Shown: positions 1 to 64,000 of the stretch, piece after piece
How the letters are laid out: every line of letters starts with the position of its first letter
Numbering within the stretch: the first letter of the stretch is position 1
Origin: Patescibacteria group bacterium
GTDB taxonomy: Bacteria; Patescibacteriota; Patescibacteriia; Magasanikbacterales; GWA2-37-8
Direction of reading: 5' to 3'
Length of the DNA: 64,000 bases
Assembly: GCA_041649475.1 (NCBI GenBank)
Contig: JBAZNA010000001.1
Coordinates: 197,022 to 261,021 of the forward strand
The notes under the pieces: generated by a model
What the model saw: only the letters and a program-made list of their open reading frames with translations
The model's database searches: none
Told to the model about the DNA's origin: nothing
Translations under genes and position numbers: made by a program

Positions 1-1269
1 GTTGGTCATATATTTATCGGCCAGTTTGGCCGCCGCTTCAATGGCTTCGCCCGTAATTTTCAAGTGGTGATAATTTTCGTAATTGGTTTTTATGCCGTTT
101 AAAATTTTTATGGTGTCGCCAACGCTTGATTCTTTGATATAAATTGGTTGAAACCGACGCTCCAGGGCGGCATCGCTTTCAATGTACTTTTTAAATTCCG
201 CGGGGGTGGTGGCGCCAATGCATCGCAGTTGTCCGCGTGCCAAAACCGGTTTTAAAATATTTGACGCGTCCAGTGTGCCTTGGTTGGAGCCGGCTCCGAC
301 AATATTATGCAGTTCATCAATAAACAGTATGATGTCAGGATTGTTGGCCACGTCTTCAATTATTTGCCGCAGTCGCGCTTCAAATTCACCGCGATAGGTC
401 GTGCCGGCAATTAGCAGTCCCATATCCAGGGCGTATATCTTTTTGCCCCGCAAAATATCCGGTACGTCGCCGGAGACGATTTTTTTAGCCAAACCTTCCA
501 CAATGGCGGTCTTGCCAACGCCCGGATCGCCTAAAAGCACCGGATTGTTTTTAGTGCGTCGGCAGATTATTTGAATCATTCTTTCAATTTCGGTCTCGCG
601 ACCGATAACCGGGTCAATGTTTGTTTGAATTTCCGGACTGGTCAGGTTGGCGGCAAAAAAATCCAGGGCTGATTCCTTTTTTTTGCCTTTTTTTGATAAT
701 TGGGAAAGATTGTTAAGTCCAAGCGGTTCTTCGCCCAAACTCAAACTGTCTTGCAACTTATCAATCATTTCCGGTACGTCATTTATCTGCGGAAACCCCG
801 CAACATTATTCATGACCGTTTCCAACTGGCTTTGCAGATCTTCTGTTTTTAAACTGTGATGCTGGAAAAATTTATCCAGCCACTCATCTTGCGTGGCCAA
901 AAGGGCGGATAATAGATGTTCGGTGCCAATATAGTTGTGGCCATTTTCCTGGGCGATCAGCATGGCTTTCTCTAAAGCCATTTTTGAAGACAAAGAAAAA
1001 GGAGATAAGCTGATTTGGTCTGTTTCCGGACTGTTTGTGGTTGGGTCTTGCGGTACGCTCTCGTCATAACTTAACATGGCCCGTTCAATTTTTTTGGAAT
1101 CAACCTTATATTTGACGAGCAGTTCATTGGCCACTGAGCCCTTTTGCAAAGAAATCGCAAAAAACAGATGCATCGGCTCAACTGATGTGTTTTTGAGTTC
1201 GGTGGCGAGACGAATGCTTCTGATTAAGACCTCGCGCAAATGGGTGGAAAATCTATCTATGATATTCAT
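1..1269 (-). CDS. ATP-dependent Clp protease ATP-binding subunit (ClpC/ClpB-like), N-terminal part; the gene continues past the window start
   Basis: Reverse-strand translation from ATG at 1269 gives [15 protein letters not shown]... with two Clp_N repeats, then a Walker A (GDPGVGKT) and ...[11 protein letters not shown]. Not in the ORF track because it is truncated by the window edge. Confidence 0.75.
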
Positions 1270-1336
1270 AATAGTTGCTTTCATTTATATTGTATAATAT
1301 AATGATTTTAGCTTAATTTGTCAAAAAAATAACGCT

Positions 1337-2704
1337 ATGATAACAATATCTCCAGGAATTTTTAAAGCATACGATATCAGGGGGGTTTATGAAGTGGAAT
1401 TGGATGAGGATTTGGCTTACCGGGTGGGCAAGGCGTTTGCGGAATTTATTAAGAAAGATGCCGGTAAAAACGACTTAACAGTCGCGGTCGGGCAAGATAT
1501 GAGAATTTCTTCGCCGACCTTGTTTGAAGCGGTGGTAAAAGGCATAACCGAACAGGGTGTTAATGTGGTGGATATTGGTTTGGTTTCCACGCCGACTTTT
1601 TATTTTGGCGTCAGCTTCTACGGTTATGACGGCGGTTTGCAGGTTTCGGCTTCGCACAATCCGGCAAAGTATAATGGTTTTAAAATGGTGCGGGCCAGGG
1701 CGGTGCCCATCAGCGGGGAAACCGGAATAATGGAAATCCGGGATATGGCGATTAAAAATGAGTTTGTCGCGGCGCCGGAAAAGGGAAATGTGACAAAGCG
1801 CGAAGGTGTTTTGGAGGAGCAAATAAAATTTGCTTTGCAGTATGTTGATCTCCAAAAAATAAAACCGTTTAAAATTGTCATTGACACGGCCAACGGCATG
1901 GGTGGGCCGATGATGGAAGAATTATTTAAACATTTGCCGTGTAAATTGGAAAAATTATATTTTGAATTGGATGGAACCTTCCCCAATCACGAGGCCGATC
2001 CGTTAAAAGAAGAAAACATGAAGGACTTGCAGAAGCGAGTACTTGAAACCAAAGCGGATTTGGGAATTTCTTTAGATGGCGACGCGGACAGATTATTTTT
2101 TGTTGATGATAAGGGCGTAACCATTGAGCCGGCCATGGTGCGCGGAATTTTGGCCAAGATATTTTTGCGGGATAATCCGGGCGCGAAGATTTGCTATGAC
2201 ATCCGACCGGGAAAAATTACCATTGATATGATTGAAGAGGGCGGGGGCGTGCCGATTGTCACCCGCGTCGGTCATTCTTTGATCAAAGAAAAAATGGCCG
2301 AGGTCGGTTCGGTATTCGCCGGGGAGTCATCCGGGCATTTCTTTTTGAAAATGCCGCACGGAATTTTTGAAGCGCCGGAAATTATGATTTTAAAGATTTT
2401 ACAGGAGTTGTCGGAGAGTGGCCAGAGTTTTAGCGAGTACACCGCGCCCCTGTATAAGTATTTTCATTCCGGTGAAATTAATTTTGAAGTGAAAGACAAA
2501 CAAGCGGTGTTTGATAAGTTGCGGGAAAAATACGGAGCGAATTTGCAGTATGATTTTGACGGTTTGTCATTCCAGTGGCCGGAGTGGTGGTTTAATGTTC
2601 GGGCAAGTAACACAGAGAATAAAATGCGTTTGAATTTGGAAGCGACTAGTGAAGAGATTATGAAAGAGAAAGTTATGGAAGTAAGTGGACTTATTAAATT
2701 TTAA
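1337..2704 (+). CDS. phosphomannomutase/phosphoglucomutase (alpha-D-phosphohexomutase family)
   Basis: 455 aa. Active-site Ser loop SASHNPAKYNGFK and a metal-binding DGDADR-like motif (LDGDADRLFF). Confidence 0.85.
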   Translation: MITISPGIFKAYDIRGVYEVELDEDLAYRVGKAFAEFIKKDAGKNDLTVAVGQDMRISSPTLFEAVVKGITEQGVNVVDIGLVSTPTFYFGVSFYGYDGGLQVSASHNPAKYNGFKMVRARAVPISGETGIMEIRDMAIKNEFVAAPEKGNVTKREGVLEEQIKFALQYVDLQKIKPFKIVIDTANGMGGPMMEELFKHLPCKLEKLYFELDGTFPNHEADPLKEENMKDLQKRVLETKADLGISLDGDADRLFFVDDKGVTIEPAMVRGILAKIFLRDNPGAKICYDIRPGKITIDMIEEGGGVPIVTRVGHSLIKEKMAEVGSVFAGESSGHFFLKMPHGIFEAPEIMILKILQELSESGQSFSEYTAPLYKYFHSGEINFEVKDKQAVFDKLREKYGANLQYDFDGLSFQWPEWWFNVRASNTENKMRLNLEATSEEIMKEKVMEVSGLIKF

Positions 2705-2729
2705 TTTATTTATATTTAATTTTTAGAAT

Positions 2730-3035
2730 ATGGCGTATGCAGAAAAAAATTTAATAGATAAATTACAAGATGAGATTAGGAATAAGAAGGATAAACAAAT
2801 GGAGGGGTTACGCAGGGCTTTTGAAATTTCTTTTTGGAAATATTGGGATGATCATAGTGAATATCCTAATCTTAATAATGACCAGGATGTTAATCTTTAT
2901 CTTGAGGGCCGTCCAGATTTAAAAGCTGCTGTTTTTAAACTGGATTTGGTTTTGCCTAGAGTGAAAGAAATTGCTTTTGAAATTCTTGAGAATTTAAGGA
3001 AAACAGGGGTAAGAAAAGGTGCGAAGAAGAAATAA
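2730..3035 (+). CDS. hypothetical protein
   Basis: 101-aa ORF with host-like composition; no recognisable motif. Confidence 0.35.
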   Translation: MAYAEKNLIDKLQDEIRNKKDKQMEGLRRAFEISFWKYWDDHSEYPNLNNDQDVNLYLEGRPDLKAAVFKLDLVLPRVKEIAFEILENLRKTGVRKGAKKK

Positions 3036-3156
3036 GAGTTAAACAATTTCTAAAAATATTTTTAGTGGCCATACCCACTGTTTCACTGTGGTGGGCAACT
3101 CCAACAACTTCGTAAAGTTTGCCTTTGTAGCGCTCGTATTTGCCTAATTTTAGCAT
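2956..3156 (-). pseudogene. DUF1653-like small protein remnant (internal deletion/frameshift)
   Basis: The N-terminus MLKLGKYERYKGKLYEVVGVAHHSET matches the DUF1653 signature (YRHYKG.LY.V.GVA.HSET). The expected downstream LWVRPL.MF.E.V block appears only in the +1 frame (QWVWPLKIFLEIV*). The in-frame tail overlaps the preceding ORF. Confidence 0.35.
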
Positions 3157-3162
3157 AAATAT

Positions 3163-4047
3163 TTACGCCATCCCTCTTAATTTTTTGATTCTGTCTTCAA
3201 TCGGCGGATGAGTGGAGAAAAGATTGGAAACTTTTTTACCGCTAAACGGGCTTGCCAGAAATAAATGGGCAGTGGCCTGATTGGCGTGTGCCAATGGTTG
3301 ATTTTCAGCCGCAATTTTTTCCAAAGCCCGAGCCAAACCTTCGGGATAGCGGGTGAGCAATGATCCGGAAGCATCAGCCAAATACTCTCGCCGGCGGGAA
3401 ATAGCCAATTTTATCAGTTCGGCAATAATTGGAGATAAGATCGCCAAGATAATTCCCACCACCATAAAGATAATGCCGAGATCTCCGCCTTCGCGGTTGT
3501 TGTTTCTTCTCGGCAGCCAACGGCTTCGTAAAAAAATATTTGATAAAATCGCAATTGCTCCCACCATCACCGCCACCAAAGTCATGAAGCGAATGTCATA
3601 GTTCTTAACGTGGGAAAGTTCATGAGCGATTACGCCTTCCAATTCTACGCTTTCTAATTTTTCAATCGCGCCGCGGGTGATGGCAATGGTGGCCATGTCC
3701 GGTTTGCGGCCCGTGGCAAAAGCGTTGATGGCAGGATCTTCCATTATGTATACCTTTGGCACCGGCAAACCGGCAGTGATGCATAAATTTTCAACCAGAT
3801 GATACACATATGGATTTTCATCATGTTCAATCGGGTGGGCGCCGTTTGTCCAAAGCGCAATTTTGTCGCCCTGGAAATATGAAATCGCCGTCATGCCCAG
3901 AGAAAAAATAATCGCAAAGAAAACACCGCCATAACTTCCGGAACCGGAGGCCTGATCAAACACAAACCCCAAAGCAATGATGACCACAATAAAAATCATC
4001 ATCAAAATTATGGATTTTCGTTTGTTGGAATCTATCTCGTTATACAT
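3163..4047 (-). CDS. htpX: zinc metalloprotease HtpX (peptidase M48)
   Basis: HELSH (HExxH) motif, N-terminal TM helices, and position immediately downstream of lemA. Confidence 0.8.
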   Translation of the reverse strand: MYNEIDSNKRKSIILMMIFIVVIIALGFVFDQASGSGSYGGVFFAIIFSLGMTAISYFQGDKIALWTNGAHPIEHDENPYVYHLVENLCITAGLPVPKVYIMEDPAINAFATGRKPDMATIAITRGAIEKLESVELEGVIAHELSHVKNYDIRFMTLVAVMVGAIAILSNIFLRSRWLPRRNNNREGGDLGIIFMVVGIILAILSPIIAELIKLAISRRREYLADASGSLLTRYPEGLARALEKIAAENQPLAHANQATAHLFLASPFSGKKVSNLFSTHPPIEDRIKKLRGMA

Positions 4048-4062
4048 TTTATGTGTGGCCAG

Positions 4063-4614
4063 CTAGAATTTCACTTGCACGTTTTCCTTTTCCGCCGCAT
4101 CCGCCTGGAAGAAATCGTATTTTTTGAAATTCATCATGCCGGCAAAAATATTTGTCGGGAAGACCTGAATTTGGGTGTTGAAGTCGCGCACGTTGCCGTT
4201 GTAGAAGCGGCGGGAGGCCTGAATTTTATTTTCCGTATCGCTAATTTCACCTTGTAATTGCAAGAAATTCTGATTGGCTTTTAAGTCCGGGTAATTTTCA
4301 CTGACGGCAAACAAGGTTTTTAAGGTGCCTGATAATTGATTTTCCGCTTGTTCGCGTTCAGCCATTGAACCGCCTTTGGCCGACATAGCCGCGGTTCTGG
4401 CTTCAGTTAATTGAACCAAAGTGTCGTGTTCATGGGTCATGTAGCCCTTTACCGTTTCCACTAAATTCGGAATCAAGTCATAGCGGCGTTTCAATTGGAC
4501 GTCAATATCGCTAAAGGCCTCATCCACGCGGTTTTTTGACTTAATTAAACCGTTGTATATGGCTATAATCCAAAAAACGATCACGGCCACTATTGCCAAA
4601 ATTACCCAAAGCAT
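4063..4614 (-). CDS. lemA: LemA family protein
   Basis: 183 aa with an N-terminal TM helix followed by a LemA-like helical domain; canonical lemA-htpX pairing. Confidence 0.75.
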   Translation of the reverse strand: MLWVILAIVAVIVFWIIAIYNGLIKSKNRVDEAFSDIDVQLKRRYDLIPNLVETVKGYMTHEHDTLVQLTEARTAAMSAKGGSMAEREQAENQLSGTLKTLFAVSENYPDLKANQNFLQLQGEISDTENKIQASRRFYNGNVRDFNTQIQVFPTNIFAGMMNFKKYDFFQADAAEKENVQVKF

Positions 4615-4727
4615 ATGATTAAGATTAAAATTAAGTTATATTTTCTGCCCGCAGGGCAGCTATTGGCTTTTTCGTGAGTTTATTATATGATATAGCAATA
4701 AAATAAGCAAGATTTTCTCTTTATTGT

Positions 4728-6026
4728 ATGATTACCCTATTAATCTTTTTGGCCATCTTGGCAATTTTGGTTTTATCCCATGAATTTGGGCATTTTGTTG
4801 CCGCGCGCCGAAGCGGGATGAAGGTTTATGAGTTTGGTTTTGGCTTTCCGCCAAGGTTATTTGGCATCCAACTGCTCAAAAGCAGAAAACCGGCTAAAAT
4901 TGGTGAAATTCAAGAAACAGATATAAAAATTGAAGATATAAAAACAGCGGACGGCCAGGAGGTTGTGACCGAAACAGTGACGACAGACACTAAGACAATA
5001 GTTCAAACCACGAAAAAGTGGCGTTTTATTTGGTGGAATAAGGATGTTGTACCTGAAGAAGGAGACAGCACGCTGGAACATGGCACGGTTTATTCTTTTA
5101 ATCTGATTCCCCTGGGCGGTTTTGTGCGTATCAAAGGTGAAGAAGGCGACGAAACAGGTCCGGATAGTTTTAATACGCAAAAAACTTGGAAAAAGGCCAT
5201 CACGCTGGTTGCCGGCGTGGCCATGAATGTGGTTTTAGCCGCGATTTTGCTTTCAATCGGGTTTATGACCGGCATACCGCAAGCGGTTGATGATTCTACG
5301 GTTGGAGTGAGAAACAGGCACGTGGAAATCGTCCAGGTTTTGCCGGGCAAGCCGGCCGAGCTGGCTGGTTTAAAAGCCGGCGATGAATTTTTAAAAATTG
5401 ATAATATAAATTCTCCCAGTTCAAAACAATTGCAGGATTATTTAAATGCCAATAAAGATAAAAATATTAATGTCGTTGTAAACCGGAATGGCCAGCTTAT
5501 TACAAAAGATATTCATCCAATTATTTATCCGGATACGGGCAAGGCGGGTTTGGGTGTGTCCATAGTTGATGTCGGCGTGGTTGGTTATCCGTGGTATAAA
5601 GCCATATATTATGGAATAATAACCACCGGATTTTATTTGAAAGAAATCGTGTTGGCGTTTTACGGTTTGATTAAAGGGCTCTTTGTCGGCGCGCCGGTGG
5701 GTGATGCTGTTTCCGGGCCGGTGGGCATTGCGGTTATGACCGGGCAAGTGGCTAAACTTGGTTTTGCTTATTTGTTAAATTTTACCGCCTTATTATCATT
5801 GAATTTGGCAATCATAAATATTTTGCCGATCCCGGCTTTAGATGGCGGTCGGTTGTTATTTCTGGTAATCAATAAATTTAAACGCAAGCAAATTAATCCC
5901 AAGCATGAACAGTTGGCGCATACCATCGGTTTTGCCCTGTTGATGCTTCTGGTGGTGGTGGTGACGGTAAAAGACATCGGCGCGTTTAGCGGTTCAATCG
6001 TGAACTTCTTTAAAAATTTATTTTAA
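4728..6026 (+). CDS. rseP: RIP metalloprotease RseP (site-2 protease, peptidase M50) with PDZ domain
   Basis: HEFGHF zinc motif at the N-terminus, a central PDZ-like region, and a C-terminal LDGG motif. Confidence 0.85.
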   Translation: MITLLIFLAILAILVLSHEFGHFVAARRSGMKVYEFGFGFPPRLFGIQLLKSRKPAKIGEIQETDIKIEDIKTADGQEVVTETVTTDTKTIVQTTKKWRFIWWNKDVVPEEGDSTLEHGTVYSFNLIPLGGFVRIKGEEGDETGPDSFNTQKTWKKAITLVAGVAMNVVLAAILLSIGFMTGIPQAVDDSTVGVRNRHVEIVQVLPGKPAELAGLKAGDEFLKIDNINSPSSKQLQDYLNANKDKNINVVVNRNGQLITKDIHPIIYPDTGKAGLGVSIVDVGVVGYPWYKAIYYGIITTGFYLKEIVLAFYGLIKGLFVGAPVGDAVSGPVGIAVMTGQVAKLGFAYLLNFTALLSLNLAIINILPIPALDGGRLLFLVINKFKRKQINPKHEQLAHTIGFALLMLLVVVVTVKDIGAFSGSIVNFFKNLF

Positions 6027-6034
6027 TTTTAAAT

Positions 6035-7066
6035 ATGCAATCTAAACTGCAGAAATTAAAAACCGAAGCCCTGCTGGCGATAAAATCCGCAAAAGATAAA
6101 TTGGAAGTTGAGGCCTTGGAACAGAAATTATTCGGCCGCAAGGGCGGAGAGATGACGGATATCTTGAAAGGCATAAAAGATTTGAGCGAAGATGCAAAAA
6201 AAGAAATCGGGCAATTGGCCAATGAAGTGAAAAAAGAAATTGAAAACGCGCTGGCCGCAAAAAAACAAGAGGTTTTGTCAAAAAGTTTTGCCGGCGCCTT
6301 GGAAAAAGAGCGAGTGGATTTAACCCAGCCGGCTTTGCCGCATCAAGAACGCGGGCATCTTCATCCGGTGTCAGTAATTCAAAATCAGTTGGAGGATTTA
6401 TTTGCGTCAATGGGTTTTATGGTTTTAGACGGTTCGGAATTGGAAAGCGATTATTATAATTTTTCAGCGGTAAATATTCCGGAAGATCATCCGGCGCGCG
6501 ACATGCAGGATACTTTTTATATTAAAAACCATCCGGATTGGGTGATGCGAACCCACACTTCTTCAATGCAGGTGCGGGGAATGCAAAAATACGGCGCGCC
6601 GCTTCGGGCGATTATTCCGGGCAAGTGTTACCGGAATGAAGCCACCGATGTCAGGCATGAACACACCTTTTATCAAATGGAGGGGTATGTTGTTGATAAA
6701 AATATCAACTTCGGGCACATGAAAGCGGTTTTGGAAACCGTGGCCAAAAATTTGTACGGCGCGGAAACCCAGGTTCGGCTGCGGCCGAAGTTTTATCCGT
6801 TTGTGGAGCCGGGCGTCAACGGCGAAGTGACTTGTTTTTTGTGTCATGGCAACGGTTGCCGGTTGTGTAAAAACAGCGGCTGGCTGGAGATTTTTGGCGC
6901 CGGTATGATTCACCCCAATGTTTTAAAAGAAGCCAATATTGATTCGAAAATTTATTCCGGTTTTGCTTTTGGCTTTGGTCTCACCCGTTTGGTGATGCTT
7001 AAATACGGCATTGAAGACATCCGCCTGCTCCAAAGCGGGGAGATGAAATTTTTAGAACAATTTTAA
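6035..7066 (+). CDS. pheS: phenylalanine--tRNA ligase alpha subunit
   Basis: Class II aaRS motifs: FYPFVEPG, EIFGAGMIHPNVL. Confidence 0.9.
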   Translation: MQSKLQKLKTEALLAIKSAKDKLEVEALEQKLFGRKGGEMTDILKGIKDLSEDAKKEIGQLANEVKKEIENALAAKKQEVLSKSFAGALEKERVDLTQPALPHQERGHLHPVSVIQNQLEDLFASMGFMVLDGSELESDYYNFSAVNIPEDHPARDMQDTFYIKNHPDWVMRTHTSSMQVRGMQKYGAPLRAIIPGKCYRNEATDVRHEHTFYQMEGYVVDKNINFGHMKAVLETVAKNLYGAETQVRLRPKFYPFVEPGVNGEVTCFLCHGNGCRLCKNSGWLEIFGAGMIHPNVLKEANIDSKIYSGFAFGFGLTRLVMLKYGIEDIRLLQSGEMKFLEQF

Positions 7067-7084
7067 CTTTCTTTCACACAGAAT

Positions 7085-9532
7085 ATGCTTATCTCTTTTA
7101 ACTGGTTAAAAAAATACGTCAAGTTACCTGATTCGGTTAGTGCCGAGGATGTAGCTGAAAAATTAAAGCAAAGCACGGTGGAAATTGAAAAAGTGGCCAG
7201 TCGCGCCAAGGATTTGGAAAATATTGTAGTTGGAAAAGTTGTGTCTTGCGATAAACATCCGAATGCCGATAAATTACAGGTTTGCAAAGTCAGCGTCGGC
7301 AATGAAGAAGTGGAAGTTGTTTGCGGAGGCAGTAATGTGAAAGAAGGAATGCTGGTGGCGCTGGCAAAAGTTGGCGCCAAAGTGCGCTGGCATGGAGCCG
7401 GGGAGTTGGTTGAGCTTGCGCCAACAGAGATTCGCGGCGTGAAATCATTCGGGATGATTTGCGCGTCAACTGAAATCGGTCTGGCTGACATGTTTCCTTT
7501 AAAAAGCGAAAAAGAAATTTTGGATTTGAGCGGCGTGAAAGCAAAGCCGGGCGCGCCTTTAAACAAAGCGTTGGGTTTGGATGATGCGGTTTTAGAAATT
7601 GATAATAAATCTTTGAGCAACCGGCCCGATCTGTGGGGGCATTACGGCCTGGCGCGTGAAGTGGCCGCGTTATATAAAAAGGATTTAAAAGCATACGAGG
7701 TCAAGAAAATAAAATCGGGCAAGGGCCTGAAAGTGAAAGTAGAAATTGAAGATAAAAAGTTGTGTCCGCGGTATATGGCCGTGGCCGTCTCGGGAATTAA
7801 GGTGAAAGAGTCCCCGGAGTGGCTAAAGAAAAGTTTGTTAGCAGTGGGCCTGCGACCAATAAACAACATCGTTGATATCACCAATTATGTGATGATGGAT
7901 TTGGGTCAGCCCATGCATGCGTTTGATGCCAAGGTTTTATCTGGCGATAAGAAACAGGCCGCGATTGTGGTGCGGCGTGCGAAAGACGGCGAAGAATTCG
8001 TTACTTTGGATGAACAGAAAAGAAAATTGGATTCGTCAATGCTTATGATTGCCAATCCGGAAAAATCGTTGGCCATTGCCGGCGTAATGGGCGGGATGGA
8101 AAGCGGAATTAATGCCGGTACTGATACTATAATTTTTGAATCCGCCAATTTTGATGCTTCATCAATAAGAAAAACGTCTACTAAATTGGGTTTGCGCACT
8201 GATTCATCGGCTCGTTTTGAAAAAAGTTTGGATCCGAATTTGTGCGTGTCGGCTTTAAGCAAAGCCGTCCAATTGGCGCTGGAATTAAATCCCGGCGCCG
8301 GTGTAGGCGGTAATATTGCCGATGAAGCAAATTTTCATCTTAGCACGGGTCCAATAGGATTTGGCCTGGAATATTTGAAGAAAATTGCCGGAGTGGAAAT
8401 TTCCAAAAAAGAAGCGGTAAGCATTTTAGAACGATTGGGTTTTGCGGTCACCGGTAAAGGCGATGAAATGAAAGTAAAAATTCCCAGCTGGCGCGCCACC
8501 AAAGACATCTCTCTTCCCGAGGACTTGGTTGAAGAAATTGTGCGTATTTATGGCTATGAAAATATATTGTCTGCGATGCCGACGTTTCCGATAAACCCGC
8601 CGGAAGAAAACAAAGTGCGTAAACTGGAAAGACAAATTAGGGATTTGCTGGTAAAAGAAATGTCATATACGGATATGTATAATTATTCTTTTGTCAGTCC
8701 GCAGATGATTGCCAAAATGAATGATGATGTTAAAAAATATATTGAACTTGATAATCCAATTTCGCAGGAACGGCCGTATGTGCGCCGGCATTTAATCACT
8801 AACCTGTTGGAAAATATTTTAAAAAATATTGATAATCATCCCACTTTGCGTTTATTTGAAATCGGTAAAACCTTTATAAGTGAAAAGCCGGGGCAAAGAA
8901 CAATGGCCAACAATGACGATCTGCTTCCGCGCCAGGACACCTGGCTGACAAGTGTGTTTGTGGAAAAGAAAAATGCGGCGCCGTTTTGGCAGGCACGCCG
9001 GGTAGTGGAAAATATTCTGGGCGATTTGGGGCAAAATTTTGAAGTGAAGGTGCCGAAAGAAATTTATCCGTGGCAGCATAAAGCGCGCGTGGCCAGAGTA
9101 ATGGTTGCCGGAGAAGATGTGGGTTCGGTTTATGAACTTAATCCGGCCGCGGGAGCCAACTTAGGTTTAGAGTGGAGCGTGGGCGTGGCGGCGTTAAACA
9201 TTGATAAGCTGGCAATGCTGCCTGTGTCTGACAAAAAATATAAACCACTGTCAGAATATCCGGCCATAGAACGGGATTTGGCGATTTTGGTGAAAAAAGA
9301 AGTTTCACACGGTGAAATTATTTCAGCCCTGGCGCACACTGATCCGATTTTAGCATCTGTGGATCTGTTTGACGTCTATGAAGGAGAGAACATCGGCGCC
9401 GGTTACAAAAGCATGGCTTATCATTTTGTCTATCGCGACCTTAAGCGAACCCTTACGGCCGGAGAGGTTGAAAAAGTGCACAGTAAAATTTTAAAAATTC
9501 TTCAGGAAAAATTTAAAGCGAGCGTGAGATAG
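7085..9532 (+). CDS. pheT: phenylalanine--tRNA ligase beta subunit
   Basis: 815 aa with N-terminal tRNA-binding domain, B3/4 and B5 domains and a C-terminal FDX-ACB domain; directly follows pheS. Confidence 0.9.
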   Translation: MLISFNWLKKYVKLPDSVSAEDVAEKLKQSTVEIEKVASRAKDLENIVVGKVVSCDKHPNADKLQVCKVSVGNEEVEVVCGGSNVKEGMLVALAKVGAKVRWHGAGELVELAPTEIRGVKSFGMICASTEIGLADMFPLKSEKEILDLSGVKAKPGAPLNKALGLDDAVLEIDNKSLSNRPDLWGHYGLAREVAALYKKDLKAYEVKKIKSGKGLKVKVEIEDKKLCPRYMAVAVSGIKVKESPEWLKKSLLAVGLRPINNIVDITNYVMMDLGQPMHAFDAKVLSGDKKQAAIVVRRAKDGEEFVTLDEQKRKLDSSMLMIANPEKSLAIAGVMGGMESGINAGTDTIIFESANFDASSIRKTSTKLGLRTDSSARFEKSLDPNLCVSALSKAVQLALELNPGAGVGGNIADEANFHLSTGPIGFGLEYLKKIAGVEISKKEAVSILERLGFAVTGKGDEMKVKIPSWRATKDISLPEDLVEEIVRIYGYENILSAMPTFPINPPEENKVRKLERQIRDLLVKEMSYTDMYNYSFVSPQMIAKMNDDVKKYIELDNPISQERPYVRRHLITNLLENILKNIDNHPTLRLFEIGKTFISEKPGQRTMANNDDLLPRQDTWLTSVFVEKKNAAPFWQARRVVENILGDLGQNFEVKVPKEIYPWQHKARVARVMVAGEDVGSVYELNPAAGANLGLEWSVGVAALNIDKLAMLPVSDKKYKPLSEYPAIERDLAILVKKEVSHGEIISALAHTDPILASVDLFDVYEGENIGAGYKSMAYHFVYRDLKRTLTAGEVEKVHSKILKILQEKFKASVR

Positions 9533-9607
9533 TAAAAAATTTGTTGCATCTTTAAATTTGTGCTATAATATCTTCAGATTATTTTTATTTTTAATTTAAG
9601 GAGCGGT

Positions 9608-9994
9608 ATGATAGAAACTTCCAAAGATATTTTATACCTGGTCATCGCGTTTTGTGTTTTGTGGCTGACGGTTTTTCTCTGCTGGACGTTTTTCTACGTG
9701 GTGAAAATTTTAAAGAACACCAACCGGGTGGTTGAAGAATTTCGCTCGCGCCTGCAACTGCTAACTGAAACCATAAATTATGTGCGCGGCAAGGTGGAAA
9801 GCATTCATGCTTTGATTGGTTTAGCCGGCGGCAATGTAGCCAATGCCGTAAAAAATATCGTGAGCAAGAAAGCCAAAGAATGGGTTGATAGCGGTTCTAA
9901 AAAAATGAATACTTCAGCTAAAGACGCGGTGGACTTTGCGGTAAAAGCGACTGCAAAGGGCATGAGCAAGGTAGCAAAGAAGATTAGAAGATAA
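9608..9994 (+). CDS. hypothetical membrane protein (DUF948-like: N-terminal TM helix plus coiled coil)
   Basis: 128 aa with hydrophobic N-terminus LYLVIAFCVLWLTVFLCW. Extended -10 promoter (TGcTATAAT) and AAGGAG RBS upstream. Confidence 0.5.
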   Translation: MIETSKDILYLVIAFCVLWLTVFLCWTFFYVVKILKNTNRVVEEFRSRLQLLTETINYVRGKVESIHALIGLAGGNVANAVKNIVSKKAKEWVDSGSKKMNTSAKDAVDFAVKATAKGMSKVAKKIRR

Positions 9995-10010
9995 AATAAA
10001 TTTAAACAAG

Positions 10011-10031
10011 AGAGCCCACCCGGGCTCTTTT
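10011..10031 (+). terminator. intrinsic terminator hairpin AGAGCCC-ACCC-GGGCTCT + TTTT
   Basis: Perfect 7-bp stem followed by a T-run, directly after the 9608..9994 ORF. Confidence 0.6.
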
Positions 10032-10046
10032 AAGTTGCCTCCTATC

Positions 10047-10075
10047 TTGACAAAAAAATATTTTTAGTGTATTCT
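10047..10075 (+). promoter_or_regulatory. sigma70-like promoter TTGACA-N17-TATTCT driving G+C-rich ORF a
   Basis: Consensus -35 hexamer with 17-nt spacer. A 5'UTR hairpin (CCCGGACC...GGTTCGGG) and a GGAAGGAG RBS lie before the ATG at 10150. Confidence 0.5.
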
Positions 10076-10149
10076 TGGTGATTATTCCTTAGGTAAGGAA
10101 GCCCGGACCATTCCGGTTCGGGTATGATGATAGAGGAAGGAGAAAAAAG

Positions 10150-10497
10150 ATGGGAATGCGCGCGAAGGACTGGGAGGCGGCCCAGGCCGTTTTCTTGAAA
10201 GAGGCCGGTGCCGACCCTGACCCCGACGATTCGTGGACCGTAGTTCGGTCGCCGAGTTTGCAGGAGCTTCTGCTGGCAAAGGAGCAGGAGTTCCCGGTTG
10301 AGCTCGAGCTCTCCGACGGCCGCAAGATGACCGTGTTCGTCGAGGATATCAAGGACCCCGACGCGCACGGCGAAGTGGAGGTGTACGTAATGTACGTCGC
10401 CAACGGCAACCGGCGCCGGCGGTACCTGCACTTCACCCCCGACGTCTACGAGCCCAGGGTCAACGTCTACCCCGAGCCCAAGGAATCCGTGGGCTGA
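10150..10497 (+). CDS. hypothetical protein, compositionally foreign (G+C-rich cassette a)
   Basis: 115 aa (MGMRAKDWEAAQAV...) with a GGAAGGAG RBS 7 nt upstream and G/C-ending codons. Followed by terminator GCCCAAGC-ATCT-GCTTGGGC + T7 (10521..10548). No motif recognised. Confidence 0.5.
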   Translation: MGMRAKDWEAAQAVFLKEAGADPDPDDSWTVVRSPSLQELLLAKEQEFPVELELSDGRKMTVFVEDIKDPDAHGEVEVYVMYVANGNRRRRYLHFTPDVYEPRVNVYPEPKESVG

Positions 10498-10587
10498 CCC
10501 CACTTCCTCCCTCGTCTCACGCCCAAGCATCTGCTTGGGCCTTTTTTTGTTGATTTTGTTATGGCTTTCGGGTAAGATACGAGCACT

Positions 10588-13500
10588 ATGCCCGACTTTG
10601 TTCACCTCCATGTCCACAGCCATTATTCGCTTTTAGATGGCCTGCCAAAAATTGACGAGCTAGTTAAGCATGCCAAAAGTTTGGGCATGACTGCCCTTGC
10701 CCTCACCGATCATGGTAATATGTATGGCGCCATTGAGTTTTATGAGCGGTGTCAGAAAGAGGGAATAAAACCGATCATCGGCATGGAGGCATACTTGGCT
10801 CCGGGCAGTCGTTTTGATAAAAATCAAAATGACAAGTATTATCATCTGGTGTTGTTGGCTTTGGATTATACCGGTTATAGAAATTTGATGAAGCTGGCTT
10901 CGCTGGCTCATCTGGAGGGGTTCTATTACAAACCCCGTGTTGATAAAGAACTTCTAAAACAATATCATGAAGGTTTGGTTGCTTCATCTGCCTGTTTTGG
11001 CGGCGAGATTCCTTGGATTTTGCGCAAAGAAGATAATTTTGAGAAAGCCAAAAAAGTGGCGTTGGAATACGAAGAAATTTTTGGCAAAGGAAATTTTTAT
11101 CTGGAACTGCAGGACTTGCCGGGTTTGGAAGGTCAGATGGAGATGAATACAAAATTAATTAAGCTTTCCCAAGATACTGGCGTCCCGCTTATTGTCACCC
11201 GTGACGTGCATTATTTGAAACCGGAGGACGCCGAAGCCCAGGATATTTTAACCTGCATCCGCGACGGCCGGACTTTGGATGAACCCAATCGCCAGACCAT
11301 GAATGCGGTTGATTGTTCAATGGCTAGCGTCAAAGAAATCGCCGGCCGCTTTAAACATATTCCTGAAGCATTGGAGAACACGGTTAAGATTGCCGAAAGA
11401 GCGAATCTGGTTTTAGAACTTAATAAATGGCATTTTCCGCCTCTTGAGCTTCCGGTCGGGCAGACCGCCGACAGTTATTTGCGCGAGCAGGTTTATGAAA
11501 GATTGCCGAAGCTGTTGCAGATAACCGAGGAGGTGAAAAAAAGAGTTGACTATGAGTTGGAAATTATCGCCAAAAAAGGTTATTCTCCGTATTTTTTAAC
11601 AGTTGCCGATTATGTGCAGTATGCGCGCGACCACGGCATTGCCGAAACGACCAGGGGCTCGGCTGCTGGTTCAATCGTTTCTTACGCTATAGGAATCGTC
11701 ACTGTTAATCCGCTGTATTTCAAATTGCCGTTTGAAAGATTTTTAAATCCATTCCGTCCCAGCCCGCCGGATATTGACGCGGACTTCGCCGACGACCGCC
11801 GCGACGACATGATTGCTTATGTCACGCAAAAATATGGTGCGGACAAAGTGGCGCAGATTATTACCTTCGGAACGATGATGGCGCGCGGAGCGGTGCGCGA
11901 TGTGGGCCGAGCGCTGGGCTATACCTATTCTTTTTGCGATCAGATTTCAAAAATGATTCCTTTTGGCGCGCAGGGTTTTCACATGAATATTGCCAAAGCC
12001 ATGGAGCTGGAGCCGGATTTAAAAAAATTATACGATCAAAATCCGCAAGCCCACCGTTTATTGGATTTGGCGCAAAAAGTGGAGGGCTGCGCCCGACACA
12101 CTTCCATACACGCGGCCGGAGTGGTGATTTCACCGACGCCGCTTACGGATTTTACTCCGGTTCAGCGCGAAACCGGCGGTGAGAGAATTACCACTCAATA
12201 TGAAATGCACGCGGTGGAGGCGGCTGGAGTTTTGAAAATGGACTTTTTGGGGATCCGCAATTTATCTATTTTGGGTCATGCCGTGGAAATTATAGAAAAA
12301 ACAACCGGCCAGAAAATTGATATCTACAAATTGCCCTGGGATGACAAAAAAACCTATGAAATGCTGGCGCGCGGTGAAACTATCGGTGTGTTCCAGCTTT
12401 CCGGATCTGGCATGACCAGATATTTGAAAGAATTAAAGCCGGCCAGCATCTTTGATATTATGGCCATGGTGGCACTGTTTCGCCCCGGGCCAATGGAATC
12501 AATTCCCGAATATATAAAAAGAAAAAATCATCCGGAACTGATTGAATATCTTGATCCGCGCATGGAAAATTATCTTGATCAGTCCCTGGGCTTGATTGTT
12601 TATCAGGACGACGTTTTGCTTACGGCTATAAATTTGGCCGGATACAATTGGGAGGAAGCGGATAAATTCAGAAAAGCGATGGGCAAGAAAATTCCGGAAG
12701 AAATGGCCAAGCAGAAAGAGAAATTTTTTAAGGGCTGCCGTGAATTCGGGCATTTGTCCGAAGCAAAAATCAACACCCTGTGGGAACGCATTGAGCCGTT
12801 TGCCGCTTATGGTTTTAACAAGGCCCATGCCTGCAGTTATGGAGTTGTGGCCTATCAGACCGCCTATCTGAAAGCTAATTTTCCGGTGCAGTATATGACC
12901 GCGATTTTGATTGCGGAAAGCGGCGACATTGATAAAGTGCCGGAAATTATTCATGAGTGCGAGAGAATCGGCATAAAGGTCTTACCGCCCGATGTTAATG
13001 AAAGTTTTAAAAATTTCGCCATGATTTCGCCGGAAGACGGATCCGAGCCGCACATTAGGTTCGGTTTAAACGGCATAAAAAATCTGGGCGAGCATATTGC
13101 CGAAGTGATTTACCGCGAACGCAAAGAACATGGCACGTATAAAGACCTGCAGGATTTGCTCACGCGTGTAAATGATAAGGATTTAAACAAAAAGTCCCTG
13201 GAAAGTTTGGCTAAATGTGGCGCGCTTGATTGTTTTGGCCATGACCGGGGATTGCTTTTGGCCAACACGGACAACCTTTTGGGTTTTGTCAGGCAGATGC
13301 ATGAGAAAACCCAATCAAACCAGAATTCGCTTTTTTCAGGCACAACGATTGATTTGTCCGCCAAAGTTCAGCTTAATCCGGCGCCCCTGGCCGATGAAGC
13401 CGACAAGCTGATTTGGGAAAAAGAATTGCTGGGACTCTTCGTCACTTCCCATCCATTTAAGTATTTTGAAAAAATTATGAACGGCGTGCTGACACCGATT

Positions 13501-14055
13501 AAGGACTTGCCCAATCAGCCGCGCAACAGCCGGGTGGTGGTGGGCGGATTTATTGATTCCACCAAGAAAAAAATTACCAGAAGCGGCAAGGCGATGATGT
13601 TCGCCAAAATTCAGGATCTAAGCGGTGGGTTGGAACTTTTGATTTTCCCGCGCACCTTTGAAACCACCAAAGATGTTTGGCAAGAAGGAAAACCGGTTTG
13701 CGTGGTGGGCAAGACATCAGAAGAAGAAGGGGATGACAAACTGTTTGTGGACCGGGCGTATATTTTAACCAAAGAAAACGCGGCTACGCTGGCCATGCAA
13801 ATGAATATCAATCAGGGTGCGCCGTCTTTGCGCCAGTATGCGCCGAATTTTGTCAGTCCGGAAGAAGAGGGCTTTGAAGTTGTGGTCAGCCCGGCCAAGA
13901 TAAAAACCGAATCAGATAATATTAAAAAAATTCTAGGGAGGTATCCGGGCGATAAGGTGGTGTATATAAAAGTGGGGAATAAAAAAATAAAAAGCGGCTA
14001 CCGGGTGGACGGCTGCACAGAGTTGAAAGAAGAACTTAAACAATTTTCCAATTAG
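10588..14055 (+). CDS. dnaE: DNA polymerase III alpha subunit
   Basis: 1155 aa. PHP domain HVHSHYSLLDG at the N-terminus, polymerase core, and a C-terminal OB-fold region. Confidence 0.9.
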   Translation: MPDFVHLHVHSHYSLLDGLPKIDELVKHAKSLGMTALALTDHGNMYGAIEFYERCQKEGIKPIIGMEAYLAPGSRFDKNQNDKYYHLVLLALDYTGYRNLMKLASLAHLEGFYYKPRVDKELLKQYHEGLVASSACFGGEIPWILRKEDNFEKAKKVALEYEEIFGKGNFYLELQDLPGLEGQMEMNTKLIKLSQDTGVPLIVTRDVHYLKPEDAEAQDILTCIRDGRTLDEPNRQTMNAVDCSMASVKEIAGRFKHIPEALENTVKIAERANLVLELNKWHFPPLELPVGQTADSYLREQVYERLPKLLQITEEVKKRVDYELEIIAKKGYSPYFLTVADYVQYARDHGIAETTRGSAAGSIVSYAIGIVTVNPLYFKLPFERFLNPFRPSPPDIDADFADDRRDDMIAYVTQKYGADKVAQIITFGTMMARGAVRDVGRALGYTYSFCDQISKMIPFGAQGFHMNIAKAMELEPDLKKLYDQNPQAHRLLDLAQKVEGCARHTSIHAAGVVISPTPLTDFTPVQRETGGERITTQYEMHAVEAAGVLKMDFLGIRNLSILGHAVEIIEKTTGQKIDIYKLPWDDKKTYEMLARGETIGVFQLSGSGMTRYLKELKPASIFDIMAMVALFRPGPMESIPEYIKRKNHPELIEYLDPRMENYLDQSLGLIVYQDDVLLTAINLAGYNWEEADKFRKAMGKKIPEEMAKQKEKFFKGCREFGHLSEAKINTLWERIEPFAAYGFNKAHACSYGVVAYQTAYLKANFPVQYMTAILIAESGDIDKVPEIIHECERIGIKVLPPDVNESFKNFAMISPEDGSEPHIRFGLNGIKNLGEHIAEVIYRERKEHGTYKDLQDLLTRVNDKDLNKKSLESLAKCGALDCFGHDRGLLLANTDNLLGFVRQMHEKTQSNQNSLFSGTTIDLSAKVQLNPAPLADEADKLIWEKELLGLFVTSHPFKYFEKIMNGVLTPIKDLPNQPRNSRVVVGGFIDSTKKKITRSGKAMMFAKIQDLSGGLELLIFPRTFETTKDVWQEGKPVCVVGKTSEEEGDDKLFVDRAYILTKENAATLAMQMNINQGAPSLRQYAPNFVSPEEEGFEVVVSPAKIKTESDNIKKILGRYPGDKVVYIKVGNKKIKSGYRVDGCTELKEELKQFSN

Positions 14056-15037
14056 GGTCGGCCTTAAGGTTCCGCCAATTTGTAAAATCTTCTTTAAGGG
14101 TATGATAATATCCGGCCACGGCAATCATGGCCGCGTTGTCCATGCAGTATTTTAAGTCCGGATATTTTATGTTGCTGCCGGAAAGTGCATCGGCGAAGGT
14201 TTCCCGCAGTTTTAAATTTGCGCTCACGCCGCCGCCAACCACGATTGTCTTCGGCCGGAATTCTTGCACCGCTTTGACGGTTTTAGAAACCAAAACATCA
14301 ACAATGGCCTGTTCCAAACTGGCGCAAAAATCTTCCAGTGTAATTTTTTTATTGATTTTATGATCTCTTAACCAATAAAGAGCCGAGGTTTTCAGTCCGG
14401 CAAAACTAAAATTATAATTATCATCATTTATCATCGGCCGCGGAAATTTTATCGCCTGCGGATTTCCGTTTTTTCCCAGTTTAGAAATTTGCGGACCGCC
14501 CGGATAGGGGAGATCAACCAGCTTGGCCACCTTATCAAAACATTCTCCGGCTGCGTCGTCACGGGTCGCGCCCAGTAGTTTATATTGCCTGGGTTTTTTT
14601 ATTAAAATTAATTCGGTATGGCCGCCGCTCACCACCAAACACAAAGCTGGAAATTCTATCTTGGAGTCGGCCGCGATCTCCGTAGAATAAATATGGCCTT
14701 CAATATGATTTACTGCCACCACCGGAATTTTTAAAGCGTACGATAAAGTTCTGGCCGCTTCCACGCCTACCAATAATCCGGTAATCAGCCCGGGTCCGGC
14801 CGTGACCGCAATCGCATCCGGCTGGGGCTGGTTTTCCAAAATGAGTTCAATCAGCGGCGTAATTTTTTCCGCATGCGCCCGGCCGGCGATTTCCGGCACC
14901 ACCCCGCCGTATTTTTTGTGAATGTCAATTTGCGAAGCGGTTTTTTCCGATACCACAACGCAACCTTGGCTTGAACAATTGAGCAAGGCCACCGAAGTAT
15001 CGTCACAGGAACTTTCTATACCAAGAATAAGCATATT
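14036..15037 (-). CDS. tsaD: tRNA N6-adenosine threonylcarbamoyltransferase TsaD
   Basis: MLILGIESSCDDTSVAL is the canonical TsaD/Kae1 N-terminus, with metal-binding His motifs. The ORF track extends the start to 15151, but that 38-aa extension runs into the G+C-rich cassette and is judged spurious. Confidence 0.8.
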   Translation of the reverse strand, partial: NMLILGIESSCDDTSVALLNCSSQGCVVVSEKTASQIDIHKKYGGVVPEIAGRAHAEKITPLIELILENQPQPDAIAVTAGPGLITGLLVGVEAARTLSYALKIPVVAVNHIEGHIYSTEIAADSKIEFPALCLVVSGGHTELILIKKPRQYKLLGATRDDAAGECFDKVAKLVDLPYPGGPQISKLGKNGNPQAIKFPRPMINDDNYNFSFAGLKTSALYWLRDHKINKKITLEDFCASLEQAIVDVLVSKTVKAVQEFRPKTIVVGGGVSANLKLRETFADALSGSNIKYPDLKYCMDNAAMIAVAGYYHTLKEDFTNWRNLKADPNWKIV

Positions 15038-15117
15038 TTTCGCAATACCGAATTTCCTATTTAGAAACTCGGTATTACGGAGGAAGACGTGTGTCTTCCT
15101 CGACTCCTTATGTCTCC

Positions 15118-15576
15118 TTATGGCCAGTTGAGTTCCGCCGGCATAGGCCAATCACTGGCGTCGAAACTCACGAATCCCGGCGTCCATTTGAACTTGGACG
15201 CTTCTCCCGGACCAGAAGTGCCCGTGAGCTCGTGAATTTTTTTAGAACTGAGCACCTTGAGCGGCGACATCTCTTTCGGCTCCGGGCTATCGATAGTGGC
15301 CTGGAGAGAATAACCAATCCCTTTCGTGGGATTGTAGAGGAGAAGTTGCGTGGCGACTTTTGCCCGTTTGTGCTCAAGGCAGTCCCACACCATCTTCAAG
15401 AGCGGCTTCTCCACTACGACCACAGGTTCATTATCCTCTGCAGTCAGAGCTGGGAATACACCCATCAGTCCGTGTTCGATCAGCAGTAGGTAACCGTACC
15501 GAAGCTGCCATCCGCTCAGATCCTTTTCGAAGATGCTTCCCAGCGCCGGTCCTTGTTTGCTCATGGTTTCCTCCAA
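15118..15576 (-). CDS. hypothetical protein, compositionally foreign (G+C-rich cassette b)
   Basis: 152 aa (MEETMSKQGPALGSIF...). RBS GGAGG, then 5 nt, then ATG. Starts 21 nt after the 3' end of tRNA-Met and is followed by a perfect hairpin GAGGAAGAC-GTGT-GTCTTCCTC (15080..15101). Confidence 0.5.
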   Translation of the reverse strand: MEETMSKQGPALGSIFEKDLSGWQLRYGYLLLIEHGLMGVFPALTAEDNEPVVVVEKPLLKMVWDCLEHKRAKVATQLLLYNPTKGIGYSLQATIDSPEPKEMSPLKVLSSKKIHELTGTSGPGEASKFKWTPGFVSFDASDWPMPAELNWP

Positions 15577-15597
15577 GATCGAGATCGTTTTCCCGAG

Positions 15598-15671
15598 TGT
15601 CAGGGGAGGGAGTCGGACCCTCGACCTTAGGGTTATGAATCCTACGCTCTTACCAACTGAGCTACCCTGAC
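15598..15671 (-). tRNA. tRNA-Met (anticodon CAT; elongator versus initiator not resolved)
   Basis: Hand-folded cloverleaf: acceptor GTCAGGG/CCCTGAC, D-arm GCTC-AGTTGGTAA-GAGC, anticodon loop TTCATAA, T-arm GAGGG-TCCGACT-CCCTC. TTGACT-N17-TATACT promoter upstream on the minus strand. Confidence 0.8.
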
Positions 15672-15755
15672 ATTACCGAAAGTATACAAAAAAAAATGGC
15701 TTTAGTCAATGTTGATTTTGGCTCTGTTCTGTGATAGTGTAAATTCAATAATTTT

Positions 15756-16796
15756 GTGATTATGTTGGAAAAAAGGCCTTATGAAAACTCAATACCGCTT
15801 GTCGGCCAGAATCGGCCGTCTTTTGCTGTGGAAAAAGTTGTTTTGGGGCAGAAAAGAGAAGCCAGGGAGTGTTTGAGACGCTGTTATGAATATCGCGACA
15901 GCAAGGGTGAATTTATCGCCCAGGGGTTGGTTGATGTAAATGCCAAACCGTTTCCTATTGAATCGCCGGATCCAAAGCTTGGATTTTACAACGGCTGGAA
16001 GCTGGAGTCCTTTATTATTATATCCAAAGAAGGAAAAAAGCGTGACGTATTAAAAAATTTAAACAAAGACGGCCAGCCGCTGCCGGATATAGTCATAGAC
16101 GATTTGGTGGAGCAATGTGGGTATATCAATGAACCAAAAAAGATGATAGTCGTGCCGCCGCTTAAGTCCGCCAAAGAAATTGAAGAGTTGGTGCATGAAA
16201 ATATGCACGCACAACAGGATAATAACAGCCATTTTAAACCACTTTTGGATTTGTATGAATGGTCGGAGATGGATGCCGGTGCGCTTGGCGAGGCGGAAGT
16301 GGAAAAACGGTTGCGTGAAATTTTGCGGGCGGTTTCCCATTTTGGCGAAGCAAAAAAGTTTGCCAAGCAATTGAAGGATGATGTTACTTTTTTTGAAGGC
16401 GCACTGCGGTCTGGCAAAGTGCCGGCCTCTGAAGTGCCAAAGATGATGGAAGAGCGGGTCAAACGGATACAAAAAATGTTTTCTTTACCAATGCAGATAT
16501 GTGAGATAGACGCCGAAGACGGGGGATTAAAAGGGTTGGAAGAAATTAAAGAAACCATAGGCGCTGATTTTTTGGCGCCGTTTATCTGGACACCGTCAGT
16601 GATTGCCGACACCCCGCACTCCAGAGCGCTGGACGCGGAAGAAGAAAACCGCTTTGAGGTGTTGGGAACATCTGATTTATACGAGCAAAAGAAAAAATTT
16701 GAGCACGGCAAGCCGTCAGTCACCAGTGTGCCGGCGATTGTCAAAATGTATCTTGAATCCGTGGGCGCTTTGCCGGCGCCATGGGAAAAAGGTTGA
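15756..16796 (+). CDS. hypothetical protein
   Basis: 346-aa ORF with host-like composition; no recognisable motif. Confidence 0.45.
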   Translation: MIMLEKRPYENSIPLVGQNRPSFAVEKVVLGQKREARECLRRCYEYRDSKGEFIAQGLVDVNAKPFPIESPDPKLGFYNGWKLESFIIISKEGKKRDVLKNLNKDGQPLPDIVIDDLVEQCGYINEPKKMIVVPPLKSAKEIEELVHENMHAQQDNNSHFKPLLDLYEWSEMDAGALGEAEVEKRLREILRAVSHFGEAKKFAKQLKDDVTFFEGALRSGKVPASEVPKMMEERVKRIQKMFSLPMQICEIDAEDGGLKGLEEIKETIGADFLAPFIWTPSVIADTPHSRALDAEEENRFEVLGTSDLYEQKKKFEHGKPSVTSVPAIVKMYLESVGALPAPWEKG

Positions 16797-16834
16797 CTTT
16801 CACCGAATTTTCTGGTATCATAATGCCGCACTAT

Positions 16835-16909
16835 GGCCCCATCGTCTAGTGGTTAGGACATCTCGCTTTCAATGAGAAAACACGGGTCCGATTCCCGTTG
16901 GGGCTACCA
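16835..16909 (+). tRNA. tRNA-Glu (anticodon TTC), CCA encoded
   Basis: GGCCCCATCGTCTAGTGGTTAGGAC... matches the bacterial tRNA-Glu pattern. Anticodon stem TCTCG/TGAGA with loop CTTTCAA, T-arm ACGGG-TCCGATT-CCCGT, discriminator A plus CCA. Confidence 0.8.
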
Positions 16910-16912
16910 ATA

Positions 16913-16944
16913 CAAAAGATTCCGGAGAACCGGAATCTTTTGTT
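16913..16944. terminator. bidirectional terminator AAAAGATTCCGG-AGAA-CCGGAATCTTTT
   Basis: Perfect 12-bp inverted repeat with A/T runs on both sides, between tRNA-Glu (+) and the convergent lipoprotein gene (-). Confidence 0.6.
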
Positions 16945-16955
16945 ACGGGCGATGG

Positions 16956-17666
16956 CTAGAGGCCGAGCTTTGTTTTACAAGTTTTCGTAATAGCTTCTTT
17001 TGTCACACCGTATTTTGCCGCAAGCATATACCAATAATTATACAATCTTTGGGCATTTAACATGGCTACAAAAATATTATGGGAACGAACGTCGGCCGAT
17101 TGGGCCAGCTCCAGCATTTTTTGACACTCTCCGGTTGTCACTGTCCCGCCCAGATTAAACGGTTCATCAATTCTCATCATGACAAGTGCCTGACATTCCG
17201 CTCCTTCCACCAAGTTAATGCTAAGGGCCAGTTTGTCCTTTGTAACTACCATGATATTACCCGACAACGCTATCTTGTAACCGTGTTTTTTAAAGGCGTT
17301 TTCCAGTTTCGCTGTTGTCGGTTTGATTTTGACAACATACATTAGGGCATCTCCGACCTGATCGCCTTGTCCGATATTGGCGGAAAAAATTATTTCACCG
17401 CCGGCTTCGCTGTAAATTGATTTTAATTCTTTGGCCAACCCATTGGGAACCTCTGCTTCTGTGGCTGAATTGCACATATCCCCGGAATCTTTGTTATCAT
17501 CCGGCGGTTCCGTCGCAGTGCTGTTCGGAGACTGTTGGTTGACAGCCGGCGGGTAAATGTTCTCCTGCTTTGAATTTTGAGCGGGACTTTTATTAATACA
17601 TCCGGCGCCGGTTAAAATCAAAATACTGCCTAAAACAAACGCAATACCAAGAATTTTTTTGTTCAT
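16956..17666 (-). CDS. putative lipoprotein
   Basis: Signal peptide ending in the lipobox-like LTGAGC; 236 aa. Confidence 0.5.
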   Translation of the reverse strand: MNKKILGIAFVLGSILILTGAGCINKSPAQNSKQENIYPPAVNQQSPNSTATEPPDDNKDSGDMCNSATEAEVPNGLAKELKSIYSEAGGEIIFSANIGQGDQVGDALMYVVKIKPTTAKLENAFKKHGYKIALSGNIMVVTKDKLALSINLVEGAECQALVMMRIDEPFNLGGTVTTGECQKMLELAQSADVRSHNIFVAMLNAQRLYNYWYMLAAKYGVTKEAITKTCKTKLGL

Positions 17667-17840
17667 ATTTGAAATTAGTGCATTAATAAATTTAGCAAGG
17701 AAAATTTTTGGCTGATATAATTATATCATTTTATGTTAAGAATAACAAAAATCGTCTACAAACCAAACTCCACCCATAAGGTGGAGTTTGTGATATAATA
17801 CAAATATCAATAATTTAATTTTTTATTCTTAACAAACACT

Positions 17841-18013
17841 ATGACCAAACATCAAGGCGTCTCAAGCGGAATCTACGGCCTGGCATTCATCGGCGCTCTT
17901 ATTTATTATATCCAACACGCCACCACATTCTGGATGGGCGTGCTGGGATTTTTGAAGGCCCTGGTTTGGCCGGCATTTTTGATTTATAAATTGTTGGAAT
18001 TTTTACACATGTA
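17841..18013 (+). CDS. small hydrophobic protein (57 aa, two predicted TM helices)
   Basis: MTKHQGVSSGIYGLAFIGALIYYIQHATTFWMGVLGFLKALVWPAFLIYKLLEFLHM. Below the ORF-track size cutoff. An extended -10 TGtgaTATAAT lies upstream, and a hairpin terminator at 18020..18055 is shared with the convergent gene. Confidence 0.3.
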
Positions 18014-18073
18014 AATATAAAGATCCTGTTGCTTCGCAAGCAGGATCTCTTTTTCTCCTTTCACATTATCCTT

Positions 18074-18400
18074 TCACAGGACCACTTCTTCGTAGTAGTC
18101 GGCCCGCTCGTGGCTAGCGTAGGGGCTTGATTTGGCATCCTTGAGCGCAGCTGCGGCGAACGGTTCGTCTATGGTGACCTCGGCAACGTTCTCGCACTTG
18201 GCGATCAACAGCTGACAACCATCACAGCCGAATCCGGTCACGGTTGCCAGAACCAGCGCCTCCTTGATCTTCGGTACCCGGCCCTCTTTGCGGATGGCTT
18301 CGGCCACATCGGCCGCGTTTTCTCCACCGCAGTCGGTCCAGAACTTGAAAACAACCTCATCACCCTTGCGCACACTAACGAGTCCGGTTTTTCCGTGCAT
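18074..18400 (-). CDS. hypothetical Cys-containing protein, compositionally foreign (G+C-rich cassette c)
   Basis: 108 aa with four Cys (C..., GCDGC, KC). AAGGAGG RBS with 7-nt spacer begins immediately after the TAA stop of the upstream FAD-oxidase gene. A hairpin terminator follows. Confidence 0.5.
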   Translation of the reverse strand: MHGKTGLVSVRKGDEVVFKFWTDCGGENAADVAEAIRKEGRVPKIKEALVLATVTGFGCDGCQLLIAKCENVAEVTIDEPFAAAALKDAKSSPYASHERADYYEEVVL

Positions 18401-18411
18401 ATCACCCCTCC

Positions 18412-19713
18412 TTAGGTAACTTTACATGTTTTTTCATAAAGATCAAGAAAAATATCCTCCGGGTCAGTTTTCTTTTTAACCGCGTAATAATTATCTTTGT
18501 TCCAGGTTTTCCAAAAGTCATCTTCCGAATAATAGTTGGTGGAAATCAAGGTTTTGATGCCGCCAATAGCCATCAATTCTTCCTCAAACATTTTGTAATA
18601 GTTTTTGTCCGGCCGTTTTGGCAGTCCGTAGATGGCCAGATCTAAAAACAACTCGTCTTTCATTTTTTCAAAAAATTCTCCGGAAATCCATTCATAATGC
18701 CGGGCAATTTTATAAGGCACGCACCATAAAGGGAAAAAATTTATCTCTTTTTCATACCATTTCATAAAATTTTCACCTTCAGAAAACGGGATGAAGGTGT
18801 CAACCGTTACTGGTATCTTATCAGCCGGGATAACTTTGCGAAATTTTTGCACCAGTTTTAATAAGCTTGAAGAATTAATAAATTTACCAAAAAACAAACG
18901 TCCCAGAAATGATTTTGGGGTGACATTGGTCACACCTTTGTCATAGCGGAAAAAATAATCAATGGTTTTAAGATAATCTTCTTTTCGTATTTTTGTGCTT
19001 TTATAATATACCCTCATCCAGTCATAACTGTGGGTGTAGGGCGCCGTGTCAACAAAATTTCCTGTACTTAATACTAACTCGGTGGGGGAATGGATTATAC
19101 CATCCATAAAATCAACATCTTTTTTGGTGTAGTGATCCCAGATGGTAGCTTTATACTCCTTAATATCCACACATTTTTGATAAGTGACTTTAACAAACGG
19201 CTTGGCCGGAACCAATCTGAATTTGAGTTTAGCCAGAAGGCCCAAAGTGCCAAAGGTGCCGTGTATCATTTGAAATAATAAACTGTTGTCATTATCCGGA
19301 GAGCAGGTCAGAACCTCGCCTTGCGCGGTAATAATCTCATATTCCAGACAAGTGTCGTGGAAACCCCCATATTTGTATGACATTGATTCTAATGAACAGC
19401 CGGAAACCGCGCCACCGATGGTAATTGTTTTCAGTTCCGGTACAACAATCGGCACCAGGCCATATTTCAGAGTGGCTGTTGCCAAATCTACAAAAGTTAC
19501 GCCTGATTCGGCAACACAAGTCCGCGCATCAGGGTCAATACTGATAATTTCATTTAAATCACTGATGTCAATTTCTTCATTCCAGTATTTCTGTTCTTCA
19601 GGTTTGGGCACTACATGAGAAACCGCTTTCTTTTTAAATAATACCGGCTTGCCGTTTTTGTGCGCTTTCAGCTGTCCGGCAATTCTTTCAATTTTTTGTG
19701 CATGAGTTATCAT
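18412..19713 (-). CDS. FAD-binding oxidoreductase (PCMH-type FAD-binding domain; DHCR24/alditol-oxidase-like)
   Basis: 433 aa with an FAD-binding segment ...TIGGAVSGCSLES... and a substrate-domain C-terminus. Confidence 0.65.
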   Translation of the reverse strand: MITHAQKIERIAGQLKAHKNGKPVLFKKKAVSHVVPKPEEQKYWNEEIDISDLNEIISIDPDARTCVAESGVTFVDLATATLKYGLVPIVVPELKTITIGGAVSGCSLESMSYKYGGFHDTCLEYEIITAQGEVLTCSPDNDNSLLFQMIHGTFGTLGLLAKLKFRLVPAKPFVKVTYQKCVDIKEYKATIWDHYTKKDVDFMDGIIHSPTELVLSTGNFVDTAPYTHSYDWMRVYYKSTKIRKEDYLKTIDYFFRYDKGVTNVTPKSFLGRLFFGKFINSSSLLKLVQKFRKVIPADKIPVTVDTFIPFSEGENFMKWYEKEINFFPLWCVPYKIARHYEWISGEFFEKMKDELFLDLAIYGLPKRPDKNYYKMFEEELMAIGGIKTLISTNYYSEDDFWKTWNKDNYYAVKKKTDPEDIFLDLYEKTCKVT

Positions 19714-19878
19714 ATTTTTGATAACTTATCTTAGCAAAATTTTTCATTCTTAGCAAACTATAGGGAAGTTATCCACATCTCCTCAAAAAAAGTACGAAAT
19801 GTGCTATAATATACATAATTAATTAATTGCCGGGGTACTTGATTTTTTTAAGTATCCGCTGGCTATAGCAAGATACAT

Positions 19879-21693
19879 ATGAAAACATTTAAAATGTTTT
19901 CTGGAGTTGTAGGAATTTTTTTATTTATTCTTCTCGGTCTGGCCGGACCAAACACCGCGTATGCGGCAATAGCAACGTCTCCCAATCTTGGAGATGCAGC
20001 TAGTTTTTCAGTTTTGGCCGGTTTATCAATGAGCGCCGCCGGCGCCGGCACTACAATTTCCGGTGATTTGGGCCTAAGCCCAGGTCTTGAGACCTCAAAA
20101 ACCGGGCCTTGGACAGTGGGGGGATCACAATATTTTGGTACAACTGGTTTGTCCGCGACTGCTCAAGGGGCTGCTTTAATTGCTTATGGTAACCTGGCAG
20201 GTCAAACAACCAGCGGGGTGTGGGGTACAACCCCATGGACTCCGGTGCCGGGTGTGTGGACTTCAGCCAGTGATAAAACGTTTACCGGAACGATCTATCT
20301 TAACGGCACTTACGATGATGTTTGGGTTTTTCAGGTTGGGGGTGACTTTACGTTCAGTGGTTCAATTGTTTTGCAAGGCAATGCCCAGGCCTGTCATGTG
20401 TTTTGGCAGGTTGGCAGCAGTGCGACCATCGGTTCAGACAGTACTTTTGTCGGAACACTCATTGCGCAAACTTCTGTCACGCTGGTCTCTGGTGCAACTG
20501 TTAATGGCAGAATTATAGCTCTCAATGGTTCTTTAACAACAGACGGAAATAATATTTCCGGACCAACATGTGCGACTGCGCCTGTAGTTGCAACACCCGT
20601 ATCCGGTGGCCAGCGTTATGGAACGATTAGTGTTGTTAAAACAGTCATCAACGACAATGGCGGAACCAAGACCGTTGCTGATTTTCCACTGTTCGTTAAT
20701 GGCACAGCCGTTGTTTCTGGTCAGACCAACGTTTTCCCCGCGCCTGCCGGTGTGTATTCTATTACCGAAACCTCTGATCCTAATTACACCCAGACATTTT
20801 CCGGTGATTGCAACTCCACCGGGCATCTGGATCTTAATGTTGGCAATACCGCGGTCTGTATAATTACAAATGATGACATTGGCGCGCCGGTAGTTGTTCC
20901 GCCCGTACCACCACTCATTGATGTGATAAAAGTACCGGATCCTTTGGCTTTGCCGGCTGGTCCAGGTCCGGTGGCATACACCTACACGCTCCGTAATATT
21001 GGAACGGTTCCAGTAACCGACCTAACGATGGTTGGCGATACTTGTAGTCCAATAAATCTTATTTCCGGCGACACAAATGGCGATTCAAAGCTTGATATGG
21101 ATGAAACTTGGGTATACCGCTGTTCAACAACGCTTTCAGAAACTCACACCAACACCGTTGTCGCGACCGGATGGGCCAATGGCATCAGTGCGGTTGATAT
21201 CGCGCATGCTACGGTCGTTGTCGGCGCACCAATAATTCCACCTTTGATTCACATTACAAAAATTCCTAATCCGTTAACACTCTTGGCCGGAGGGGGAATG
21301 GTTACCTATACTAAACAAGTAACCAACCCGGGAACGGTTGCGTTAAGCAACGTCCGTGTTACTGATGATAAATGCAGTTCGGTGGTATATATTTCCGGCG
21401 ACACAAATAGCGATTCAAAGCTTGATCCAACCGAGACATGGACATATACCTGTCGGACCAGAATAACCAAAACTACGACTAACACCGCCGTGGTAACCGG
21501 TGAAGCCAATGGTCTGACTGTGAGAGATTTTGCAGTCGCCACTGTCGTTGTGACCGCGGTTGCTCCGAAATTACCAAATACCGGGGTTGCTTCCAGTGAA
21601 AATCATATTCCCTGGAATAGTATCATACTGGTTGGTGTCCTTATATTAATTTCAACTTCAACAATTGTCGTTCTAAAGAAACGCAGAATTTAA
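19879..21693 (+). CDS. LPXTG-anchored surface protein: signal peptide, ice-binding-like (DUF3494) domain, Cna-B-like domain, two DUF11 repeats, LPNTG anchor
   Basis: N-terminus AIATSPNLGDAASFSVLAGLSMSAAGAGTTISGDLGLSPG is DUF3494-like. Two about 120-aa tandem repeats (...ISGDTN[GS]DSKLD..ETW.Y.C.T...T.TNT.VVTG.ANG...). C-terminus LPNTG plus TM helix plus KKRRI. Confidence 0.75.
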   Translation: MKTFKMFSGVVGIFLFILLGLAGPNTAYAAIATSPNLGDAASFSVLAGLSMSAAGAGTTISGDLGLSPGLETSKTGPWTVGGSQYFGTTGLSATAQGAALIAYGNLAGQTTSGVWGTTPWTPVPGVWTSASDKTFTGTIYLNGTYDDVWVFQVGGDFTFSGSIVLQGNAQACHVFWQVGSSATIGSDSTFVGTLIAQTSVTLVSGATVNGRIIALNGSLTTDGNNISGPTCATAPVVATPVSGGQRYGTISVVKTVINDNGGTKTVADFPLFVNGTAVVSGQTNVFPAPAGVYSITETSDPNYTQTFSGDCNSTGHLDLNVGNTAVCIITNDDIGAPVVVPPVPPLIDVIKVPDPLALPAGPGPVAYTYTLRNIGTVPVTDLTMVGDTCSPINLISGDTNGDSKLDMDETWVYRCSTTLSETHTNTVVATGWANGISAVDIAHATVVVGAPIIPPLIHITKIPNPLTLLAGGGMVTYTKQVTNPGTVALSNVRVTDDKCSSVVYISGDTNSDSKLDPTETWTYTCRTRITKTTTNTAVVTGEANGLTVRDFAVATVVVTAVAPKLPNTGVASSENHIPWNSIILVGVLILISTSTIVVLKKRRI

Positions 21694-21696
21694 GTT

Positions 21697-22359
21697 ATGC
21701 GTTCCGTAAGAAAATCTAGGCGATCCAAAAGTAAAAGTCCGTCAAAACGGTCCTTGTTTATCGTCAGTATTGTGGGGGTTGCATTTTTTCCGGCAACCAT
21801 TCTTTTTCCGACCCTACTTCCCGTTAGTCAAATTTCACAAATTAATCAAATCCCGCTAGGTGTAGTTGGAAATAAGTTAGCCGACGCCATCGTTTTACCG
21901 GAACAAATAAGTCCGGGAATTCCGATTCATCTCAAAATTCCGAAAATCCAGGTTGATACTGTTCTTGAACAAGTGGGCCTCCTGCCCAACGGAACAGTGG
22001 GTGTGCCGAAAGGCCCTGCTGCCGCCGGGTGGTTCAATCTTGGACCGCATCCCGGAGATATTGGCAGCGCAGTTATTGCCGGCCATTATGGTCGCTGGCA
22101 AAATGGTGCAAATTCAGTATTTAATAATTTAAATAAGTTGAGGAAAGGTGATAATTTATTCGTTGTTGATGAAAATGGAGCGACCACTACTTTTGTGGTA
22201 CGTGAAAGCCGAAAGTATGACCCGAACGCTGATGCTTCAGCTGTGTTTAGCTCCAATGACGACAAGTCACATCTTAACCTCATTACTTGTGAAGGAAGTT
22301 GGAATAAAGCTGCCAAAAGTTATTCCGGCCGGTTAGTAGTATTTGCAGATAGGCAGTAG
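21697..22359 (+). CDS. sortase
   Basis: Catalytic motif LNLITCEG (TLxTC) and a conserved His earlier (VIAGHYG). The start is 4 nt after its LPXTG substrate gene. Confidence 0.75.
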   Translation: MRSVRKSRRSKSKSPSKRSLFIVSIVGVAFFPATILFPTLLPVSQISQINQIPLGVVGNKLADAIVLPEQISPGIPIHLKIPKIQVDTVLEQVGLLPNGTVGVPKGPAAAGWFNLGPHPGDIGSAVIAGHYGRWQNGANSVFNNLNKLRKGDNLFVVDENGATTTFVVRESRKYDPNADASAVFSSNDDKSHLNLITCEGSWNKAAKSYSGRLVVFADRQ

Positions 22360-22368
22360 AGCTAAAGT

Positions 22369-23586
22369 ATGATTAAAAAAATTATCATTGGTTTGCTATC
22401 ATTAGCTGCGATTGGGGTTTTTGTATTCGCCGCGGTTTTTTATTATCAAAATCTGCAGGGAAACAGCGCCCCGGAGAGCAATACTATCAGTAGTGCAGCC
22501 GCAGTCGCTACCATTACCACATCGGATCCACCAAACAATCTGGGTCTTTCCCTGCCTGCCGGCATGTCGGTTAAAGTATTCGCGGAAAAGTTAAATAATC
22601 CCCGCGTCTTAAAATTAGACCCCAAAGGCAATTTAGTAGTCAGCGAATTTGCCGGCGGCCGCATAACCGTTTTAATTGATAAAAATGGTGATGGCAAAGT
22701 TGATAGCCAAAAAGTAATTTTGAAAAATTTGAACCAGCCGCATGGTTTTGAATTTTATTGTCTTAAGGGAAAATGTAAATTATACGTAGCCGAAAATGAC
22801 GCGGTTTCTGTGTATGATTACAATTCCAGCACCTTAACCGCCTCCAACCGCAAAAAAATCATTGATTTGCCTGCCGGCGGCGTACATGTGACGCGGACAT
22901 TATTAATTAAAGACAATAAATTATATATAGCCATTGGTTCCAGCTGTAATGTTTGTCATGAAAGCGATAACCACCGTGCCAAGGTTTTGGTCTCTAATTT
23001 GGATGGTTCGGGTTTAAAGGATTTCGCAACCGGCCTGCGCAATTCGGTGTTTATGGTCACCAATCCTCAAACCGGAGAAATCTGGGCCACGGAAAATGGA
23101 CGCGATTTGTTGGGTGATAATATTCCGCCTGATGAAATTAATATCTTGAAGCAAGGAAAAAATTACGGCTGGCCGATTTGTTATGGAAAAAATATTCATG
23201 ATACCGAGTTTGATAAAAATACTTATATCCGTAATCCCTGCATGGAGCCGTTTGAAACCCCAAGTTATATAAACATCCAGGCCCACAGCGCGCCTTTGGG
23301 GTTGGCTTTTGTGCCTAAAGACGGCTGGCCGCAAGCGTGGCAGGGGAGTTTGTTTGTGGCTTTTCACGGTTCCTGGAACCGTACTGTGCCCACGGGTTAT
23401 AAAATTGTCCGGTTTGATTTTAAAAGTAATGGCACGGCCGTGCAGACCGATTTTATTACTGGTTGGCTGAAGGGGGGCACTGCCTGGGGCCGGCCAGTTG
23501 ATATTTTGACCTTACCCGGTGGCATCATGTATGTGTCCGATGATACATCCAATGTGGTTTACCGGTTTACATATAAAATGTTATAA
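22369..23586 (+). CDS. PQQ-dependent sugar dehydrogenase-like protein (soluble glucose/sorbosone dehydrogenase beta-propeller family)
   Basis: GRDLLGDNIPPDEINILKQGKNYGWPICYG motif, an N-terminal TM/signal segment, 405 aa. Confidence 0.6.
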   Translation: MIKKIIIGLLSLAAIGVFVFAAVFYYQNLQGNSAPESNTISSAAAVATITTSDPPNNLGLSLPAGMSVKVFAEKLNNPRVLKLDPKGNLVVSEFAGGRITVLIDKNGDGKVDSQKVILKNLNQPHGFEFYCLKGKCKLYVAENDAVSVYDYNSSTLTASNRKKIIDLPAGGVHVTRTLLIKDNKLYIAIGSSCNVCHESDNHRAKVLVSNLDGSGLKDFATGLRNSVFMVTNPQTGEIWATENGRDLLGDNIPPDEINILKQGKNYGWPICYGKNIHDTEFDKNTYIRNPCMEPFETPSYINIQAHSAPLGLAFVPKDGWPQAWQGSLFVAFHGSWNRTVPTGYKIVRFDFKSNGTAVQTDFITGWLKGGTAWGRPVDILTLPGGIMYVSDDTSNVVYRFTYKML

Positions 23587-23613
23587 TCTAACTAATAAAC
23601 GCCTGCAGAAGTT

Positions 23614-24366
23614 ATGAAGAAATACATAGCAATCGTATCGGTTTTGGTAGTAGCCTGTTTGGGCCTGTATCTTAATCGGGCCTATCGTCATATTTCTGTG
23701 TCTATTGGTGAAAAAAATTTAGCGAATCCGACTGTTCATCAAACCATCGTTTTACCGCCGGCCACAACCACATCAACCGCCAAAATAGTTTATGCGGCGC
23801 TGGGAGACAGCTTAACCGTCGGCGTTGGCGCGACTGCAGAGCAAAAAACATACCCATATCTTGTAGCCAAACTTTTGGCACAGGAAAAAAATATTCAAGT
23901 GACAGTTGCCAATTTAGGCATACCCGGAGCCACCAGCGCCGATGTTTTAAATCAGCAGGTGCCGCAAGCAGCAAAGCTTCACCCGGATATGGTTATATTG
24001 GCCGTTGGTATTAATGATATGTTAAACAGAGTGCCGACAGATGTGTTTGAAAAAAATATGGTTTCCATTGTTAACGGCTTGGCCGGCGCCGCTACACATA
24101 TAACTGTTATCAATATCCCGTATCTCGGGGGTAGCCAGGCATATTGGCCGCCATACAGATGCTATTTTGATTGGCAAACTAGACGTTATAATAATTTTTT
24201 AAACAAGGCGCTCGCCAATAAAAATGTTGCAGTTATTGATTTATATACCCTGACGCACGAGCAAGCGTTTAATGATAAAAATTACTATTCAGTTGACGGT
24301 TTTCATCCGTCAGATGAAGGATATCAATTTTGGAGCAATATAATTTATGGCAATCTTAATTACTGA
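23614..24366 (+). CDS. SGNH/GDSL hydrolase
   Basis: GDSL motif YAALGDSLTVG, GxND block (VGINDM), and a C-terminal DGFHP (catalytic Asp/His). Confidence 0.7.
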   Translation: MKKYIAIVSVLVVACLGLYLNRAYRHISVSIGEKNLANPTVHQTIVLPPATTTSTAKIVYAALGDSLTVGVGATAEQKTYPYLVAKLLAQEKNIQVTVANLGIPGATSADVLNQQVPQAAKLHPDMVILAVGINDMLNRVPTDVFEKNMVSIVNGLAGAATHITVINIPYLGGSQAYWPPYRCYFDWQTRRYNNFLNKALANKNVAVIDLYTLTHEQAFNDKNYYSVDGFHPSDEGYQFWSNIIYGNLNY

Positions 24367-25447
24367 TGCTTTAAGACAAAATTGGGTGGTGATAACGGGG
24401 CTACTATTGGCGCTAGTGGTATCAATACGCCGCACTAAAGACGACTCTTTTTTTCCACCGCAAACCACCACCGAACTCAAAGGTTTGGCGATTTTAATGG
24501 TGGTTTTTTCTCATATTGGTTATTTTTTAGTCAGCGATCGCCAGTTTTTAGTGCCGCTCTCCAATTATGCCGGCGTGGGGGTGGATTTATTTTTGGTATT
24601 GTCCGGTTATGGTTTGGTGGTTTCGGCCTTGAAAAAACCATTATCAATCGGTCAATTCTACTCTAAACGTTTGCGCCGTATTTATATACCCGTGGCCGTG
24701 ACCGTGGCGCTTTTTGTTCTGCTTGATTTCTTTTTTCTGCACCTAACCTATCCTTTAAAAACCGTTATAGAAAATTTATTGGGATTTTTTCCGCGCGCGG
24801 ATTTATATCAGGATATTAATTCGCCTTTGTGGTATATCACACCGCTTCTGGCGTATTACCTTCTTTTTCCGCTGATTTTTTGGAAGCGCTTTCCGGCGGT
24901 GTCTGCCATTGGTATGGCTTTAGTCGGGTGGCTGTTTATAAAATACTCTCCCCAATTTCATATTGTTTCCGTGGATATGATAAAGCTGTATAAACTTCAC
25001 TTTCTGTCATTTCCACTGGGCGTAGCTTTGGGGGCGTTAAGTCCGATGTTAAGCCGTCTGCGTCTGTCGGCCGTTTGGCGCTGGCTGATAATTATTTTAT
25101 CTTTGGGCGTGTTTGCCTATACCTATTCTCATTCGTTTGTGACTGATAGTGTGTTAAGAGATGCAGTCGCCAGTTTGATGACGGTGATGGCTGTCATAGC
25201 CCTGTTTGTTTATAAAAAGATCAATTTTAAAATCCTCGCCCTGTTAGGCGTGTTTTCTTTTGAAATATATTTATTGCACTGGCCGCTTCTCTATCGCTAT
25301 AATTTTTTATACGGCAAAATTCCGGCCGGCTTGGCCACGCTTATTTATCTCGCCTTGTTTTTGGGACTGGGATTTTTATACCAAAAATTACTCTCCTTGT
25401 TCTATCCCGTTAGGCGTCAGCCGGATGTTTCCGGTAAGTCCGTTTGA
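24347..25447 (+). CDS. acyltransferase family 3 membrane protein (OatA-like O-acyltransferase domain)
   Basis: 366 aa, about 10 TM helices, with N-terminal ...LKGLAILMVVFSHIGYF... typical of acyltransferase_3. Confidence 0.7.
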   Translation: MAILITDALRQNWVVITGLLLALVVSIRRTKDDSFFPPQTTTELKGLAILMVVFSHIGYFLVSDRQFLVPLSNYAGVGVDLFLVLSGYGLVVSALKKPLSIGQFYSKRLRRIYIPVAVTVALFVLLDFFFLHLTYPLKTVIENLLGFFPRADLYQDINSPLWYITPLLAYYLLFPLIFWKRFPAVSAIGMALVGWLFIKYSPQFHIVSVDMIKLYKLHFLSFPLGVALGALSPMLSRLRLSAVWRWLIIILSLGVFAYTYSHSFVTDSVLRDAVASLMTVMAVIALFVYKKINFKILALLGVFSFEIYLLHWPLLYRYNFLYGKIPAGLATLIYLALFLGLGFLYQKLLSLFYPVRRQPDVSGKSV

Positions 25448-25822
25448 AGTGCCTTCTAAAGTGGCGGTAATGGTGTAATAATTTGTGCCGCTGGTTGAAC
25501 TGTAAATATAATTTCCGGACTGCGGATCTTTCGGAACTTTTCCCATATAAGCGCCGACACAGCCGGTGGCTTGCCAGCCGTCGGAGTTGAGGCAGGCCGT
25601 ATCAGTGTTTCCTAAAGCTACGTCATCGCCAATCGGGTAATGGTTTTCGTCGTTATTATAAAGTTCCAGGGCCGTGCCAATTTGTCTAAGATCGGCCAGC
25701 CGCTTGGTGTCTCGCGACGCGGATTTGGCCGTGCCGTAGACCACAATCACAATTGTTGCCAGTAGTCCGATAATAGCGATCACAATCAGTAATTCTATTA
25801 AAGTGAAACCTTTTTTGGACAT
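25388..25822 (-). CDS. type IV pilin / pseudopilin (prepilin-type N-terminal cleavage/methylation domain)
   Basis: MSKKGFTLIELLIVIAIIGLLATIV class-III signal. The ORF track starts it at 26044, but that extension runs into cassette d and the start is reassigned to the internal Met. Confidence 0.7.
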   Translation of the reverse strand: MSKKGFTLIELLIVIAIIGLLATIVIVVYGTAKSASRDTKRLADLRQIGTALELYNNDENHYPIGDDVALGNTDTACLNSDGWQATGCVGAYMGKVPKDPQSGNYIYSSTSGTNYYTITATLEGTSNGLTGNIRLTPNGIEQGE

Positions 25823-25928
25823 AAATGATTTTAGTTTTTTAAATTCGGTTGAATACATTATAACATAAAAAAAGAGGCAATTCCACCGGCGGCAGAACTG
25901 CCTTGAAACCTTCTTCTGGTCTTCCTCC

Positions 25929-26282
25929 TTAGGTGTCAACCGTCTCCACCGGAGGGTTGGGCACTGTTGGCCCCCAGAGAGGGACGAATTCCGTGCTCTG
26001 GAAGTTCTTGCGACACAACTCTTCAAGACCAGGGGTATCGCCATCGTAGATGACCCGGGAGGCCGTAATCACGGCCCGATCCTGCTTGGACCCGAACCCC
26101 ATCTGGGCGGCCAAGTTGTAGGCGTTCCTAGCCGAAGGGGCTTCACCGTTTTTTTGCACTTCCGCGCGAATTGCGTCAGCAAAACGCTTGGTGAGATTGC
26201 CGCCGCGGCCAACCACAACTTTCATCAAAACCACGTCGCCTCGGAAAACGATGACCATTCCCGGAACAGCAGTCGTGGACAT
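25929..26282 (-). CDS. hypothetical protein, compositionally foreign (G+C-rich cassette d)
   Basis: 117 aa (MSTTAVPGMVIVFRGDVV...). AAGGAGG RBS with 7-nt spacer, TTGACA-N17-TAAAAT promoter at 26319..26347 (minus strand), and a hairpin plus T-run downstream. Confidence 0.5.
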   Translation of the reverse strand: MSTTAVPGMVIVFRGDVVLMKVVVGRGGNLTKRFADAIRAEVQKNGEAPSARNAYNLAAQMGFGSKQDRAVITASRVIYDGDTPGLEELCRKNFQSTEFVPLWGPTVPNPPVETVDT

Positions 26283-26318
26283 GGAGAATCCTCCTTATCG
26301 CAAACAAAGCGATGTTCA

Positions 26319-26347
26319 ATTTTAACATGGGAATTTGCCAGTGTCAA
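26319..26347 (-). promoter_or_regulatory. sigma70-like promoter TTGACA-N17-TAAAAT for cassette d
   Basis: Read on the minus strand; lies between the HU terminator hairpin (about 26365..26395) and the cassette RBS. Confidence 0.45.
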
Positions 26348-26407
26348 GATTCGTAAATAACAAAAAATCCCCTTCGCAGGGGACTTTTGTTTTTGAAATG
26401 TTAGCTA

Positions 26408-26683
26408 TTATTTCAAAGCATCCTTTAAGGCCTTACCAGCTTTGAATTTTGGTACGGTCACGGCTGGGATTTGGATCTTTTGAGAAGGATTTTGTGGGTT
26501 CACACCCTGGCGGGCAGCGCGCTTTTTAGCGCTGAAAGCGCCAAAACCTGTCAAAACAACCTCTTCGCCTTTCTTTAACATGTCAGTAATTACCTCTACC
26601 ATTGAGTTTAGAGTATCTTCTGTCTGTCTCTTTGGTAAATTTAATTTTTCGGCTATAGCTTGAGCTAAATCTGCTTTATTCAT
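26408..26683 (-). CDS. hup: DNA-binding protein HU
   Basis: 91 aa: MNKADLAQAIAEKLNLPKRQTE...GFGAFSAKKRAARQGVNPQ... with the HU arm motif. Confidence 0.85.
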   Translation of the reverse strand: MNKADLAQAIAEKLNLPKRQTEDTLNSMVEVITDMLKKGEEVVLTGFGAFSAKKRAARQGVNPQNPSQKIQIPAVTVPKFKAGKALKDALK

Positions 26684-26804
26684 AGTGTCACCCCCTTTCT
26701 TTGGGAGATAAATAACATTAGTTTACGACAAGGTGTATTCTATCACATCTACACTATTTTGCCTATATTAAGCAAAACTAGTTGTCCACAGGTCAAAGAA
26801 CGCC

Positions 26805-28337
26805 TTATTTTGCGTATTCCACCACTCTGGTTTCACGAATTATGGTTACTCTGATTTCTCCAGGATACTGTAATTCTTGCTCAATTTTACGGGCAATGTC
26901 CTTGGCTAATTGGAAGGCAGAGTAATCATCAATTTCGTTTGGTTTAACGAAGATCCGTATTTCTCGTCCGGCTTGGATGGCATACACCTTTTCAATTCCC
27001 GGGAAGGAGGTGGCTGTTTTCTCCAGTTCTTCCAAGCGAGCGATGAATTGTTCATAACTGTCTTTGCGGGCGCCGATTCTGGCGCCGGAAATTGCATCCG
27101 CGGCTTTGGCAATGCTGGCAAAGATATTGAATGTTTTATCCAGGTGATGAGTCAAAGCTGTTTGGGCAATGTCTTCATCCATATTGAATTTTTTGAGGAT
27201 CATGTTGCCGATTTCCGGGTGAGAGCCCTGGGTTTCCTGATCAACTGATTTGCCGATATCATGAAAGAAGCCGCATTTTTTTGCTCTGGCGGCGTCCAGT
27301 CCAAGTTCGCTCGCAATCAAGGATGACAAATATCCCACTTCCATTGAATGGTTCAAGATGTTTTGTCCGTAACTGGTTCTGTATTTTAAGCGTCCGACAA
27401 TGCCGACCAGTTTTGGATCAATGCCGGTGATACCCATTTTATATAGGGCTTCTTCACCGGCTTTCTTTATATCAATGGCCAAATCCTGTTTGGCTTTTTC
27501 AATAAATTCTTCAATGCGGGCCGGCTGGATTCTGCCGTCGGCCATTAATTTTTCCAAAGCCAGTTTGGCAATTTGGCGTCTGATCGGGGAGAAGCCGGAA
27601 ACCATGATCGCGTCCGGAGTGTCGTCAATGATAAGTTCACAGCCGGTTAGTTTTTCAATGGTTTTAATGTTGCGGCCTTCTTTGCCGATGATGCGCCCCT
27701 TCATTTCCTCGCTGGGCAAGGACACGGTGGTTGAAGTGATTTCAGCCGCGTGCGAAGAGGCACAGCGCTGAATGGCTTCACCGATAATAGTGCGCGCCTT
27801 TTCTTCAAAGACCTCGCCGGATTCTTTTTCCAGTTTCATGATGCGGGCGGCCAAATCATTTTTACTTTCCTCTTCCACCCTAACTAAGAGTTCGGTCTTG
27901 GCTTCGTCTCTGGTCAGTCCGGCAATGCCCTGCAGTTTTTCAATTTCCTGATCGCGCATTTTTTCCAAATCCTGCTTGATTTGCTGGACTTTTTCCACTT
28001 TTTCCTGGAGTTTTTGCTGTTTGTCCTGGAATTCTAAAAGTTTCTGGTCAAACATATTTTCACGTTTTTCCAGACGCTGTTGCACGCTGTGCAATTCCTG
28101 GCGCAATTGTTTTTCTTCCCGTTTGGCTTCATCAATTATCTGCGCGCCTTTTTCTTTGGCTTGCAGGATGAATTCCTGCTGTTTGGTCTTGGCTTCGTTT
28201 AAAAGCTTTTCGGCTTTGGCTTCAATAGAGTTGGCCTGGGCCTGGGCTATTTTTTTACGTAAAATATACCCCAGCAAGAAGGCTATACCGACGCCGACCA
28301 GGGTGATGATCGCCCAGGTAAAATTAGTTAAATGCAT
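26805..28337 (-). CDS. rny: ribonuclease Y
   Basis: N-terminal TM helix, coiled coil, KH domain (GRIIGKEGRNIK), HD domain (HHDIGK...). Confidence 0.85.
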   Translation of the reverse strand: MHLTNFTWAIITLVGVGIAFLLGYILRKKIAQAQANSIEAKAEKLLNEAKTKQQEFILQAKEKGAQIIDEAKREEKQLRQELHSVQQRLEKRENMFDQKLLEFQDKQQKLQEKVEKVQQIKQDLEKMRDQEIEKLQGIAGLTRDEAKTELLVRVEEESKNDLAARIMKLEKESGEVFEEKARTIIGEAIQRCASSHAAEITSTTVSLPSEEMKGRIIGKEGRNIKTIEKLTGCELIIDDTPDAIMVSGFSPIRRQIAKLALEKLMADGRIQPARIEEFIEKAKQDLAIDIKKAGEEALYKMGITGIDPKLVGIVGRLKYRTSYGQNILNHSMEVGYLSSLIASELGLDAARAKKCGFFHDIGKSVDQETQGSHPEIGNMILKKFNMDEDIAQTALTHHLDKTFNIFASIAKAADAISGARIGARKDSYEQFIARLEELEKTATSFPGIEKVYAIQAGREIRIFVKPNEIDDYSAFQLAKDIARKIEQELQYPGEIRVTIIRETRVVEYAK

Positions 28338-28587
28338 AAAAACCTCAAGATTTTGAGGGCGTTATTCAATTGAAGAAGAGTAGCTTTAGATAAGCACAAA
28401 AACACCGGTCAAATCCATCTGATTTGCCCCGGAAAAGTGTTTGTTTAGGTGTTTATTTAGCATAAAGTTGACAATTCGGTTCGGTCTTAACTCTGCGAGT
28501 CAGCTTTCTTCTTAACTATTTAGAATAACGACTCAAAAATCAATTAATTATTTAGTGACTCTACTATAGCACTAAAGAGGTGTTTTG

Positions 28588-28797
28588 TCAATTGTTTCTG
28601 CCTTTGCCCCAGATTTTCCATTCCCAGACCCCTCTGTTTTCTTTTGGTTCTTCCGGCGAATTTTCACGTCTTTCTTCCTCAATGATAGGCATTTCCTCAT
28701 CATATATTCTTGGCCTCTCTTTTTCTCTCTCTTGCTCTTCGCGTCTCCTTATCTCTTCAATAATTAAATCATCCAGCGGACTAAGTTTTTTAGCCAT
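28588..28797 (-). CDS. small highly charged hypothetical protein
   Basis: 69 aa, E/R-rich (EEIRRREEQEREKERPRIYDEE...), immediately downstream of truB. Coding status uncertain. Confidence 0.25.
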   Translation of the reverse strand: MAKKLSPLDDLIIEEIRRREEQEREKERPRIYDEEMPIIEEERRENSPEEPKENRGVWEWKIWGKGRNN

Positions 28798-28801
28798 AAA
28801 A

Positions 28802-29440
28802 TTATGTTAAATTTATTGCGTTTTTTAAATAGTTTTCACCAATAGCCGTCCGTTCCAGTTCCTCGCAGTAAGCGCCAATGCCGAGTTTTTCGCCAATATC
28901 ATTGGCCAGGGAACGGATGTAGGTGCCTGTAGAGCATTTTACCTCAATTTTTAGAATTGGCCAAGAGTAGTCAAGCAGGTTGATTTCGTAAATTTCAATT
29001 TCGTTGGGCTGACGTTCAATTGTTTTGCCCTGTCTGGCCAGTTTATACAAACGCTGGCCGTTGATTTTTTTGGCTGAAAACATCGGCGGGGTTTGCAATT
29101 GTTTGCCGATAAAAGATTTTAAAATTGATGAGATGGTTTTTTTATCTGGAATTTTGGTTGGGTCTTTGGTTGGGTTTTGGTATTCGGAAATTTTGCCGGT
29201 CTTGTCATAAGTGTCAGAGGTTGCACCGAGTTTAATGGTGGCAATATATGTTTTCGGCAATTGTTTGAATTCATCCAATTTTTTAGTGCAGTCGCGGCCG
29301 ACGCCGACAATCAAAAGACCGGTCGCGAACGGATCAAGGGTGCCGGCATGACCAACTTTGATTTTTTTGTCGGTCCGGATATGCGCCACTACATCATGAC
29401 TGGTCCAGCCGGCGGGTTTGTTGATAAATAGAAATGGCAT
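28802..29440 (-). CDS. truB: tRNA pseudouridine(55) synthase
   Basis: GWTSHDVVAHIR...GHAGTLDPFATGLLIVGVG catalytic Asp motif. Confidence 0.85.
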   Translation of the reverse strand: MPFLFINKPAGWTSHDVVAHIRTDKKIKVGHAGTLDPFATGLLIVGVGRDCTKKLDEFKQLPKTYIATIKLGATSDTYDKTGKISEYQNPTKDPTKIPDKKTISSILKSFIGKQLQTPPMFSAKKINGQRLYKLARQGKTIERQPNEIEIYEINLLDYSWPILKIEVKCSTGTYIRSLANDIGEKLGIGAYCEELERTAIGENYLKNAINLT

Positions 29441-29580
29441 ACTATCCCTGCATTATAAACATAATTTTAAAATAAAAAAAGAGCTTCCCTGGGGAGGGAA
29501 GTTCAGTGGGGGTTGGCTCCGGTGTGATCGCCTGATGGCGAATTGGAGCACGGTAGGAAAGAGCAGGGCGGGGCGGCTGG

Positions 29581-29922
29581 CTAGCCGGCGGCGGAAGCGG
29601 CGATGGGGGCGATCTTGGGCTGGATGTCGATCACGGGGATCGGCTCGGGCAGACCGTCGAAGCGCTGGCGGAGCCAGTCGATCTCGGGCTCCGAGGCCTC
29701 GCCCATGAAGATCTCGATGTAGAACGTCCCCCTGATGAGGCCCTCGTACTTCAGCTTGAAGCCGGGGATCTCGTCGTCGAAGTCGGCCTTGTGCGGCCTG
29801 TTGACGTACCTGTTGAAGTCGTTGAGCGAGCAGTACCTGACGCTGCCGTCCACGAACTGGATCCGTACGGCCCTTGTCTGCAAGGTCGTGTCCGGGAACG
29901 TCATCAGCTTCTGGATCGGCAT
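29581..29922 (-). CDS. hypothetical protein, compositionally foreign (G+C-rich cassette e)
   Basis: The ORF track extends to 29994 with a TTG start. An internal ATG at 29922 (MPIQKLMTFPD..., 113 aa) is preceded by AAGGAGAGGGAG and is preferred. TTGACA-N17-TACCAT promoter at 30038..30066 (minus) and terminator CTTCCCT-CCCC-AGGGAAG + T7 at about 29470..29500. Confidence 0.45.
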   Translation of the reverse strand: MPIQKLMTFPDTTLQTRAVRIQFVDGSVRYCSLNDFNRYVNRPHKADFDDEIPGFKLKYEGLIRGTFYIEIFMGEASEPEIDWLRQRFDGLPEPIPVIDIQPKIAPIAASAAG

Positions 29923-30082
29923 CTCCCTCTCCTTGGGACTACGAGCTCGTGTGACCATCTTGTTATGCCTCCCTTGTTTCCGTGTTGGGCCCAATGCCCC
30001 TAAACTTGTTGGCCTTGTCCAGGCCGTGATGGGCTAAATGGTATCACAATAATACGATTATGTCAAGAAGAATGGCCAAAAA

Positions 30083-30111
30083 TTGACTAAATGCCAAGAT
30101 AAAGATATAAT
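30083..30111 (+). promoter_or_regulatory. sigma70-like promoter TTGACT-N17-TATAAT upstream of infB
   Basis: Consensus hexamers with 17-nt spacer, 21 nt before the infB ATG; diverges from the cassette e promoter. Confidence 0.5.
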
Positions 30112-30131
30112 ATAGTGTAATTAAATTAGGT

Positions 30132-32156
30132 ATGAATGTCAGTGAATTAGCCAGACAATTACGCGTACATCCGCAGAAACTCCTGCAAATTTTGCCCGAG
30201 TTCGGTTTTGATATTGGTGCGAAAGCAGTGAAGATTGACGACCGTGTAGCCCAACAGATTCAGCGCGATTGGCGAAAAATCAAATATATTATTGATGAAA
30301 GAGAACGCAAGGAGAAAGAAAAGCAGAAGGAACTGGAGAAAGAAGCCAGAAAAAGCACAGGCACTTCTGTGGCCATACCGCAAAAATTGACTGTCCGCGA
30401 ACTGGCTGATGCTTTGCAAATGCCGCCGACAAAACTGATAATGGAACTGATGAAAAATGGCATTCTGGCCACGCAAAATGAAAACATTGATCATGACACA
30501 GCCATGCTTATTGCCCAGGAATTTGGTTTTACCGTGACGGAAAAAACCGAAGACAACCACAAAGAAGACACCCATGTTCAGAATTTGGAAAATATTTTAA
30601 CCAGCGATGCGAGCGGTGAGAACAAAATTGCGCGTCCGCCGGTGGTGGTGGTTATGGGTCATGTTGATCATGGAAAAACAAAATTATTGGACGCGATCAG
30701 AAGCACGAACGTAGTTGATTCCGAGGCCGGAGGCATCACCCAGCATATTGGCGCCTATCAGGTTGTCTGGACCAATCCAAAAACCAAAGAAAAAACTCCG
30801 CTGACATTTATTGACACCCCGGGTCATGAGGCCTTTACGGTCATGCGCAGCCGCGGCGCCAAAGTGGCGGACATTGCCATATTGGTGGTGGCCGCCGATG
30901 ACAGCGTGAAGCCACAAACCATTGAAGCGATAAATATAATGAAGGCGGCCAAACTGTCAATCGTGGTGGCCATTAATAAAATAGATAAAGAAGGCGCTGA
31001 TCCGCAAAAAGTGCGGGTTGATTTGTCTCAACATAATATTATCTCCGAAGAATGGGGCGGCGATGTGCCGATGGTTGAGATTTCCGCCAAGCAGAAATTA
31101 AATATTGATAAATTATTGGATGTTTTACTCTTGGTTGCGGATTTGCATGCCGATGAAATAAAAGCTAACCCGGACAGATCGGCGGCCGGAACCGTGATTG
31201 AGGCCCACGTTGATAAGGGCGAGGGGCCGGTGGCCACAATCTTGGTGCAAACCGGAACTTTAAAAATCAATGATCCGTTGGTGGTAAACGGTGAAATTTA
31301 CGGAAAAGTTAAGGCCATGAGAAATTATAAAGGCGATATTTTGGAAACCGCCGGACCAAGCAACCCGGTTCGTATCCTAGGATTTAAAGTGGCCCCGCAA
31401 GTCGGAGATGTTTTGGATGTCGGCAGTTTTGAAACCGCCACTAACATAAACATAAAAGAAAAAAGATCAAAACAATCCGGAGCCGAACAAGGTTCCGCGT
31501 CCACAGTAGAGGTCACTGCCGAAGGCGAAGAGAAAAAGTTTTTGAATTTGGTGATTAAGGCGGATACTTTGGGGTCGCTTGAAGCCATCATTGGATCACT
31601 GGAAAAAATTAAGAATGACGAAGTGGGCGTGAAGGTAGTGGGGAAGGGTTTGGGCAATATTACCGCCGATGATGTGGCCAAAGCCGAAGCCGCGGGCGGA
31701 ATTATTTGCGGTTTTAATGTCGTGGCTATGCCTAACGCGCAAACCATGATTGCCGACAAAAACATCAGCTTCATGCAATACAAAATTATTTATGATTTGC
31801 TGGATTATATTAAAGAGGAGCTGCAAAAAATGTTAAATCCTGAAAAAATAATAACGGAGCTGGGCGCGGTAAAAATCATAGCTGTTTTTAGAACCGAGAA
31901 AAATTACATGATTGTTGGCGGTCGCGTAACATCCGGCAAACTTCGTAAAGATTGTTTGGTCAAGGTGATACGAAAAGGCGAAGCGGTTGGCGAGGGTAAA
32001 TTATCTCAATTACAAATTGCCAAACAGACGGTAAATGAGGTTGCTGAAGGCAATGAATGCGGAATGCAGTTTGACGGCAAATTACGACTGGAAGCTGGGG
32101 ATGTTTTGGAGGCCTATAAAGAAGAAATCAAAGAGAAAAAATTAATTTTAAATTAA
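30132..32156 (+). CDS. infB: translation initiation factor IF-2
   Basis: GTPase G1 box VVVMGHVDHGKTKLLD and DTPGHEAF, plus the C-terminal beta-barrel domains. Confidence 0.9.
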   Translation: MNVSELARQLRVHPQKLLQILPEFGFDIGAKAVKIDDRVAQQIQRDWRKIKYIIDERERKEKEKQKELEKEARKSTGTSVAIPQKLTVRELADALQMPPTKLIMELMKNGILATQNENIDHDTAMLIAQEFGFTVTEKTEDNHKEDTHVQNLENILTSDASGENKIARPPVVVVMGHVDHGKTKLLDAIRSTNVVDSEAGGITQHIGAYQVVWTNPKTKEKTPLTFIDTPGHEAFTVMRSRGAKVADIAILVVAADDSVKPQTIEAINIMKAAKLSIVVAINKIDKEGADPQKVRVDLSQHNIISEEWGGDVPMVEISAKQKLNIDKLLDVLLLVADLHADEIKANPDRSAAGTVIEAHVDKGEGPVATILVQTGTLKINDPLVVNGEIYGKVKAMRNYKGDILETAGPSNPVRILGFKVAPQVGDVLDVGSFETATNINIKEKRSKQSGAEQGSASTVEVTAEGEEKKFLNLVIKADTLGSLEAIIGSLEKIKNDEVGVKVVGKGLGNITADDVAKAEAAGGIICGFNVVAMPNAQTMIADKNISFMQYKIIYDLLDYIKEELQKMLNPEKIITELGAVKIIAVFRTEKNYMIVGGRVTSGKLRKDCLVKVIRKGEAVGEGKLSQLQIAKQTVNEVAEGNECGMQFDGKLRLEAGDVLEAYKEEIKEKKLILN

Positions 32157-32163
32157 TCTTCAT

Positions 32164-32487
32164 ATGGAGTACGTTTTTAATCAGGCAAATTTTAATGAGG
32201 AGGTTTTACGGTCAAAGGAGCCGGTGTTCGTGGATTTCTGGGCGCCCTGGTGCGGACCTTGCCAGACCATGGGACCGATGGTGGAAGAATTGGCCAAAGA
32301 ATTTGACGGAAAAAATATAAAAATCGGCAAATGCAATGTTGATGAAAACGGCGATATCGCCATGCAGTATAATATAATGAGCATCCCTTCATTTATTGTT
32401 TTTAAAGACGGACAGGTGGTTGATCAGATTGTCGGGGGAGTACAAAAAGAGAAGTTGAAGGAAATGATAGAAAAACAGGTGGGCTAA
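32164..32487 (+). CDS. trxA: thioredoxin
   Basis: WAPWCGPCQ active site; 107 aa. Confidence 0.85.
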   Translation: MEYVFNQANFNEEVLRSKEPVFVDFWAPWCGPCQTMGPMVEELAKEFDGKNIKIGKCNVDENGDIAMQYNIMSIPSFIVFKDGQVVDQIVGGVQKEKLKEMIEKQVG

Positions 32488-32508
32488 AACTTTTACTAAA
32501 ACAAAAGA

Positions 32509-32598
32509 GGGGCATCAGTTGTCTTTGAGCGGGTTTGAGCGCCGCAGCGCTCACCCTGAGCCTCGCGGCGAGGAAAGCGAAAAGATAACTGATGCCCC
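32509..32598. repeat. 90-nt G+C-rich structured element bounded by perfect 12-bp inverted repeats (GGGGCATCAGTT ... AACTGATGCCCC), containing palindrome GAGCGC-CGCA-GCGCTC and hairpin CCTCGC-G-GCGAGG, followed by TTTTG
   Basis: Seen directly between trxA and leuS. May act as a compound terminator or be a small MITE/REP-like element. Confidence 0.4.
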
Positions 32599-32660
32599 TT
32601 TTGTTATAGTTTGATTTTTTCCATAGGATTAGGTAAAATGAATATTGGCTCTACAGTATT

Positions 32661-34979
32661 ATGCAAAAATATAATCCTAAGAAAATTGAGAAAAAATGGC
32701 AGAAGTTTTGGGAAGAAAACAAGACCTTTGAGGTTGCTGAAGAAAAAGCCAAGAATAAATTTTATGCCTTGATTGAGTTTCCGTATCCGAGCGGAGAGGG
32801 TTTGCATGTCGGCCATCCGCGGCCATTTACGGCCATGGATGTGATTGCGCGCAAAAAGAGAATGGAAGGTTTTAATGTTTTGTATCCGATCGGTTTTGAT
32901 TCATTTGGTTTGCCGACGGAAAATTATGCCATAAAGACCGGGAAAGCGCCGCAGGAGGTAACTGAAAAAAATATTGCCAATTTTACGCGCCAGTTAAAAA
33001 TGCTGGGCTACAGTTTTGATTGGTCGCGCGTGATTAATACCTCTGATCCAGAATATTATAAATGGACGCAGTGGCAATTTTTACAATTTTTTAAACACGG
33101 CTTGGCTTATAAAAAGAAAATAGCTATCAATTGGTGTCCGAAAGACAAAATCGGTCTGGCTAATGAAGAAGTGGTTGACGGCAAGTGCGAGCGGTGCGGT
33201 ACGCCGGTTGAAAAAAGGGATAAAGAGCAGTGGATGCTGGCCATCAGAAAATACGCGGATAAATTGTTGGCCGGTTTGAAGGATGTTGATTATATTGAAC
33301 GCGCAAAAATTCAACAGGAAAATTGGATTGGCCGGAGCGAAGGCGCGGAAGTGGATTTCAGTTTAAAAAAACATAAAGAAAAGATAAAAGTTTTTACCAC
33401 CCGGCCGGACACTTTGTTTGGCGCGACCTATATGGTTTTGTCGCCGGAGCATGAGTTGGTGCAGAAACTGAAACCGGAAATAAAAAATTGGAATAAAGTG
33501 GAAAAATATCTTGAAGAGGCCAAAAGAAAATCCGATCTGGAACGTACTGAATTGCAAAAAGAGAAAACTGGGGTTGAACTGCAGGGCATAAAGGCGATTA
33601 ACCCTGTTAATAATGAAGAGATTCCGGTTTGGGTGGCTGATTATGTTTTGACCAGCTATGGTACCGGCGCCATTATGGCCGTGCCGGCGCACGATGAAAG
33701 AGATAGAGAATTTGCGGAAAAGTTTAAGTTGGAAATCAGAGAGATGGTTCCCGAAAATATGGAAAAAATAATGAAATGGCTTGAAGAGAAAGGTGTTGGC
33801 AAGGCCGTTGTTAATTATAAACTTCGCGACTGGGTTTTTTCCCGACAAAGGTATTGGGGCGAGCCGATCCCATTGGTTTATTGTGAACATTGCGGCGGTT
33901 GGATTCCACTTCCCGAAGATCAGCTCCCACTAGAGCTTCCTAAAGTAAAAAAATACGAACCCACTGACACGGGCGAGTCGCCGCTCGCGGCCATGGAAAA
34001 ATGGGTGAACACCAAATGCCCAAAGTGCGGCGGTCCGGCGCGCCGGGAAACCGACACCATGCCCAATTGGGCCGGTTCCAGTTGGTATTTTTTAAGATAT
34101 TGCGATCCGCACAACGACCAAACATTTGCGGCGGCAGATAAATTGAGATATTGGATGCCGGTTGATTGGTATAACGGGGGCATGGAACACGTGGTTTTGC
34201 ATTTATTGTATTCAAGGTTTTGGAATCAGTTTTTATACGATATCGGCGAAGTACCCGCCAGCGAGCCGTATAAGAAACGCACTTCGCACGGTTTGATTTT
34301 AGCCAAAGGCGGCGAAAAAATGTCCAAATCAAAAGGCAATGTGATTAACCCGGATGAGATGGTTGAACAGTTCAGCGCCGACACCTTGCGCGCGTACATA
34401 ATGTTTATGGGTCCTTTTGATCAGGCGGTTGAGTGGGACACCAACGGCCTGGTGGGTGTGCAAAGATTTTTGGAAAAGGTTTGGCAGATGCAGGAAAAAT
34501 TAAGCGCCGAGTCATCGCCCAAACTGGTGGCTTTGCTTCATCAAACCATTGCCAAAGTTTCCGAAGACATTGACGGCATGAGATTTAACACGGCCATCGC
34601 CAAGATGATGGAACTGGTAAATGAAATGGTTGATCGTCAGGCGGTGTCAAAATCGGATTATGAAATTTTAATAAAATTATTATCACCGTTTGCTCCGCAT
34701 CTGGCCAATGAGATTTGGGAACTTTTGGGAAATAAATCCGATTTGGCTTTTGAACCATGGCCAAAATTCAATGCGGCACTGGCCAAAGACAGTGAATTTA
34801 CTTTGGCCGTGCAGGTGAACGGAAAATTGCGGGATGCAATTTTAGTTGATGCCGGAATCTCCGAAGCGGAGGCAAAACAAACCGCCTTAGCCAGCGAGAA
34901 AGTGCAAAAATGGCTGGAAGGAAAGAAACCTAAAAAAGTTATTTACGTCAAAGGCAAGTTAATTAGTATAGTTGTGTAA
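32661..34979 (+). CDS. leuS: leucine--tRNA ligase
   Basis: HVGHPR (HIGH) motif, KMSKSKGN (KMSKS), and an editing-domain insert. Confidence 0.9.
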   Translation: MQKYNPKKIEKKWQKFWEENKTFEVAEEKAKNKFYALIEFPYPSGEGLHVGHPRPFTAMDVIARKKRMEGFNVLYPIGFDSFGLPTENYAIKTGKAPQEVTEKNIANFTRQLKMLGYSFDWSRVINTSDPEYYKWTQWQFLQFFKHGLAYKKKIAINWCPKDKIGLANEEVVDGKCERCGTPVEKRDKEQWMLAIRKYADKLLAGLKDVDYIERAKIQQENWIGRSEGAEVDFSLKKHKEKIKVFTTRPDTLFGATYMVLSPEHELVQKLKPEIKNWNKVEKYLEEAKRKSDLERTELQKEKTGVELQGIKAINPVNNEEIPVWVADYVLTSYGTGAIMAVPAHDERDREFAEKFKLEIREMVPENMEKIMKWLEEKGVGKAVVNYKLRDWVFSRQRYWGEPIPLVYCEHCGGWIPLPEDQLPLELPKVKKYEPTDTGESPLAAMEKWVNTKCPKCGGPARRETDTMPNWAGSSWYFLRYCDPHNDQTFAAADKLRYWMPVDWYNGGMEHVVLHLLYSRFWNQFLYDIGEVPASEPYKKRTSHGLILAKGGEKMSKSKGNVINPDEMVEQFSADTLRAYIMFMGPFDQAVEWDTNGLVGVQRFLEKVWQMQEKLSAESSPKLVALLHQTIAKVSEDIDGMRFNTAIAKMMELVNEMVDRQAVSKSDYEILIKLLSPFAPHLANEIWELLGNKSDLAFEPWPKFNAALAKDSEFTLAVQVNGKLRDAILVDAGISEAEAKQTALASEKVQKWLEGKKPKKVIYVKGKLISIVV

Positions 34980-34984
34980 TTATT

Positions 34985-35389
34985 ATGAATACAGAAATGG
35001 GTTCAGTAGAATCTATTCCAGGTGAAAATAGAAAAGATTTATCCTTAGGGATATCCGACCAGGCAGAAGCTAAGGACTACATTAATAAATTACTGGCGGG
35101 CGGGGTTAAGCCAAAAATTTCAGTGCCAAAGAGATTTTTGGAAAATGTTTTAAAGGAAGGTTCGCTTTCCGCAAAGAAATCATGGATACCAAAATTTTCA
35201 ATTTTAGTGGGGACCTTGAATATTGATCCATATTCATATAGCACAGATAAGGAAAGAGTGATATTTGAAGTGACTAATCCGGAAGTGCCGGTTGAACCGC
35301 GATTTACCGGCAAAGATAAAAAATTTCACGGAATAATATATTTTCCGGAAGGACACATTGATCTAAAAGATTTAAAGAGAGTTAATTAA
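34985..35389 (+). CDS. hypothetical protein
   Basis: 134-aa ORF; no recognisable motif. Confidence 0.35.
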   Translation: MNTEMGSVESIPGENRKDLSLGISDQAEAKDYINKLLAGGVKPKISVPKRFLENVLKEGSLSAKKSWIPKFSILVGTLNIDPYSYSTDKERVIFEVTNPEVPVEPRFTGKDKKFHGIIYFPEGHIDLKDLKRVN

Positions 35390-35392
35390 TTT

Positions 35393-36712
35393 ATGTTACA
35401 GGAGGGGTTAAAGAAAATTGCTGATTCCAAAAGCAAAATGTTTTTTATATTTTGCCTTTGTTTTATTATTGGGGTTGGTATTTTTACTTTTGACGTAAAG
35501 CCGCCCGACTCGCCCAAAAATATAAATTATTATAACGGCAGTCAAATGGAACTCACTGGCTATGTTTCCAGTGAACCGAATATTGGCCTAAGTAATACGC
35601 AATATATTTTAAAGACAAAAACAGGAAAAGTTCTGTTATCCGCGCCTCTTTACCCGCAGTATAATTACGGGGATGAATTGCAAGTAAAATGTATTTTGCA
35701 AGACACCAAAACATATTTGATCGCGCAAGGGGTGTGGTCAATATGCAATAGGCCAAAAATTTTATCAGTTTCAACCGGCACCGGCGGTTCAATTTTAATG
35801 AAAAAGATATTATGGTTTAAAGCAAAAATAAATAAGCAGTTAAATCAGTTGTGGCCCGAACCAGACAGCAGTTTTATGGCCGGATTATTATATGGCAGTA
35901 AAAGCGGCCTGCCTAAAGAACTTTCCGATAATTTTAGCCGCACCGGTGTGACTCACATTATCGCCGTGTCAGGGTTTAATATCAGTATTATTGTCAGTTT
36001 CCTGATGTCTATTTTGATTTTGATTGGATTATACAGACAGCAGGCCTTTTGGGTGGCCGTTTTTGGAATAATTTTATTTGTGATTTTTACCGGCGCCTCG
36101 GCTTCGGTGGTGCGGGCGGCAATTATGGGGATAATTGTTTTATTGAGCCAATATTTGGGCCGGCCGGCGCAGATAGGTAACACGTTGGTATTTACCGCCG
36201 CGCTCATGTCCGCCTTAAACCCTTATGTTTTGATTTGGGATGCCGGTTTTCAGTTGTCATTTTTAGCCACATTGGGTTTGATCTACTTATCGCCGATAGT
36301 TAATTCATATCTGACAAGATTAAAAATTCCTGAATTTATTCTGGAGAATCTCTCCACCACTTTGGCGGCCATTATTGCTACCCTGCCTTTGATTTTGTTT
36401 CAGTTCGGCCGGTTATCCATAGTGGCTCCGCTGGTAAATATCTTAATTTTATGGATAATACCCTGGCTGATGCTTTTTGGGTTTGTTTCTTTGGTCATAA
36501 GTTTTGTGGTTTTTCCTTTAGGACAGGTGGCGGCGTGGATAGCCGGATTGGGGTTGAATTATGTTATAATGGTAGTTAATTGGTTTGGCAATCAATCGTG
36601 GTCGGCCATTGATATACAAATTCCGTTTTGGGCCATGGTTTTGCTCTACATTTTAATTATTTATATTTATGTCAAAAAAAATAAAAGTGCTGTCGTCCGC
36701 AGAGGGGTATAA
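35393..36712 (+). CDS. comEC: ComEC/Rec2 family competence protein (N-terminal DUF4131-like plus competence channel domain only)
   Basis: Polytopic membrane protein with ...LLYGSKSGLPKELSDNFSRTGVTHIIAVSGFNISIIV... competence-domain signature. It lacks the MBL domain, which is encoded separately at 37297. Confidence 0.7.
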   Translation: MLQEGLKKIADSKSKMFFIFCLCFIIGVGIFTFDVKPPDSPKNINYYNGSQMELTGYVSSEPNIGLSNTQYILKTKTGKVLLSAPLYPQYNYGDELQVKCILQDTKTYLIAQGVWSICNRPKILSVSTGTGGSILMKKILWFKAKINKQLNQLWPEPDSSFMAGLLYGSKSGLPKELSDNFSRTGVTHIIAVSGFNISIIVSFLMSILILIGLYRQQAFWVAVFGIILFVIFTGASASVVRAAIMGIIVLLSQYLGRPAQIGNTLVFTAALMSALNPYVLIWDAGFQLSFLATLGLIYLSPIVNSYLTRLKIPEFILENLSTTLAAIIATLPLILFQFGRLSIVAPLVNILILWIIPWLMLFGFVSLVISFVVFPLGQVAAWIAGLGLNYVIMVVNWFGNQSWSAIDIQIPFWAMVLLYILIIYIYVKKNKSAVVRRGV

Positions 36713-37280
36713 TTTAGCAGCCGATTATTACGATGAAAAGGAAAAATATTTAAACAGTTTTGAACAAGGCAAAATTTTGCCGATGCTTGGCGATGTGACC
36801 AATAAAAAGGTCTTGGATGTCGGCGCCGGCACCGGCCGCTTGGCGGTTTACCTGGCCAATAGGGGAGCCGAGGTCACGGCTTTAGATATTTCCGGAAAGA
36901 TGCTGGAAATGATTAAACGCAAACATAAAAAAATAGTCACCAAAATCGGGGATGCGGAAAATTTGCCGTTTAAAGATAGTTCCTTTGATATCGCGGTGGC
37001 GGCCTTTTTAATTGTGCATTTAAAAGATCCGAGGAGATTTTTTGATGAGGTCTATCGGGTTTTAAAAGATGACGGTATTTTTGTTGTCACCAATATCAAC
37101 CAGACAGACCCGCCCCTGGTTAAGACCAAGCAGGGAGAAATTATAATAGAATCCTTTTATCACCGGCCGGAAAAAATCAGGGAAATTCTGGAATCGCTGG
37201 CATTTAAGATAGAAAAGGAAACTTTTATAACACAAGGGGATGATGTTTGGATAAACCAAATTATAGTAGCAAGGAAATAG
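36669..37280 (+). CDS. class I SAM-dependent methyltransferase
   Basis: Motif I VLDVGAGTGRLAVYLA and motif post-I (EVTALDIS). The ORF-track start overlaps the ComEC 3' end; the true start may be an internal Met. Confidence 0.65.
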   Translation: MSKKIKVLSSAEGYNLAADYYDEKEKYLNSFEQGKILPMLGDVTNKKVLDVGAGTGRLAVYLANRGAEVTALDISGKMLEMIKRKHKKIVTKIGDAENLPFKDSSFDIAVAAFLIVHLKDPRRFFDEVYRVLKDDGIFVVTNINQTDPPLVKTKQGEIIIESFYHRPEKIREILESLAFKIEKETFITQGDDVWINQIIVARK

Positions 37281-37296
37281 TTTACTTCATTGGCTT

Positions 37297-38148
37297 ATGA
37301 CAAAAAGGAGGGTTATTTTGTTTTTGTTTGTTATCCTGATAATGATTTTGGTCTTGTTTTTTTATATAAAACTTTCCCGATCCAATCCAAAATTCAGCGT
37401 CACTTTTTTCAACATCGGCCAAGGCGACGCGGCTTTGATTAAATTTAATAACGGTCAAAAAATGTTGGTTGATTGCGGTCCGGACAGAAAAATTTTAGCC
37501 AAACTCGGTGCGGTTCTGCCGTTTTATGACAAAACCATAGATTTTTTATTAATTTCTCATCCGGATGCCGACCATTACGGGGGTTGTGCTGATGTTTTGG
37601 ACAGATATGATGTTAAAAAAATTATTACCAATAGCACAAAAAAAGAAACGGACCCTTATTGGCGATATTTTGACCAAAAAGAAAAACAGGAGGGAGCAAA
37701 GATAAAAATTATGACCGGGCCGGAAGAATGGGTGATTGGTAGTTCAACTTTGGGGTTTTTAAATCCGGACAGCTCGCTCGCTTTGTCTGCCAAGGATGCA
37801 GAAGGGAACAATGCTTCAATTGTTTTTCGCCTGATTAATGACAATGAAAAATTTTTATTTACCGGCGATATGGAGGTTCCGCTTGAAGACGCGCTTGAAC
37901 AAAAGTATTGTTCATCAACCCCGCGTGATTGTCCAGCGCTTAAAGCCGATATTTTAAAAGTCGGCCATCATGGCAGTGATAGTTCTACCGGCCAGAAACT
38001 GCTAAGCGCCACAAATCCCAGAGAAACTATTGTGTCGGTTGGTCAGAACACCTTTGGCCATCCGTCTTTTCGGGTATTAAAAAAGCTGGAACGGGCCAAA
38101 ATAAAGGTGTTGCGCACTGACGAGATTGGTGATATATTTAAGTACTAG
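37297..38148 (+). CDS. MBL-fold metallo-hydrolase (ComEC C-terminal beta-lactamase-like domain as a stand-alone gene)
   Basis: HPDADHYGG metal-binding motif, ...VGHHGSDSS..., and an N-terminal TM helix. Confidence 0.7.
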   Translation: MTKRRVILFLFVILIMILVLFFYIKLSRSNPKFSVTFFNIGQGDAALIKFNNGQKMLVDCGPDRKILAKLGAVLPFYDKTIDFLLISHPDADHYGGCADVLDRYDVKKIITNSTKKETDPYWRYFDQKEKQEGAKIKIMTGPEEWVIGSSTLGFLNPDSSLALSAKDAEGNNASIVFRLINDNEKFLFTGDMEVPLEDALEQKYCSSTPRDCPALKADILKVGHHGSDSSTGQKLLSATNPRETIVSVGQNTFGHPSFRVLKKLERAKIKVLRTDEIGDIFKY

Positions 38149-38154
38149 AGGTAT

Positions 38155-38796
38155 ATGAAAATTAAAAATGTCATTTGTATAATTTTTGTATCCACGTTGG
38201 TTTTTTTACCCAGTCGGCTTGTTTTTGCCGCCAGCACCTCAACTACACCGGTAACGGTTGATTTTGACAATGATGGTTTGGCAGATACCTTGGAGGTTGC
38301 CTTAGGTACTGATCTGCAAAATCCTGATACCGACAGTGATGGCTTTAAAGATGGTAATGAGGTATATAACGGGTTTAATCCTTTGGTGGGTAATAAAGAC
38401 CGGAGCATGCCGCGCAAAGTTGAAGTTGATTTGTCAAAACAGCAGTTGTATTATTATTTGAATGACGTCAAAATTGGTTCAATGCCGGTTTCTACGGGCT
38501 TGCCAAGAATGCCCACGCCAGTCGGAGATTTTAAGGTAATGCGCAAAGTAATGATTATAGATTATATTGGTCCGGGTTATAATCTGCCCAATACCAAGTG
38601 GAATATGGAATTTAAGAGGCATTTTTTCTTGCATGGCGCTTATTGGCATAATCAGTTTGGCATCAGGCCGATGAGCCATGGCTGTGTGAATATTGCCTAT
38701 AAAAATGCCCAAAAACTTTATGCTTTTGTAGATGCTGGCGATGCAGTTAAGATATATGGAAAAACACCCTTAGCAAGCGTTGCTTTAGCAAAATAG
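38155..38796 (+). CDS. L,D-transpeptidase (YkuD domain) with N-terminal Ca-binding TSP3-like D-rich repeats
   Basis: Signal peptide, then DFDNDGLADTLE...DTDSDGFKDGNE, then a catalytic region ending in HGCVN. Confidence 0.65.
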   Translation: MKIKNVICIIFVSTLVFLPSRLVFAASTSTTPVTVDFDNDGLADTLEVALGTDLQNPDTDSDGFKDGNEVYNGFNPLVGNKDRSMPRKVEVDLSKQQLYYYLNDVKIGSMPVSTGLPRMPTPVGDFKVMRKVMIIDYIGPGYNLPNTKWNMEFKRHFFLHGAYWHNQFGIRPMSHGCVNIAYKNAQKLYAFVDAGDAVKIYGKTPLASVALAK

Positions 38797-38842
38797 TTCC
38801 TTTTATGGTATAATATAGACGTTCTAAAATCGCATTTTCTCT

Positions 38843-39991
38843 ATGATCACTCACAGAGTAACAACTAAAGTGGCGCCGGAGCCGCCGGTACGTTTTTATC
38901 GCACCATTGCCATTTCTTTTTTAGTTATCACCCTCGCTCTTTTAGGAATTATTATTTTTTTTACCTCTAAAAGCGCCACGGTGGTGATTGTGGCTAAAAA
39001 TGACAACAAGAATATCAGTTTAAATGTTGATATCGGTTCAGATAATAGCAGCTTGTCTATTCCCGGTATTGTCACAACTACGGTTTTTTCCTGGAGTGAA
39101 AAATATTTTCCAACCGGCAGTGACGTGTCAGATGGCGTGGCCACGGGTAAAGCCATAATATACAATGAATCAAATATTTCTCAAACACTGGTAAAGACCA
39201 CCCGCCTCTTGACTTCTGCCGGCGTATTATTTAGATTATCAGAACGCGTTCTGGTTCCCGCGGGCGGCTCCGTGACAGCTGATGTTTATGCTGATCAAGC
39301 CGGCGCCAGCGGCGATATCGGGCCGAGCACCTTTACCGTTCCGGGTTTATCCGCGGACAGGCAGAAGTCAATTTATGCCAAGAGTACTTCAGCCATGAGC
39401 GGCGGAGTGAAGAAAGTTGGGATTCTAACCGATAATGATTTAAAAACAGCTGCCAAGGATTATGATGATAAAGTTGCCAAGGCGGTTAGCGAAGCCCTGG
39501 GGAACAGTCCGTATAATGCTTATGACGCAAAATTGGTCTCGGTAATTGATAAAAATGTTAAAGCCGATCATAAGGCCGGCGACGAAGTAAGTGAATTTAC
39601 TTTGTCCGGCACCAGTAGTGTGGCAGTGGTTTATTACAACAGAACATCTTTGCAAACGCTGGTGGAAAAATCCATCAAGGATAAAATTGATGTCACGACC
39701 GAGAGAATCCTGTCGGCCAGCAAAGATCCACAGGTCTCATTGGTTGATTACGACGTCAAAAAGAATGTCGCCCGGTTTTCCGTGTATCAGGATGTTTTAG
39801 TCACTTTGGATGCCAATGCCGATCGTCTGTCAGTCAGTAATTTTTTTGGAAAAAATAAAGATGATATTGAGAGATATGTTTTGAGTTTACCGCACGTGGT
39901 AGGGGTGGACGCGCAATTTTCACCGTCTTGGATGGGCAGCGCGCCGAGCGTGTCGGATAAGATAAAGGTGGTTGTAAAGAGCGTACAGTAG
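38843..39991 (+). CDS. hypothetical membrane-anchored protein
   Basis: 382 aa with one N-terminal TM helix, then a Ser/Thr/Val-rich extracytoplasmic domain. Confidence 0.4.
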   Translation: MITHRVTTKVAPEPPVRFYRTIAISFLVITLALLGIIIFFTSKSATVVIVAKNDNKNISLNVDIGSDNSSLSIPGIVTTTVFSWSEKYFPTGSDVSDGVATGKAIIYNESNISQTLVKTTRLLTSAGVLFRLSERVLVPAGGSVTADVYADQAGASGDIGPSTFTVPGLSADRQKSIYAKSTSAMSGGVKKVGILTDNDLKTAAKDYDDKVAKAVSEALGNSPYNAYDAKLVSVIDKNVKADHKAGDEVSEFTLSGTSSVAVVYYNRTSLQTLVEKSIKDKIDVTTERILSASKDPQVSLVDYDVKKNVARFSVYQDVLVTLDANADRLSVSNFFGKNKDDIERYVLSLPHVVGVDAQFSPSWMGSAPSVSDKIKVVVKSVQ

Positions 39992-39992
39992 T

Positions 39993-41795
39993 TTGATTAA
40001 TTATATGAATAATGAAAAATTGGAAATCATGAGGCATAGCTGCGCTCATTTGGTGGCGGCGGCTGTTTATGAGCTTTATCCGGACGCAAAGTTCGGCGTC
40101 GGGCCGGTGGTGGAAAACGGCTTTTATTATGATATAGATTTTAAGAAGCCAATCGGTGAAGCTGATTTGGAAAAGATTGAAGCCAAAGCCGGGGAATTGG
40201 CCAAAAAAGATCTAAAATTTGAACGCCAGGAGATGTCTCTTGATGAAGCGATTAAATTTTTCAAAAAAGAAAAACAGGATTATAAGGTTGAGCTTTTGCA
40301 GGATTTAAAAAAGCACGGCACCACCAACCTGAAAGACGTTGAAGAAATGAAAGATATGGATGTAAAAAATGTTTCTTTGTATAAAACTGGGGAGTTTGTT
40401 GATTTGTGCCGCGGACCGCACATCAAGTCCAGCAAGGAAATCGGCGCATTTAAAATCACCAAATTGGCCGGGGCTTATTGGCGCGGTAAAAATGAAAATC
40501 CGCAACTACAAAGAATTTACGGCGTTTGTTTTGCCAAAACATCCGAGCTTGAAGAGTATTTACACATGATGGAGGAGGCGGAGAAAAGAGATCACAGAAA
40601 GATTGGTCAGGAACAGAAATTATTTTTTATTGATGATTTAGTCGGCAAGGGCTTGATCATGTGGCAGCCGAATGGAACAATTATTAGAAATGAAATTGAA
40701 AAATTGGCGGTGGAAGAGGAAAACAAAGGCGGATACGTGCGCGTGGTGACTCCGCACATGGCCAAAGAGGAATTGTATTTAACTTCCAAACACTTGCCAT
40801 ATTACAAAGACAGCATGTATCCGGCCATGACAATGGATGACGGTGTGTATTATTTAAGAGGTATGAATTGTCCGCATCACCATTTGATTTACCGGCACGA
40901 AATGCGCAGCTATAGGGACTTGCCAATCAGAATTGCCGAGTATGGTACTGTTTATAGGAATGAATTGTCCGGAACTCTGGCTGGACTGCTTCGGGTGCGC
41001 GGATTGGCCATGAACGATGCTCATATTTATTGCCGCAAGGATCAAATCAAATCCGAATTTAAAGCCGTGATGGAGCTGACAATGAAATATTTTGACATTT
41101 TTGGGATGAATGACTATTGGTTCAGATTATCAAAATGGAGTCCAAAACATTTGGAAAAATATATCAATGAGCCGGCCAATTGGGAATATGCTCAAAATAT
41201 AATCAGGGAGGTCTTGGATGAAATGAAAGTTAAGTATGTTGAAATAGACGACGAAGCGGCATTTTATGGCCCGAAGGTGGATGTTCAATTAAAATCGGTA
41301 ATTGGCAGGGAAGAAACCATGTCAACCATTCAGCTGGATTTTGTTGCTAAGCAGAGATTTGGCTTGGCCTATACGGACGAGACCGGTAAAGAGAATAATG
41401 AGGTCTTTGTGATTCATCGCGCTCCACTTTCCACTCATGAAAGATTCATGGCGTTTTTAATAGAGCACTATGCCGGCAGTTGGCCGGTTTGGCTGTCTCC
41501 GGTTCAGGTTTTGCTGGCGCCGGTTTCAGAAAAACATGTTGACGGTGCAAAAAAGTTGGCCAAAGAATTGTTTGAAGTCGGAATTCGCGTAGAAATTGAT
41601 GATGCCAATGAAACGATTGGCAATAAAGTGCGCAAGGCCGTGGAACGGAAGATCCCATATATTGTGGTGGTGGGTGATAAAGAGTTGGGCGGGGAGGATT
41701 GGATGATTAGAGTGAGAGGACAGAAGGAGCAAGTGAAGATGTCAAAGGATGAATTTGTTAAAAAAGTAGCTGATGAAATAAGTAAAAGAAAGTAG
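39993..41795 (+). CDS. thrS: threonine--tRNA ligase (short form lacking the N-terminal TGS domain)
   Basis: Begins with the second additional domain (RHSCAHLVAAAV), then the class II catalytic core and a C-terminal anticodon-binding domain. Confidence 0.9.
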   Translation: MINYMNNEKLEIMRHSCAHLVAAAVYELYPDAKFGVGPVVENGFYYDIDFKKPIGEADLEKIEAKAGELAKKDLKFERQEMSLDEAIKFFKKEKQDYKVELLQDLKKHGTTNLKDVEEMKDMDVKNVSLYKTGEFVDLCRGPHIKSSKEIGAFKITKLAGAYWRGKNENPQLQRIYGVCFAKTSELEEYLHMMEEAEKRDHRKIGQEQKLFFIDDLVGKGLIMWQPNGTIIRNEIEKLAVEEENKGGYVRVVTPHMAKEELYLTSKHLPYYKDSMYPAMTMDDGVYYLRGMNCPHHHLIYRHEMRSYRDLPIRIAEYGTVYRNELSGTLAGLLRVRGLAMNDAHIYCRKDQIKSEFKAVMELTMKYFDIFGMNDYWFRLSKWSPKHLEKYINEPANWEYAQNIIREVLDEMKVKYVEIDDEAAFYGPKVDVQLKSVIGREETMSTIQLDFVAKQRFGLAYTDETGKENNEVFVIHRAPLSTHERFMAFLIEHYAGSWPVWLSPVQVLLAPVSEKHVDGAKKLAKELFEVGIRVEIDDANETIGNKVRKAVERKIPYIVVVGDKELGGEDWMIRVRGQKEQVKMSKDEFVKKVADEISKRK

Positions 41796-41855
41796 CTTTT
41801 AATAAAAAGAAAAAAGCACCCATTACCGGGTGTTTTTTTATCCCCAGGTTTACCC

Positions 41856-41884
41856 TTGACCAATTGTCTTTTTTATGCTAAAGT
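41856..41884 (+). promoter_or_regulatory. sigma70-like promoter TTGACC-N17-TAAAGT for cassette f
   Basis: Follows the thrS terminator (GCACCC-ATTACC-GGGTG + T-run at about 41815..41845). A 5'UTR hairpin CCTGCC-AGAGAAA-GGCAGG and an AAGGAGG RBS (41917..41923) follow. Confidence 0.5.
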
Positions 41885-41931
41885 ATGTGGTTCCTGCCAG
41901 AGAAAGGCAGGTCAGAAAGGAGGCCTCTCGG

Positions 41932-42312
41932 ATGACACGGGTCATGAGTTTGATGGCTTTCTACGCGACTTATCGTCTCTTAAAGGTCGCGTACCGTGCG
42001 ACCGAGAGACAGCTTAGGCTATTCTTCGTCCCCAAGCCGGGGTGCGAGGGGGCCTACGAGGTGGATGAGCAAATCTTCGCCAAGGTTCGGACGCTCATCG
42101 TCAATTCCAGGTCGTTTCAGACCGAAATCTACCCGCTGAACGCCAGTGACGTGGGGGAAGATTTCCGCCTTGGCGACCAGGATTTCACCGGCTCGGTGAT
42201 GGTCTGGCTGAAGGAAGTAGATCCTTTAGACGCACTGTTTACCGACAGAATCAAGGAGGTTGTGTTCGGAGAGGAGAAAGAGTATCGCTTTCAGTGCGGT
42301 TCCCGCAACTAG
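41932..42312 (+). CDS. hypothetical protein, compositionally foreign (G+C-rich cassette f)
   Basis: The ORF-track start at 41875 would lie inside the -10 box. The in-frame ATG at 41932 sits 8 nt after AAGGAGG (MTRVMSLMAFYATYRLL..., 126 aa). Confidence 0.45.
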   Translation: MTRVMSLMAFYATYRLLKVAYRATERQLRLFFVPKPGCEGAYEVDEQIFAKVRTLIVNSRSFQTEIYPLNASDVGEDFRLGDQDFTGSVMVWLKEVDPLDALFTDRIKEVVFGEEKEYRFQCGSRN

Positions 42313-42406
42313 CATCTGGGCGCTCATCTTCACTCCTCTCCGGGCGCCTTTACTACTTGGACTCGGATTGGTATAATATATTTACTAAAATTTAATTTTA
42401 TATCAT

Positions 42407-42973
42407 ATGTTAAGCGAAGCATCAGCAAGAGCGGCAAAAGCCAGACAATTTCGCGCTAAAAATGCTGAAGTAACCGTACCTCATAGAGAGGCCGCCAGAA
42501 AACTTAAAGCCCAGATGAAGGAAGAAAAACAGGCAACAGCAAGAAATATGGTTCGTGAGGAAATTGAAACTTTGGCTGACAAATTGGAGGCGGAAGGAGA
42601 TAAAGCAATAAATGGAGTTTTAGGCACCATAATTGAAAATGGCGATGTTGATGATTTGGATGTTTTAAAAATGTTAGACGGTTTCTGTTATCTGAAAAGA
42701 ACAGAATTAGAACATGACAAAGTTGATAGAAGTATTTTGATGAGAGATGATACCTTGAGGGCGCAGGTGAAAAAAGCTTTAGAAAATTATAGCACCGGTG
42801 TTAAAAACCAAAAGAAAATTTTTGACGCCAGTGCGGGATTTGAAACCGGAAAGGAATACGCGCTTAAAGAAGGTGAAGACGCCATCAATGAACTTATGAG
42901 CCGGGCCCGTCAAAATATTGACGGTTTGATAACCGACAGAATCAACGAGATGGCTAACGAAGGAAAAAATTAA
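42407..42973 (+). CDS. hypothetical protein
   Basis: 188 aa, charged and helical; its stop overlaps the miaB start. Confidence 0.4.
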   Translation: MLSEASARAAKARQFRAKNAEVTVPHREAARKLKAQMKEEKQATARNMVREEIETLADKLEAEGDKAINGVLGTIIENGDVDDLDVLKMLDGFCYLKRTELEHDKVDRSILMRDDTLRAQVKKALENYSTGVKNQKKIFDASAGFETGKEYALKEGEDAINELMSRARQNIDGLITDRINEMANEGKN

Positions 42974-44259
42974 TGTCCGGTTTTTATCACATCACAACCT
43001 TCGGCTGTCAGATGAATAAAAATGACTCCGAGCGTCTTTCGGCTCTGTTAAATTCCCTTGGTTTACAAAACACAATTCGGCCGGAACAGGCCGATTTGTT
43101 GTTTATAAATACCTGCAGTGTCCGCCAGCATGCGGAAGACAGGGTGTTTGGCTTGGTGAGGGAATGGCAAAAATTACGGTCGGCCAAACCGAATTTGATT
43201 ATCGGCGTTACCGGCTGTATGCCGGGCAGAGACAAGGACGGAAAGCTGAAAGAAAAAATTCCGGGAGCGGATTTATTTTTTGGCATTGAAGAAATGGTGA
43301 TGTTGCCGAAATGGATCAGGGGATTAAATCCGGATTTGATTGCGCCAGCCAAGGGTTTAAGCGACTATCTTTTGATTAATCCGGTGAGAGAAAATAAAGC
43401 CAAGGCGTTTATTACGATTGCTACCGGCTGTAATAATTTTTGTACCTATTGCGTAGTGCCTTATGCGCGTGGCCGGGAAAAGAACAGGCCGGCTAAAGAT
43501 ATTTTAAATGAGATTAAGACCGCGGCTGTGGATGGCTGTAAAGAGGTAACTCTGCTGGGTCAGACCGTAAATAATTATAAAGATGGAGATTATGACTTTG
43601 TTGATTTGCTGGAGGATGTGAATAAAATTAGCGGGATTGAACGAATAAATTGGACGGCTCCGGATCCGCAGTATTTTAACGATCGTCAGATTGAGGCCTT
43701 AAAATTGCCCAAGCAAATGAATTATTTGCATTTACCAGCGCAAAGCGGGGATAATGAGATTTTAAGAAAAATGAATCGCAAATATACGCGTGAAGATTAT
43801 ATTAATTTGGTGAAAAAAATTCGCGCCGCTCGGCCGGAAATCGCTTTGGGCACTGATTTGATCGTTGGCTTTTGCGGAGAAACCGAAGAACAATTCCAAA
43901 ACACTTTGGATTTATATAAACAATGCGATTTTGATATTTCCTATCACGCCATGTATAGTTCAAGAAGCGGAACAGCCGCGGCCAAGGCGTTTAAAGATGA
44001 TGTGCTCCAGGAAGAAAAAAAGCGCCGTTGGCGCGCGGTTCAGGATTTGATGGAAGAAATTGTTTATCGGAAAAATCAAAAATATTTAAATCAGACAGTT
44101 TCGGTTTTGGTTGATTCGTGCGAAGAGGGGGTATGTAGCGGAAATTCCAGCGAGATGAAACTGGTTCAGTTTCCGGGCAATGAAGATTTAATTGGCCAGA
44201 TTATTGATGTTAAAATCACCAGGCCGGAGATGTGGGTGTTGAGAGGAGTGCTAGTTTAA
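42973..44259 (+). CDS. miaB: tRNA-2-methylthio-N6-dimethylallyladenosine synthase (radical-SAM methylthiotransferase, MiaB-like)
   Basis: MTTase N-domain Cys triad (FGCQMN...NTCSV...GCM), radical-SAM CxxxCxxC (CNNFCTYC), and a TRAM domain. Confidence 0.8.
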   Translation: MSGFYHITTFGCQMNKNDSERLSALLNSLGLQNTIRPEQADLLFINTCSVRQHAEDRVFGLVREWQKLRSAKPNLIIGVTGCMPGRDKDGKLKEKIPGADLFFGIEEMVMLPKWIRGLNPDLIAPAKGLSDYLLINPVRENKAKAFITIATGCNNFCTYCVVPYARGREKNRPAKDILNEIKTAAVDGCKEVTLLGQTVNNYKDGDYDFVDLLEDVNKISGIERINWTAPDPQYFNDRQIEALKLPKQMNYLHLPAQSGDNEILRKMNRKYTREDYINLVKKIRAARPEIALGTDLIVGFCGETEEQFQNTLDLYKQCDFDISYHAMYSSRSGTAAAKAFKDDVLQEEKKRRWRAVQDLMEEIVYRKNQKYLNQTVSVLVDSCEEGVCSGNSSEMKLVQFPGNEDLIGQIIDVKITRPEMWVLRGVLV

Positions 44260-44286
44260 TTAGAATATTATTTGGTAGAGGGTACA

Positions 44287-45174
44287 CTAAAGTTTGATAC
44301 TTTTGAGAGATATTTTTAAATATAAATTTGAAGTCTTGTTTATTAAGAATTTTAATGTTTTGGGCAATACCCTGTCTAATAATGCAAGAAACGAGATAGT
44401 ATATATTAAGGTTAAAAAATTATTTTTAAGTATCGTGATTATAAAATTTGGTTTATAATCCATCTTCCAGAATATTATATAAAGAATAAAATGTAATATG
44501 CAGAAGAATGCTATTGGCCAGAATGGAGCTTTAAAACCAAGTAGATCCCATTTTTCTGGCTCACCGAATTGGTTATTACTTTCGGGCGAGTTATAAATTT
44601 TATCATTCTTCATAATCCTTGACCAAATATCAGTGAATTTGGTTCCAGATATTATAAGTAGTAACCATTGAAAGCAGTCAGATATAAATTTTATAATATC
44701 GGTTATAATTACCCTCCAAAATAATAATTTTAACCTAAGTTTAAAACCCTTTAGTGGCATGGTTGGTTTTGTATGAAGCAAGTATAGCTCGTCGAGTAAC
44801 ATATTTGCTGTTATTTCTTTATTTTTTTTATAAAATTTGTTCAAGATAACATCATAAAAATACTCATCATTTGAAGTAAAATCTATCGGGCCAGTAACTT
44901 TTTTTATTTTATCTTGGTTACTCAATGATATGTAAGATCCTTTGTCATCTTCTTTAAGTTTTCCATAGCTAACCCTTATGGATAGGGGTTTAATGTTGCC
45001 ATCCTTCAGTACATTTTCATTACTGATGTAAATATAGAATATTGATCCCCAATCGTCTGAACCCATTTTTCTAATTATACTAAAGCCAAATTTGCAATCT
45101 TTTAAAGGAGTGAGATTCAAAAATAATCCATTAGTTCCTATATTAAAATCTTTTATGAAATCTTGATTTTCCAT
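44287..45174 (-). CDS. hypothetical membrane protein in a very AT-rich gene (compositional outlier in the opposite direction)
   Basis: 295 aa: soluble N-terminal half, then 3 to 4 TM helices. Codons are dominated by A/T and the gene lies antisense between miaB and miaA. Confidence 0.45.
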   Translation of the reverse strand: MENQDFIKDFNIGTNGLFLNLTPLKDCKFGFSIIRKMGSDDWGSIFYIYISNENVLKDGNIKPLSIRVSYGKLKEDDKGSYISLSNQDKIKKVTGPIDFTSNDEYFYDVILNKFYKKNKEITANMLLDELYLLHTKPTMPLKGFKLRLKLLFWRVIITDIIKFISDCFQWLLLIISGTKFTDIWSRIMKNDKIYNSPESNNQFGEPEKWDLLGFKAPFWPIAFFCILHFILYIIFWKMDYKPNFIITILKNNFLTLIYTISFLALLDRVLPKTLKFLINKTSNLYLKISLKSIKL

Positions 45175-45291
45175 ATATAAATTTTATGTTAATAAATTGT
45201 AATCAATTTTTGCTTATTTCCATTAAAACTGCTAGAATGTTTAAAGTTATTCAGATTATATAGTAATTGTGTAGTTAAGTCAAAAATTCAC

Positions 45292-46188
45292 ATGGACCGA
45301 ACCCTGCCAAAATTAATCGTCATCCTCGGTCCCACCGGCTCCGGGAAAACGGATCTGGGGATTGCGGTTGCCAAAAAGTATAATGGCGAAATTATTTCGG
45401 CTGATTCAAGACAGATTTACAAACAAATGAACATCGGCACGGCCAAGCCCAAGGGGGAGTGGCAGGACGGCGCTTATACTGTAAACGGCGTTCCGCACTA
45501 TCTAATGGATATAATCAATCCGGATGAAAATTTCACGGTGGCGGATTTTAAAGAGCAGGCCACTTTCCATATCAATGACATTTTAAAACGTAAAAAATTA
45601 CCTATTATTGTCGGCGGCACCGGATTGTATATTCAATCAATTGTAGATAATTTGGATATTCCTAAAGTGGCGCCCAGCACCGAGCTAAGATCAGAATTAG
45701 AAAAGAAAACCCAGCCGGAACTTATAGAAATATTAAAACAACTTGATCCGGAATCTGCCGAAAAAATAGATTTAAAAAATCCGCGCCGGGTTTTGCGGGC
45801 GCTGGAAGTGGCAATGATAACCGGTGAATCATTTTTTAATCAAAGAAAGAAGCAAGTGCCACTTTATGACGCCAAAGAATTTGGTATCAACATTTCCAAA
45901 GAGGAATTATATAGACGACTGGACGCCAGAGTGGACCAACAAATCAAAGACGGGCTGGTTGAAGAAGTAAAAAATTTATCTCAAAAATACAGTTGGGATT
46001 TGCCCAGCATGAGCGGAATTGGTTATAAACAGATCGGCTGCTTCCTGCGTGGCGAAATGACTTTGGAACAGGCAATTGAAGTTTTAAAGAGAGATACCAG
46101 AAGATATGCCAAGCGCCAAATGACCTGGTTTAAAAAGGATCAGAGAATAAATTGGATTACTGATTTAGAAGAATTTCATCTCCCATGA
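45292..46188 (+). CDS. miaA: tRNA dimethylallyltransferase
   Basis: P-loop GPTGSGKT and the ...ISADSRQIYK... motif. Confidence 0.85.
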   Translation: MDRTLPKLIVILGPTGSGKTDLGIAVAKKYNGEIISADSRQIYKQMNIGTAKPKGEWQDGAYTVNGVPHYLMDIINPDENFTVADFKEQATFHINDILKRKKLPIIVGGTGLYIQSIVDNLDIPKVAPSTELRSELEKKTQPELIEILKQLDPESAEKIDLKNPRRVLRALEVAMITGESFFNQRKKQVPLYDAKEFGINISKEELYRRLDARVDQQIKDGLVEEVKNLSQKYSWDLPSMSGIGYKQIGCFLRGEMTLEQAIEVLKRDTRRYAKRQMTWFKKDQRINWITDLEEFHLP

Positions 46189-47971
46189 AATCAAGACGCT
46201 GACCTGTCACAGTGTCATCGGCCTGAACATGAACCTTGGAAACAAGCGTATTTTGGGTAGGATTGAGTTTGCTTAAGATCAAGGTAAATGGCATAGCCAG
46301 GGTATCGGCGTTTTCCGGCATTTCCGGAATCGTCCAGGTAATTTTTTTAGCCGCGCTGTCAAAATTGAAAGTTCCGGCCGGAGCGGATGGCTGACCTTGC
46401 AAACTAACATCGCCGTAAACATCAGCCGTTAAAGTCACATTCTTCAAAGCATGAAAGTGGTTGGTCAGCACCCAGTTGATTTGATGGGTTTTGTTGTCGC
46501 CGGAAGCGCTGTCGCGCGGATCAAATTTTAAATCGGAATTTAAAGTGATCACAATCAGATTGCTGGAAATGGTGTGGCTGGCGCCGGTGGAATCAGTATA
46601 AGAGACCTCGGCGGCGGCATTTATTTGAAAGGCGGATAAATTGGAAAGATCAAAATTTTCTGAAGTTTTTATCGGAATCTTTGTATCAATGGTAATTTCA
46701 TCTCCTTTGTTAACCGCTCCCAAACCGGCAATCTGTGTTTTGCTAAAGGTCATCTCTCCGCGTCTTATAGTGTCGCTGATTTGTACGCCTTTGATGTCCG
46801 CGTTATATTTATCAACTTCCTGCGACCAATCCAAAACACTCTGCCGGTTTAAAGATGGCGCGTCCAAATTCAATTTAACAATCGCGTTTTTTAGATTACT
46901 GTTGCTGGTGTTTTTAAGATCAATCGTGATGTTAAGCATGTCCCCGGGCTGGGCATTGAAGTTAGCCATTGTTCCGTTCATGGTTAAACTGAATCCCAAA
47001 TCACTTTGCAAAAGTTCTGTGTTAAAGTCGGTTTTGGCCAATTGGAAAACTTTATCATTGGCCGAAGAACTCAAGATACCCGAAATTGTGTTCGCGGACG
47101 AAGAGCTGGAGAATTTGCCGAATAATTTAAAAGTGTAACCGGTGTTGGCTGTGGTTGAAGGGCCTGCGGCCAAATCAATTGACCATTTTTTATTTTTGTT
47201 TAAAACCGGTGTGGCTGAAGCGATGTGAAAATTAGCAGGCACTGAAGGAATTAAATCTAGTTTGCTGACTCGGGACGGGTTTTCTTGCTTGACGGTAAAG
47301 TCATACTCAACCAGATTGCCGATGGCCGCTTTGTCCGGGCCGGCTATAGTCAGAGAGAACGGAGAATTGGTGGTTTTAACTTCTAAAATCGCGGTTTTCT
47401 GAAATTCAGAATTAAAATTTTCCGGTTGATAGGTTAAGAAAGCCCGCCAGGATTGGCTCTGGTCGGTTGAGCCATAAGTGATGCCGGTGATGGTGATGGT
47501 TCCAACTTGGAAAGGGGACAGCTTGCCCAGATCCCATTGGGTATGGCCGGTGTTTTGCGCGTCCGGATTGCTGGAAATGAAGATAAAACCAGCCGGATAT
47601 TCAACATTTAAGACCGCGCTTTCAAGCGACAAGTTTTGGTTGTTTTTATAATCAATTTGGTAGGTGGTGGTTACTCCGGCCATGATGTTATCTGGACCGT
47701 TTACACTAAGATTGACTTTGTCGGCGGAGAATTTTCCGTTTCCGGGCATTAGGAAAAAGCCGATCCAGGCAATGGCGGCGAGTACCGCGCAAAAAATAAT
47801 AAAAATAACCAGAGTTTTTAAAAAAGAACGGCCTTTTTTAATTTTAATTTTTTTCATATCAGGCAAATTACCATGGTCATCTTCATAAATTGAAACCAGT
47901 TGTTTTTCAATCTGTGAGTTTTTAACACTGGCTAATTTTTTTGTCGTCATCCTTTTGCGCGGCGTAGGCAT
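46157..47971 (-). CDS. large hypothetical secreted/membrane-anchored protein
   Basis: 604 aa with an N-terminal basic segment plus a TM helix, then a long Ser/Thr/Asn-rich beta-rich ectodomain. Second gene of a two-gene operon. Confidence 0.45.
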   Translation of the reverse strand: MPTPRKRMTTKKLASVKNSQIEKQLVSIYEDDHGNLPDMKKIKIKKGRSFLKTLVIFIIFCAVLAAIAWIGFFLMPGNGKFSADKVNLSVNGPDNIMAGVTTTYQIDYKNNQNLSLESAVLNVEYPAGFIFISSNPDAQNTGHTQWDLGKLSPFQVGTITITGITYGSTDQSQSWRAFLTYQPENFNSEFQKTAILEVKTTNSPFSLTIAGPDKAAIGNLVEYDFTVKQENPSRVSKLDLIPSVPANFHIASATPVLNKNKKWSIDLAAGPSTTANTGYTFKLFGKFSSSSSANTISGILSSSANDKVFQLAKTDFNTELLQSDLGFSLTMNGTMANFNAQPGDMLNITIDLKNTSNSNLKNAIVKLNLDAPSLNRQSVLDWSQEVDKYNADIKGVQISDTIRRGEMTFSKTQIAGLGAVNKGDEITIDTKIPIKTSENFDLSNLSAFQINAAAEVSYTDSTGASHTISSNLIVITLNSDLKFDPRDSASGDNKTHQINWVLTNHFHALKNVTLTADVYGDVSLQGQPSAPAGTFNFDSAAKKITWTIPEMPENADTLAMPFTLILSKLNPTQNTLVSKVHVQADDTVTGQRLDFMGDEILLNQ

Positions 47972-47979
47972 ATAGGTAA

Positions 47980-50382
47980 TTAATTTATTTTATTATCTTG
48001 ATTTAAAATCATGCTCCAAATCATGTCTTGATTTAGAAGCTGATTGTTGATTGTGGCTCCGTTGGAAGCGAGGGTTATGTTGGTTCCATCTTTCCAAACC
48101 GGATGCCAGAGGTCGGGGTAGATTATTTGATTGTCAAAGTTGCTGTCAATGCCGGATTGATTCTGGACTACCAGCTGGTATTTTGAACTCGGCACTGAAG
48201 ATTGGAAAATCCCGGCCCATTTGTTTGCCGGTTTATTTTGTTCCAGGTTAAATGCTTTAAACGGCAATTTGTAAACAAACTGCACTTCACTGGTTTGGCC
48301 CGGCAGAGTGGCAATCCAATTTCCAAAAGCGGTTTTACTGAATTCATTGGTTACCCTGGTGCCTGAAACCGGGTCAATGTTGATTTCTTTTTCAAATTCA
48401 TTAAGCATTTTATCCTCTGTAGTCCACTTATCGGGAACTTTTAAGTGCTGTTCATCGGGCCAGGAAAAGCCGCTGGCGCTAACGAGTTCACTGCCTTGCG
48501 GAACATAGACCCTGATATAATCAATATTCGTCTGACCGTATAATTGTTCTCCGGATACTCCGGTGTGTTCTCTTTTTACCACCACGCTGTCTAAAATTGT
48601 TCCGTCCGGCTGAACCACTGCCTGGTGGCTGATTGTCTGTTTAATTTTAGCATCGCTTTTTTGACCCTGGATGTTGGTATTTACCACCATCAGGTAATCT
48701 TGTCCGGCCGAGGTCTTGAGTATCTTTCCGCCCCAGCCGAAATTATTTATTGTCTCTTCGGTGTTGTTGTTGGTGAAATAGGCCTGGACCTCTTTTTGTT
48801 GTAAGGCCTCATGCAAATTTGTGAGAATCGGCAGAATATCCTGCGGTTTTATGTTTTTTAAATAATCCACAAACATCGGCGCCAGATCCGATAAAATTTG
48901 TTTTGGTTTGTTGTTGGCTTTGTCTGGTCCGTATTCAACGATATTTTGAATGGCCGGCAGGGCATTAGCCGCGGTTAAAGTGAGGTTGTATTTTTGGGCG
49001 GTAACCGGCCCGATAATAGAAAGAATGCGGTTTAAAACTGTGGCATTAATGGCAATGACGCCATCGGCCGTGATGTTGCGGCTGTGTCTGTAAAACCAGA
49101 GCATGTTTTGCGCGCTGGCAGGAAAATCCGGGAACCAATTTGAATCCTGAAATTCCCAGCGCTTATTGATAAATAACAGGGGGGTGGGCGGTTCTACCGA
49201 TTCAGAAAGCTGGCCTTGCAAATCATAAGATCCGCCGGCCGGAACATCCATGTTCGTAATTTTACCATCCACCACGTCCAGCAAAGCGAAACTGCCGGCA
49301 AAGCCCCCGGTCGCCCTTAGTTCTGCCGGATTTTGGAAAACCAGCAAATATCTGCGTAAACCCTTGCCGCCGAAAATTTCCTGCAAGGATTGATTTAAAT
49401 TTGATAAATTTTCCAGATCGCCGGAGAAAGCCGTGAAAATGGTTTTTAATTGGTTGAAAGAATTTTGATACTCAAAAGGCAGAACCTTCGGGTCAACCTG
49501 ACCTAAATTTTTTAGGGCCTCATTGTAGGTGGGAATGGCATACTGCAGATATGCGTTTAAGATGTTCATGCTCTCGGTGAGGGTGGAACTGGGAGAGTTT
49601 TTAATTTCCGCCAATCCTTTGACCATATAAGTGTTGCCGAGAGCAATACTTTGTCCGGCCAGAATTAGTTTTTGTCGGCTTTGAATTTCATTACCAATTA
49701 TTGGTAAAGTTGAAGCGATAGTTTGCACAAGCTGGTGGTTGCTGTTTAGAGTCGCAAGCGCGGCATCAAAGTTTTTCAAAGCATCGCCCAGTGATTTTTG
49801 GGCGTCATCAAGATTGCCGGCCATAATATCGGTGGTGGAATCCTGCAAGGCGATAAAACCTTGGGTGCTGTTTCCAGCCACTTTGTTTACGGTTGATTGC
49901 AGGTCGGTGTAATAGGACTGCGCGCTTGAGGGGAGAATGAATACCAGAGCAATAAGCGTGGCCAAGGCCACGGCGCGGCGGAGGGTGACGTGTTTAAAAT
50001 AATTCTTTTTGATTTTTGGTTTGTGAATTTTAGGAATTTTGGGGGAAAATGAAGGAATCTTAATTGGGGCCTGGTTTTTTATTTTAGGGGCTTCTTCCGG
50101 TTTATGGTGAAAATAATATTCCTGATTTGTGAGTTCTTCTTCCGGAGCGGCAGTGTCAACATTTTTCCAAATGTCATGATGCTGTTCTTTTAAATTGACA
50201 ACATGCGGTGAATCAGGGGAGTTGTAATTGACATGGTGGACAAAAAATTTAAACGGCTGGTTATCCCGTTTTTTTTCCTGGAGTTGTTCCGGACAGGTGG
50301 ATTTGTTGTGCCCAACTCTTTGGCAAATTGCACAGCGCCTAAGCTGGGGTTTTTTGGTTGTTTTTGGCATTTTTTCAAGCAC
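47980..50382 (-). CDS. large hypothetical membrane protein with an N-terminal cytoplasmic CCHC zinc knuckle
   Basis: 800 aa: RCAICQRVGHNKSTCP (C-x2-C-x4-H-x4-C), about 130 cytoplasmic residues, one TM helix, then a roughly 620-aa ectodomain. Confidence 0.45.
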   Translation of the reverse strand: MLEKMPKTTKKPQLRRCAICQRVGHNKSTCPEQLQEKKRDNQPFKFFVHHVNYNSPDSPHVVNLKEQHHDIWKNVDTAAPEEELTNQEYYFHHKPEEAPKIKNQAPIKIPSFSPKIPKIHKPKIKKNYFKHVTLRRAVALATLIALVFILPSSAQSYYTDLQSTVNKVAGNSTQGFIALQDSTTDIMAGNLDDAQKSLGDALKNFDAALATLNSNHQLVQTIASTLPIIGNEIQSRQKLILAGQSIALGNTYMVKGLAEIKNSPSSTLTESMNILNAYLQYAIPTYNEALKNLGQVDPKVLPFEYQNSFNQLKTIFTAFSGDLENLSNLNQSLQEIFGGKGLRRYLLVFQNPAELRATGGFAGSFALLDVVDGKITNMDVPAGGSYDLQGQLSESVEPPTPLLFINKRWEFQDSNWFPDFPASAQNMLWFYRHSRNITADGVIAINATVLNRILSIIGPVTAQKYNLTLTAANALPAIQNIVEYGPDKANNKPKQILSDLAPMFVDYLKNIKPQDILPILTNLHEALQQKEVQAYFTNNNTEETINNFGWGGKILKTSAGQDYLMVVNTNIQGQKSDAKIKQTISHQAVVQPDGTILDSVVVKREHTGVSGEQLYGQTNIDYIRVYVPQGSELVSASGFSWPDEQHLKVPDKWTTEDKMLNEFEKEINIDPVSGTRVTNEFSKTAFGNWIATLPGQTSEVQFVYKLPFKAFNLEQNKPANKWAGIFQSSVPSSKYQLVVQNQSGIDSNFDNQIIYPDLWHPVWKDGTNITLASNGATINNQLLNQDMIWSMILNQDNKIN

Positions 50383-50447
50383 TAAAAATTGCCGATAAAT
50401 ATTATGGTATTATACACCATTTTTACGTTCGGCGCACCCGGCAACTG

Positions 50448-51572
50448 TTAATAAGTTTTGTAGATTTGAAGCGTTCTTTTGGCGGTTTCCAGCCAGGAGT
50501 ATTTTTTGAGGATTTGTTGCGATTGTTGGATCAGATTAAGGCGCAAATTTTGGTTAGTAAAGCCGTTATAAAGGGCTTGAGTAATTTCTTCGGGGTTTTT
50601 GGGATCAAAATATAGCGCGGCGCTGCCGAGAATTTCCGGTAAGCAGGCGCTGTTTGCGGAAATTACCGGCACATGGTGGGTCATAGCTTCCAGTGGCGGC
50701 AGGCCAAACCCTTCATACAAGCTTGGGAACACATATAACATGGCTCCGGAGTAGATAGTGTTGAGTTCATCGTCATTTAGATAGTCAGTGAAGATTATAT
50801 TCTTGCATTGTTTAAATTTTTTGCTGTTAATCAAGCGATCATAAAAATAATTTTTCTTGCCAACCAAAATCAGCTGAAAATTGTCGCCGTATTTTTTTTC
50901 AAAATCATGCCAGGCGTCAACCAAGCCCTCCAGATTTTTGTGCGGATAGGCCACGCCGACATATAAGGCGTAGGGTTTGTTAATGTTGAATTTTTTAAAC
51001 AGTTCTTTGTGTGAGATATTATTTTGTTTTTGTTCCTGGGGCTGGGGGGACAGAAGGGTCACGAATATTTTTTGGAGCGGGATTTTAAGGGTTTTATGAA
51101 TGTCTTGTTTGGTAAATTCGGAAGGGGTAATTATTTTTTTGGCTTTTTTTGATATTTTTTTTATTAAAATTTTATGGGCCTGATGTTTAAGCCAATAAAC
51201 AATCACACTTCGCGTGCTGGCGCGGCGCGTCGGATAATGAAAAAGAATTAAATCGTGAATGGTTACCATAAACGGCCCGTTGTAAAAATAGGGGACATTC
51301 CAATGCGGAAAATGCATCAGATCAACTTTTTGCTGTTTTATTATTTTAGGTATCTTCGTTTGTTCGGCCAATCCGTACCAATAAACATCGGCTAAAACTT
51401 TTTTAAAGTTTGAATTGGCGGGCTGAAACTCTTCAAAATTTTCTTTGCGCAAAAAAATAATATATTCATTGGCTGAATCAATTTTTTCCAGATTTTTAAT
51501 CAATTGTTCAATGTATCGTCCCAAGCCGCCTTGTTTTGGGCCATACATTCTGGCGTCTATGCCGATGCGCAT
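50448..51572 (-). CDS. glycosyltransferase family 4
   Basis: GT-B fold with EGFGLPPLEAM (E-x7-E) motif. Confidence 0.75.
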   Translation of the reverse strand: MRIGIDARMYGPKQGGLGRYIEQLIKNLEKIDSANEYIIFLRKENFEEFQPANSNFKKVLADVYWYGLAEQTKIPKIIKQQKVDLMHFPHWNVPYFYNGPFMVTIHDLILFHYPTRRASTRSVIVYWLKHQAHKILIKKISKKAKKIITPSEFTKQDIHKTLKIPLQKIFVTLLSPQPQEQKQNNISHKELFKKFNINKPYALYVGVAYPHKNLEGLVDAWHDFEKKYGDNFQLILVGKKNYFYDRLINSKKFKQCKNIIFTDYLNDDELNTIYSGAMLYVFPSLYEGFGLPPLEAMTHHVPVISANSACLPEILGSAALYFDPKNPEEITQALYNGFTNQNLRLNLIQQSQQILKKYSWLETAKRTLQIYKTY

Positions 51573-51574
51573 AA

Positions 51575-52720
51575 TTATAAGTTAGTCACTATATTTAACC
51601 AGTTTTTGGCTGTAATTGTCCAGTTGAACTTGGTTGCCTGGGTCAGGCCTTTATTTTTAAAATACATTTTTAGATCGGTGCTGTTTAAGATTTTAATCAT
51701 GGCTTCGGCAAGAGAGCTGGTATCGGTTGGGTTGGTTAGCAGAGCTGCACCCTCGGTGATTTCCGGCAGTGAAGATCGGTTTGAGGTAATAACCGGCGTG
51801 CCCTCGGCCATAGCTTCTATTACCGGAAAGCCAAAACCTTCATAAAAACTGGGAAAGACAAATAATTCCGCCGCTTTATAAAGGGCGGGTTTGTCGGCCG
51901 AGTCAACGTAATCAATAAATTTTATCTGATCTTTAATTGGCGATGATTTTATTCTTTGAAAAATATGTTTATAGCGCCAACCCCTGGCGCCGGCAATCAC
52001 TAAAGAGCAGGGGAAAGCCAATTTTGGGAAAGCTTTCTCATAGGCCTCAATCAAGCCGATAATGTTTTTACGCGGTTCAAGAGTGCCTAAAAATAGGATA
52101 AATTTTTCCGGGAGATTATATTTTTGTTGGATATTTTGCGTGCCATTTGTGGAGGTATTAAAATTAGAATCCAAGCCCGGATATAAAGTTTTAATCTTTT
52201 CTCCGGCTATGGCGTATTTTTCCACTATGTCTTTTTTGGTATTTTCCGATGGCGTCAGAATTACATTTGCTTGTTCGCATTGTTTTTTAGCGTTGACTAT
52301 TTTATGCCAGAGGCGTTGTTTTAAAGAATAAAAATCAGGAAAAAATTCAAAAGACAAGTCGTGAATGGTAAGAATTATTTTTGTTTTATTGGCGAGCGAG
52401 GTGAAGTTAATGTTGGGCGAATAAAAAATATCAATGTTTTGCCTGGAAATCTTGGTTATCAGTTTATCCAGTCGCGGCCGTTTAAATACTTGTAAAGAAA
52501 AGTTAAATAATTTATTGGGCCATCTGGTGGTCACAAAATGCACGTTGTTTTGCTCCCACTTCGGGATAAATTTTGAAACATCAGCATGCGAATTATAAAA
52601 AAGAAAATATTGATTATTTTTATCAATTTCAAAAATAGCGTTGAGGAGTCCGTAGGTATACTCGCCAACGCCGGTGCGAACTAGTGACATTAACGGGCGG
52701 ATGTCTATGCCGATATTCAT
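51575..52720 (-). CDS. glycosyltransferase family 4
   Basis: YEGFGFPVIEAMAEGTPVI motif. Confidence 0.75.
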   Translation of the reverse strand: MNIGIDIRPLMSLVRTGVGEYTYGLLNAIFEIDKNNQYFLFYNSHADVSKFIPKWEQNNVHFVTTRWPNKLFNFSLQVFKRPRLDKLITKISRQNIDIFYSPNINFTSLANKTKIILTIHDLSFEFFPDFYSLKQRLWHKIVNAKKQCEQANVILTPSENTKKDIVEKYAIAGEKIKTLYPGLDSNFNTSTNGTQNIQQKYNLPEKFILFLGTLEPRKNIIGLIEAYEKAFPKLAFPCSLVIAGARGWRYKHIFQRIKSSPIKDQIKFIDYVDSADKPALYKAAELFVFPSFYEGFGFPVIEAMAEGTPVITSNRSSLPEITEGAALLTNPTDTSSLAEAMIKILNSTDLKMYFKNKGLTQATKFNWTITAKNWLNIVTNL

Positions 52721-52785
52721 AAGCGAAATGAGTGAGAGAAATGAAATTATTTATAATTTCATTTCCGAACGAATGAGCTTATATC

Positions 52786-53130
52786 TTAATATAACTTTTT
52801 GTAACTTTCAAAATGTATCTTATCGTCTGTAAAAATTTCTATAACTTTATACTTTCCCTTAGTATAGCTTTCATTATCTTGTTTAAAATGTGTTGCCTCA
52901 ATTATGATTATGCCGGCCTTTGGTTTGGAGAGGTTTTCATTACCGGTTGTTTCAAGGAGCGGCAGTTCGCCATCCAGCCAATACAAACGTTGTCCCTTTT
53001 TTAAAAATGGATAGATCTCTCCGGTAATCAATTTTTCCGGAATGCACTCTTCAATTTTACGATTTCCAGCACGATATTCAGAAATATTTCGCAGGGCCAG
53101 ATCAGGATTAAATTCAAATTTAATACCCAT
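52786..53130 (-). CDS. hypothetical protein within the glycosylation operon (possibly a small cupin-like sugar-modifying protein)
   Basis: 114 aa; no secure motif. Confidence 0.35.
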   Translation of the reverse strand: MGIKFEFNPDLALRNISEYRAGNRKIEECIPEKLITGEIYPFLKKGQRLYWLDGELPLLETTGNENLSKPKAGIIIIEATHFKQDNESYTKGKYKVIEIFTDDKIHFESYKKLY

Positions 53131-53134
53131 ATAA

Positions 53135-54256
53135 TTATTTTATTAAAACTTCCTGGTTCATGCCTTTTTTAAATTCCTCATGTCTGTCATTAATCTTTTT
53201 TTTGAAATTATTTTTAAAATTATTTACGTCAAATTTCAGAGCATGTTCGCGGATTTTGGCGCTGTCCCAATTTTCAAAATTAAAATTTAATAGGGCATCT
53301 AAAAGCGATTCCCAGCTTTGGCTGTGGAAAAATTTACCGGTTTCATTGGAGATAACCGTTTCCGTGGCTCCGCCTTGGCAGTAGGCGATTACCGGTCGGC
53401 CGCTGGCCATTGATTCAATGGCAGTGATGCCAAAATCCTCCAGTTGAGGATGAATATATGCTTTGGCACGGCTAAGCAGATCGGCTTTGGCCGTTTCCGA
53501 GATTTGTTCCAAAAATTCAATATTCGGTTTGGCTATTTTTTTTAAGGTTGATAATTCCGGACCGGTGCCAAAAATTTTAAGCGGCCAGCGCAGACGATTA
53601 AAAGCTTTAACAATTAAATCCGTGCGTTTATAAGGCACAAGTCGTCCGCCGGCTACAAAATAATCGCCGATGTTGGGTTGAATTTTGAAGTTTTGGGTGT
53701 CAACCGGCGGATAAATAACTTCGCTTTCGCGGCGGTAGTATTTATGGATTCTTTGTTGGACTGTTTTTGAGTTGGCTATAAAATAATCAACTCGGTCAAC
53801 ACTCATTTTATCCCAGATGCGCAAGTTATGGACCATGCCCGGTAAGAACAGTTTTATTAATCCATTTTGCCGCAGGTCGGAAATATATTCGCGATGATCG
53901 GCCCATAAAAATCTGGGCGGAGTGTGGCAGTATGAAATATGGAGAGTGCCGGGCGGGGTAATTACGCCTTTGGCAAACACGCTTGAGGTTGAAATAACCA
54001 CATCAAATCCATTCAGGTCTTGGCTTTCCGTGGCCACCGGCATCCAGGGTAAGTACCATTGGTAGCTGGTTCGGCCAAAAGGCAAACGGGCCAAAAAGGT
54101 CTCTTTGATATTTTTATCAGGAAAAGAAGTGATTTTTTTCTTGTTATGAAATAAAACAAAAATCGGCGCTTCCGGCCAGATTTCATGCATGGCTTTTAGC
54201 ACTCTTTCGGCCCCTCCATCTTGTGCCAGATAATCGTGAACAAGCGCGATTTTCAT
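53135..54256 (-). CDS. glycosyltransferase family 4
   Basis: MKIALVHDYLAQDGGAERV N-terminus typical of GT4, and a C-terminal E-x7-E-like region. Confidence 0.75.
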   Translation of the reverse strand: MKIALVHDYLAQDGGAERVLKAMHEIWPEAPIFVLFHNKKKITSFPDKNIKETFLARLPFGRTSYQWYLPWMPVATESQDLNGFDVVISTSSVFAKGVITPPGTLHISYCHTPPRFLWADHREYISDLRQNGLIKLFLPGMVHNLRIWDKMSVDRVDYFIANSKTVQQRIHKYYRRESEVIYPPVDTQNFKIQPNIGDYFVAGGRLVPYKRTDLIVKAFNRLRWPLKIFGTGPELSTLKKIAKPNIEFLEQISETAKADLLSRAKAYIHPQLEDFGITAIESMASGRPVIAYCQGGATETVISNETGKFFHSQSWESLLDALLNFNFENWDSAKIREHALKFDVNNFKNNFKKKINDRHEEFKKGMNQEVLIK

Positions 54257-54261
54257 ATTTT

Positions 54262-55680
54262 TTATAGGGAGCCGGTTTTTCTGATGACAACAAAAGGTGT
54301 TTTAATTAGAATTATGAGATCTAAAAATAAACTCCAGTTTTCTATATAAAATGTGTCCAGCTTTATTTCTTCTTCATAGCTTAAATTGCTGCGTCCGGAA
54401 ATTTGCGCCAAGCCGGTGATACCGGGTTTGATTTCTAAAACTATTTTATGCTTTCTTTCGTAATTTTCAACCTCCCGGGGCTGGTGCGGACGCGGGCCGA
54501 CCAAACTCATTTCACCTTTGAACACATTAAAGAATTGTGGCAATTCGTCTATGCTCCAGCGGCGGATAAACCGGCCAAACGGAGTGACACGCGGGTCATT
54601 TTTGATTTTGTAAATCGGACCGTTTTTTATGCTTTGTTTTTTGATCAGTTCCTGTTCTTTGGCCAAAGCCACGGTGGAAGCTTTTTTGCCAAACTGAATG
54701 CCGTTTGAATCTTTTTGATACATTGATCGAAATTTTAGCGTGAAGAATTTTTTATCGGCTTTGCCGACTCTTTCATTTTTGTAAATCACCGGCCGGCCGG
54801 TTTCAATTAAAATTATTAAAGAGATAATTAAATAAATTGGAGAGAGGATAATTATAAAAAATATACTGCCGATAATATCTATTAGTCGTTTGAAAATTCT
54901 GCCCCAACCCGTCAGCCGCGTTAAGCGCAGTTCAATAATCGGAATGCCGGTGATGGTGGAAACGGCCATGTTGGTGGAAATGGTTGAAAACAAATCAGCT
55001 GAATATTTGAAAGCGATGTGATGTTCGTTGGCAAAATCAATTGCTTCCAACGCCTCTTTTTCATTAGCTTTCGGATCCGTAAAAATTATTTCGTCCGGTT
55101 TTAGTTTTAAAATTGTTGGTTCGCTGGCGACATCAAAACCATCGTAGGTGGCCACCACTTTATAGCCAAATGACTTGTTGAGTAGTGATTGCTTGATTTC
55201 CTGGCCGATAATTTCTTTGCCGATAATAATTGTGCGGCGTAGTCCTACGCCGGCTTTGTGTAGCCAGATTTTTAAACCGGCGGTGAGGATGCGCCCCAGT
55301 GACACAAAGATAATGGCTAAAATCCAACCGACCAAAACCAAAAATCTGGAATCAAATTTTTGCAAGGTGAAAAAAACATAAATGGTGATGCCGGCAAAAC
55401 CGGTGGCGGTGGCCATGACCACTCGGGTGAGATCGCGGGCGAGCTTGCGGTTGGGGTTGGTGCTATATAACCCGGATAAAGCAAAAATAATAATCCAGGC
55501 CGCGGCTGTAAGCAAGACCAATGGCCAGTATCTTTGCCAGGAAAGATTAAACAAAACCGGCCGGATGGCTTTGGCAAAATCAGCAAAGCGAAGCGTGTAG
55601 GCAGTAAAGCCGGCCAGTATCAGCAGGGCAAAGTCAAGAGGAAGTTGGAGTAAGGTAAAAAAGAGTTCAAATTTTTTCAT
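54262..55680 (-). CDS. undecaprenyl-phosphate sugar phosphotransferase (bacterial sugar transferase, WbaP/WcaJ-like priming enzyme)
   Basis: C-terminal KRLIDIIGS...PVIYKNERVGK...TLKFRSM...DELPQF...GEMSLVGPRP signature. The ORF track extends the start to 56025 into cassette g; it is reassigned to MKKFELFF at 55680. Confidence 0.75.
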   Translation of the reverse strand: MKKFELFFTLLQLPLDFALLILAGFTAYTLRFADFAKAIRPVLFNLSWQRYWPLVLLTAAAWIIIFALSGLYSTNPNRKLARDLTRVVMATATGFAGITIYVFFTLQKFDSRFLVLVGWILAIIFVSLGRILTAGLKIWLHKAGVGLRRTIIIGKEIIGQEIKQSLLNKSFGYKVVATYDGFDVASEPTILKLKPDEIIFTDPKANEKEALEAIDFANEHHIAFKYSADLFSTISTNMAVSTITGIPIIELRLTRLTGWGRIFKRLIDIIGSIFFIIILSPIYLIISLIILIETGRPVIYKNERVGKADKKFFTLKFRSMYQKDSNGIQFGKKASTVALAKEQELIKKQSIKNGPIYKIKNDPRVTPFGRFIRRWSIDELPQFFNVFKGEMSLVGPRPHQPREVENYERKHKIVLEIKPGITGLAQISGRSNLSYEEEIKLDTFYIENWSLFLDLIILIKTPFVVIRKTGSL

Positions 55681-55734
55681 AGTTGTGGGCGCGGTGCGCT
55701 TAGGTTGAGTATATTTTACGCCAACTGCCCAACA

Positions 55735-55764
55735 TTGACAAGAGAGCTGTTTTAGTGTTAATTT
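55735..55764 (+). promoter_or_regulatory. sigma70-like promoter TTGACA-N17/18-TAATTT for cassette g
   Basis: Perfect -35 consensus, with AAGGAG RBS 7 nt before the ATG at 55839. Confidence 0.45.
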
Positions 55765-55838
55765 AACGTGCTGTGGCGAAACCATTCTGGCCAAGCCCGA
55801 CAGCGTCTGTAAACACGGTCGTATAAAGGAGACAAAAC

Positions 55839-56504
55839 ATGGCGACCGCAAAACAGATTCCGTTTTTGATGGGAAGGTTGGTGGAGCATCAGTTTTACTT
55901 CTGTGCTTTGTCCACCGCAAGCGCCACGTGGGCGAGCCAAAACCCGAAAGACGCCATTGCCTTGTGCGTGGCGGCGATCGAGAATCGCCAAAAGGAGCGT
56001 CAGTCCGACCCGGCGCCTTCGCCACTCCTCACCTTGGTCGGTGCCGTCGTGATCTGGCTGGCCGTGAGGTTCGTTGCCAGTGAACACCTGGTGAAGAATA
56101 CCGAGAAGAACGCGCCGGTGAAGATTTCCTACATCTTCGATAAGGTCACCGTGTGGTTCCAGGGCAAGATCGAGGAGCGGGTCGAGGGCGAGATGGCTCT
56201 GTGCTGCCATACCCTGAACTCCGACTCGGACGATAACCTCATCATCAACCAGCTCGGCGGCGAGACCAAGGCCGAGACCGCCCTTGCCGAGGTCTTTGCC
56301 TGCTTGGAGAAGCAACCCAACGGCGAGGATGGTGCGCTACTCACTAACGGCCACGCGAACATCTTCTATGTTCGCAACACCGAAGGTGTGTTGTGCGTGA
56401 TCCAAGTGATCTGGCGCGGTGACGGTTGGACCTTCTACACCCGTTCGGTCGGTTCTCTGGACACATGTACCGAGGGCCGCCGGGTGTTCTCCCGCGCCGC
56501 ATAG
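55839..56504 (+). CDS. hypothetical Cys-containing protein with one central hydrophobic segment, compositionally foreign (G+C-rich cassette g)
   Basis: 221 aa (MATAKQIPFLMGRLVEHQFYF...), AAGGAG RBS, terminator GCCCCGCC-N9-GGTGGGGC + T7 at 56521..56555. Confidence 0.5.
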   Translation: MATAKQIPFLMGRLVEHQFYFCALSTASATWASQNPKDAIALCVAAIENRQKERQSDPAPSPLLTLVGAVVIWLAVRFVASEHLVKNTEKNAPVKISYIFDKVTVWFQGKIEERVEGEMALCCHTLNSDSDDNLIINQLGGETKAETALAEVFACLEKQPNGEDGALLTNGHANIFYVRNTEGVLCVIQVIWRGDGWTFYTRSVGSLDTCTEGRRVFSRAA

Positions 56505-56565
56505 TTTGTTCCTTCCTTCCAAGCGCCCCGCCTGTCAGATGGTGGGGCATTTTTTTATCCAAATC

Positions 56566-56594
56566 TTGACAAAACCCCTCATTTGTGCTATAGT
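56566..56594 (+). promoter_or_regulatory. sigma70-like promoter TTGACA-N17-TATAGT driving the ncRNA
   Basis: Perfect -35 consensus, 17-nt spacer, near-consensus -10; lies 10 nt after the cassette g terminator. Confidence 0.5.
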
Positions 56595-56600
56595 TAACCC

Positions 56601-56950
56601 ATTCATAGCGGATGATCGAGCCGACTTAGTCGGCTAGGAAAGTCCGAACACCCAAGATGGCAGTGGGTAACGCCCACCGCTACGGTGGCAACGCCGTGGT
56701 TGGGAAAGTGGCACAGAGACAATTCTAACCCCGACAAGCTCGGGGTAAAAGGTGAAAAGTGTATGGGGGATTTGGTTCTCGAGACCAAAGCTACTATACT
56801 CGGCTGATAGCAATATCAGTTCGTGCTAAACCCTGCCTGGTGCAAGAGCAGCGTTTCGCGGCGCAAAACCGCGGTTCGAAAAGTTCGCTCGCTAGAACGC
56901 GTTAGCAATAACGCGTCCAGATAAATGATCGTCACCTCGCCCCATTTTTA
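56601..56950 (+). ncRNA. rnpB: structured ncRNA with RNase P RNA (bacterial type A)-like conserved blocks; candidate rnpB with an atypical catalytic-domain 3' half
   Basis: No ORF over 72 aa. Blocks in canonical order: P3-like hairpin GCCGAC-TTA-GTCGGC, then AGGAAAGTCCGAAC (cf. AGGAAAGUCCGGGC), GGCAG (P7 5'), P8-like GTGGG-TAAC-GCCCAC, P9-like ACGGTG-GCAA-CGCCGT, P12-like CCCCGA-CAAGC-TCGGGG, then AAGGTGAAAAGTG (cf. GGGUGAAAGGGUG), CTGATA-GCAA-TATCAG, CTAAACCCTGCCTGGTGCAAG (cf. GGUAAACUCCACCCGGAGCAAG), and ACGCGTTA-GCAA-TAACGCGT. Three GCAA tetraloops. The expected P4 3' strand (ACAGAAnCCGGCUUA) is not found. Confidence 0.45.
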
Positions 56951-57000
56951 AACAAAATGGTGCGGAGCACAAAATTCGGCTTATAGCTATGAATAAAAAA

Positions 57001-57032
57001 GACGACCCGCAAGGGCCGTCTTTTAATATATC
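57001..57032. terminator. bidirectional intrinsic terminator AAAAGACGACCC-GCAA-GGGCCGTCTTTT
   Basis: 12-bp stem with one mismatch and a GNRA loop, flanked by A/T runs; serves the ncRNA (+) and the convergent 57040..58578 gene (-). Confidence 0.6.
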
Positions 57033-57039
57033 CGCGGAT

Positions 57040-58578
57040 TTATGATGTTCCCGGCGCCATCGTTGGTTGCTGTTGCATCATCGGCTGTTGTGGTTGTTGT
57101 GGCATGTATTGTTGCATTCCCTGCGGCATTTGTACTTGTTTAAATTGTTGCGGCCCTTGTTCCCAAGGCATTATTTCTCCTTCTTGTCCGGTCAGTTCAT
57201 TAACCTTATTGCCAAAATCCTGTCTTAAATTTTCTAAGTCATCCAGGGCTGATGTAATCGTATCAACATCATAATTTTTACTCGCAATCAAATCTTTTAT
57301 TTCCTGTCCTTTTACTTTTATTTCATCCAGAATTGGTACAAGTTCGGATGTGTCTATCTTCTTTTTCTTTAATTGATTGATTGTTTGTTGCGCTTGATTG
57401 ACACTTTGTTTAAAGGTGGAATTGAAACTGCCCAGGTTACCCATCATCATTATAATCTGGTCATTCTGCATTATGTCATCCATTTGGCCGAAGAAATCAT
57501 TTTCCACGGTATCAAACGCGCCCTGTGAATCATCGGTGGCCATTTTGCTTACCGCGTCCGCTTTAACCGCTTTGAGTTTATTAACCGCCTCTTCAAATGC
57601 GTTGTAAACACTTTGGATGTCTATGCCCTTCTTAACTAATTTATCAGTGATTTGTTTGGCGCGTTTGAGCTCACGGGTAAGCATGGTGAGCTGTTTGTCC
57701 ATCTGTTTTAAGGTTTGCGGCCAGCGAGCCAGCATCTCCAGTGTCTGACGGTCTTGGTTTAAATTTTCCATTGCTTCAGACATTGAATTGAAATCAATAT
57801 CATTCAACTGATCGGCGGTGGTCGCGTTTTTTATACTGTTAATAATATTCCTTAGGTTAAGAATATTTTCTTGGGTGTTGGTCGGAATGGATATTTTTTG
57901 TTTTTGGAATTTGGCCACTTGTTTTTCAAACATATTAAGCTGCGATTCCATGCCTTTGATATTTCGTTTCATGTCCTGCAATCTTTGGTTTGCCTGAAAA
58001 ACATCCTGCCTATATTGGTCTAAGGATTGTGACAGATCCTGCATCTCGCCCATATCAACATTTTGCATTTCTTCCATGGTGCTCACATTGGAAGCGGCCG
58101 CGACCAAATCTTTTAATTTAACCAAATTTTGTTTGATATCATCCGGTACGGTGATTCCGCTTTTCTCCGATTGGGCTATCATCCGGTCGTATTCTTTAAT
58201 GGATCGTTGCAGTTGTTTTATACTATTTTTTATTTGTTTAAGCTGTTGTTCCGGACTTGGACCATAATTCGGTTGTTGCGGCGGCTGTTGTGGGGGTTGT
58301 GGTTGTGGCTGTGGTTGTGGCTGTGGTTCAGGACCCGGCTGTTGCGGGCCAGGGTTGGGCTCCGGAGATGGTTGAGGTGGAGTCGGGGGAGTTGGTTCGG
58401 GGGGAGCCGGAGCAATGACTTGTTGCTCTTCCGCTGAAGTATTGTTGGTGCCTAGCGTGCTTAAAAAGTTTTTTAATATTTGCGGAAGTTCTATATAAAA
58501 AGCTTTGGCTGGCATGGCAAATGAAAAAGTCACGGCCATGGCCACGGTTAGAATAGAAATGTTTATTATTTTTTTCAT
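57040..58578 (-). CDS. secreted hypothetical protein with Pro/Gln-rich linker and coiled-coil regions
   Basis: Signal peptide, then PEPTPPTPPQPSPEPNPGPQQPGPEPQPQPQPQPQPPQQPPQQ, with Q/M/P-rich C-terminus. The DNA at about 58290..58330 is a (CAGCCACAACCA)-type tandem repeat. Confidence 0.45.
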   Translation of the reverse strand: MKKIINISILTVAMAVTFSFAMPAKAFYIELPQILKNFLSTLGTNNTSAEEQQVIAPAPPEPTPPTPPQPSPEPNPGPQQPGPEPQPQPQPQPQPPQQPPQQPNYGPSPEQQLKQIKNSIKQLQRSIKEYDRMIAQSEKSGITVPDDIKQNLVKLKDLVAAASNVSTMEEMQNVDMGEMQDLSQSLDQYRQDVFQANQRLQDMKRNIKGMESQLNMFEKQVAKFQKQKISIPTNTQENILNLRNIINSIKNATTADQLNDIDFNSMSEAMENLNQDRQTLEMLARWPQTLKQMDKQLTMLTRELKRAKQITDKLVKKGIDIQSVYNAFEEAVNKLKAVKADAVSKMATDDSQGAFDTVENDFFGQMDDIMQNDQIIMMMGNLGSFNSTFKQSVNQAQQTINQLKKKKIDTSELVPILDEIKVKGQEIKDLIASKNYDVDTITSALDDLENLRQDFGNKVNELTGQEGEIMPWEQGPQQFKQVQMPQGMQQYMPQQPQQPMMQQQPTMAPGTS

Positions 58579-58591
58579 AAGGTTTAGTTTT

Positions 58592-59539
58592 TTATTTGAC
58601 CCCGGATTGGTCCAGGGCAGTACGGATAATTTGAGCCGACCTTTTAAATTTTTTTAATTCTTCATTGTTTAATTTTATATCCAGCACTTTTTTTATGCCG
58701 GTGCGGCCAACTGTGCTGGGCAAAGAGATACAGACATCTTTTACGCCATATTGTCCGCTCATTAGGGAAGAAACCGAGTAAGCATGATCTTCGTCATTTA
58801 TAATTGATTTAACAATGCGGGCAACAGCGGCGGCGATTCCATAGTAGGTGGCGCCTTTTTTACGGATAATTTCCTGGGCTGAGTCCCTGGTTCGGGTATA
58901 AGCGGCGGCAACTGTTTTTTTATCGTATTTAGGCAGGGAAGCAATATTTTCTCCCATAACATTGGCATGGGAATAAACCGGCACTTCGCTGTCGCCATGT
59001 TCGCCGATTAAATACGCGCCCATGCTATGCGGGTCAACATTGAATTTTTTTGCCAATAAATAGCGGAAACGGGAAGAATCCAAAGTTGTGCCGGTGCCAA
59101 AGACCTGGTTTTTTGGGAATTTTGAAACTTTTAACGCGGTATAGGTCAAAACGTCCAAGGGATTTGTGACCATCAGAATAATGGCGTCTTTAGTATATTT
59201 GCAGACATTCTTTACTACTTCGGTAATAATTTTGACATTTGTTTTTGCCAATTCCAGTCGGGTTTGGCCCGGTTTTTGGTTTATACCGGCGGCAATCACC
59301 ACCACATCGGCGTCTTTACAATCTTTATAGTCGCCGGCCCAAACGTGGGAGTCCGGCGCAAAGGAAATGGCATGTTCTATGTCCAGCGCCTCGCCTTCAC
59401 ATTTCTTTTTGTTTACGTCAATCAAGACAATTTCCGAAGCTACGCCTTCAATCATCATAGTGTAGGCGGCGGTTGAGCCGACAAAACCCGTGCCGATTAC
59501 CACCACGCGGGTTGACTCCATTTTTTTTGGTTTGGGCAT
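58592..59539 (-). CDS. ldh: L-lactate dehydrogenase (LDH/MDH superfamily)
   Basis: Rossmann motif VVVIGTGFVG, substrate loop GINQKPGQTRLEL (Gln at the LDH-specificity position), and IGEHGDS catalytic-His motif. Confidence 0.75.
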   Translation of the reverse strand: MPKPKKMESTRVVVIGTGFVGSTAAYTMMIEGVASEIVLIDVNKKKCEGEALDIEHAISFAPDSHVWAGDYKDCKDADVVVIAAGINQKPGQTRLELAKTNVKIITEVVKNVCKYTKDAIILMVTNPLDVLTYTALKVSKFPKNQVFGTGTTLDSSRFRYLLAKKFNVDPHSMGAYLIGEHGDSEVPVYSHANVMGENIASLPKYDKKTVAAAYTRTRDSAQEIIRKKGATYYGIAAAVARIVKSIINDEDHAYSVSSLMSGQYGVKDVCISLPSTVGRTGIKKVLDIKLNNEELKKFKRSAQIIRTALDQSGVK

Positions 59540-59588
59540 AAAAAAAGCATTATATTATTATAATGCCTTTATTATACAGGATTTATTC

Positions 59589-61373
59589 CTATACCTCAAT
59601 AACTACCGGCAGCACCATCGGACGTTTCTCGGTCTTGCTGAATAGGAACTGACCGACGTAATCGCGGATTTTGTTCCGGATATAATTGGTGTCTGCCCAA
59701 GACAGGGGATCAGAATCAATCACCAGCTTTTTTACGCGGTGGCGCAGATCCTCAATTAGTTCTTTATTCTCTTTTAAGAACACGAACCCGCGCGAGATGA
59801 TGTCAGGGTTTTGAATCAGTTTGCCGGTTTTGCTGTCAACGGTTGCAATAATTACAATCATTCCGTCTTCAGCCAATACCTGCCGGTCGCGCAAGACAAT
59901 GTTGGTTTCATCGCTTACGCCGAGCCCGTCAACGAACACATAATCAGCCGGCAGTTTTGTGGAAGTCATTTTACCGCTGCCATGCGAGAATTCAATCACT
60001 TGTCCGTTATCGGCAATGAAAATGTTTTCTTTGGGGAAACCCATCGACTGGGCGACTTTTGCATTGTAATGCAGTAAGAAGTGATTGCCTTCAATTGGAA
60101 TGAAGTATTTCGGATTTATCAACCTGATCATCAGTTTTACGTCATCAGATTTGGCATGGCCGCCGGCATGGACGTCCATCATTTGATAATGGATAACTTC
60201 CGCGCCTTTTCTAAACAGCGTGTCTTTCAAACGTTGGACAGTTCTTTCATTTCCCGGAATAACTGACGAAGAGAAAACAACCGTGTCGCCCGGGGTCAGA
60301 CGGATAAACCGGTGTTCGCCGCTCGCAATACGCATTAGCGATGCATTTTTTTCTCCCTGCGCGCCGGTGCAGATTATCACCACTTTGTTATCCGGATAAT
60401 CGCTGACTTTGTTTAGGTCAATTAAGGTTTTGGGAGAAAACTGCATGTAGCCGAGCTCTTTGGCTATGCCGACATTGCTTTTCATGCTGAAGCCGTCAAG
60501 CGCAACTATTTTACCCAGCTTTTCCGATATTTCAATAATCTGTTTGATACGGGAAAGCAGGGAAGAGAAAGTACCGATGATTAATCGTCCCGGCGCCTTG
60601 GAGATGATTTCATCCAGGTTGGTGCCGATTTCCATTTCGGAAATCTGGTGTCCGGGCTGGGAGGCATTGGTGCTGTCGCTTAAGAGTGCGAGCACACCTT
60701 GAGAGCCGATGCGGGCAATTTTCTGTAAGTCCGCCGGCTGTTCGCCTGATGGCTGATAATCAAATTTCCAATCGCCGGTGTGAACAATGACGCCCTCCGG
60801 AGTGTGGATCACCACACCCATTGAATCGGGAATATTGTGGTTTAAGTGGAAAAATTCCAACTCAAAACTTCCCAGCGTCAGTTTGTCATCAACGTTTAAA
60901 TTATTAATGTTGAGCGGGCGCAGGCCTTTGTAATCCTCTTGTCGCTTTTTGATAATCGCGTTGGTGAGCGGCAAGGCGTAAATCGGCGGGTATCCCAGTT
61001 GCGGAATCAAATGGGGGATGCCGCCGATATGGTCATAGTGGGCGTGCGTGATGATAACGCCGCGAATATGTTTTTCTTTGCCTTTGAGATAGCTCATGTT
61101 TGGAATGATGTAATCAATCCCGGGCATGTCTTCTTCGGGGAACTGCAAGCCCATGTCAATGATGATAATATCGCCATTGTATTCCAAAAGCGTGCAGTTG
61201 CGTCCGACTTCTTCCAGGCCGCCCAGCACGGCGATTTTTAATTTTGTTTCATCGCCGCGAAAGCGCGCGAAAGACGGGCCTCTTGGGGCCGGAACCGGTT
61301 GTCTGGGTCTTGCGTCCGTGTGATACGTCCGCTTGCCCCTACTGGATTTTTGTGTTTGTGTGTATCTGATCAT
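59589..61373 (-). CDS. rnj: ribonuclease J
   Basis: MBL motif ITHAHYDHIGG, beta-CASP domain, and a C-terminal domain; an N-terminal basic extension is present. Confidence 0.85.
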   Translation of the reverse strand: MIRYTQTQKSSRGKRTYHTDARPRQPVPAPRGPSFARFRGDETKLKIAVLGGLEEVGRNCTLLEYNGDIIIIDMGLQFPEEDMPGIDYIIPNMSYLKGKEKHIRGVIITHAHYDHIGGIPHLIPQLGYPPIYALPLTNAIIKKRQEDYKGLRPLNINNLNVDDKLTLGSFELEFFHLNHNIPDSMGVVIHTPEGVIVHTGDWKFDYQPSGEQPADLQKIARIGSQGVLALLSDSTNASQPGHQISEMEIGTNLDEIISKAPGRLIIGTFSSLLSRIKQIIEISEKLGKIVALDGFSMKSNVGIAKELGYMQFSPKTLIDLNKVSDYPDNKVVIICTGAQGEKNASLMRIASGEHRFIRLTPGDTVVFSSSVIPGNERTVQRLKDTLFRKGAEVIHYQMMDVHAGGHAKSDDVKLMIRLINPKYFIPIEGNHFLLHYNAKVAQSMGFPKENIFIADNGQVIEFSHGSGKMTSTKLPADYVFVDGLGVSDETNIVLRDRQVLAEDGMIVIIATVDSKTGKLIQNPDIISRGFVFLKENKELIEDLRHRVKKLVIDSDPLSWADTNYIRNKIRDYVGQFLFSKTEKRPMVLPVVIEV

Positions 61374-61426
61374 ATATATTAATGAATTAAGAAGCCAAAA
61401 TATAATTTTGGAGTTTATTTAAATTG

Positions 61427-61508
61427 TGGGCGAGGAGGGATTTGAACCCTCATGACCGAAGTCATACGCTTCTGAGACGTACGCGTATACCAATTCCGCC
61501 ACTCGCCC
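61427..61508 (-). tRNA. tRNA-Leu (anticodon CAG), type II with long variable arm
   Basis: Acceptor GGGCGAG/CTCGCCC, anticodon stem TACGT/GCGTA with loop CTCAGAA, variable arm TGACTTCGGTCA, T-arm GAGGG-TTCAAAT-CCCTC. Confidence 0.8.
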
Positions 61509-61513
61509 TGAAG

Positions 61514-63415
61514 TTAGTTAAATTTCCAATGCCTGGTGGTTTTGATGTACCAGTTATTTAGATCATTATATCTGTCTGACGGTGAAACGATTTTATCTAA
61601 ATTTATTCCCCGCACTTCTTTGCTCACCGTGAAAGTGTAACTGGGTGTATACAAGAAGACAGCCGGAACGTCTTTGTTTAATGTGTTTTGAAAATCAGTA
61701 TACAAACTGGCGCGCTTACTGTCGTCTGTGGTTGATCTGGCCTCTTCAAGTATCTTATCAGCGCTCCTGTTGGAATACAAGGCCAAATTAAGACCCGGAT
61801 AATCAACTTGTGAGGAGTGCCAAAATGGATACGGATCCGGATCACCGCCAACTATTTCTCCATAGAGAATAACTTGATAATTGCGGTCTTTAATATTTGT
61901 TTTGGCAATTTCATGGCTGTCAACGTATTCTATTTTGGTTTGCACGCCAATGGCCTGCCACATTTTGGCTATGGACTCCGCGGCCTGATGATATTCCGGA
62001 GTGTCGGCTGTGGTAATCGTCAGTGTTAAAATATTGTTATTTTTATCTTCCCGGTAAAACGCCTGGCCGCTGTCCATTTCCTGGCGCGCCGCGTCGCCGA
62101 CTTCCTTTTGAATCTGTTCTATAGAAGAAGTGGCGTCCAGAGTTGTGGTTGAGGCGCGAATGTCATCTATTTCTGTCTGTCTGGTTTTAAGCAGGGCGTT
62201 ATATTTTAATTTGTAATAATCCTCCGGTTGGATGCGCTTCCATTTTTTATCCAGCAGGGTATTGGCCTTATCTATATCAAAAGCAATTGATTGTATTTTG
62301 TTGGAGAAGCCGACTTGACCGCGCAAAATCGGTGAATTTATTACTTCGCCATTGCCGCCCGTGGCGTCACTGGCAACTTTGTCTTTATTTATAGCCAGAG
62401 CCAAAGCATTTCGCAGGTCGCTATCCTGCAGATCAGCAGCAAAATTTTGGTTGAAAAATAAAGCGGTATATTGGGGCAATTGCAGTTTATGAAGTTCAAA
62501 ATTTTTATTGCCGATTTTATCGGCCAAATCCTGCGGAATGAAACTCAAAGCCATTATGTCCTGGCCCTTTAGAGCGCTGGCCGCTTGCGTGTAATCGGTA
62601 TAAAATTTAAAAGTGATTGTCTTCAGGTATGGCTGTTTTTGGTAATAATATTTGTTATGGACCAAAACATAATCTTGCAGATTGCCGTTTGAATCTTTTA
62701 TTAATTTATCAAACATCCACGGTCCGGTGCCTACCGGCTGTAGATTTTGTTGAGCCAGCTTAATGCTTGCCGGAGGGACATCCGACCAGGTGTGCTGGGG
62801 CAAAATGCCGACAGTCAAACTGCTTAAGAATGGCGCGTAAGGATTTTTTAAAATAAAGCGTATGGAATAATCGCCGGTTTTTTCAATCTGCACTCCCTGA
62901 AAAGCAGGATAGAGCGGGCTGTTTACTTCCGGATTTTCAATTGTTTCAAAAGTAAACAATACGTCATCGGCCGTAAAATTTTCACCGTCAGACCAGTGAA
63001 TATTTTGTTTTAAATTTATATCGTAAATTTTTCCGTCGGCGCTGATTTTATAATCAGTGGCCAGATCAGCGACCAGATTTTGGTTGTTGTCGTATTTGAA
63101 AAGTCCGGAGTAGATCAAATAGGTGATATCGGCGTCTACGTCATCGGTTGAGGAAAAGACCGGATTTATAAATTGCGGCTGGCCGATCAGACCCTCGCTG
63201 TAATCTCCGCCGGAGGCGGGGACGATGGTGTTGTTGTTGATAAAGAGTAGAACCACAAACGCGGCGAGGGCGCAAACCATCATCAGGGACATCAGTAAGA
63301 TAATTTTTTTCTCAAATTTTGTTAAAAACCGCGGCAAGTATTTTAGTTGCGCGAAGTTGGGAAAAAAATGATGCCTAACCCGCTTGAGTAACTTTTTGTC
63401 AAGATCCGAGTTCAT
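61514..63415 (-). CDS. ABC transporter substrate-binding protein, family 5 (oligopeptide/dipeptide-binding, OppA-like)
   Basis: 633 aa with an N-terminal TM anchor and a large periplasmic-type SBP_bac_5-like domain. Confidence 0.65.
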   Translation of the reverse strand: MNSDLDKKLLKRVRHHFFPNFAQLKYLPRFLTKFEKKIILLMSLMMVCALAAFVVLLFINNNTIVPASGGDYSEGLIGQPQFINPVFSSTDDVDADITYLIYSGLFKYDNNQNLVADLATDYKISADGKIYDINLKQNIHWSDGENFTADDVLFTFETIENPEVNSPLYPAFQGVQIEKTGDYSIRFILKNPYAPFLSSLTVGILPQHTWSDVPPASIKLAQQNLQPVGTGPWMFDKLIKDSNGNLQDYVLVHNKYYYQKQPYLKTITFKFYTDYTQAASALKGQDIMALSFIPQDLADKIGNKNFELHKLQLPQYTALFFNQNFAADLQDSDLRNALALAINKDKVASDATGGNGEVINSPILRGQVGFSNKIQSIAFDIDKANTLLDKKWKRIQPEDYYKLKYNALLKTRQTEIDDIRASTTTLDATSSIEQIQKEVGDAARQEMDSGQAFYREDKNNNILTLTITTADTPEYHQAAESIAKMWQAIGVQTKIEYVDSHEIAKTNIKDRNYQVILYGEIVGGDPDPYPFWHSSQVDYPGLNLALYSNRSADKILEEARSTTDDSKRASLYTDFQNTLNKDVPAVFLYTPSYTFTVSKEVRGINLDKIVSPSDRYNDLNNWYIKTTRHWKFN

Positions 63416-63438
63416 TGAAGAAGATTTAAAATTGAGTT

Positions 63439-63654
63439 TTATAAGGCGAGGCGCAGTAAGGAAACGCCAAAGAAAATTATGGAAATAACAATCGTGCCGG
63501 TATGAAGAATTTTATCAACCCCCCGTTTGGTGCTGTAGATGTTGCTTGAACCGCCGAACACCCCGCCCAGTCCGGTGCCTTTTTGCTGGATAAGAATAAC
63601 CGCCACTAAGAAAGCCGCTAGAATGATTTGAATGATGTTAAAAAAAGTGTCCAT
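63439..63654 (-). CDS. secG: preprotein translocase subunit SecG
   Basis: MDTFFNIIQIILAAFLVAVILIQQKGTGLGGVFGG matches the SecG consensus (...LIQ.GKGGGLG..FGG). The ORF-track start at 63705 adds 17 N-terminal residues and is probably spurious. Confidence 0.65.
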   Translation of the reverse strand: MDTFFNIIQIILAAFLVAVILIQQKGTGLGGVFGGSSNIYSTKRGVDKILHTGTIVISIIFFGVSLLRLAL

Positions 63655-63782
63655 AGAAGTATTAAATGATGTATACAGTATATCACTAATTTGGAAATTT
63701 GTCAATGTTACGGTGGAGATCTTGTATTTTTACTCATTTGTATGTATAATACCGCAAATGCAAACATAACCTCTTCTTTAAT

Positions 63783-64000
63783 ATGGCAGACACCAACGGC
63801 ATAAATTTAAAATGGTATCAAAAGTGGTGGGGAGTATCGCTTATAGGTTTGATTGGTTTGGTGTCTGTAGCTTTAATTGTTTTCTTGGCTTTAACCGGTA
63901 AATATTGGTGGGATATCAAGCATGGCAAAGCAGAATTTTTAGCTCAAACCTTCTATTCTGGTTTTGCCAAGTCAACCTCAATTGCGGGTAACTCTAAAAT
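63783..64000 (+). CDS. hypothetical membrane protein, 5' part (runs off the window end)
   Basis: ATG at 63783, then MADTNGINLKWYQKWWGVSLIGLIGLVSVALIVFLALTGKYWWDIKHGK..., open to the window end. Confidence 0.3.
   Translation, partial: MADTNGINLKWYQKWWGVSLIGLIGLVSVALIVFLALTGKYWWDIKHGKAEFLAQTFYSGFAKSTSIAGNSK

Follow-up and report, generated by a model that had tools for sequence, protein, structure and literature searches.

In the current study, we characterized seven GC-rich single-ORF units, c1 to c7, in a window (the whole 64,000-nt stretch of DNA that was analyzed) on a 963-kb contig of an NCBI Patescibacteria MAG, spanning locus tags WC526_01045-01275. The seven ORFs are genuine accessory genes of the chromosome, predicted to be expressed independently, and belong to several unrelated orphan families. 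Our preferred reading, to which we give a probability of roughly 0.5, is that they are moron-like accessory genes from a GC-rich pool, housed in intergenic hot spots between core genes. An earlier note on this DNA had described self-contained, foreign-looking single-gene units without mobility genes, a description that is supported here.

Architecture and composition of the units

A promoter of the form TTGAC(A/C)-N17-TAnnnT had been claimed for five of the seven ORFs and, with a spacer of N17/18, is indeed seen at c1, c4, c5, c6, and c7. On the forward strand, c1 (10047..10548) consists of such a promoter (TTGACA, 10047-10052; TATTCT, 10070-10075), a leader hairpin (10101-10122), the Shine-Dalgarno (SD) sequence AAGGAG (10137-10142), a coding sequence of 115 aa (10150-10497; GC3 0.85), and a terminator (10521-10548). 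Also on the forward strand, c6 (41856..42348) follows thrS and has a promoter (TTGACC, 41856-41861; TAAAGT, 41879-41884), SD AAGGAGG (41917-41923), a 126-aa coding sequence (41932-42312; GC3 0.72), and a hairpin (42318-42348). The last forward unit, c7 (55735..56556), lies between a sugar transferase gene and the RNase P RNA (56600-56999), with a promoter (TTGACA, 55735-55740; TAATTT, 55759-55764), SD AAGGAG (55826-55831), a 221-aa coding sequence (55839-56504; GC3 0.78), and a terminator (56525-56556). On the reverse strand, c4 (25867..26347), between hu and a pilin gene, carries a promoter (TTGACA, 26347-26342; TAAAAT, 26324-26319), SD AAGGAGG (26290-26296), a 117-aa coding sequence (25929-26282; GC3 0.67), and a terminator (25867-25903). 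In the divergent gap between infB and truB, c5 (29474..30066, reverse strand) starts with a promoter (TTGACA, 30066-30061; TACCAT, 30043-30038) and a GC-rich 5′ UTR, followed by SD GGGAGG (29968-29973), a coding sequence at 29581-29958 (GC3 0.93), and a terminator (29474-29501). Its start was formerly placed at 29922, now the alternative; the start at 29958 (125 aa) is conserved in the orthologue and is probably the correct one.

The remaining two units, both on the reverse strand, have no promoter of their own. As noted earlier, c2 (15035..15709) simply follows tRNA-Met (15597-15671) and its promoter (15709-15681), inside a tRNA-Met - c2 - tsaD transcription unit. Its SD is GGAGG (15570-15575), and its coding sequence (15118-15564; 148 aa, GC3 0.62) starts at ATG 15564 instead of 15576; tsaD starts with ATG at 15034, and the two genes therefore do not overlap. 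A possible promoter had been placed in the last codons of the gene upstream of c3 (18013..18413), a paralogue of c4, but c3 lacks one of its own because its SD AAGGAGG (18407-18413) overlaps the FAD oxidase stop codon; its coding sequence (18074-18400; 108 aa, GC3 0.68) is followed by a terminator (18013-18048). The claim of a hairpin after every ORF, usually with a T-run, holds for c1, c3, c4, c5, and c7, where hairpin and U-run are canonical (fold z -2.0 to -4.2), but less well for c6, with its weak hairpin, and for c2, where two strong hairpins (15044-15101) lack a U-run. The flanking genes as first described were confirmed by Pfam context and by the RNase P RNA.

The GC content of the window is 43.5%. 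The 48 backbone genes have a GC of 0.423 ± 0.038 (maximum 0.480) and a GC3 of 0.442 ± 0.065 (maximum 0.566), vs. 0.537-0.635 (z 3.0-5.6) and 0.617-0.929 (z 2.7-7.4) for c1-c7. Every one of the seven ORFs therefore exceeds all 48 backbone genes in both measures, which bears out the earlier impression that they are richer in G+C than their neighbors, and the GC and GC3 statistics proposed at that time as a check separate the two groups (Mann-Whitney p = 1e-5). Relative to their own genome, the ORFs stand 11-21 GC points and 17-49 GC3 points higher. GC3 far exceeds GC2 in 7/7 ORFs, a coding signature, and codon periodicity is strong; GC1 and GC2 are raised as well, and indels are in frame only. 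The GC step sets in at or just past the promoter and ends at the terminator. In c5, c6, and c7 the GC-rich block spans approximately the predicted transcription start to the terminator U-run; c1 and c4 have leaders without GC enrichment. Promoters and spacers are AT-rich with a native look, which was weighed against reading the units as foreign segments.

Each ORF was said to be preceded by an SD, and one of 5-7 nt is present in 7/7 cassettes. What had been missed is that these strong SDs contrast with a core largely devoid of them: within the window they precede 7/7 cassettes vs. 7/48 backbone genes (p = 2e-5), and in relatives 14/18 GC-rich ORFs vs. 3/80 core gene starts (p = 6e-11). The HU gene, presumably highly expressed, is SD-led yet not GC-rich.

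Orthologues, insertion sites, and families

On re-fetching, c1, c4, c5, c6, and c7 were base-identical in ENA and/or Logan assemblies, which probably derive from the same sample; the c1 locus was present in both, and its two aligned contigs were 100% identical. In other samples, related populations carry orthologues of c3, c4, c5, and c6 at the corresponding sites, and the junctions are preserved in diverged orthologues from SRR22315506, SRR25490521, and SRR25490529. Synonymous divergence (dS) was 0.22 for c6 (flanks 0.22-0.40), 0.67 for c3 (flanks 0.69), and 0.41 for c4 (flanks 0.51-0.58). Since these orthologues share sites and have a dS close to that of the flanks, chimeric assembly, engineering, and recent arrival are excluded for these four units.

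Behind their conserved promoters, these four cassettes change rapidly. Their dN/dS is 0.65 (c6), 0.27 (c3), 0.35 (c4), and 1.32 (c5, a value from 125 codons that may not differ from 1), vs. 0.03-0.17 in the flanks. Promoter plus 5′ UTR are 99.4% identical over 173 nt between c5 and its orthologue, and ~97% identical for c6.

The sites themselves vary in occupancy. A search of relatives for empty sites, as suggested earlier, showed the infB-truB gap to be empty, AT-rich, and 100-200 bp long in 10 of them; in relatives L090, L097, L110, L116/L135, and L127 it holds different, unrelated GC-rich ORFs. Occupancy downstream of hu varies in the same way, and a c3 homologue in L170 resides at a different locus with its own promoter.

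An all-against-all comparison of the seven ORFs linked only c3 and c4. The families of c3/c4 and c5 have 3-4 further members each, of which the only named one is from Patescibacteria, and a search of 5.8 billion protein clusters gave no member outside relatives; all three families searched for their distribution (c3/c4, c5, and c6) are restricted to this clade. No homologues of c1 and c2 were found, and in one search weaker matches of c1, c2, c4, and c5 were possibly hidden under the c7 family. Neither the phage collection nor IMG/VR contained a match to c1-c6. The view that the proteins carry no recognizable motif agrees with negative searches of Pfam, PHROGs, NCBIfam, PADLOC, and PDB for a recognizable family. 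By homology, c7 falls into a family of variable proteins of diversity-generating retroelements (DGRs).

This relationship, previously overlooked, makes c7 a C-type-lectin-like homologue of a DGR variable protein. The c7 protein has a predicted N-terminal helical domain and a C-type-lectin-like domain, with C-type-lectin or FGE-like fold matches that include TvpA and Mtd. A homologue, P0016 (~51% identity by tblastn), adjoins genes for Avd and a reverse transcriptase (RT). Its 106-nt VR/TR pair shows A-to-N mismatches, and its VR corresponds to the final 35 codons of c7 (56397..56501). Hypervariable columns of the c7 family coincide with adenine-containing TR codons (p = 4e-7). The window contains no template repeat, RT, or Avd gene. 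For c7, neither the phage collection nor an IMG/VR scan with the single protein gave a match, an IMG/VR scan with the family alignment detected a single distant relative (32% identity), present on two viral contigs, and the C-terminal domain matches a hypothetical protein on Bradyrhizobium plasmids.

Origin of the GC-rich genes

If the units are moron-like genes from a GC-rich pool, coding segments of that GC-richer, SD-using pool would enter intergenic gaps, the only places where, in a reduced genome, an insertion leaves essential genes intact. Entry would require no dedicated recombinase: the DNA would likely be taken up by the cell (the window encodes ComEC and a type IV pilin) and then integrated either illegitimately or by homologous recombination within the core genes on either side. 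The segments would come under AT-rich, native-type promoters. Vertical descent, exchange between relatives, and, in part, slow amelioration would follow. No GC-rich donor was found in the protein-cluster, phage-collection, and IMG/VR searches, and no integration scar other than a 12-nt repeat at c1. The proteins are probably under relaxed to diversifying selection with conserved regulatory regions. Such fast protein change behind conserved regulation fits interaction or conflict with the host cell or phage, and this is their likely role, e.g., as binding proteins such as c7.

A tentative alternative, which we regard as unlikely, is that the ORFs form a native, specialized class of small, fast-evolving, SD-led genes that are kept GC-rich at synonymous sites. 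The cause could be selection, e.g., for the stability or folding of the mRNA or for an SD-dependent mode of translation that sets these genes apart from the majority without SDs, or else GC-biased gene conversion where recombination is frequent. If so, composition would be uninformative on foreign origin. In a relative with saturated synonymous sites in its core genes (pS 0.70-0.74), the c5 family occupies the same gap and still has a GC3 of 0.90 or more, an outcome not expected from one transfer and later amelioration, and c5 has fewer synonymous differences than its flanks (5/76 vs. 42/266, p = 0.04). Confinement of the c3/c4 and c5 families to the clade and the uniform architecture of unrelated ORFs are also in keeping with a native class. 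So is L084, where the DGR target homologue is GC-rich and the RT and Avd genes are AT-rich, a contrast hinting that GC-richness may belong to the gene class rather than mark recent arrival. Changes in c3 point both ways: on the L173 branch they are compositionally balanced (13 vs. 15), but on the window branch 18 S-to-W vs. 8 W-to-S changes suggest partial amelioration. In AT-rich relatives, cassette GC3 also follows the GC of the host (0.55 and 0.44 for the L116/L135 family cassettes, in genomes with a GC3 of about 0.3). The patchy distribution with empty sites, the raised GC1 and GC2, as expected from long residence under GC pressure, and the HU gene also speak against a native class.

It is quite improbable that the blocks were copied by reverse transcription from transcripts of foreign or extrachromosomal origin (each a 5′ UTR with its SD, an ORF, and a terminator hairpin) and set behind resident promoters, perhaps with the help of the reverse transcriptases common in these lineages. 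The extent of the GC-rich block in c5, c6, and c7 behind AT-rich promoters would fit such copies, as would the DGR reverse transcriptase that serves the c7 relative and the failure to find DNA-recombinase signatures. However, apart from L084, neither the window nor ~0.7 Mb of related loci yielded a reverse transcriptase, poly(A) tracts and target duplications were not seen, and the c1 and c4 leaders do not conform. Moreover, DGR enzymes replace an existing VR and do not insert genes.

Very improbable, too, is one dispersed mobile family, a cassette-like form of which the earlier note had considered. Such a family might consist of MITE-like elements, of what is left of tRNA-targeting islands, or of cassettes of the integron type at secondary sites. 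In its favor are the uniform architecture with a hairpin after each ORF, the tRNA gene next to c2, the c3 family at two loci, and a 12-nt direct repeat, TTCGGGTAWGAT, that flanks c1 (at 10117 and 10567; shuffle p = 0.005). This repeat qualifies the statement that integrase, transposase, duplication, and flanking repeats are lacking, which otherwise stands: flanking repeats at c2 to c7 are not significant, the tRNA 3′ end is not duplicated after c2 (p = 0.2), and no integrase or transposase occurs among Pfam annotations covering most of the window. Apart from the c3/c4 relationship, the units share no sequence beyond chance 10-12-mers and no termini, no attC R''/R' core pattern follows any of them, and short, perfect GC stems together with U-runs mark the hairpins as intrinsic terminators; a single family is thus largely refuted.

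Finally, an artefact (chimera, contamination, vector, spurious ORF in a GC-rich ncRNA, or engineering), to which the sharp composition break and textbook-like signals might point, can be practically dismissed: the five re-fetched loci agree between assemblies, comparative data rule it out through orthologues in other samples that share junctions and conserved flanks and diverged along with those flanks (dS 0.2-0.7), codon periodicity, in-frame indels, and dN/dS < 1 for three ORFs indicate coding, no Rfam family covers the ORFs, phage matches were not found, and the sole plasmid match is that of the c7 C-terminal domain.

Comparison with known systems

The moron concept, reportedly due to Hendrix and colleagues, describes promoter-ORF-terminator units between two genes of tailed phages, often with deviant composition. 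Like morons, the units are single ORFs with their own promoter and intrinsic terminator, placed between two intact genes, deviant in composition and without a mobility gene. Unlike morons, they reside in a cellular chromosome among dnaE, tsaD, infB, truB, and thrS and not in a prophage, c1-c6 have no phage homologue (the c7 family has its one distant IMG/VR relative), and c2 and c3 have no promoters of their own.

Pangenome studies describe hot spots of horizontal transfer that are flanked by core genes and devoid of mobile-element genes. As in these, one and the same interval here is unoccupied or carries different cargo depending on the relative, with no integrase and with ComEC and a type IV pilin encoded. 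In contrast, the cargo is a single small ORF instead of a multi-gene islet, and all of it is GC-rich with strong SDs among core genes largely without them.

In one study, prokaryote ORFans match the GC content of their genome, or fall below it if virus-like or de novo (10.1101/2023.07.17.549306). The cassettes resemble ORFans in being short, taxon-restricted, and fast-evolving, and in showing signs of purifying selection despite having no detectable family, but differ in standing 11-21 GC and 17-49 GC3 points above their genome. They also recall integron cassettes, which are promoter-poor single ORFs with a hairpin-forming 3′ element, dispersed singly and carrying diverse orphan cargo; here, however, attC core sites and an integrase are lacking, the hairpins are terminators, and a promoter of its own precedes the ORF in five units.

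DGR variable proteins with a C-type-lectin fold include Mtd of phage BPP-1, TvpA of Treponema denticola, and targets in CPR and DPANN. Among the seven, c7 alone resembles them, through P0016 with its C-terminal VR, TR, A-to-N differences, Avd, and RT, through family columns that vary at TR adenine codons, and through fold matches to TvpA and Mtd themselves.

Composition and expression signals of the cassettes

The seven GC-rich single-ORF cassettes, c1 to c7, are set apart from the backbone (core) genes between which they lie by two contrasts, the first of which is compositional. The window as a whole has a GC content of 43.5%, and its 48 backbone genes have a GC of 0.423 ± 0.038 (maximum 0.480) and a GC3 of 0.442 ± 0.065 (maximum 0.566). 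The cassettes range from 0.537 to 0.635 in GC and from 0.617 to 0.929 in GC3, and each lies above all 48 backbone genes in both measures (Mann-Whitney p = 1e-5). With no overlap between the ranges, an earlier note's observation that the seven ORFs are GC-richer than the backbone is borne out. GC3 far exceeds GC2 in all seven, third-position A and T are both depleted, and the codon fractions of cassettes and backbone are distinct (ATC 0.81 vs. 0.26, TTC 0.85 vs. 0.26, AAG 0.69 vs. 0.21). The GC step, followed in 40-nt windows, starts at the promoter or just past it and ends at the terminator. The cassettes are coding sequence with GC-rich codon usage, not structured RNA, and no Rfam family was found over any of the seven ORFs. 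Since their long antisense ORFs have no Pfam match, they are not shadows of known genes on the opposite strand. Adenine-specific mutagenesis in the style of a diversity-generating retroelement (DGR) was ruled out as the source of the GC-richness because A3 and T3 are depleted about equally. The window also holds an opposite outlier, a 295-aa ORF at 44287-45174 (-) between a radical-SAM gene and the one that follows it, with a GC and a GC3 of 0.28 and no Pfam match; it is probably a separate, AT-rich acquisition.

The second contrast concerns the ribosome-binding site. A Shine-Dalgarno (SD) motif is absent from 41 of the 48 backbone genes, among which many appear leaderless, and sites of 5-7 nt occur at all seven cassettes (Fisher p = 2e-5). 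Core starts of relatives are similarly poor in the motif (infB 0/28, trx 0/20, leuS 0/10, truB 0/7, rny 3/9), with HU as the exception (31/57), whereas 14 of 18 GC-rich island ORFs in relatives are SD-led (p = 6e-11 vs. core starts). Because SD sites are nearly absent from core starts and present at the cassettes, they mark the cassettes as a class. The cassettes had been credited with near-textbook expression signals; this is correct insofar as every one has a strong SD, but such signals are not the house style of this genome. Backbone starts that lack the motif include those of truB (28802-29440), infB (30132) and the genes at 50448-51572 and 58592-59539, while HU (26408-26683), a 128-aa hypothetical protein (9608-9994) and the gene at 37318-38148 are SD-led exceptions. 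Several core genes have a -10 box just 5-12 nt 5′ of the ATG, a spacing that suggests leaderless or near-leaderless mRNAs.

Promoters of the form TTGAC(A/C)-N17/18-TAnnnT, scoring 9-11 of 12, precede c1, c4, c5, c6, and c7. This is the same five-of-seven count that had been reported from inspection, as is the position of c2 downstream of tRNA-Met, whose promoter it uses. In c3, the SD site and the FAD oxidase stop codon overlap, so c3 is operonic. The hairpins that had been noted after every ORF differ in kind: a hairpin with a U-run terminator follows c1, c3, c4, c5, and c7 (fold z -2.0 to -4.2), but c6 has a weak hairpin and c2 has two strong hairpins with no U-run. These two hairpins (15044-15101 (-)) are very stable, at -40 kcal/mol (z -8); placed between c2 and the tsaD start, they may serve to process or attenuate the tRNA-Met - c2 - tsaD transcript. 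Some coordinates were also corrected. The start of c2 was moved to 15564 and that of tsaD to 15034 (MLILGIESSCDD), so the two genes do not overlap, and c5 probably begins at 29958, its orthologue keeping the N-terminus MVTRxRSPKEREMP. About 45 nt past the c7 terminator begins a class A bacterial RNase P RNA (56600-56999 (+), 175 bits), to which a promoter-like TTGACA just past that terminator probably belongs.

Orthologues and variable sites in relatives

By exact look-up, six of the seven cassette ORFs and their neighbour genes are annotated proteins of the NCBI metagenome-assembled genome (MAG), with locus tags WC526_01045 to WC526_01275 on a contig of 963,177 bp, and c2 is called with an ATG start in an ENA assembly. 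Both c1 and c6 lie on one 101-kb ENA MEGAHIT contig, and c1, c4, c5, c6, and c7, the five loci that were re-fetched, are carried by Logan contigs of run SRR8542065; two c1 contigs were aligned and match the window at every base, one over 20.3 kb and the other over 7.3 kb. The ENA and Logan assemblies that carry the cassettes probably have the same sample of origin. A stronger argument than these matching contigs comes from diverged orthologues with the same junctions in other samples, and the possibilities of chimeric assembly, contamination or engineered insertion raised in the earlier note are therefore set aside.

For c3, c4, c5, and c6, related populations in other samples carry an orthologue at the corresponding site. 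The c6 orthologue at locus L083 (92% nucleotide identity over 1.9 kb) gives a dS of 0.22, compared with 0.22 in thrS and 0.40 in the downstream gene, and a dN/dS of 0.65 (flanks 0.04 and 0.13). For c3 and its counterpart at L173, dS is 0.67 (0.69 in the flanking FAD oxidase) and dN/dS 0.27 (flank 0.09); for c4 and L176 the values are 0.41 (flanks 0.51-0.58) and 0.35 (flanks 0.14-0.17). The most divergent protein is that of c5, which has, relative to L180, a dS of 0.20 (0.32-0.41 in infB and truB) and a dN/dS of 1.32 (dN 0.27), a value from 125 codons that may not differ from 1 but is far above the 0.03 of the flanks. All indels between the two c5 genes are in frame, and GC3 is 0.93-0.95 in both genomes. 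The promoter and 5′UTR of c5, between infB and c5 (29959-30131), are 99.4% identical to the relative over 173 nt, and the region upstream of c6 is ~97% identical. Orthology, together with conserved upstream regions, indicates that c3 to c6 are real genes with conserved regulation. They predate the split of the compared lineages, and their proteins are under relaxed to diversifying selection. Within 29959-30131 lie a divergent pair of promoters and the leader of c5, which is GC-rich, and the relative's flanking genes have a dS of 0.3-0.4. A structured 5′UTR was dropped as the reason for this conservation, the folding energy being ordinary (z = -0.2).

Beside c3 lies a FAD_binding_4 oxidase gene (18412-19713 (-)) whose relatives, 60-74% identical, are spread over CPR bacteria, DPANN archaea, Firmicutes, and other phyla. 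A scan with it returned 80 loci (L003-L082) from scattered phyla with no conserved neighbourhood or synteny, and the gene appears to have been widely transferred between phyla.

A metagenome scan with RNase Y yielded 80 related loci with the conserved order infB, truB, rny, hu. Comparison with empty sites in related genomes had been suggested, and such sites exist: in ten relatives the infB|truB gap, which houses c5 in the window, is 100-200 bp long, AT-rich, and holds no ORF. In others the gap contains other GC-rich ORFs, as at L090 (150 aa, GC3 0.89), L097, L110, and L116/L135. At L127 it contains a c5 homologue together with a tandem paralogue (7904-8826), both with a GC3 of ~0.9, from which it follows that a cassette can be duplicated at its own site. 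All infB|truB sites retain the infB promoter, and occupied gaps are arranged in the order promoter, leader, SD, ORF, terminator, and truB promoter. Similar variation among relatives is seen 3′ of hu. A larger GC-rich unit follows hu at L170 (3119-3838 (-), a 239-aa ORF, GC3 0.83). The c3 homologue of L170 lies at a different locus and has its own TTGACA promoter and a similar terminator. GC-rich islands of a single ORF are common across the ~0.6 Mb of related loci, and nearly all of them are mutually unrelated.

Homologues and the c7 family

The earlier note recognized no motif in the seven proteins. This description was upheld by sequence searches of Pfam, PHROGs, NCBIfam, PADLOC, and PDB, which gave nothing significant (the one weak PHROGs match is to c4, E = 0.35); it fails for c7, which joins a family of DGR targets. 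An exhaustive HMMER scan, in which the query was a concatenation of all seven proteins and the best 150 matches were examined, found a large family of ~1,800 cluster representatives for c7 only. Among the matches listed, c6 has one homologue, its orthologue, and c1, c2, c4, and c5 have only themselves among the best 150, where weaker matches to these four could be hidden below the c7 family. Profile searches added three members to the c3/c4 family and four to the c5 family; one of these has a named source, a Patescibacteria MAG, and the others are metagenome contigs. Searches of viruses and plasmids were similarly sparse: no phage record in INPHARED matched by tblastn, IMG/VR scans gave nothing for c1 to c6, and the sole plasmid match by tblastn was the C-terminal domain of c7 on a Bradyrhizobium plasmid. 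An AF2 model of c5 built from five sequences is poor (pLDDT 58).

The link of c7 to DGRs comes from P0016, a c7-family protein encoded at locus L084, which is ~51% identical to c7 by tblastn and 54% in the HMMER scan. Its gene adjoins those of Avd and a reverse transcriptase (RT), and the last 106 nt of the gene pair with a downstream repeat from which they differ by adenine-to-N changes. Such a pair of variable region and template repeat (TR) is the signature of a DGR. Among 81 members of the family, the hypervariable columns correspond to adenine-containing TR codons (entropy 3.13 vs. 1.15 bits, p = 4e-7). The family HMM scores c7 at 284 bits, and c7 differs from the family at four scaffold positions. 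Within the 64-kb window, the 3′ end of c7 has no repeat elsewhere that could be its template, and tblastn with the L084 proteins detected neither RT nor Avd. c7 is a homologue of a DGR target family, the one clear family assignment among the cassettes, and is at most a putative target of current diversification. At L084 (180-712 and 1708-3275), the DGR serving P0016 adjoins a small two-gene pair that by eye is a candidate toxin-antitoxin system; the TR lies inside an 84-aa ORF, which the Avd gene overlaps on the opposite strand.

Some relatives of c7 have no adjacent DGR. These are encoded on the Bradyrhizobium plasmid and on a viral contig, the latter being the one distant relative found in the IMG/VR scan, with no RT nearby. 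The plasmid, NZ_CP094524.1, is conjugative, and its distant c7-family protein is encoded directly after an NYN-domain gene (L179, 4209-5471). P0130, also of this family, is a fusion with a WGR domain. The plasmid protein and the WGR fusion suggest that the lectin-like domain is used outside DGR contexts.

Origin of the cassettes and comparison with known systems

The description of the cassettes that we consider best supported is that of moron-like accessory genes occupying intergenic hot spots in a reduced genome. As to where such genes come from, a foreign, GC-richer, SD-using source fits several observations. GC is raised at each of the three codon positions; c3 has, on its window branch, an excess of G/C to A/T changes (18 vs. 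8); and cassette GC3 follows host GC in AT-rich relatives. We dropped an argument against a GC-rich donor, namely that the encoded amino acids are too AT-like in composition, since GC1 is higher by ~0.09 and GC2 by ~0.06, and these rises are roughly as cross-genome trends predict for the observed GC3 shift, with only c5 falling short. On the other hand, a plausible donor with matching composition was found neither for c3/c4 and c5 in the profile searches nor for c6, c1, and c2 among the matches listed. Transfer followed by decay toward host composition also sits poorly with several facts. In one relative with saturated core synonymous sites, the c5 family has a GC3 of 0.90 or more in the infB|truB gap, synonymous changes are fewer in c5 than in its flanks (p = 0.04), the changes of c3 along the L173 branch are balanced in composition, and a GC-rich homologue of the DGR target lies within an AT-rich DGR. 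Given these facts and the lack of a donor, two alternatives stand beside simple transfer, namely a reservoir that re-seeds the cassette genes and active maintenance of their GC-rich codons.

A single dispersed mobile family, as the earlier note had considered, is not supported: in an all-against-all comparison only c3 and c4 are related (38% identity over 57 residues), and shared termini were rejected because the flanks have nothing in common beyond chance 10-12-mers. The statement that integrase, transposase, target-site duplication, and flanking repeat are all missing was confirmed in general, except that a direct repeat flanks c1, as TTCGGGTATGAT at 10117 and as TTCGGGTAAGAT at 10567 (p = 0.005 by shuffling, or ~0.035 once corrected for seven tests). 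As this is the sole candidate, target-site duplications were rejected as a general feature, and no significant duplication of the tRNA 3′ end was found at c2 (p = 0.2). A genomic island, ICE or transposon was rejected, as no integrase or transposase Pfam family occurs in the gene context of the cassettes and a significant flanking repeat is present at c1 only. Integron gene cassettes were dismissed because attC R''/R' cores (RYYYAAC ... GTTRRRY) are absent within 200 nt 3′ of all seven ORFs; neither an integron integrase nor attI was found within the 64-kb window.

Returning to moron-like accessory genes, entry would have relied on no dedicated recombinase, with uptake of DNA and recombination as the probable route, and would have been followed by inheritance, exchange inside the clade, and selection for change. 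ComEC and a pilin are encoded in the window. Taken together, the observations can be read as a clade-wide, insulated class of diverse small orphan genes, GC-rich and SD-led, that form promoter-to-terminator modules in AT-rich, SD-less genomes. These would occupy recurrent hot spots, be re-seeded or exchanged from a GC-rich reservoir or else kept GC-rich, and serve as a diversifying host/phage repertoire of which DGR-diversified lectin-fold proteins are one arm. This joint reading is tentative, and we give it a probability of roughly one in five.

Patescibacteria, whose genomes are tiny, live on other cells, and the differences between close relatives are a good guide to their dealings with hosts and phages. 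Here the variable part consists of single small genes between housekeeping genes rather than islands with mobility genes, and the four cassettes comparable with orthologues have proteins that change quickly and control regions that are conserved. Codon composition and the ribosome-binding site, as two independent contrasts, provide a simple signature for finding the accessory repertoire in this clade. They also raise a testable question, namely the source of the cassette genes or what holds their G+C content high. Should the signature prove to mark a repertoire dedicated to effector or defence functions, it would point to dozens of protein families, so far uncharacterised, that merit expression and structure determination.

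The likeness to morons lies in a single ORF behind its own promoter (c1, c4, c5, c6, and c7), in an intrinsic terminator directly after the ORF (c1, c3, c4, c5, and c7), and, for c5, in deviant composition and a position between genes that are adjacent in relatives (gap of 100-200 bp in 10). Unlike morons, the cassettes have housekeeping genes as neighbours and no phage or prophage setting, and the c7 family has just a distant IMG/VR relative. In published surveys, prokaryotic orphan genes have a GC content equal to or below that of their own genome (10.1101/2023.07.17.549306). It is unusual for orphans to exceed their genome by 11-21 GC points and to bear a translation signal absent from the core. 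The cassettes follow a clade-wide compositional rule, and they are akin at once to morons, to hot-spot accessory genes, and to orphans.

Follow-up and report, generated by a model that had tools for sequence, protein, structure and literature searches.

A small G+C-rich gene at the tRNA-Met/tsaD junction of a Candidatus Magasanikbacteria genome: comparative evidence for its acquisition and a putative shared promoter

Introduction

How did a small, G+C-rich gene come to stand directly behind a tRNA gene in a Patescibacteria chromosome, and how are this gene and the one that follows it expressed? The locus lies in a 64,000-nt stretch of contig JBAZNA010000001.1 (assembly GCA_041649475.1), which we analyzed as a whole and call the window. 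Positions are counted from its first letter. A first-pass annotation of the same DNA had proposed that a foreign cassette abuts the 3′ end of tRNA-Met, is followed by two hairpins ahead of tsaD, and is co-transcribed from the tRNA promoter.

Several known arrangements invite comparison. Genomic islands and integrative elements that adjoin tRNA genes arise through integrase-mediated insertion at tRNA 3′ ends. Morons are single extra genes of deviant G+C content between resident genes; the term comes from prophages, and such a gene usually has a promoter and a terminator of its own. Finally, tRNAs can share a transcript with mRNAs, as in the thrU-tyrU-glyT-thrT-tufB operon of E. coli and in the “tRNA punctuation” of mitochondria. 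The processing of mitochondrial tRNAs in this punctuated arrangement has been described (PMC5716156).

We favor a model that we hold to be probable, though well short of certain: a 562-bp segment (15035-15596) with one intact, horizontally acquired gene would have been inserted into a tRNA-Met → tsaD unit and split it, the gene would use the tRNA promoter, and tsaD would be reached by read-through. Below, we present the evidence for this model together with the alternatives that we weighed.

Results and Discussion

A G+C-rich gene between a native tRNA-Met and tsaD

Read along the minus strand, the locus consists of a sigma-70-like promoter, tRNA-Met(CAT), a GGAGG motif, the G+C-rich open reading frame (ORF), a 9-bp hairpin, a 17-bp hairpin, and tsaD. 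All of the features in the first-pass annotation were found on this strand and where it had placed them, including the promoter TTGACT-N17-TATACT at 15709..15681 (15681..15709, minus strand), which matches at 10 of 12 positions in the promoter scan. ARAGORN called the tRNA-Met gene (anticodon CAT) at 15597..15671 on the minus strand, and Rfam RF00005 (tRNA) scored 67 bits at 15598-15671. The gene does not encode CCA, and its T-loop reads TCCGACT, with a C in place of the otherwise invariant U55; every aligned relative has TTC in this loop. The sequence aligns with the tRNA-Met genes of relatives and not with the tRNA-Met of a viral contig (L177), so we rejected a phage-derived tRNA; by this alignment, it is clearly the native orthologue. 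TTGAC(T/A)...TAnAAT boxes lie at the equivalent position upstream of the orthologous tRNA-Met genes in relatives, and we presume that the promoter at 15681..15709 is native and drives tRNA-Met, the inserted gene, and tsaD. The native tsaD gene (14036..15034, minus strand; 332 aa; Pfam TsaD, 2.2e-92) begins with an ATG at 15034 that has no Shine-Dalgarno (SD) sequence. Three assemblies contain the locus; they are 100% identical and thus provide neither independent confirmation nor polymorphism.

The G+C-rich ORF had been described as 152 aa long with a GGAGG ribosome-binding site. The ORF and its SD stand, but its length does not: the 152-aa version (15118..15576) starts from a TTG, and the ATG at 15564 is the better start, in agreement with the database entry (hypothetical protein WC526_01065) and with where the homologous proteins begin. 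Supported by homologues and composition, the gene thus spans 15118..15564 on the minus strand, encodes 148 aa, and ends with a TAA at 15120..15118. In its 32-nt leader (15565..15596, minus strand), the SD GGAGG (15574..15570) lies 5 nt before the ATG.

The ORF has a G+C fraction of 0.537 and a third-position G+C fraction (GC3) of 0.617, a value exceeded by only 1 of the 42 long ORFs in the window (GC3 0.461 ± 0.069). An SD is absent from 10 of the 15 neighboring gene calls, including dnaE, pheS, and pheT. Both the GC3 and the strong SD set the ORF apart from the native genes, which mostly lack an SD, and on these sequence features we read it as foreign. The window has seven small G+C-rich ORFs that carry a strong SD, this one among them. 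They point to a genome-wide set of such genes in a host that mostly does without SDs, which makes this genome convenient for studying the expression of foreign genes in CPR bacteria.

The junction in related genomes

We collected relatives by TsaD scans of GTDB genomes and JGI metagenomes, which placed the organism among Candidatus Magasanikbacteria. TsaD identity to the nearest relatives is only 66-75% (L096, 70%; L089, 75% over a partial-length match). Because the closest identities reach only 70-75%, the boundaries of the insert are not defined by a near-isogenic empty site.

A same-strand tRNA-Met precedes the tsaD ATG by at most 25 nt in 25 non-redundant related loci. The junction sequences of relatives have gaps of 1-17 nt, often 1-9 nt; in L018, for example, the junction reads “...CCCTGACAC-t-ATG AAA ATC CTT GGA ATT GAA.” From this abutment in 25 loci, it follows that the ancestral state was a fused unit. 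The comparison of the tRNA-Met/tsaD interval that the first-pass annotation had called for thus agrees with an insertion: the two genes abut directly in 25 loci, and a hidden Markov model (HMM) of the protein family found no homologue in 160 related tsaD loci. As far as these comparisons of junction sequences reach, the ORF is an insertion into a normally fused tRNA-Met/tsaD junction.

The junctions of relatives hold at least seven different kinds of content. Genes found there include a 194-aa unknown (L019 and L105), a G+C-rich 132-aa unknown (L021), a RelB/YafQ pair on the opposite strand (L022), a 297-aa unknown ORF (L024), a response regulator (L118), and a YbaK-type tRNA_edit gene (L119 and L133). 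Some other junctions contain short structured spacers, and a G+C-rich spacer of 181 nt also occurs. In L019 and L021, a terminator and then a new promoter stand between the inserted gene and tsaD. Judged from these sequences, the tRNA-Met/tsaD junction is a hot spot of gene gain. The significance of the locus lies partly here: comparative evidence points to a single-gene gain that split a conserved tRNA-Met/tsaD unit in a reduced Patescibacteria genome, at a tRNA 3′ junction that appears to gain genes across the clade.

Possible routes of entry

The insert starts directly after the 3′ end of tRNA-Met. Of the proposal that a foreign cassette sits at this 3′ end, we can retain the compositionally atypical insertion at the junction; integration of a mobile cassette is not borne out, as neither an att repeat nor an integrase is detectable. 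The absence of an integrase had already been remarked on, and we likewise found no recombinase or integrase Pfam families among the gene calls within ±10 kb. The same is true of a duplicated tRNA 3′ segment: our repeat search gave no significant duplicate, since its best gapped match was reached by 44 of 1,000 shuffles for the 3′ half of the tRNA and by 241 of 1,000 for the whole tRNA. This best resemblance in the window (TAAGG..TCGAGG..CCTCC) covers hairpin 1, and by the same shuffles, hairpin 1 plus spacer was marginal as a degenerate duplicate of the T-arm of the tRNA (attR), a candidate that we set aside. The same kind of search recovered a 41-nt repeat in L096 and an 18-nt repeat in L092, which served as positive controls. 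We also rejected the 10-nt repeat TTCGGTAATG / TTCGGTATTG around the tRNA and ORF as a target-site duplication, since about 10 such matches are expected by chance (our own estimate, for 800 nt) and many repeats of equal size were listed.

The contexts of homologues bear on the route of entry. In all contexts examined, the family gene is solitary and its neighbors differ each time: it lies, for example, after atpC, after rplA, or between two DUF2238 paralogues, and elsewhere beside Phage_30_3, an AcrVA2-like gene, or an MNT/HEPN pair. No conserved partner gene adjoining the family members was found. At six homologue loci whose flanks we folded, the gene comes as a unit complete in itself, with its strong SD and its hairpin-T-run terminator, and the homologues in L001 and L092 have a high GC3 relative to their hosts. 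All of the family members with a taxon name come from Patescibacteria metagenome-assembled genomes (MAGs); one further locus (L180) has a Bacteroidota-like or island-like appearance.

A co-oriented tRNA gene lies within 500 nt upstream of the family gene in 5 of 12 independent loci (binomial P ~ 2e-4 against a generous background of 5%). These are tRNA-Met at 32 nt in the window, tRNA-Asn at 38 nt in the phage contig L177, where it belongs to a tRNA/tmRNA cluster, tRNA-Leu at 202 nt in L176 and at 471 nt in L001, and tRNA-Trp at 482 nt in L092. Two more loci (L006 and L090) have a tRNA-Gln 1.5-2.5 kb upstream of the family gene, and the genes in the interval vary. In L092, the family gene and a 79-aa ORF stand between tRNA-Trp and an 18-nt sequence that repeats the 3′ end of this tRNA exactly. 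These positions suggest that the family behaves as a recurrent cargo of small tRNA-proximal islets.

This tRNA adjacency is among the arguments for the likeliest alternative, in which the insert is a decayed tRNA-targeting integrative element that lost its integrase and distal att site and retained one cargo gene. In L096, among the closest relatives, a G+C-rich insert of 106 nt at the same junction lies between the copies of a 41-nt direct repeat (the tRNA-Met 3′ end plus a trailer hairpin), a sequence pattern that classically marks integration at the 3′ end of a tRNA. The bracketed homologue in L092 is of the same kind, and partial tRNA 3′ copies follow tRNA-Gln (L006 and L090) and tRNA-Leu (L001) upstream of homologues. 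Against these observations, the window itself has no significant tRNA 3′ duplicate and no integrase within ±10 kb, and no integrase adjoins the gene in any homologue locus examined. A decayed integrase-type island is thus a plausible mechanism of insertion, and we consider this history possible while giving it well under an even chance.

Rather less probable, in our estimation, is entry by illegitimate or homology-assisted recombination, for instance from a phage tRNA cluster, without site-specific integration. A 35%-identical homologue does occur in a 195-kb IMG/VR viral contig (L177), where it follows tRNA-Asn by 38 nt; the contig has ~52% G+C, close to the 54% of the insert, and the lack of an att repeat in the window would fit this route. 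However, that contig is the only one of 2.9 million viral contigs to bear the family motif, a tblastn search of 50,697 phage records and 72,556 plasmids gave no match, and the tRNA-Met of the window is the native orthologue and not phage-like. We rejected a direct phage or plasmid origin on the same tblastn and IMG/VR results.

Whichever route was taken, the acquired gene that we propose resembles known systems in part. As with tRNA-adjacent islands, the insert is atypical DNA immediately 3′ of a tRNA and absent in relatives, the cargo at one tRNA junction differs between lineages, and att-like duplicates exist in L096 and L092. Unlike them, it comprises 562 bp and one gene, with no integrase or detectable att duplicate, and it splits a tRNA-mRNA unit and appears to depend on the tRNA promoter. 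It shares with morons a small size, a deviant composition, a strong translation signal of its own, and a position between conserved neighbors, and six further small G+C-rich ORFs with strong SDs occur in the window; in contrast to morons, it has neither promoter nor terminator and lies in a cellular chromosome. Integron cassettes likewise pair a promoterless ORF with a following imperfect inverted repeat and are expressed from an upstream promoter, as we suppose here, whereas the insert comes without intI and without an array. Neither of the attC cores RYYYAAC and GTTRRRY can be read in 15035-15117, and no integrase occurs within ±10 kb.

Putative transcription and the role of the hairpins

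In our consensus scan of 15760-15035, the tRNA promoter is the sole minus-strand promoter-like site able to serve the ORF. From 15680 to 15035, the scan found no minus-strand promoter-like site, by rules that may not fit this phylum. The strand is the same throughout, and no promoter or terminator was called between tRNA-Met and the downstream genes. Since the inserted gene has no promoter or canonical terminator of its own, transcription from the tRNA-Met promoter is the most likely arrangement, as far as consensus scans can tell.

In relatives, where the tsaD ATG follows tRNA-Met by 1-17 nt, the 5′ end of the tsaD mRNA would result from tRNA 3′ processing; going by these distances, that mRNA must be almost leaderless. 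In the window, we propose a tRNA-Met - orf148 - tsaD co-transcript from the native tRNA-Met promoter. Ordinary 5′ and 3′ processing of the tRNA would release an mRNA whose 32-nt leader bears the SD, the hairpin pair may stabilize or protect the 3′ end of the inserted mRNA or mark a processing boundary before tsaD, and tsaD would be translated after read-through across both sense-strand hairpins. The short distance from tRNA-Met to tsaD in relatives is like that in known tRNA-mRNA units, and the release of the inserted gene would match them. The tsaD of the window is unlike them in being parted from the tRNA and placed after a hairpin pair.

Hairpin 1 (15080..15101, minus strand) has the perfect 9-bp, G+C-rich stem that had been reported, with a 4-nt loop (-13.7 kcal/mol, z -5.3). 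It is abutted by hairpin 2 (15041..15079, minus strand; 5-nt loop; -22.6 kcal/mol, z -8.2), which had been noted as an 11-bp inverted repeat; the repeat is present, but its stem runs for 17 bp without interruption. Taken whole, the 83-nt spacer has a folding energy of -40.4 kcal/mol (z = -8.05), a stability reached by 0 of 200 shuffles. On the antisense strand, hairpin 2 reaches -12.1 kcal/mol versus -22.6 in the sense. Because the 17-bp stem is unbroken only in the sense RNA, the hairpins would act at the RNA level and in the sense orientation.

Six nucleotides (AAAAAU) separate the stem of hairpin 2 from the tsaD ATG at 15034. A U-tract is absent after both stems, which are followed by CGUAAUAC (hairpin 1) and AAAAAU (hairpin 2), and no terminator-like site was called at 15041-15101. 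The missing U-tract is a real difference, because the six folded homologue loci and most of the other small G+C-rich ORFs here have hairpin and T-run terminators. Sequence and folding suggest that the hairpins are probably elements of RNA stability or processing and not terminators. A 17-bp stem placed 6 nt before an AUG without an SD should hinder initiation unless it is processed.

The hairpins might nevertheless form a factor-independent terminator of the tRNA-Met/ORF transcript, with tsaD served by a promoter of its own that our scan did not recognize. Such a reading could draw on the great stability of the structure (-40.4 kcal/mol, z -8), on the terminators and new promoters between inserted gene and tsaD in L019 and L021, and on how poorly the promoter rules of Patescibacteria are known. 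We nonetheless find it unlikely: AAAAAU-AUG stands where a U-tract would be expected and neither stem has one, canonical hairpin and T-run terminators are usual in this genome and at homologue loci, and only 6 nt lie between the stem and the ATG, with no -10/-35 match from the start of the ORF to tsaD.

Other accounts of the hairpins of the proposed co-transcript were also discarded. Both are single-copy in the window, where stems as long as 17 bp are rare, and we rejected a REP or MITE repeat element. As an inverted duplication of the 5′ coding end of tsaD (ACTCGGTATT), hairpin 2 was equaled or bettered by 239 of 300 shuffles. We also rejected the idea that the hairpin stands in for the tRNA as a conserved structure 5′ of tsaD: in 65 relatives without an abutting tRNA, the regions upstream of tsaD have a median z of -0.17, against -5.9 in the window. 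Because these regions are generally unstructured, the hairpin is not a conserved requirement for tsaD.

An acquired gene of an undescribed protein family

If the gene were native and ancestral at the junction, it would have been lost repeatedly in relatives, an account that we judge very improbable even though all of the taxon-named family members are Patescibacteria MAGs and thus belong to the phylum of the host. The first-pass annotation had named the presence of this ORF in relatives, host-like in composition, as the sign of a native gene; we looked for it, and no homologue turned up at the 160 related tsaD loci. The abutment within 25 nt in 25 loci would need many precise deletions, the GC3 and SD are atypical, and the best homologue is only 43% identical.

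The acquired gene encodes a member of a broad family. Although a word-indexed search with the 148-aa protein recovered nothing but the protein itself, a phmmer search of 1.84 billion cluster representatives gave 180 matches at E ≤ 1e-3, 48 of them at E ≤ 1e-10 (best E, 3e-18). The homologues are mostly 125-150 aa long and 30-43% identical. Two motifs stand out in their alignment, HGLMGxFPA toward the N-terminus and PFxWAPGL toward the C-terminus, and the window protein retains the invariant G35, P38, and W127 as well as the near-invariant H31, F37, A39, F125, and G130. The window ORF scores 150 bits against the family HMM, which finds no second copy in the window. Using the family alignment, AlphaFold2 gives a model with a pLDDT of 90.8 and a pTM of 0.84, and we take the product to be a soluble alpha/beta protein. 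With its homologous clusters, conserved motifs, and confident model, the 148-aa ORF is a real gene. RNA genes are often G+C-rich islands in A+T-rich genomes (one in the window is RNase P RNA at 56600-56999), but Rfam (E ≤ 10) gives only the tRNA in 14900-15800 and the protein-level conservation is strong and the fold confident, so that we dismiss a structured RNA or chance ORF almost entirely.

The protein has no match in Pfam, NCBIfam, PHROGs, or PADLOC, a PDB profile search came back empty, and Foldseek against PDB and BFVD gave nothing at E ≤ 1e-3 for the predicted fold. For 61 family members, there was likewise no Pfam match and no meaningful PHROGs match. Some homologues bear an extra N-terminal Cys-rich domain, which we could not assign to a known domain by Pfam or PDB matches. 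By these searches, the protein is no orphan and belongs to an unnamed, undescribed family of about 180 clusters.

Instead of being simply left beside tRNAs, the family might be functionally tied to them, for example as a tRNA-binding factor or one that protects them against anticodon nucleases. We regard this as a long shot, suggested by the co-oriented tRNA upstream in 5 of 12 loci, one of them in the tRNA/tmRNA cluster of a jumbo phage, and by the AcrVA2-like neighbor; the predicted fold has no match in PDB or BFVD. If it were true, the gene would be co-expressed here with a tRNA and the t6A enzyme TsaD.

For a small gene to be gained horizontally at a variable site beside a tRNA is a fairly ordinary event, and current understanding stands. 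The notable points are that the protein family is undescribed and that it often lies beside tRNA genes. A family that folds with confidence and stands directly behind tRNA genes unusually often, in statistical terms, is of interest in itself, and this frequent adjacency merits a systematic survey. As a minor observation, a tandem direct repeat, CATAAGGAG-A-CATAAGGAG, extends over the stop codon of the gene (15104..15122, minus strand) and consists of two exact 9-nt copies spaced 10 nt apart.

A compact tRNA-Met-tsaD unit

In related Magasanikbacteria (loci L012-L057; e.g. L018 4925-5010, L028 and L013), only 1-17 nt separate the tRNA-Met 3' end from the tsaD start codon. This spacing implies a conserved tRNA-mRNA co-transcript in Magasanikbacteria, from which tRNA 3' processing would produce a nearly leaderless tsaD mRNA. 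The tRNA-Met itself is likely a t6A substrate of TsaD. In the relative L021, a promoter ends 9 nt upstream of the ATG. In the window, the G+C-rich inserted ORF (15118-15564, minus strand) lies between the two genes. Public gene calls place tsaD at 14036-15151 on the minus strand (371 aa from TTG 15151), a call which overlaps the 3' end of the inserted ORF and spans both downstream hairpins (15080-15101 and 15041-15079). Alignment with relatives shows the true start to be ATG 15034, giving 332 aa.

The window tRNA-Met (15597-15671, minus strand) has the T-loop TCCGACT, with C in place of the nearly universal U55, and three assemblies of the locus are concordant on this base. In six orthologues of this tRNA-Met from relatives the T-loop reads TTC throughout, as it does in the phage tRNA-Met of L177, a viral contig with a homologue of the inserted ORF, and in the other tRNA-Met/tsaD junction sequences of relatives that were compared. 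On the other side of the tRNA, the divergent interval to tRNA-Glu is occupied by a 346-aa ORF (15756-16796, plus strand) that has an HExxH motif and weakly matches DUF6782, a putative metallopeptidase. In L013, L014 and L019 the same interval spans just about 100-180 nt, and in L012 it holds a different protein, with HEFGH.

Small G+C-rich genes in the window

The inserted ORF is one of seven small ORFs (108-221 aa) that stand out by composition and Shine-Dalgarno (SD) sequence, with G+C of 0.54-0.64 and GC3 of 0.62-0.97 in a window of 43.5% G+C. The other six are at 10150-10497, 41932-42312 and 55839-56504 (221 aa) on the plus strand, and at 18074-18400, 25929-26282 and 29581-29922 on the minus strand. 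All seven have a strong SD, AAGGAGG or GGAGG, 5-8 nt ahead of the ATG, in a setting where most native genes have no SD at all, and none has a Pfam match. Among the remaining six, a promoter-like site of its own (TTGACA-17-TAxxxT) precedes four ORFs and a terminator of hairpin and T-run follows five, an arrangement like that of phage "morons". A distant paralogy (38% over 58 aa) links the ORFs at 18074 and 25929. Directly 3' of the 221-aa ORF is a bacterial RNase P RNA of class A (56600-56999, plus strand; 175 bits).

Family members and partial tRNA copies in other loci

Homologues of the inserted ORF in three different genomic contexts (L006, L090 and L092) are followed immediately by a very similar terminator, AACCCAC..GC(T)TCGGTGGGTTTT, which suggests that gene and terminator move together as one unit. 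Five loci carry partial direct copies of the 3' end of a tRNA, 95-1200 nt 3' of the intact tRNA: the related tsaD locus L096 (566-753), and, among loci with a family member, L092 (6598-6744), L006 (4520-4600), L090 (3560-3645) and L001 (5700-5920). About 100 nt of G+C/purine-rich spacer lies before each copy; L092, L006 and L090 additionally have an inverted T-arm copy there that could close a long stem. The partial copies might be what is left of integrative elements, or else a small element in its own right; Rfam gave no match in L096.

Two further contigs carry a family member. The Patescibacteria-like L176 also has a group I intron match at 1543-1832 (63 bits, above the gathering threshold). 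The 195-kb viral contig L177 (IMGVR_UViG_3300017987_000003; features at 4504-4579, 6714-7069 and 7216-7962) has among its RNA genes a tRNA cluster, a tmRNA whose tag is GENMPLQEAA and a tRNA-like gene whose anticodon has four bases (ttca); its proteins include RecA, an ARPP-1 protein and an intein-like helicase fragment.

What the first reader, a model, noticed from the sequence alone, without database searches (positions are those of the whole stretch)
18020..19713. Cassette c: a four-Cys 108-aa protein translationally juxtaposed to an FAD-linked oxidase
AAGGAGG with a 7-nt spacer and ATG start directly after the oxidase stop codon, and the last codons of the oxidase gene contain a promoter-like TTGATC-N16-TAAAGT. 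The small protein carries C..GCDGC..KC spacing suggestive of a metal or redox site. Coupling it to an FAD oxidase would make functional sense as an electron partner or maturation factor, yet its composition is foreign while the oxidase is host-like.
Basis: inference. Interest (0 to 1): 0.5.

Follow-up and report, generated by a model that had tools for sequence, protein, structure and literature searches.

The report
Foreign small gene behind a flavoprotein
The 108-residue protein is a real, GC-rich, horizontally acquired gene from an unnamed family found in large phages and in ultra-small (CPR) bacteria, and it sits behind the FAD oxidase by accident of insertion rather than as its conserved redox partner.

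Summary
A 108-aa ORF (18074..18400, minus strand; 58% GC, GC3 0.68) starts 11 nt after the stop of a 433-aa FAD_binding_4 flavoprotein gene (39% GC). An AAGGAGG overlaps that stop codon. The protein has four Cys (C24, C59, C62, C69).

The interpretation mostly fails.
- The gene is coding (omega 0.27-0.34).
- It belongs to an uncharacterised ~110-aa family: 312 cluster representatives, with no Pfam, PHROG, NCBIfam or PADLOC model and no fold neighbour.
- The family occurs in replication or packaging regions of large phages, including Tunturiibacter phage Tunturi_5 gp18, and as solitary genes in CPR and other MAGs.
- Oxidase linkage is seen only in this genome and one close relative.
- A 54%-identical ortholog sits elsewhere with its own promoter and the same terminator.
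- A Cys-poor paralog lies at 25929..26282.
- Sampled oxidase orthologs from four other lineages lack the gene, and 61 family loci contain no oxidase.

C24/C59/C62 form a co-varying triad in about half the family. All three are absent in 27%, and C69 is lineage-specific. The triad weakly resembles a BFD-like [2Fe-2S] motif lacking its first Cys. A metal site is therefore plausible but optional. The promoter-like motif is weak and not conserved.

The parts
18074..18400 (-). 108-aa protein gene. It is a divergent member of an uncharacterised ~110-aa family associated with phages and CPR bacteria. GC 0.58, GC3 0.68. Cys at positions 24, 59, 62 and 69.
   Evidence: ORF listed. Homologs. Purifying selection with omega 0.27-0.34 and divergence dominated by third codon positions. 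AF2 models with pLDDT 84 and pTM 0.81.
18407..18413 (-). Shine-Dalgarno AAGGAGG. It overlaps the oxidase TAA stop and lies 6 nt upstream of the ATG.
   Evidence: It is conserved in sister locus L001, where the oxidase ORF reads through it (AAG GAG GGA TGA C ATG).
18021..18048 (.). Hairpin plus T-run terminator, usable on both strands. It ends the small gene and also the convergent 57-aa ORF at 17841..18014. It travels with the cassette.
   Evidence: Found by the scan. The stem GATCCTGCT...CAGGATCTTT is conserved in L001 and in L004, which is a different genomic context.
18412..19713 (-). 433-aa VAO/PCMH-type FAD-binding flavoprotein (the 'oxidase'). Its composition is host-like and its specific substrate is unknown.
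   Evidence: PF01565 at 2.9e-18, 66 bits against a cutoff of 26.4. Only sub-threshold similarity to DprE1, cytokinin dehydrogenase and lactone oxidase. More than 2760 homologs.
18419..18446 (-). Promoter-like TTGATC-N16-TAAAGT inside the last oxidase codons. It is weak and probably not functional.
   Evidence: 8 of 12 matches, so not reported by the scan. The -10 hexamer lies in a 10-nt stretch that is missing in L001.
25929..26282 (-). 117-aa paralog of the 108-aa protein. It lacks all four Cys at the aligned positions. GC 0.58 against flanks of about 0.36.
   Evidence: BLASTP E = 1e-7. Alignment A1. Family HMM hit at 5.5e-32.
26319..26347 (-). The paralog cassette's own sigma-70 promoter, TTGACA-17-TAAAAT with an upstream TG.
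   Evidence: 11 of 12 matches. Conserved in L007.
25875..25903 (-). The paralog cassette's own intrinsic terminator.
   Evidence: 13-bp stem followed by a T-run.

Best explanation
What it is. Cassette c is a horizontally acquired small-gene unit consisting of a strong SD, an ORF and a terminator. It inserted immediately downstream of a conserved VAO-type flavoprotein gene in a Patescibacteria (CPR) genome. Since then it has been inherited together with that gene.

Expression (inferred). It is most likely transcribed by read-through from the oxidase promoter, because only 11 nt and no terminator separate the two genes. It is translated from its own AAGGAGG.

Family. The product is a divergent member of an unnamed ~110-aa protein family. 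That family is found in the DNA-replication or packaging regions of large phages and as solitary genes in CPR and a few other bacteria. Elsewhere its members are free-standing, moron-like units with their own TTGACA promoter and terminator.

Predicted protein. The predicted fold is a small alpha/beta domain (beta-beta-alpha-alpha-beta...beta) with one near-invariant Lys on strand 2 (153 of 154 representatives). In about half of the family, including this protein, a Cys triad (C-x34-C-x2-C) brackets the helical hairpin. This is the arrangement of a BFD-like [2Fe-2S] motif that has lost its first Cys. I infer that the triad holds a metal ion or Fe-S cluster that is accessory to the family's core function, not essential to it.

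Likely role (inferred). Phage context and domain fusions to a PpnP-like nucleoside phosphorylase domain and to a phosphohydrolase domain point to nucleotide or DNA-related metabolism or its regulation. They do not point to electron transfer to the neighbouring oxidase. The adjacency to the oxidase is positional.

Shown versus inferred. Shown: coding status, family membership, distribution, absence of conserved linkage, Cys variability, and the composition contrast. Inferred: co-transcription, metal binding, and the nucleotide-related role.
For: - Source genome: a Patescibacteria MAG with a 963-kb contig.
- Composition: GC 0.58 and GC3 0.68, against 0.39 and 0.40 for the oxidase.
- Co-inheritance: dS between the window and sister locus L001 is equal for the small gene (0.67) and the oxidase (0.69). 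Omega is 0.27 against 0.087.
- Family size: the exhaustive profile search found 312 representatives at E<=1e-3, mostly 105-125 aa. Pfam, PHROGs, NCBIfam and PADLOC gave no hit.
- Phage context: members sit upstream of terS/terL with HNH or EndoVII nearby, next to a sliding clamp, and as Tunturi_5 gp18 among clamp, methyltransferase, primase, exonuclease and clamp loader genes.
- Cellular context: CPR and other MAG loci have unrelated neighbours.
- No recurrent neighbour and no oxidase among 557 ORFs in 61 loci.
- Ortholog P0003 sits in another context with a TTGACA-17-CAAAAT promoter and the same terminator.
- The paralog at 25929..26282 has its own promoter and terminator.
- Oxidase orthologs lack the gene.
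- Cys pattern over 154 representatives, written for C24/C59/C62/C69: CCC- in 71, ---- in 42, CCCC in 3. Fisher p values for pairwise co-occurrence are 1e-12 to 1e-23.
- Seven members carry the full C-x-C...C-x2-C pattern. One of them scores 23.5 bits against Fer2_BFD.
- Fusions: PF06865 (Ppnp) in P0007 and P0076, and phrog_990 (metal-dependent phosphohydrolase) in P0071.
Against: - The gene has stayed glued to the oxidase over dS of about 0.67, with a spacing suited to translational coupling. Lineage-specific co-option as a partner therefore cannot be excluded.
- The source of the GC-rich DNA is unidentified. The closest relatives outside the subfamily are only about 25-35% identical.
- No empty-site relative was found, so insertion is inferred and not observed.
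- Metal binding is unproven. Fer2_BFD hits are all below the gathering score, and hhalign against P. aeruginosa Bfd was not significant (E = 0.18).
- The nucleotide-related role rests on a few fusions and on phage gene order.
- This subfamily has lost the family's most conserved motifs: T-Q-G at the N-terminus and FNPRW near the C-terminus.
- The Fisher tests are not corrected for phylogeny.
Confidence: 0.62

Rival explanations
1. The small Cys-containing protein is a dedicated electron-transfer partner or maturation factor of the adjacent FAD oxidase, and the two are co-translated as a two-gene module.
For: - The gap is 11 nt, with a strong SD overlapping the stop codon.
- The arrangement is conserved in the sister genome (TGA-C-ATG) with equal dS.
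- There is a Cys triad with weak BFD-like similarity.
- From general knowledge, small BFD-like [2Fe-2S] proteins do partner some FAD oxidoreductases, for example HcnA or opine oxidase subunits.
Against: - The linkage is seen in only one shallow lineage.
- Oxidase orthologs at 70-74% identity in four other lineages have other downstream genes and no family member.
- Ortholog P0003 and the paralog are solitary units elsewhere.
- 61 family loci contain no oxidase-like ORF.
- The family occurs in phage replication modules.
- C69 is not conserved, and all three triad Cys are absent in 27% of members.
- From general knowledge, known Fe-S partners of FAD_binding_4 enzymes are of the CCG or GlcF type, not BFD-like.
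Confidence: 0.1
2. The family is a small enzyme or ligand-binding module of the T-fold or Ntn-hydrolase type. Examples would be a purine or pterin-binding oligomer, or a protein with an N-terminal Thr nucleophile. On this view the Cys residues are incidental.
For: - The predicted topology beta2-alpha2-beta(2) matches the T-fold order of secondary-structure elements.
- The family consensus starts M-(A/G/S)-T-Q-G, with Thr in 118 of 154 representatives and a near-invariant Lys (153 of 154).
- Fusions to PpnP-like and phosphohydrolase domains.
Against: - The window protein and its paralog lack the consensus Thr at the aligned position.
- A 108-aa chain cannot form the four-layer Ntn sandwich by itself.
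- The strong Cys co-variation argues that the Cys are not incidental.
Confidence: 0.12
3. The GC-rich segment is not a protein gene. It would instead be a structured RNA, or a decaying insert in which stop-poor GC-rich DNA produces a spurious ORF.
For: - GC-rich islands in AT-rich genomes are often RNA genes.
- The other GC-rich islands in the window show long ORFs in several frames.
Against: - Third-position differences dominate: 16/19/38 at codon positions 1/2/3, with omega 0.27-0.34 across three orthologs and the paralog pair.
- The SD and ATG are conserved.
- There are 312 protein-level relatives.
- The AF2 fold is confident.
- There is no Rfam hit in the region.
Confidence: 0.02

Closest known systems
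Phage 'morons' (self-contained promoter-gene-terminator insertions of deviant composition, as described by Hendrix and colleagues; recalled from general knowledge)
   Same: - A small single gene with base composition very different from its flanks.
- It carries its own strong SD and its own factor-independent terminator.
- Its relatives (the paralog at 25929..26282 and ortholog locus L004) also carry a near-consensus sigma-70 promoter.
- Family members occur in phage genomes.
   Different: - It sits in a cellular CPR chromosome with no prophage around it.
- This copy lacks a convincing promoter of its own and instead abuts an upstream gene.
- No empty-site comparison was available.
BFD-like [2Fe-2S] binding domain (Pfam PF04324; e.g. 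Pseudomonas aeruginosa Bfd, PDB 4e6k)
   Same: - A Cys immediately before a helix-turn-helix hairpin, and a C-x2-C immediately after it.
- Similar spacing: C24-x34-C59-x2-C62.
- Local sequence pattern C-G-x-x-x-x-x-h-x-x-A-I-R...G-x-G-C-x-x-C.
- Recurrent weak Pfam hits: 14.1 bits here, and up to 23.5 bits in a relative that has the full C-x-C...C-x2-C pattern.
   Different: - All scores are below the 26-bit gathering threshold.
- The first Cys of the C-x-C pair is Thr here, and Ala or Val in most of the family.
- The hairpin is embedded in a beta-sheet domain and is not a free-standing ~50-aa all-alpha domain.
- hhalign against Bfd was not significant.
- 27% of the family has none of the three Cys.
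Fe-S or cytochrome partner subunits of VAO/PCMH flavoenzymes (e.g. GlcF with GlcD/GlcE; general knowledge)
   Same: A small Cys-containing ORF directly downstream of a FAD_binding_4 gene.
   Different: - There was no match to any such partner family.
- The gene does not co-occur with oxidase orthologs in the other lineages sampled.
Tunturiibacter phage Tunturi_5 gp18 (PP885688.1, annotated 'hypothetical protein')
   Same: It is a member of the same wider family: tblastn with family representative P0038 gave 47% identity at E = 8e-15. It is the only hit among 50,697 deposited phage records.
   Different: - It is 200 aa long and carries a C-terminal extension.
- It lies in a jumbo-phage replication module.
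- The window protein itself gave no tblastn hit to any phage record.

Membership tests
BFD-like [2Fe-2S] domain (PF04324) | Profile score at or above the Pfam gathering threshold (26 bits) | tested here: not met
   14.1 bits, E = 0.062. Four of 40 relatives hit weakly, best E = 5.6e-4. The best relative, P0073, scores 23.5 bits.
BFD-like [2Fe-2S] domain (PF04324) | Four cluster ligands in the pattern C-x-C ... C-x2-C | tested here: not met
   The window protein has T22-x-C24 ... C59-x2-C62, so three of the four. Only 7 of 154 family representatives have all four.
BFD-like [2Fe-2S] domain (PF04324) | Helix-turn-helix hairpin between the two Cys pairs | tested here: met
   The AF2 models place helices 26-39 and 45-55 between C24 and C59, with pLDDT above 90 in that region. 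This is a prediction only.
BFD-like [2Fe-2S] domain (PF04324) | Binds a [2Fe-2S] cluster | not testable with these tools
   Needs purified protein with UV-vis, EPR and metal analysis.
Dedicated partner subunit of the FAD_binding_4 oxidase | Conserved co-occurrence with oxidase orthologs | tested here: not met
   The linkage is present only in the window and the 90%-identical sister L001. It is absent from L020-L026. No oxidase is found in 61 family loci.
Phage-type moron or self-contained cassette | Own promoter | tested here: inconclusive
   This copy has only an 8/12 match that is not conserved. The paralog has an 11/12 match and L004 a 10/12 match with TTGACA.
Phage-type moron or self-contained cassette | Own terminator and deviant base composition | tested here: met
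   The terminator at 18021-18048 is conserved with the gene in a different context. GC is 0.19-0.22 above the flanks.
Phage-type moron or self-contained cassette | Inserted between genes that are adjacent in relatives (empty site) | not tested
   No syntenic relative lacking the cassette was recovered. The more distant oxidase loci are rearranged.
T-fold (tunnelling fold) proteins | beta2-alpha2-beta2 fold with significant structural similarity | tested here: inconclusive
Ntn hydrolases | N-terminal Thr/Ser/Cys nucleophile and a four-layer alpha-beta-beta-alpha sandwich | tested here: not met
VAO/PCMH flavoproteins (the oxidase gene) | FAD_binding_4 domain above threshold | tested here: met
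   PF01565 at 66.3 bits against a cutoff of 26.4. No specific NCBIfam subfamily reached its cutoff.

The most novel reading that the evidence does not exclude
The ~110-aa family would be a previously unrecognised class of small metal or Fe-S-binding (BFD-derived) proteins. Large phages would carry it in their replication or nucleotide-metabolism modules. CPR bacteria would repeatedly capture it as GC-rich, self-expressing cassettes. On this reading, cassette c and the five or more other GC-rich promoter-SD-ORF-terminator units in this 64-kb window would reflect a general, recombinase-free route of gene gain in streamlined CPR genomes.
Probability: 0.15. Interest if true: 0.6.

Novelty: new member of a known kind. 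Interest (0 to 1): 0.3.

Why it matters
This result removes a tempting but unsupported annotation of the small protein as a redox partner of the oxidase.

It also defines an unnamed protein family: about 312 representative clusters, with a near-invariant Lys (153 of 154), an N-terminal T-Q-G, an FNPRW motif and an optional Cys triad. The family is shared between large phages and ultra-small CPR bacteria and has no Pfam, PHROG or NCBIfam model.

If the Cys triad binds an Fe-S cluster, the family would be a new BFD-derived module. The cluster of GC-rich self-contained cassettes in one CPR genome is a concrete handle on how these reduced genomes acquire foreign genes. None of this is yet surprising enough to change current views.

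Tried and rejected
- Rfam on the whole window found only RNase P RNA and three tRNAs, with nothing in the cassette.
- Pfam, PHROGs, NCBIfam and PADLOC on the protein and on relatives found no family. The only signal was sub-threshold Fer2_BFD.
- A PDB sequence search with the family profile found nothing below E = 0.27.
- hhalign of the family profile against P. aeruginosa Bfd gave E = 0.18. It aligned C24 to Bfd C6 but was not significant. The Bfd sequence was taken from the PDB alignment output. The query for one search was an E. coli Bfd sequence recalled from memory and was used only as bait.
- The search for related loci with the broad alignment failed because it had no conserved stretch. 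A tighter alignment worked.
- Neighbour clustering over 61 loci found no conserved partner. The only recurring item was an ATPase upstream in three phage lineages.
- Polarised substitutions, with L004 as outgroup, give GC-to-AT 9 against AT-to-GC 2 at third positions in the window lineage. The L001 lineage gives 9 against 7. This hints at amelioration, but the counts are too small to rely on.
- I considered an intrinsic GC-richness of the family and rejected it. The median GC excess over flanks in 39 loci is only +0.011.
- tblastn of the window protein, and of three other GC-rich cassette ORFs, against 50,697 phage records gave no hits.
- I could not read AF2 coordinates, so the distances between Cys residues were not measured.
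Full report
**1. Observation**

The window comes from a Patescibacteria (CPR) MAG. The 108-aa protein is identical to 'MAG: hypothetical protein WC526_01095 [Patescibacteria group bacterium]' on a 963-kb contig.

On the minus strand, a 433-aa ORF (18412..19713) is followed after 11 nt by a 108-aa ORF (18074..18400). The junction reads TTGATC-N16-TAAAGT-TACC-TAA-GGAGGGGTGAT-ATG.
- AAGGAGG (18413..18407) overlaps the TAA stop. It lies 6 nt, not 7, before the ATG.
- The four Cys are C24, C59, C62 and C69.
- The composition break is sharp. The small gene has GC 0.581 and GC3 0.679. The oxidase has 0.386 and 0.401. The window average is 0.435.
- The promoter-like pair matches only 8 of 12 consensus positions. 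It falls below a scan threshold that already gives 6.3 chance hits in this 2.4-kb region.
- A hairpin plus T-run at 18021..18048 terminates both the small gene and the convergent 57-aa ORF.

**2. It is a real protein gene, co-inherited with the oxidase in a shallow lineage**

The first homology search found only three relatives among 5.8 billion proteins: the protein itself, P0002 (72% identity) and P0003 (54%).

P0002 comes from short metagenome contigs (L001-L003). There it follows a 90%-identical oxidase with the arrangement ...AAG GAG GGA TGA C ATG. Between the window and L001, dS is 0.67 for the small gene and 0.69 for the oxidase. The two genes have therefore travelled together since those genomes split. 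Omega is 0.27 for the small gene against 0.087 for the oxidase, and differences fall 16/19/38 on codon positions 1/2/3. Comparisons with P0003 give omega 0.28-0.34. Rfam finds nothing in the region. The ORF is coding and under purifying selection, though more relaxed than the oxidase.

**3. The linkage to the oxidase is not conserved**

- P0003 lies in a different context (L004-L006), between a divergent CmpB-like gene and an SH3-domain gene. It has its own TTGACA-17-CAAAAT promoter and a terminator.
- The stem of that terminator, GATCCTGCT...CAGGATCTTT, and the preceding AAAGGAGAA are homologous to those in the window and in L001. The transferable unit is therefore SD plus ORF plus terminator.
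- The oxidase has more than 2760 homologs, 70-74% identical in Marinimicrobia, Gracilibacteria and Elusimicrobia MAGs.
- In four such lineages the downstream gene differs: a convergent 275-aa gene, a 96-aa ORF, a DUF192 gene, or a 64-aa ORF. A family HMM finds no member in any of those loci.

**4. A Cys-poor paralog in the same window**

ORF 25929..26282 (-), 117 aa, is a paralog (BLASTP E = 1e-7, 38% identity over 58 aa). It has Arg at the C24 position, Ser at C59 and Asp at C62.

It is also GC-rich: 0.58 against flanks of about 0.36. It has an 11/12 sigma-70 promoter (TTGACA-17-TAAAAT with an upstream TG) and its own terminator. It sits upstream of a pilin-like gene. The sister genome carries it too, as P0005 at 76% identity.

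**5. The wider family**

A profile of the five sequences, searched exhaustively against 1.84 billion representatives, found 312 proteins at E<=1e-3 and 56 at E<=1e-10. Most are 105-125 aa.

The consensus is M-(A/G)-T-Q-G-h-V-S-V-x3-G-x-V-x-M-K-I-V-A-G-C-(D/N)-G-x-N-A...A-x-A-I-R...P...A-x-x-L-A...F-G-(C/S)-x-x-(C)-L-V-V...Y-R-x-T-F-x-x-P-x-F-N-P-R-W-x-x-G-T-A-D...E-V-V-D-L. Lys19 is near-invariant (153 of 154 representatives). The window subfamily has lost the T-Q and NPRW motifs.

No Pfam, PHROG, NCBIfam or PADLOC model matches the domain. A PDB sequence search finds nothing.

Domain fusions:
- Two tandem copies plus a PpnP-like domain (P0007; also P0076, one copy).
- One copy plus a phosphohydrolase domain (P0071; phrog_990 at 1.6e-26). 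Its Pfam HD_4 hit is only sub-threshold (14 bits against a 27.2-bit cutoff, E = 0.044).
- Zinc-ribbon tails (P0093).

**6. Where the family lives**

- Genome scan: Parcubacteria, Saccharibacteria, Patescibacteria, Gammaproteobacteria and Verrucomicrobiota MAGs. Neighbours are unrelated: DivIC and PPIase, a glyoxalase-like gene, and EamA.
- Viral scan: five contigs of 79-463 kb.
- In two phage contigs, a protein with two tandem copies lies just upstream of terS/terL, with an HNH or EndoVII gene nearby. In another it lies next to a sliding clamp and an HNH endonuclease.
- Among 50,697 deposited phages, only Tunturiibacter jumbo phage Tunturi_5 has a member, gp18. It lies among the processivity factor, DNA methyltransferase, ATPase, primase, exonuclease and clamp loader genes.
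- A metagenome scan added 49 loci.
- Clustering all neighbours (557 ORFs in 61 loci) found no recurrent partner outside related phages. The one exception is an ATPase upstream in three phage lineages. No ORF was oxidase-like.
- The family's GC excess over its flanks is small in general (median +0.011). It is +0.19 to +0.22 in the window's subfamily. The high GC is therefore a mark of foreign origin for this subfamily, not a property of the family.

**7. The Cys residues**

Over 154 representatives, the pattern for C24/C59/C62/C69 is as follows:

| Pattern | Count |
|---|---|
| CCC- | 71 |
| ---- | 42 |
| CCCC | 3 |
| Partial patterns | the rest |

Pairwise co-occurrence is very strong (Fisher p = 3e-16, 1e-12 and 2e-23). 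These tests are not corrected for phylogeny. No fourth co-varying ligand column was found.

C69 is essentially private to the window lineage. In the model it lies at the far end of strand 3 from C62, so by inference it is unlikely to be a fourth ligand.

The only recurrent Pfam signal is the BFD-like [2Fe-2S] domain. It scores 14.1 bits here. Four of 40 relatives hit, with best E = 5.6e-4. The score reaches 23.5 bits in P0073. P0073 is one of seven members with the full C-x-C...C-x2-C pattern. All scores are below the 26-bit cutoff. hhalign against P. aeruginosa Bfd aligned C24 with Bfd C6 but was not significant.

A metal or cluster site is therefore plausible for triad-bearing members, including this one. 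It is optional for the family.

**8. Structure**

Two AF2 runs, with 5 and 40 sequences, agree: pLDDT 84 and 83.5, pTM 0.81. The elements are beta 6-12, beta 15-22, alpha 26-39, alpha 45-55 and beta 64-68. A poorly predicted loop with a short helix follows, then beta 102-107.

**9. Interpretation**

The best-supported reading is a foreign, moron-like small-gene cassette. It landed at the 3' end of a conserved flavoprotein gene and is now probably expressed by read-through plus its own strong SD.

The encoded protein belongs to an undescribed family linked to phages and CPR bacteria. I infer that its role lies in nucleotide or DNA-related processes, and that about half of its members carry an accessory, BFD-like Cys-ligated metal site. 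The adjacency to the oxidase is positional.

Lineage-specific co-option as a redox partner cannot be excluded. It has no comparative support, and I give it about 0.1.

**10. Verdict**

Novelty is modest. This is a new member of a known kind of event, namely a horizontally acquired self-contained small gene, although the protein family itself is unnamed. Interest is 0.3.

Noticed in passing
window 10074-10587, 29453-30041, 41893-42237, 55840-56589: There are four more GC-rich islands (GC 0.56-0.59) in a 43.5% GC window. Each holds a small ORF with very high GC3 (0.70-0.90): 10150..10497 (+), 29581..29994 (-), 41875..42312 (+) and 55839..56504 (+). Most are preceded by a TTGACA -35 element and a strong SD and are followed by a hairpin plus T-run terminator. 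The 41875 unit shows only a TTGACC-like -35 and has its AAGGAGG inside the listed ORF. They have no Pfam hit and no relation to the 108-aa family. The three that were queried (all but 41875..42312) gave no tblastn hit in deposited phages.
   Followed up: partly
window 18259, 18407, 25924, 26290, 41917, 42253 (six of the eight AAGGAGG sites): The full AAGGAGG heptamer is not over-represented overall (8 copies against 6.3 expected). Six of the eight copies lie inside or at the edges of the GC-rich cassettes. A strong SD therefore appears to be a cassette feature rather than a host-gene feature.
   Followed up: no
window 18412-18424 compared with L001 1170-1186: In the sister genome the oxidase ORF reads through the cassette's SD and ends ...C-K-E-G-TGA, 1 nt before the small gene's ATG. 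The window has an extra 10 nt (TAAAGTTACC) that gives an earlier TAA. The oxidase C-terminus is therefore shaped by the cassette junction. A 14-nt tandem duplication (GTGAAAGGA...) follows the small gene's stop only in the window.
   Followed up: partly
window 18412-19713 and loci L020-L026: The FAD_binding_4 protein is unusually conserved: 70-74% identity across MAGs labelled Marinimicrobia, Gracilibacteria and Elusimicrobia, with more than 2760 homologs. It matches no specific NCBIfam subfamily and its C-terminal half has no Pfam domain. Its substrate is unknown.
   Followed up: no
L015 6001-7026, L016 5971-7344, P0007, P0076, P0071: Phage and metagenome members of the family occur as tandem double domains with C-terminal extensions. 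Others are fused to a PpnP-like (PF06865) domain or to a phosphohydrolase domain (phrog_990). An ATPase similar to Tunturi_5 gp14 recurs 0.7-3 kb upstream in three phage lineages.
   Followed up: partly
window 56600-56999: A bacterial class A RNase P RNA (Rfam RF00010, 175 bits) lies immediately downstream of the GC-rich cassette at 55839..56504.
   Followed up: no
window 19879-22359: Divergent from the oxidase lies a 604-aa secreted protein with an ice-binding-like domain plus DUF7507/DUF11 repeats and a C-terminal membrane anchor. It is followed by a 220-aa ORF that may be a sortase. This looks like a cell-surface module unrelated to the finding.
   Followed up: no
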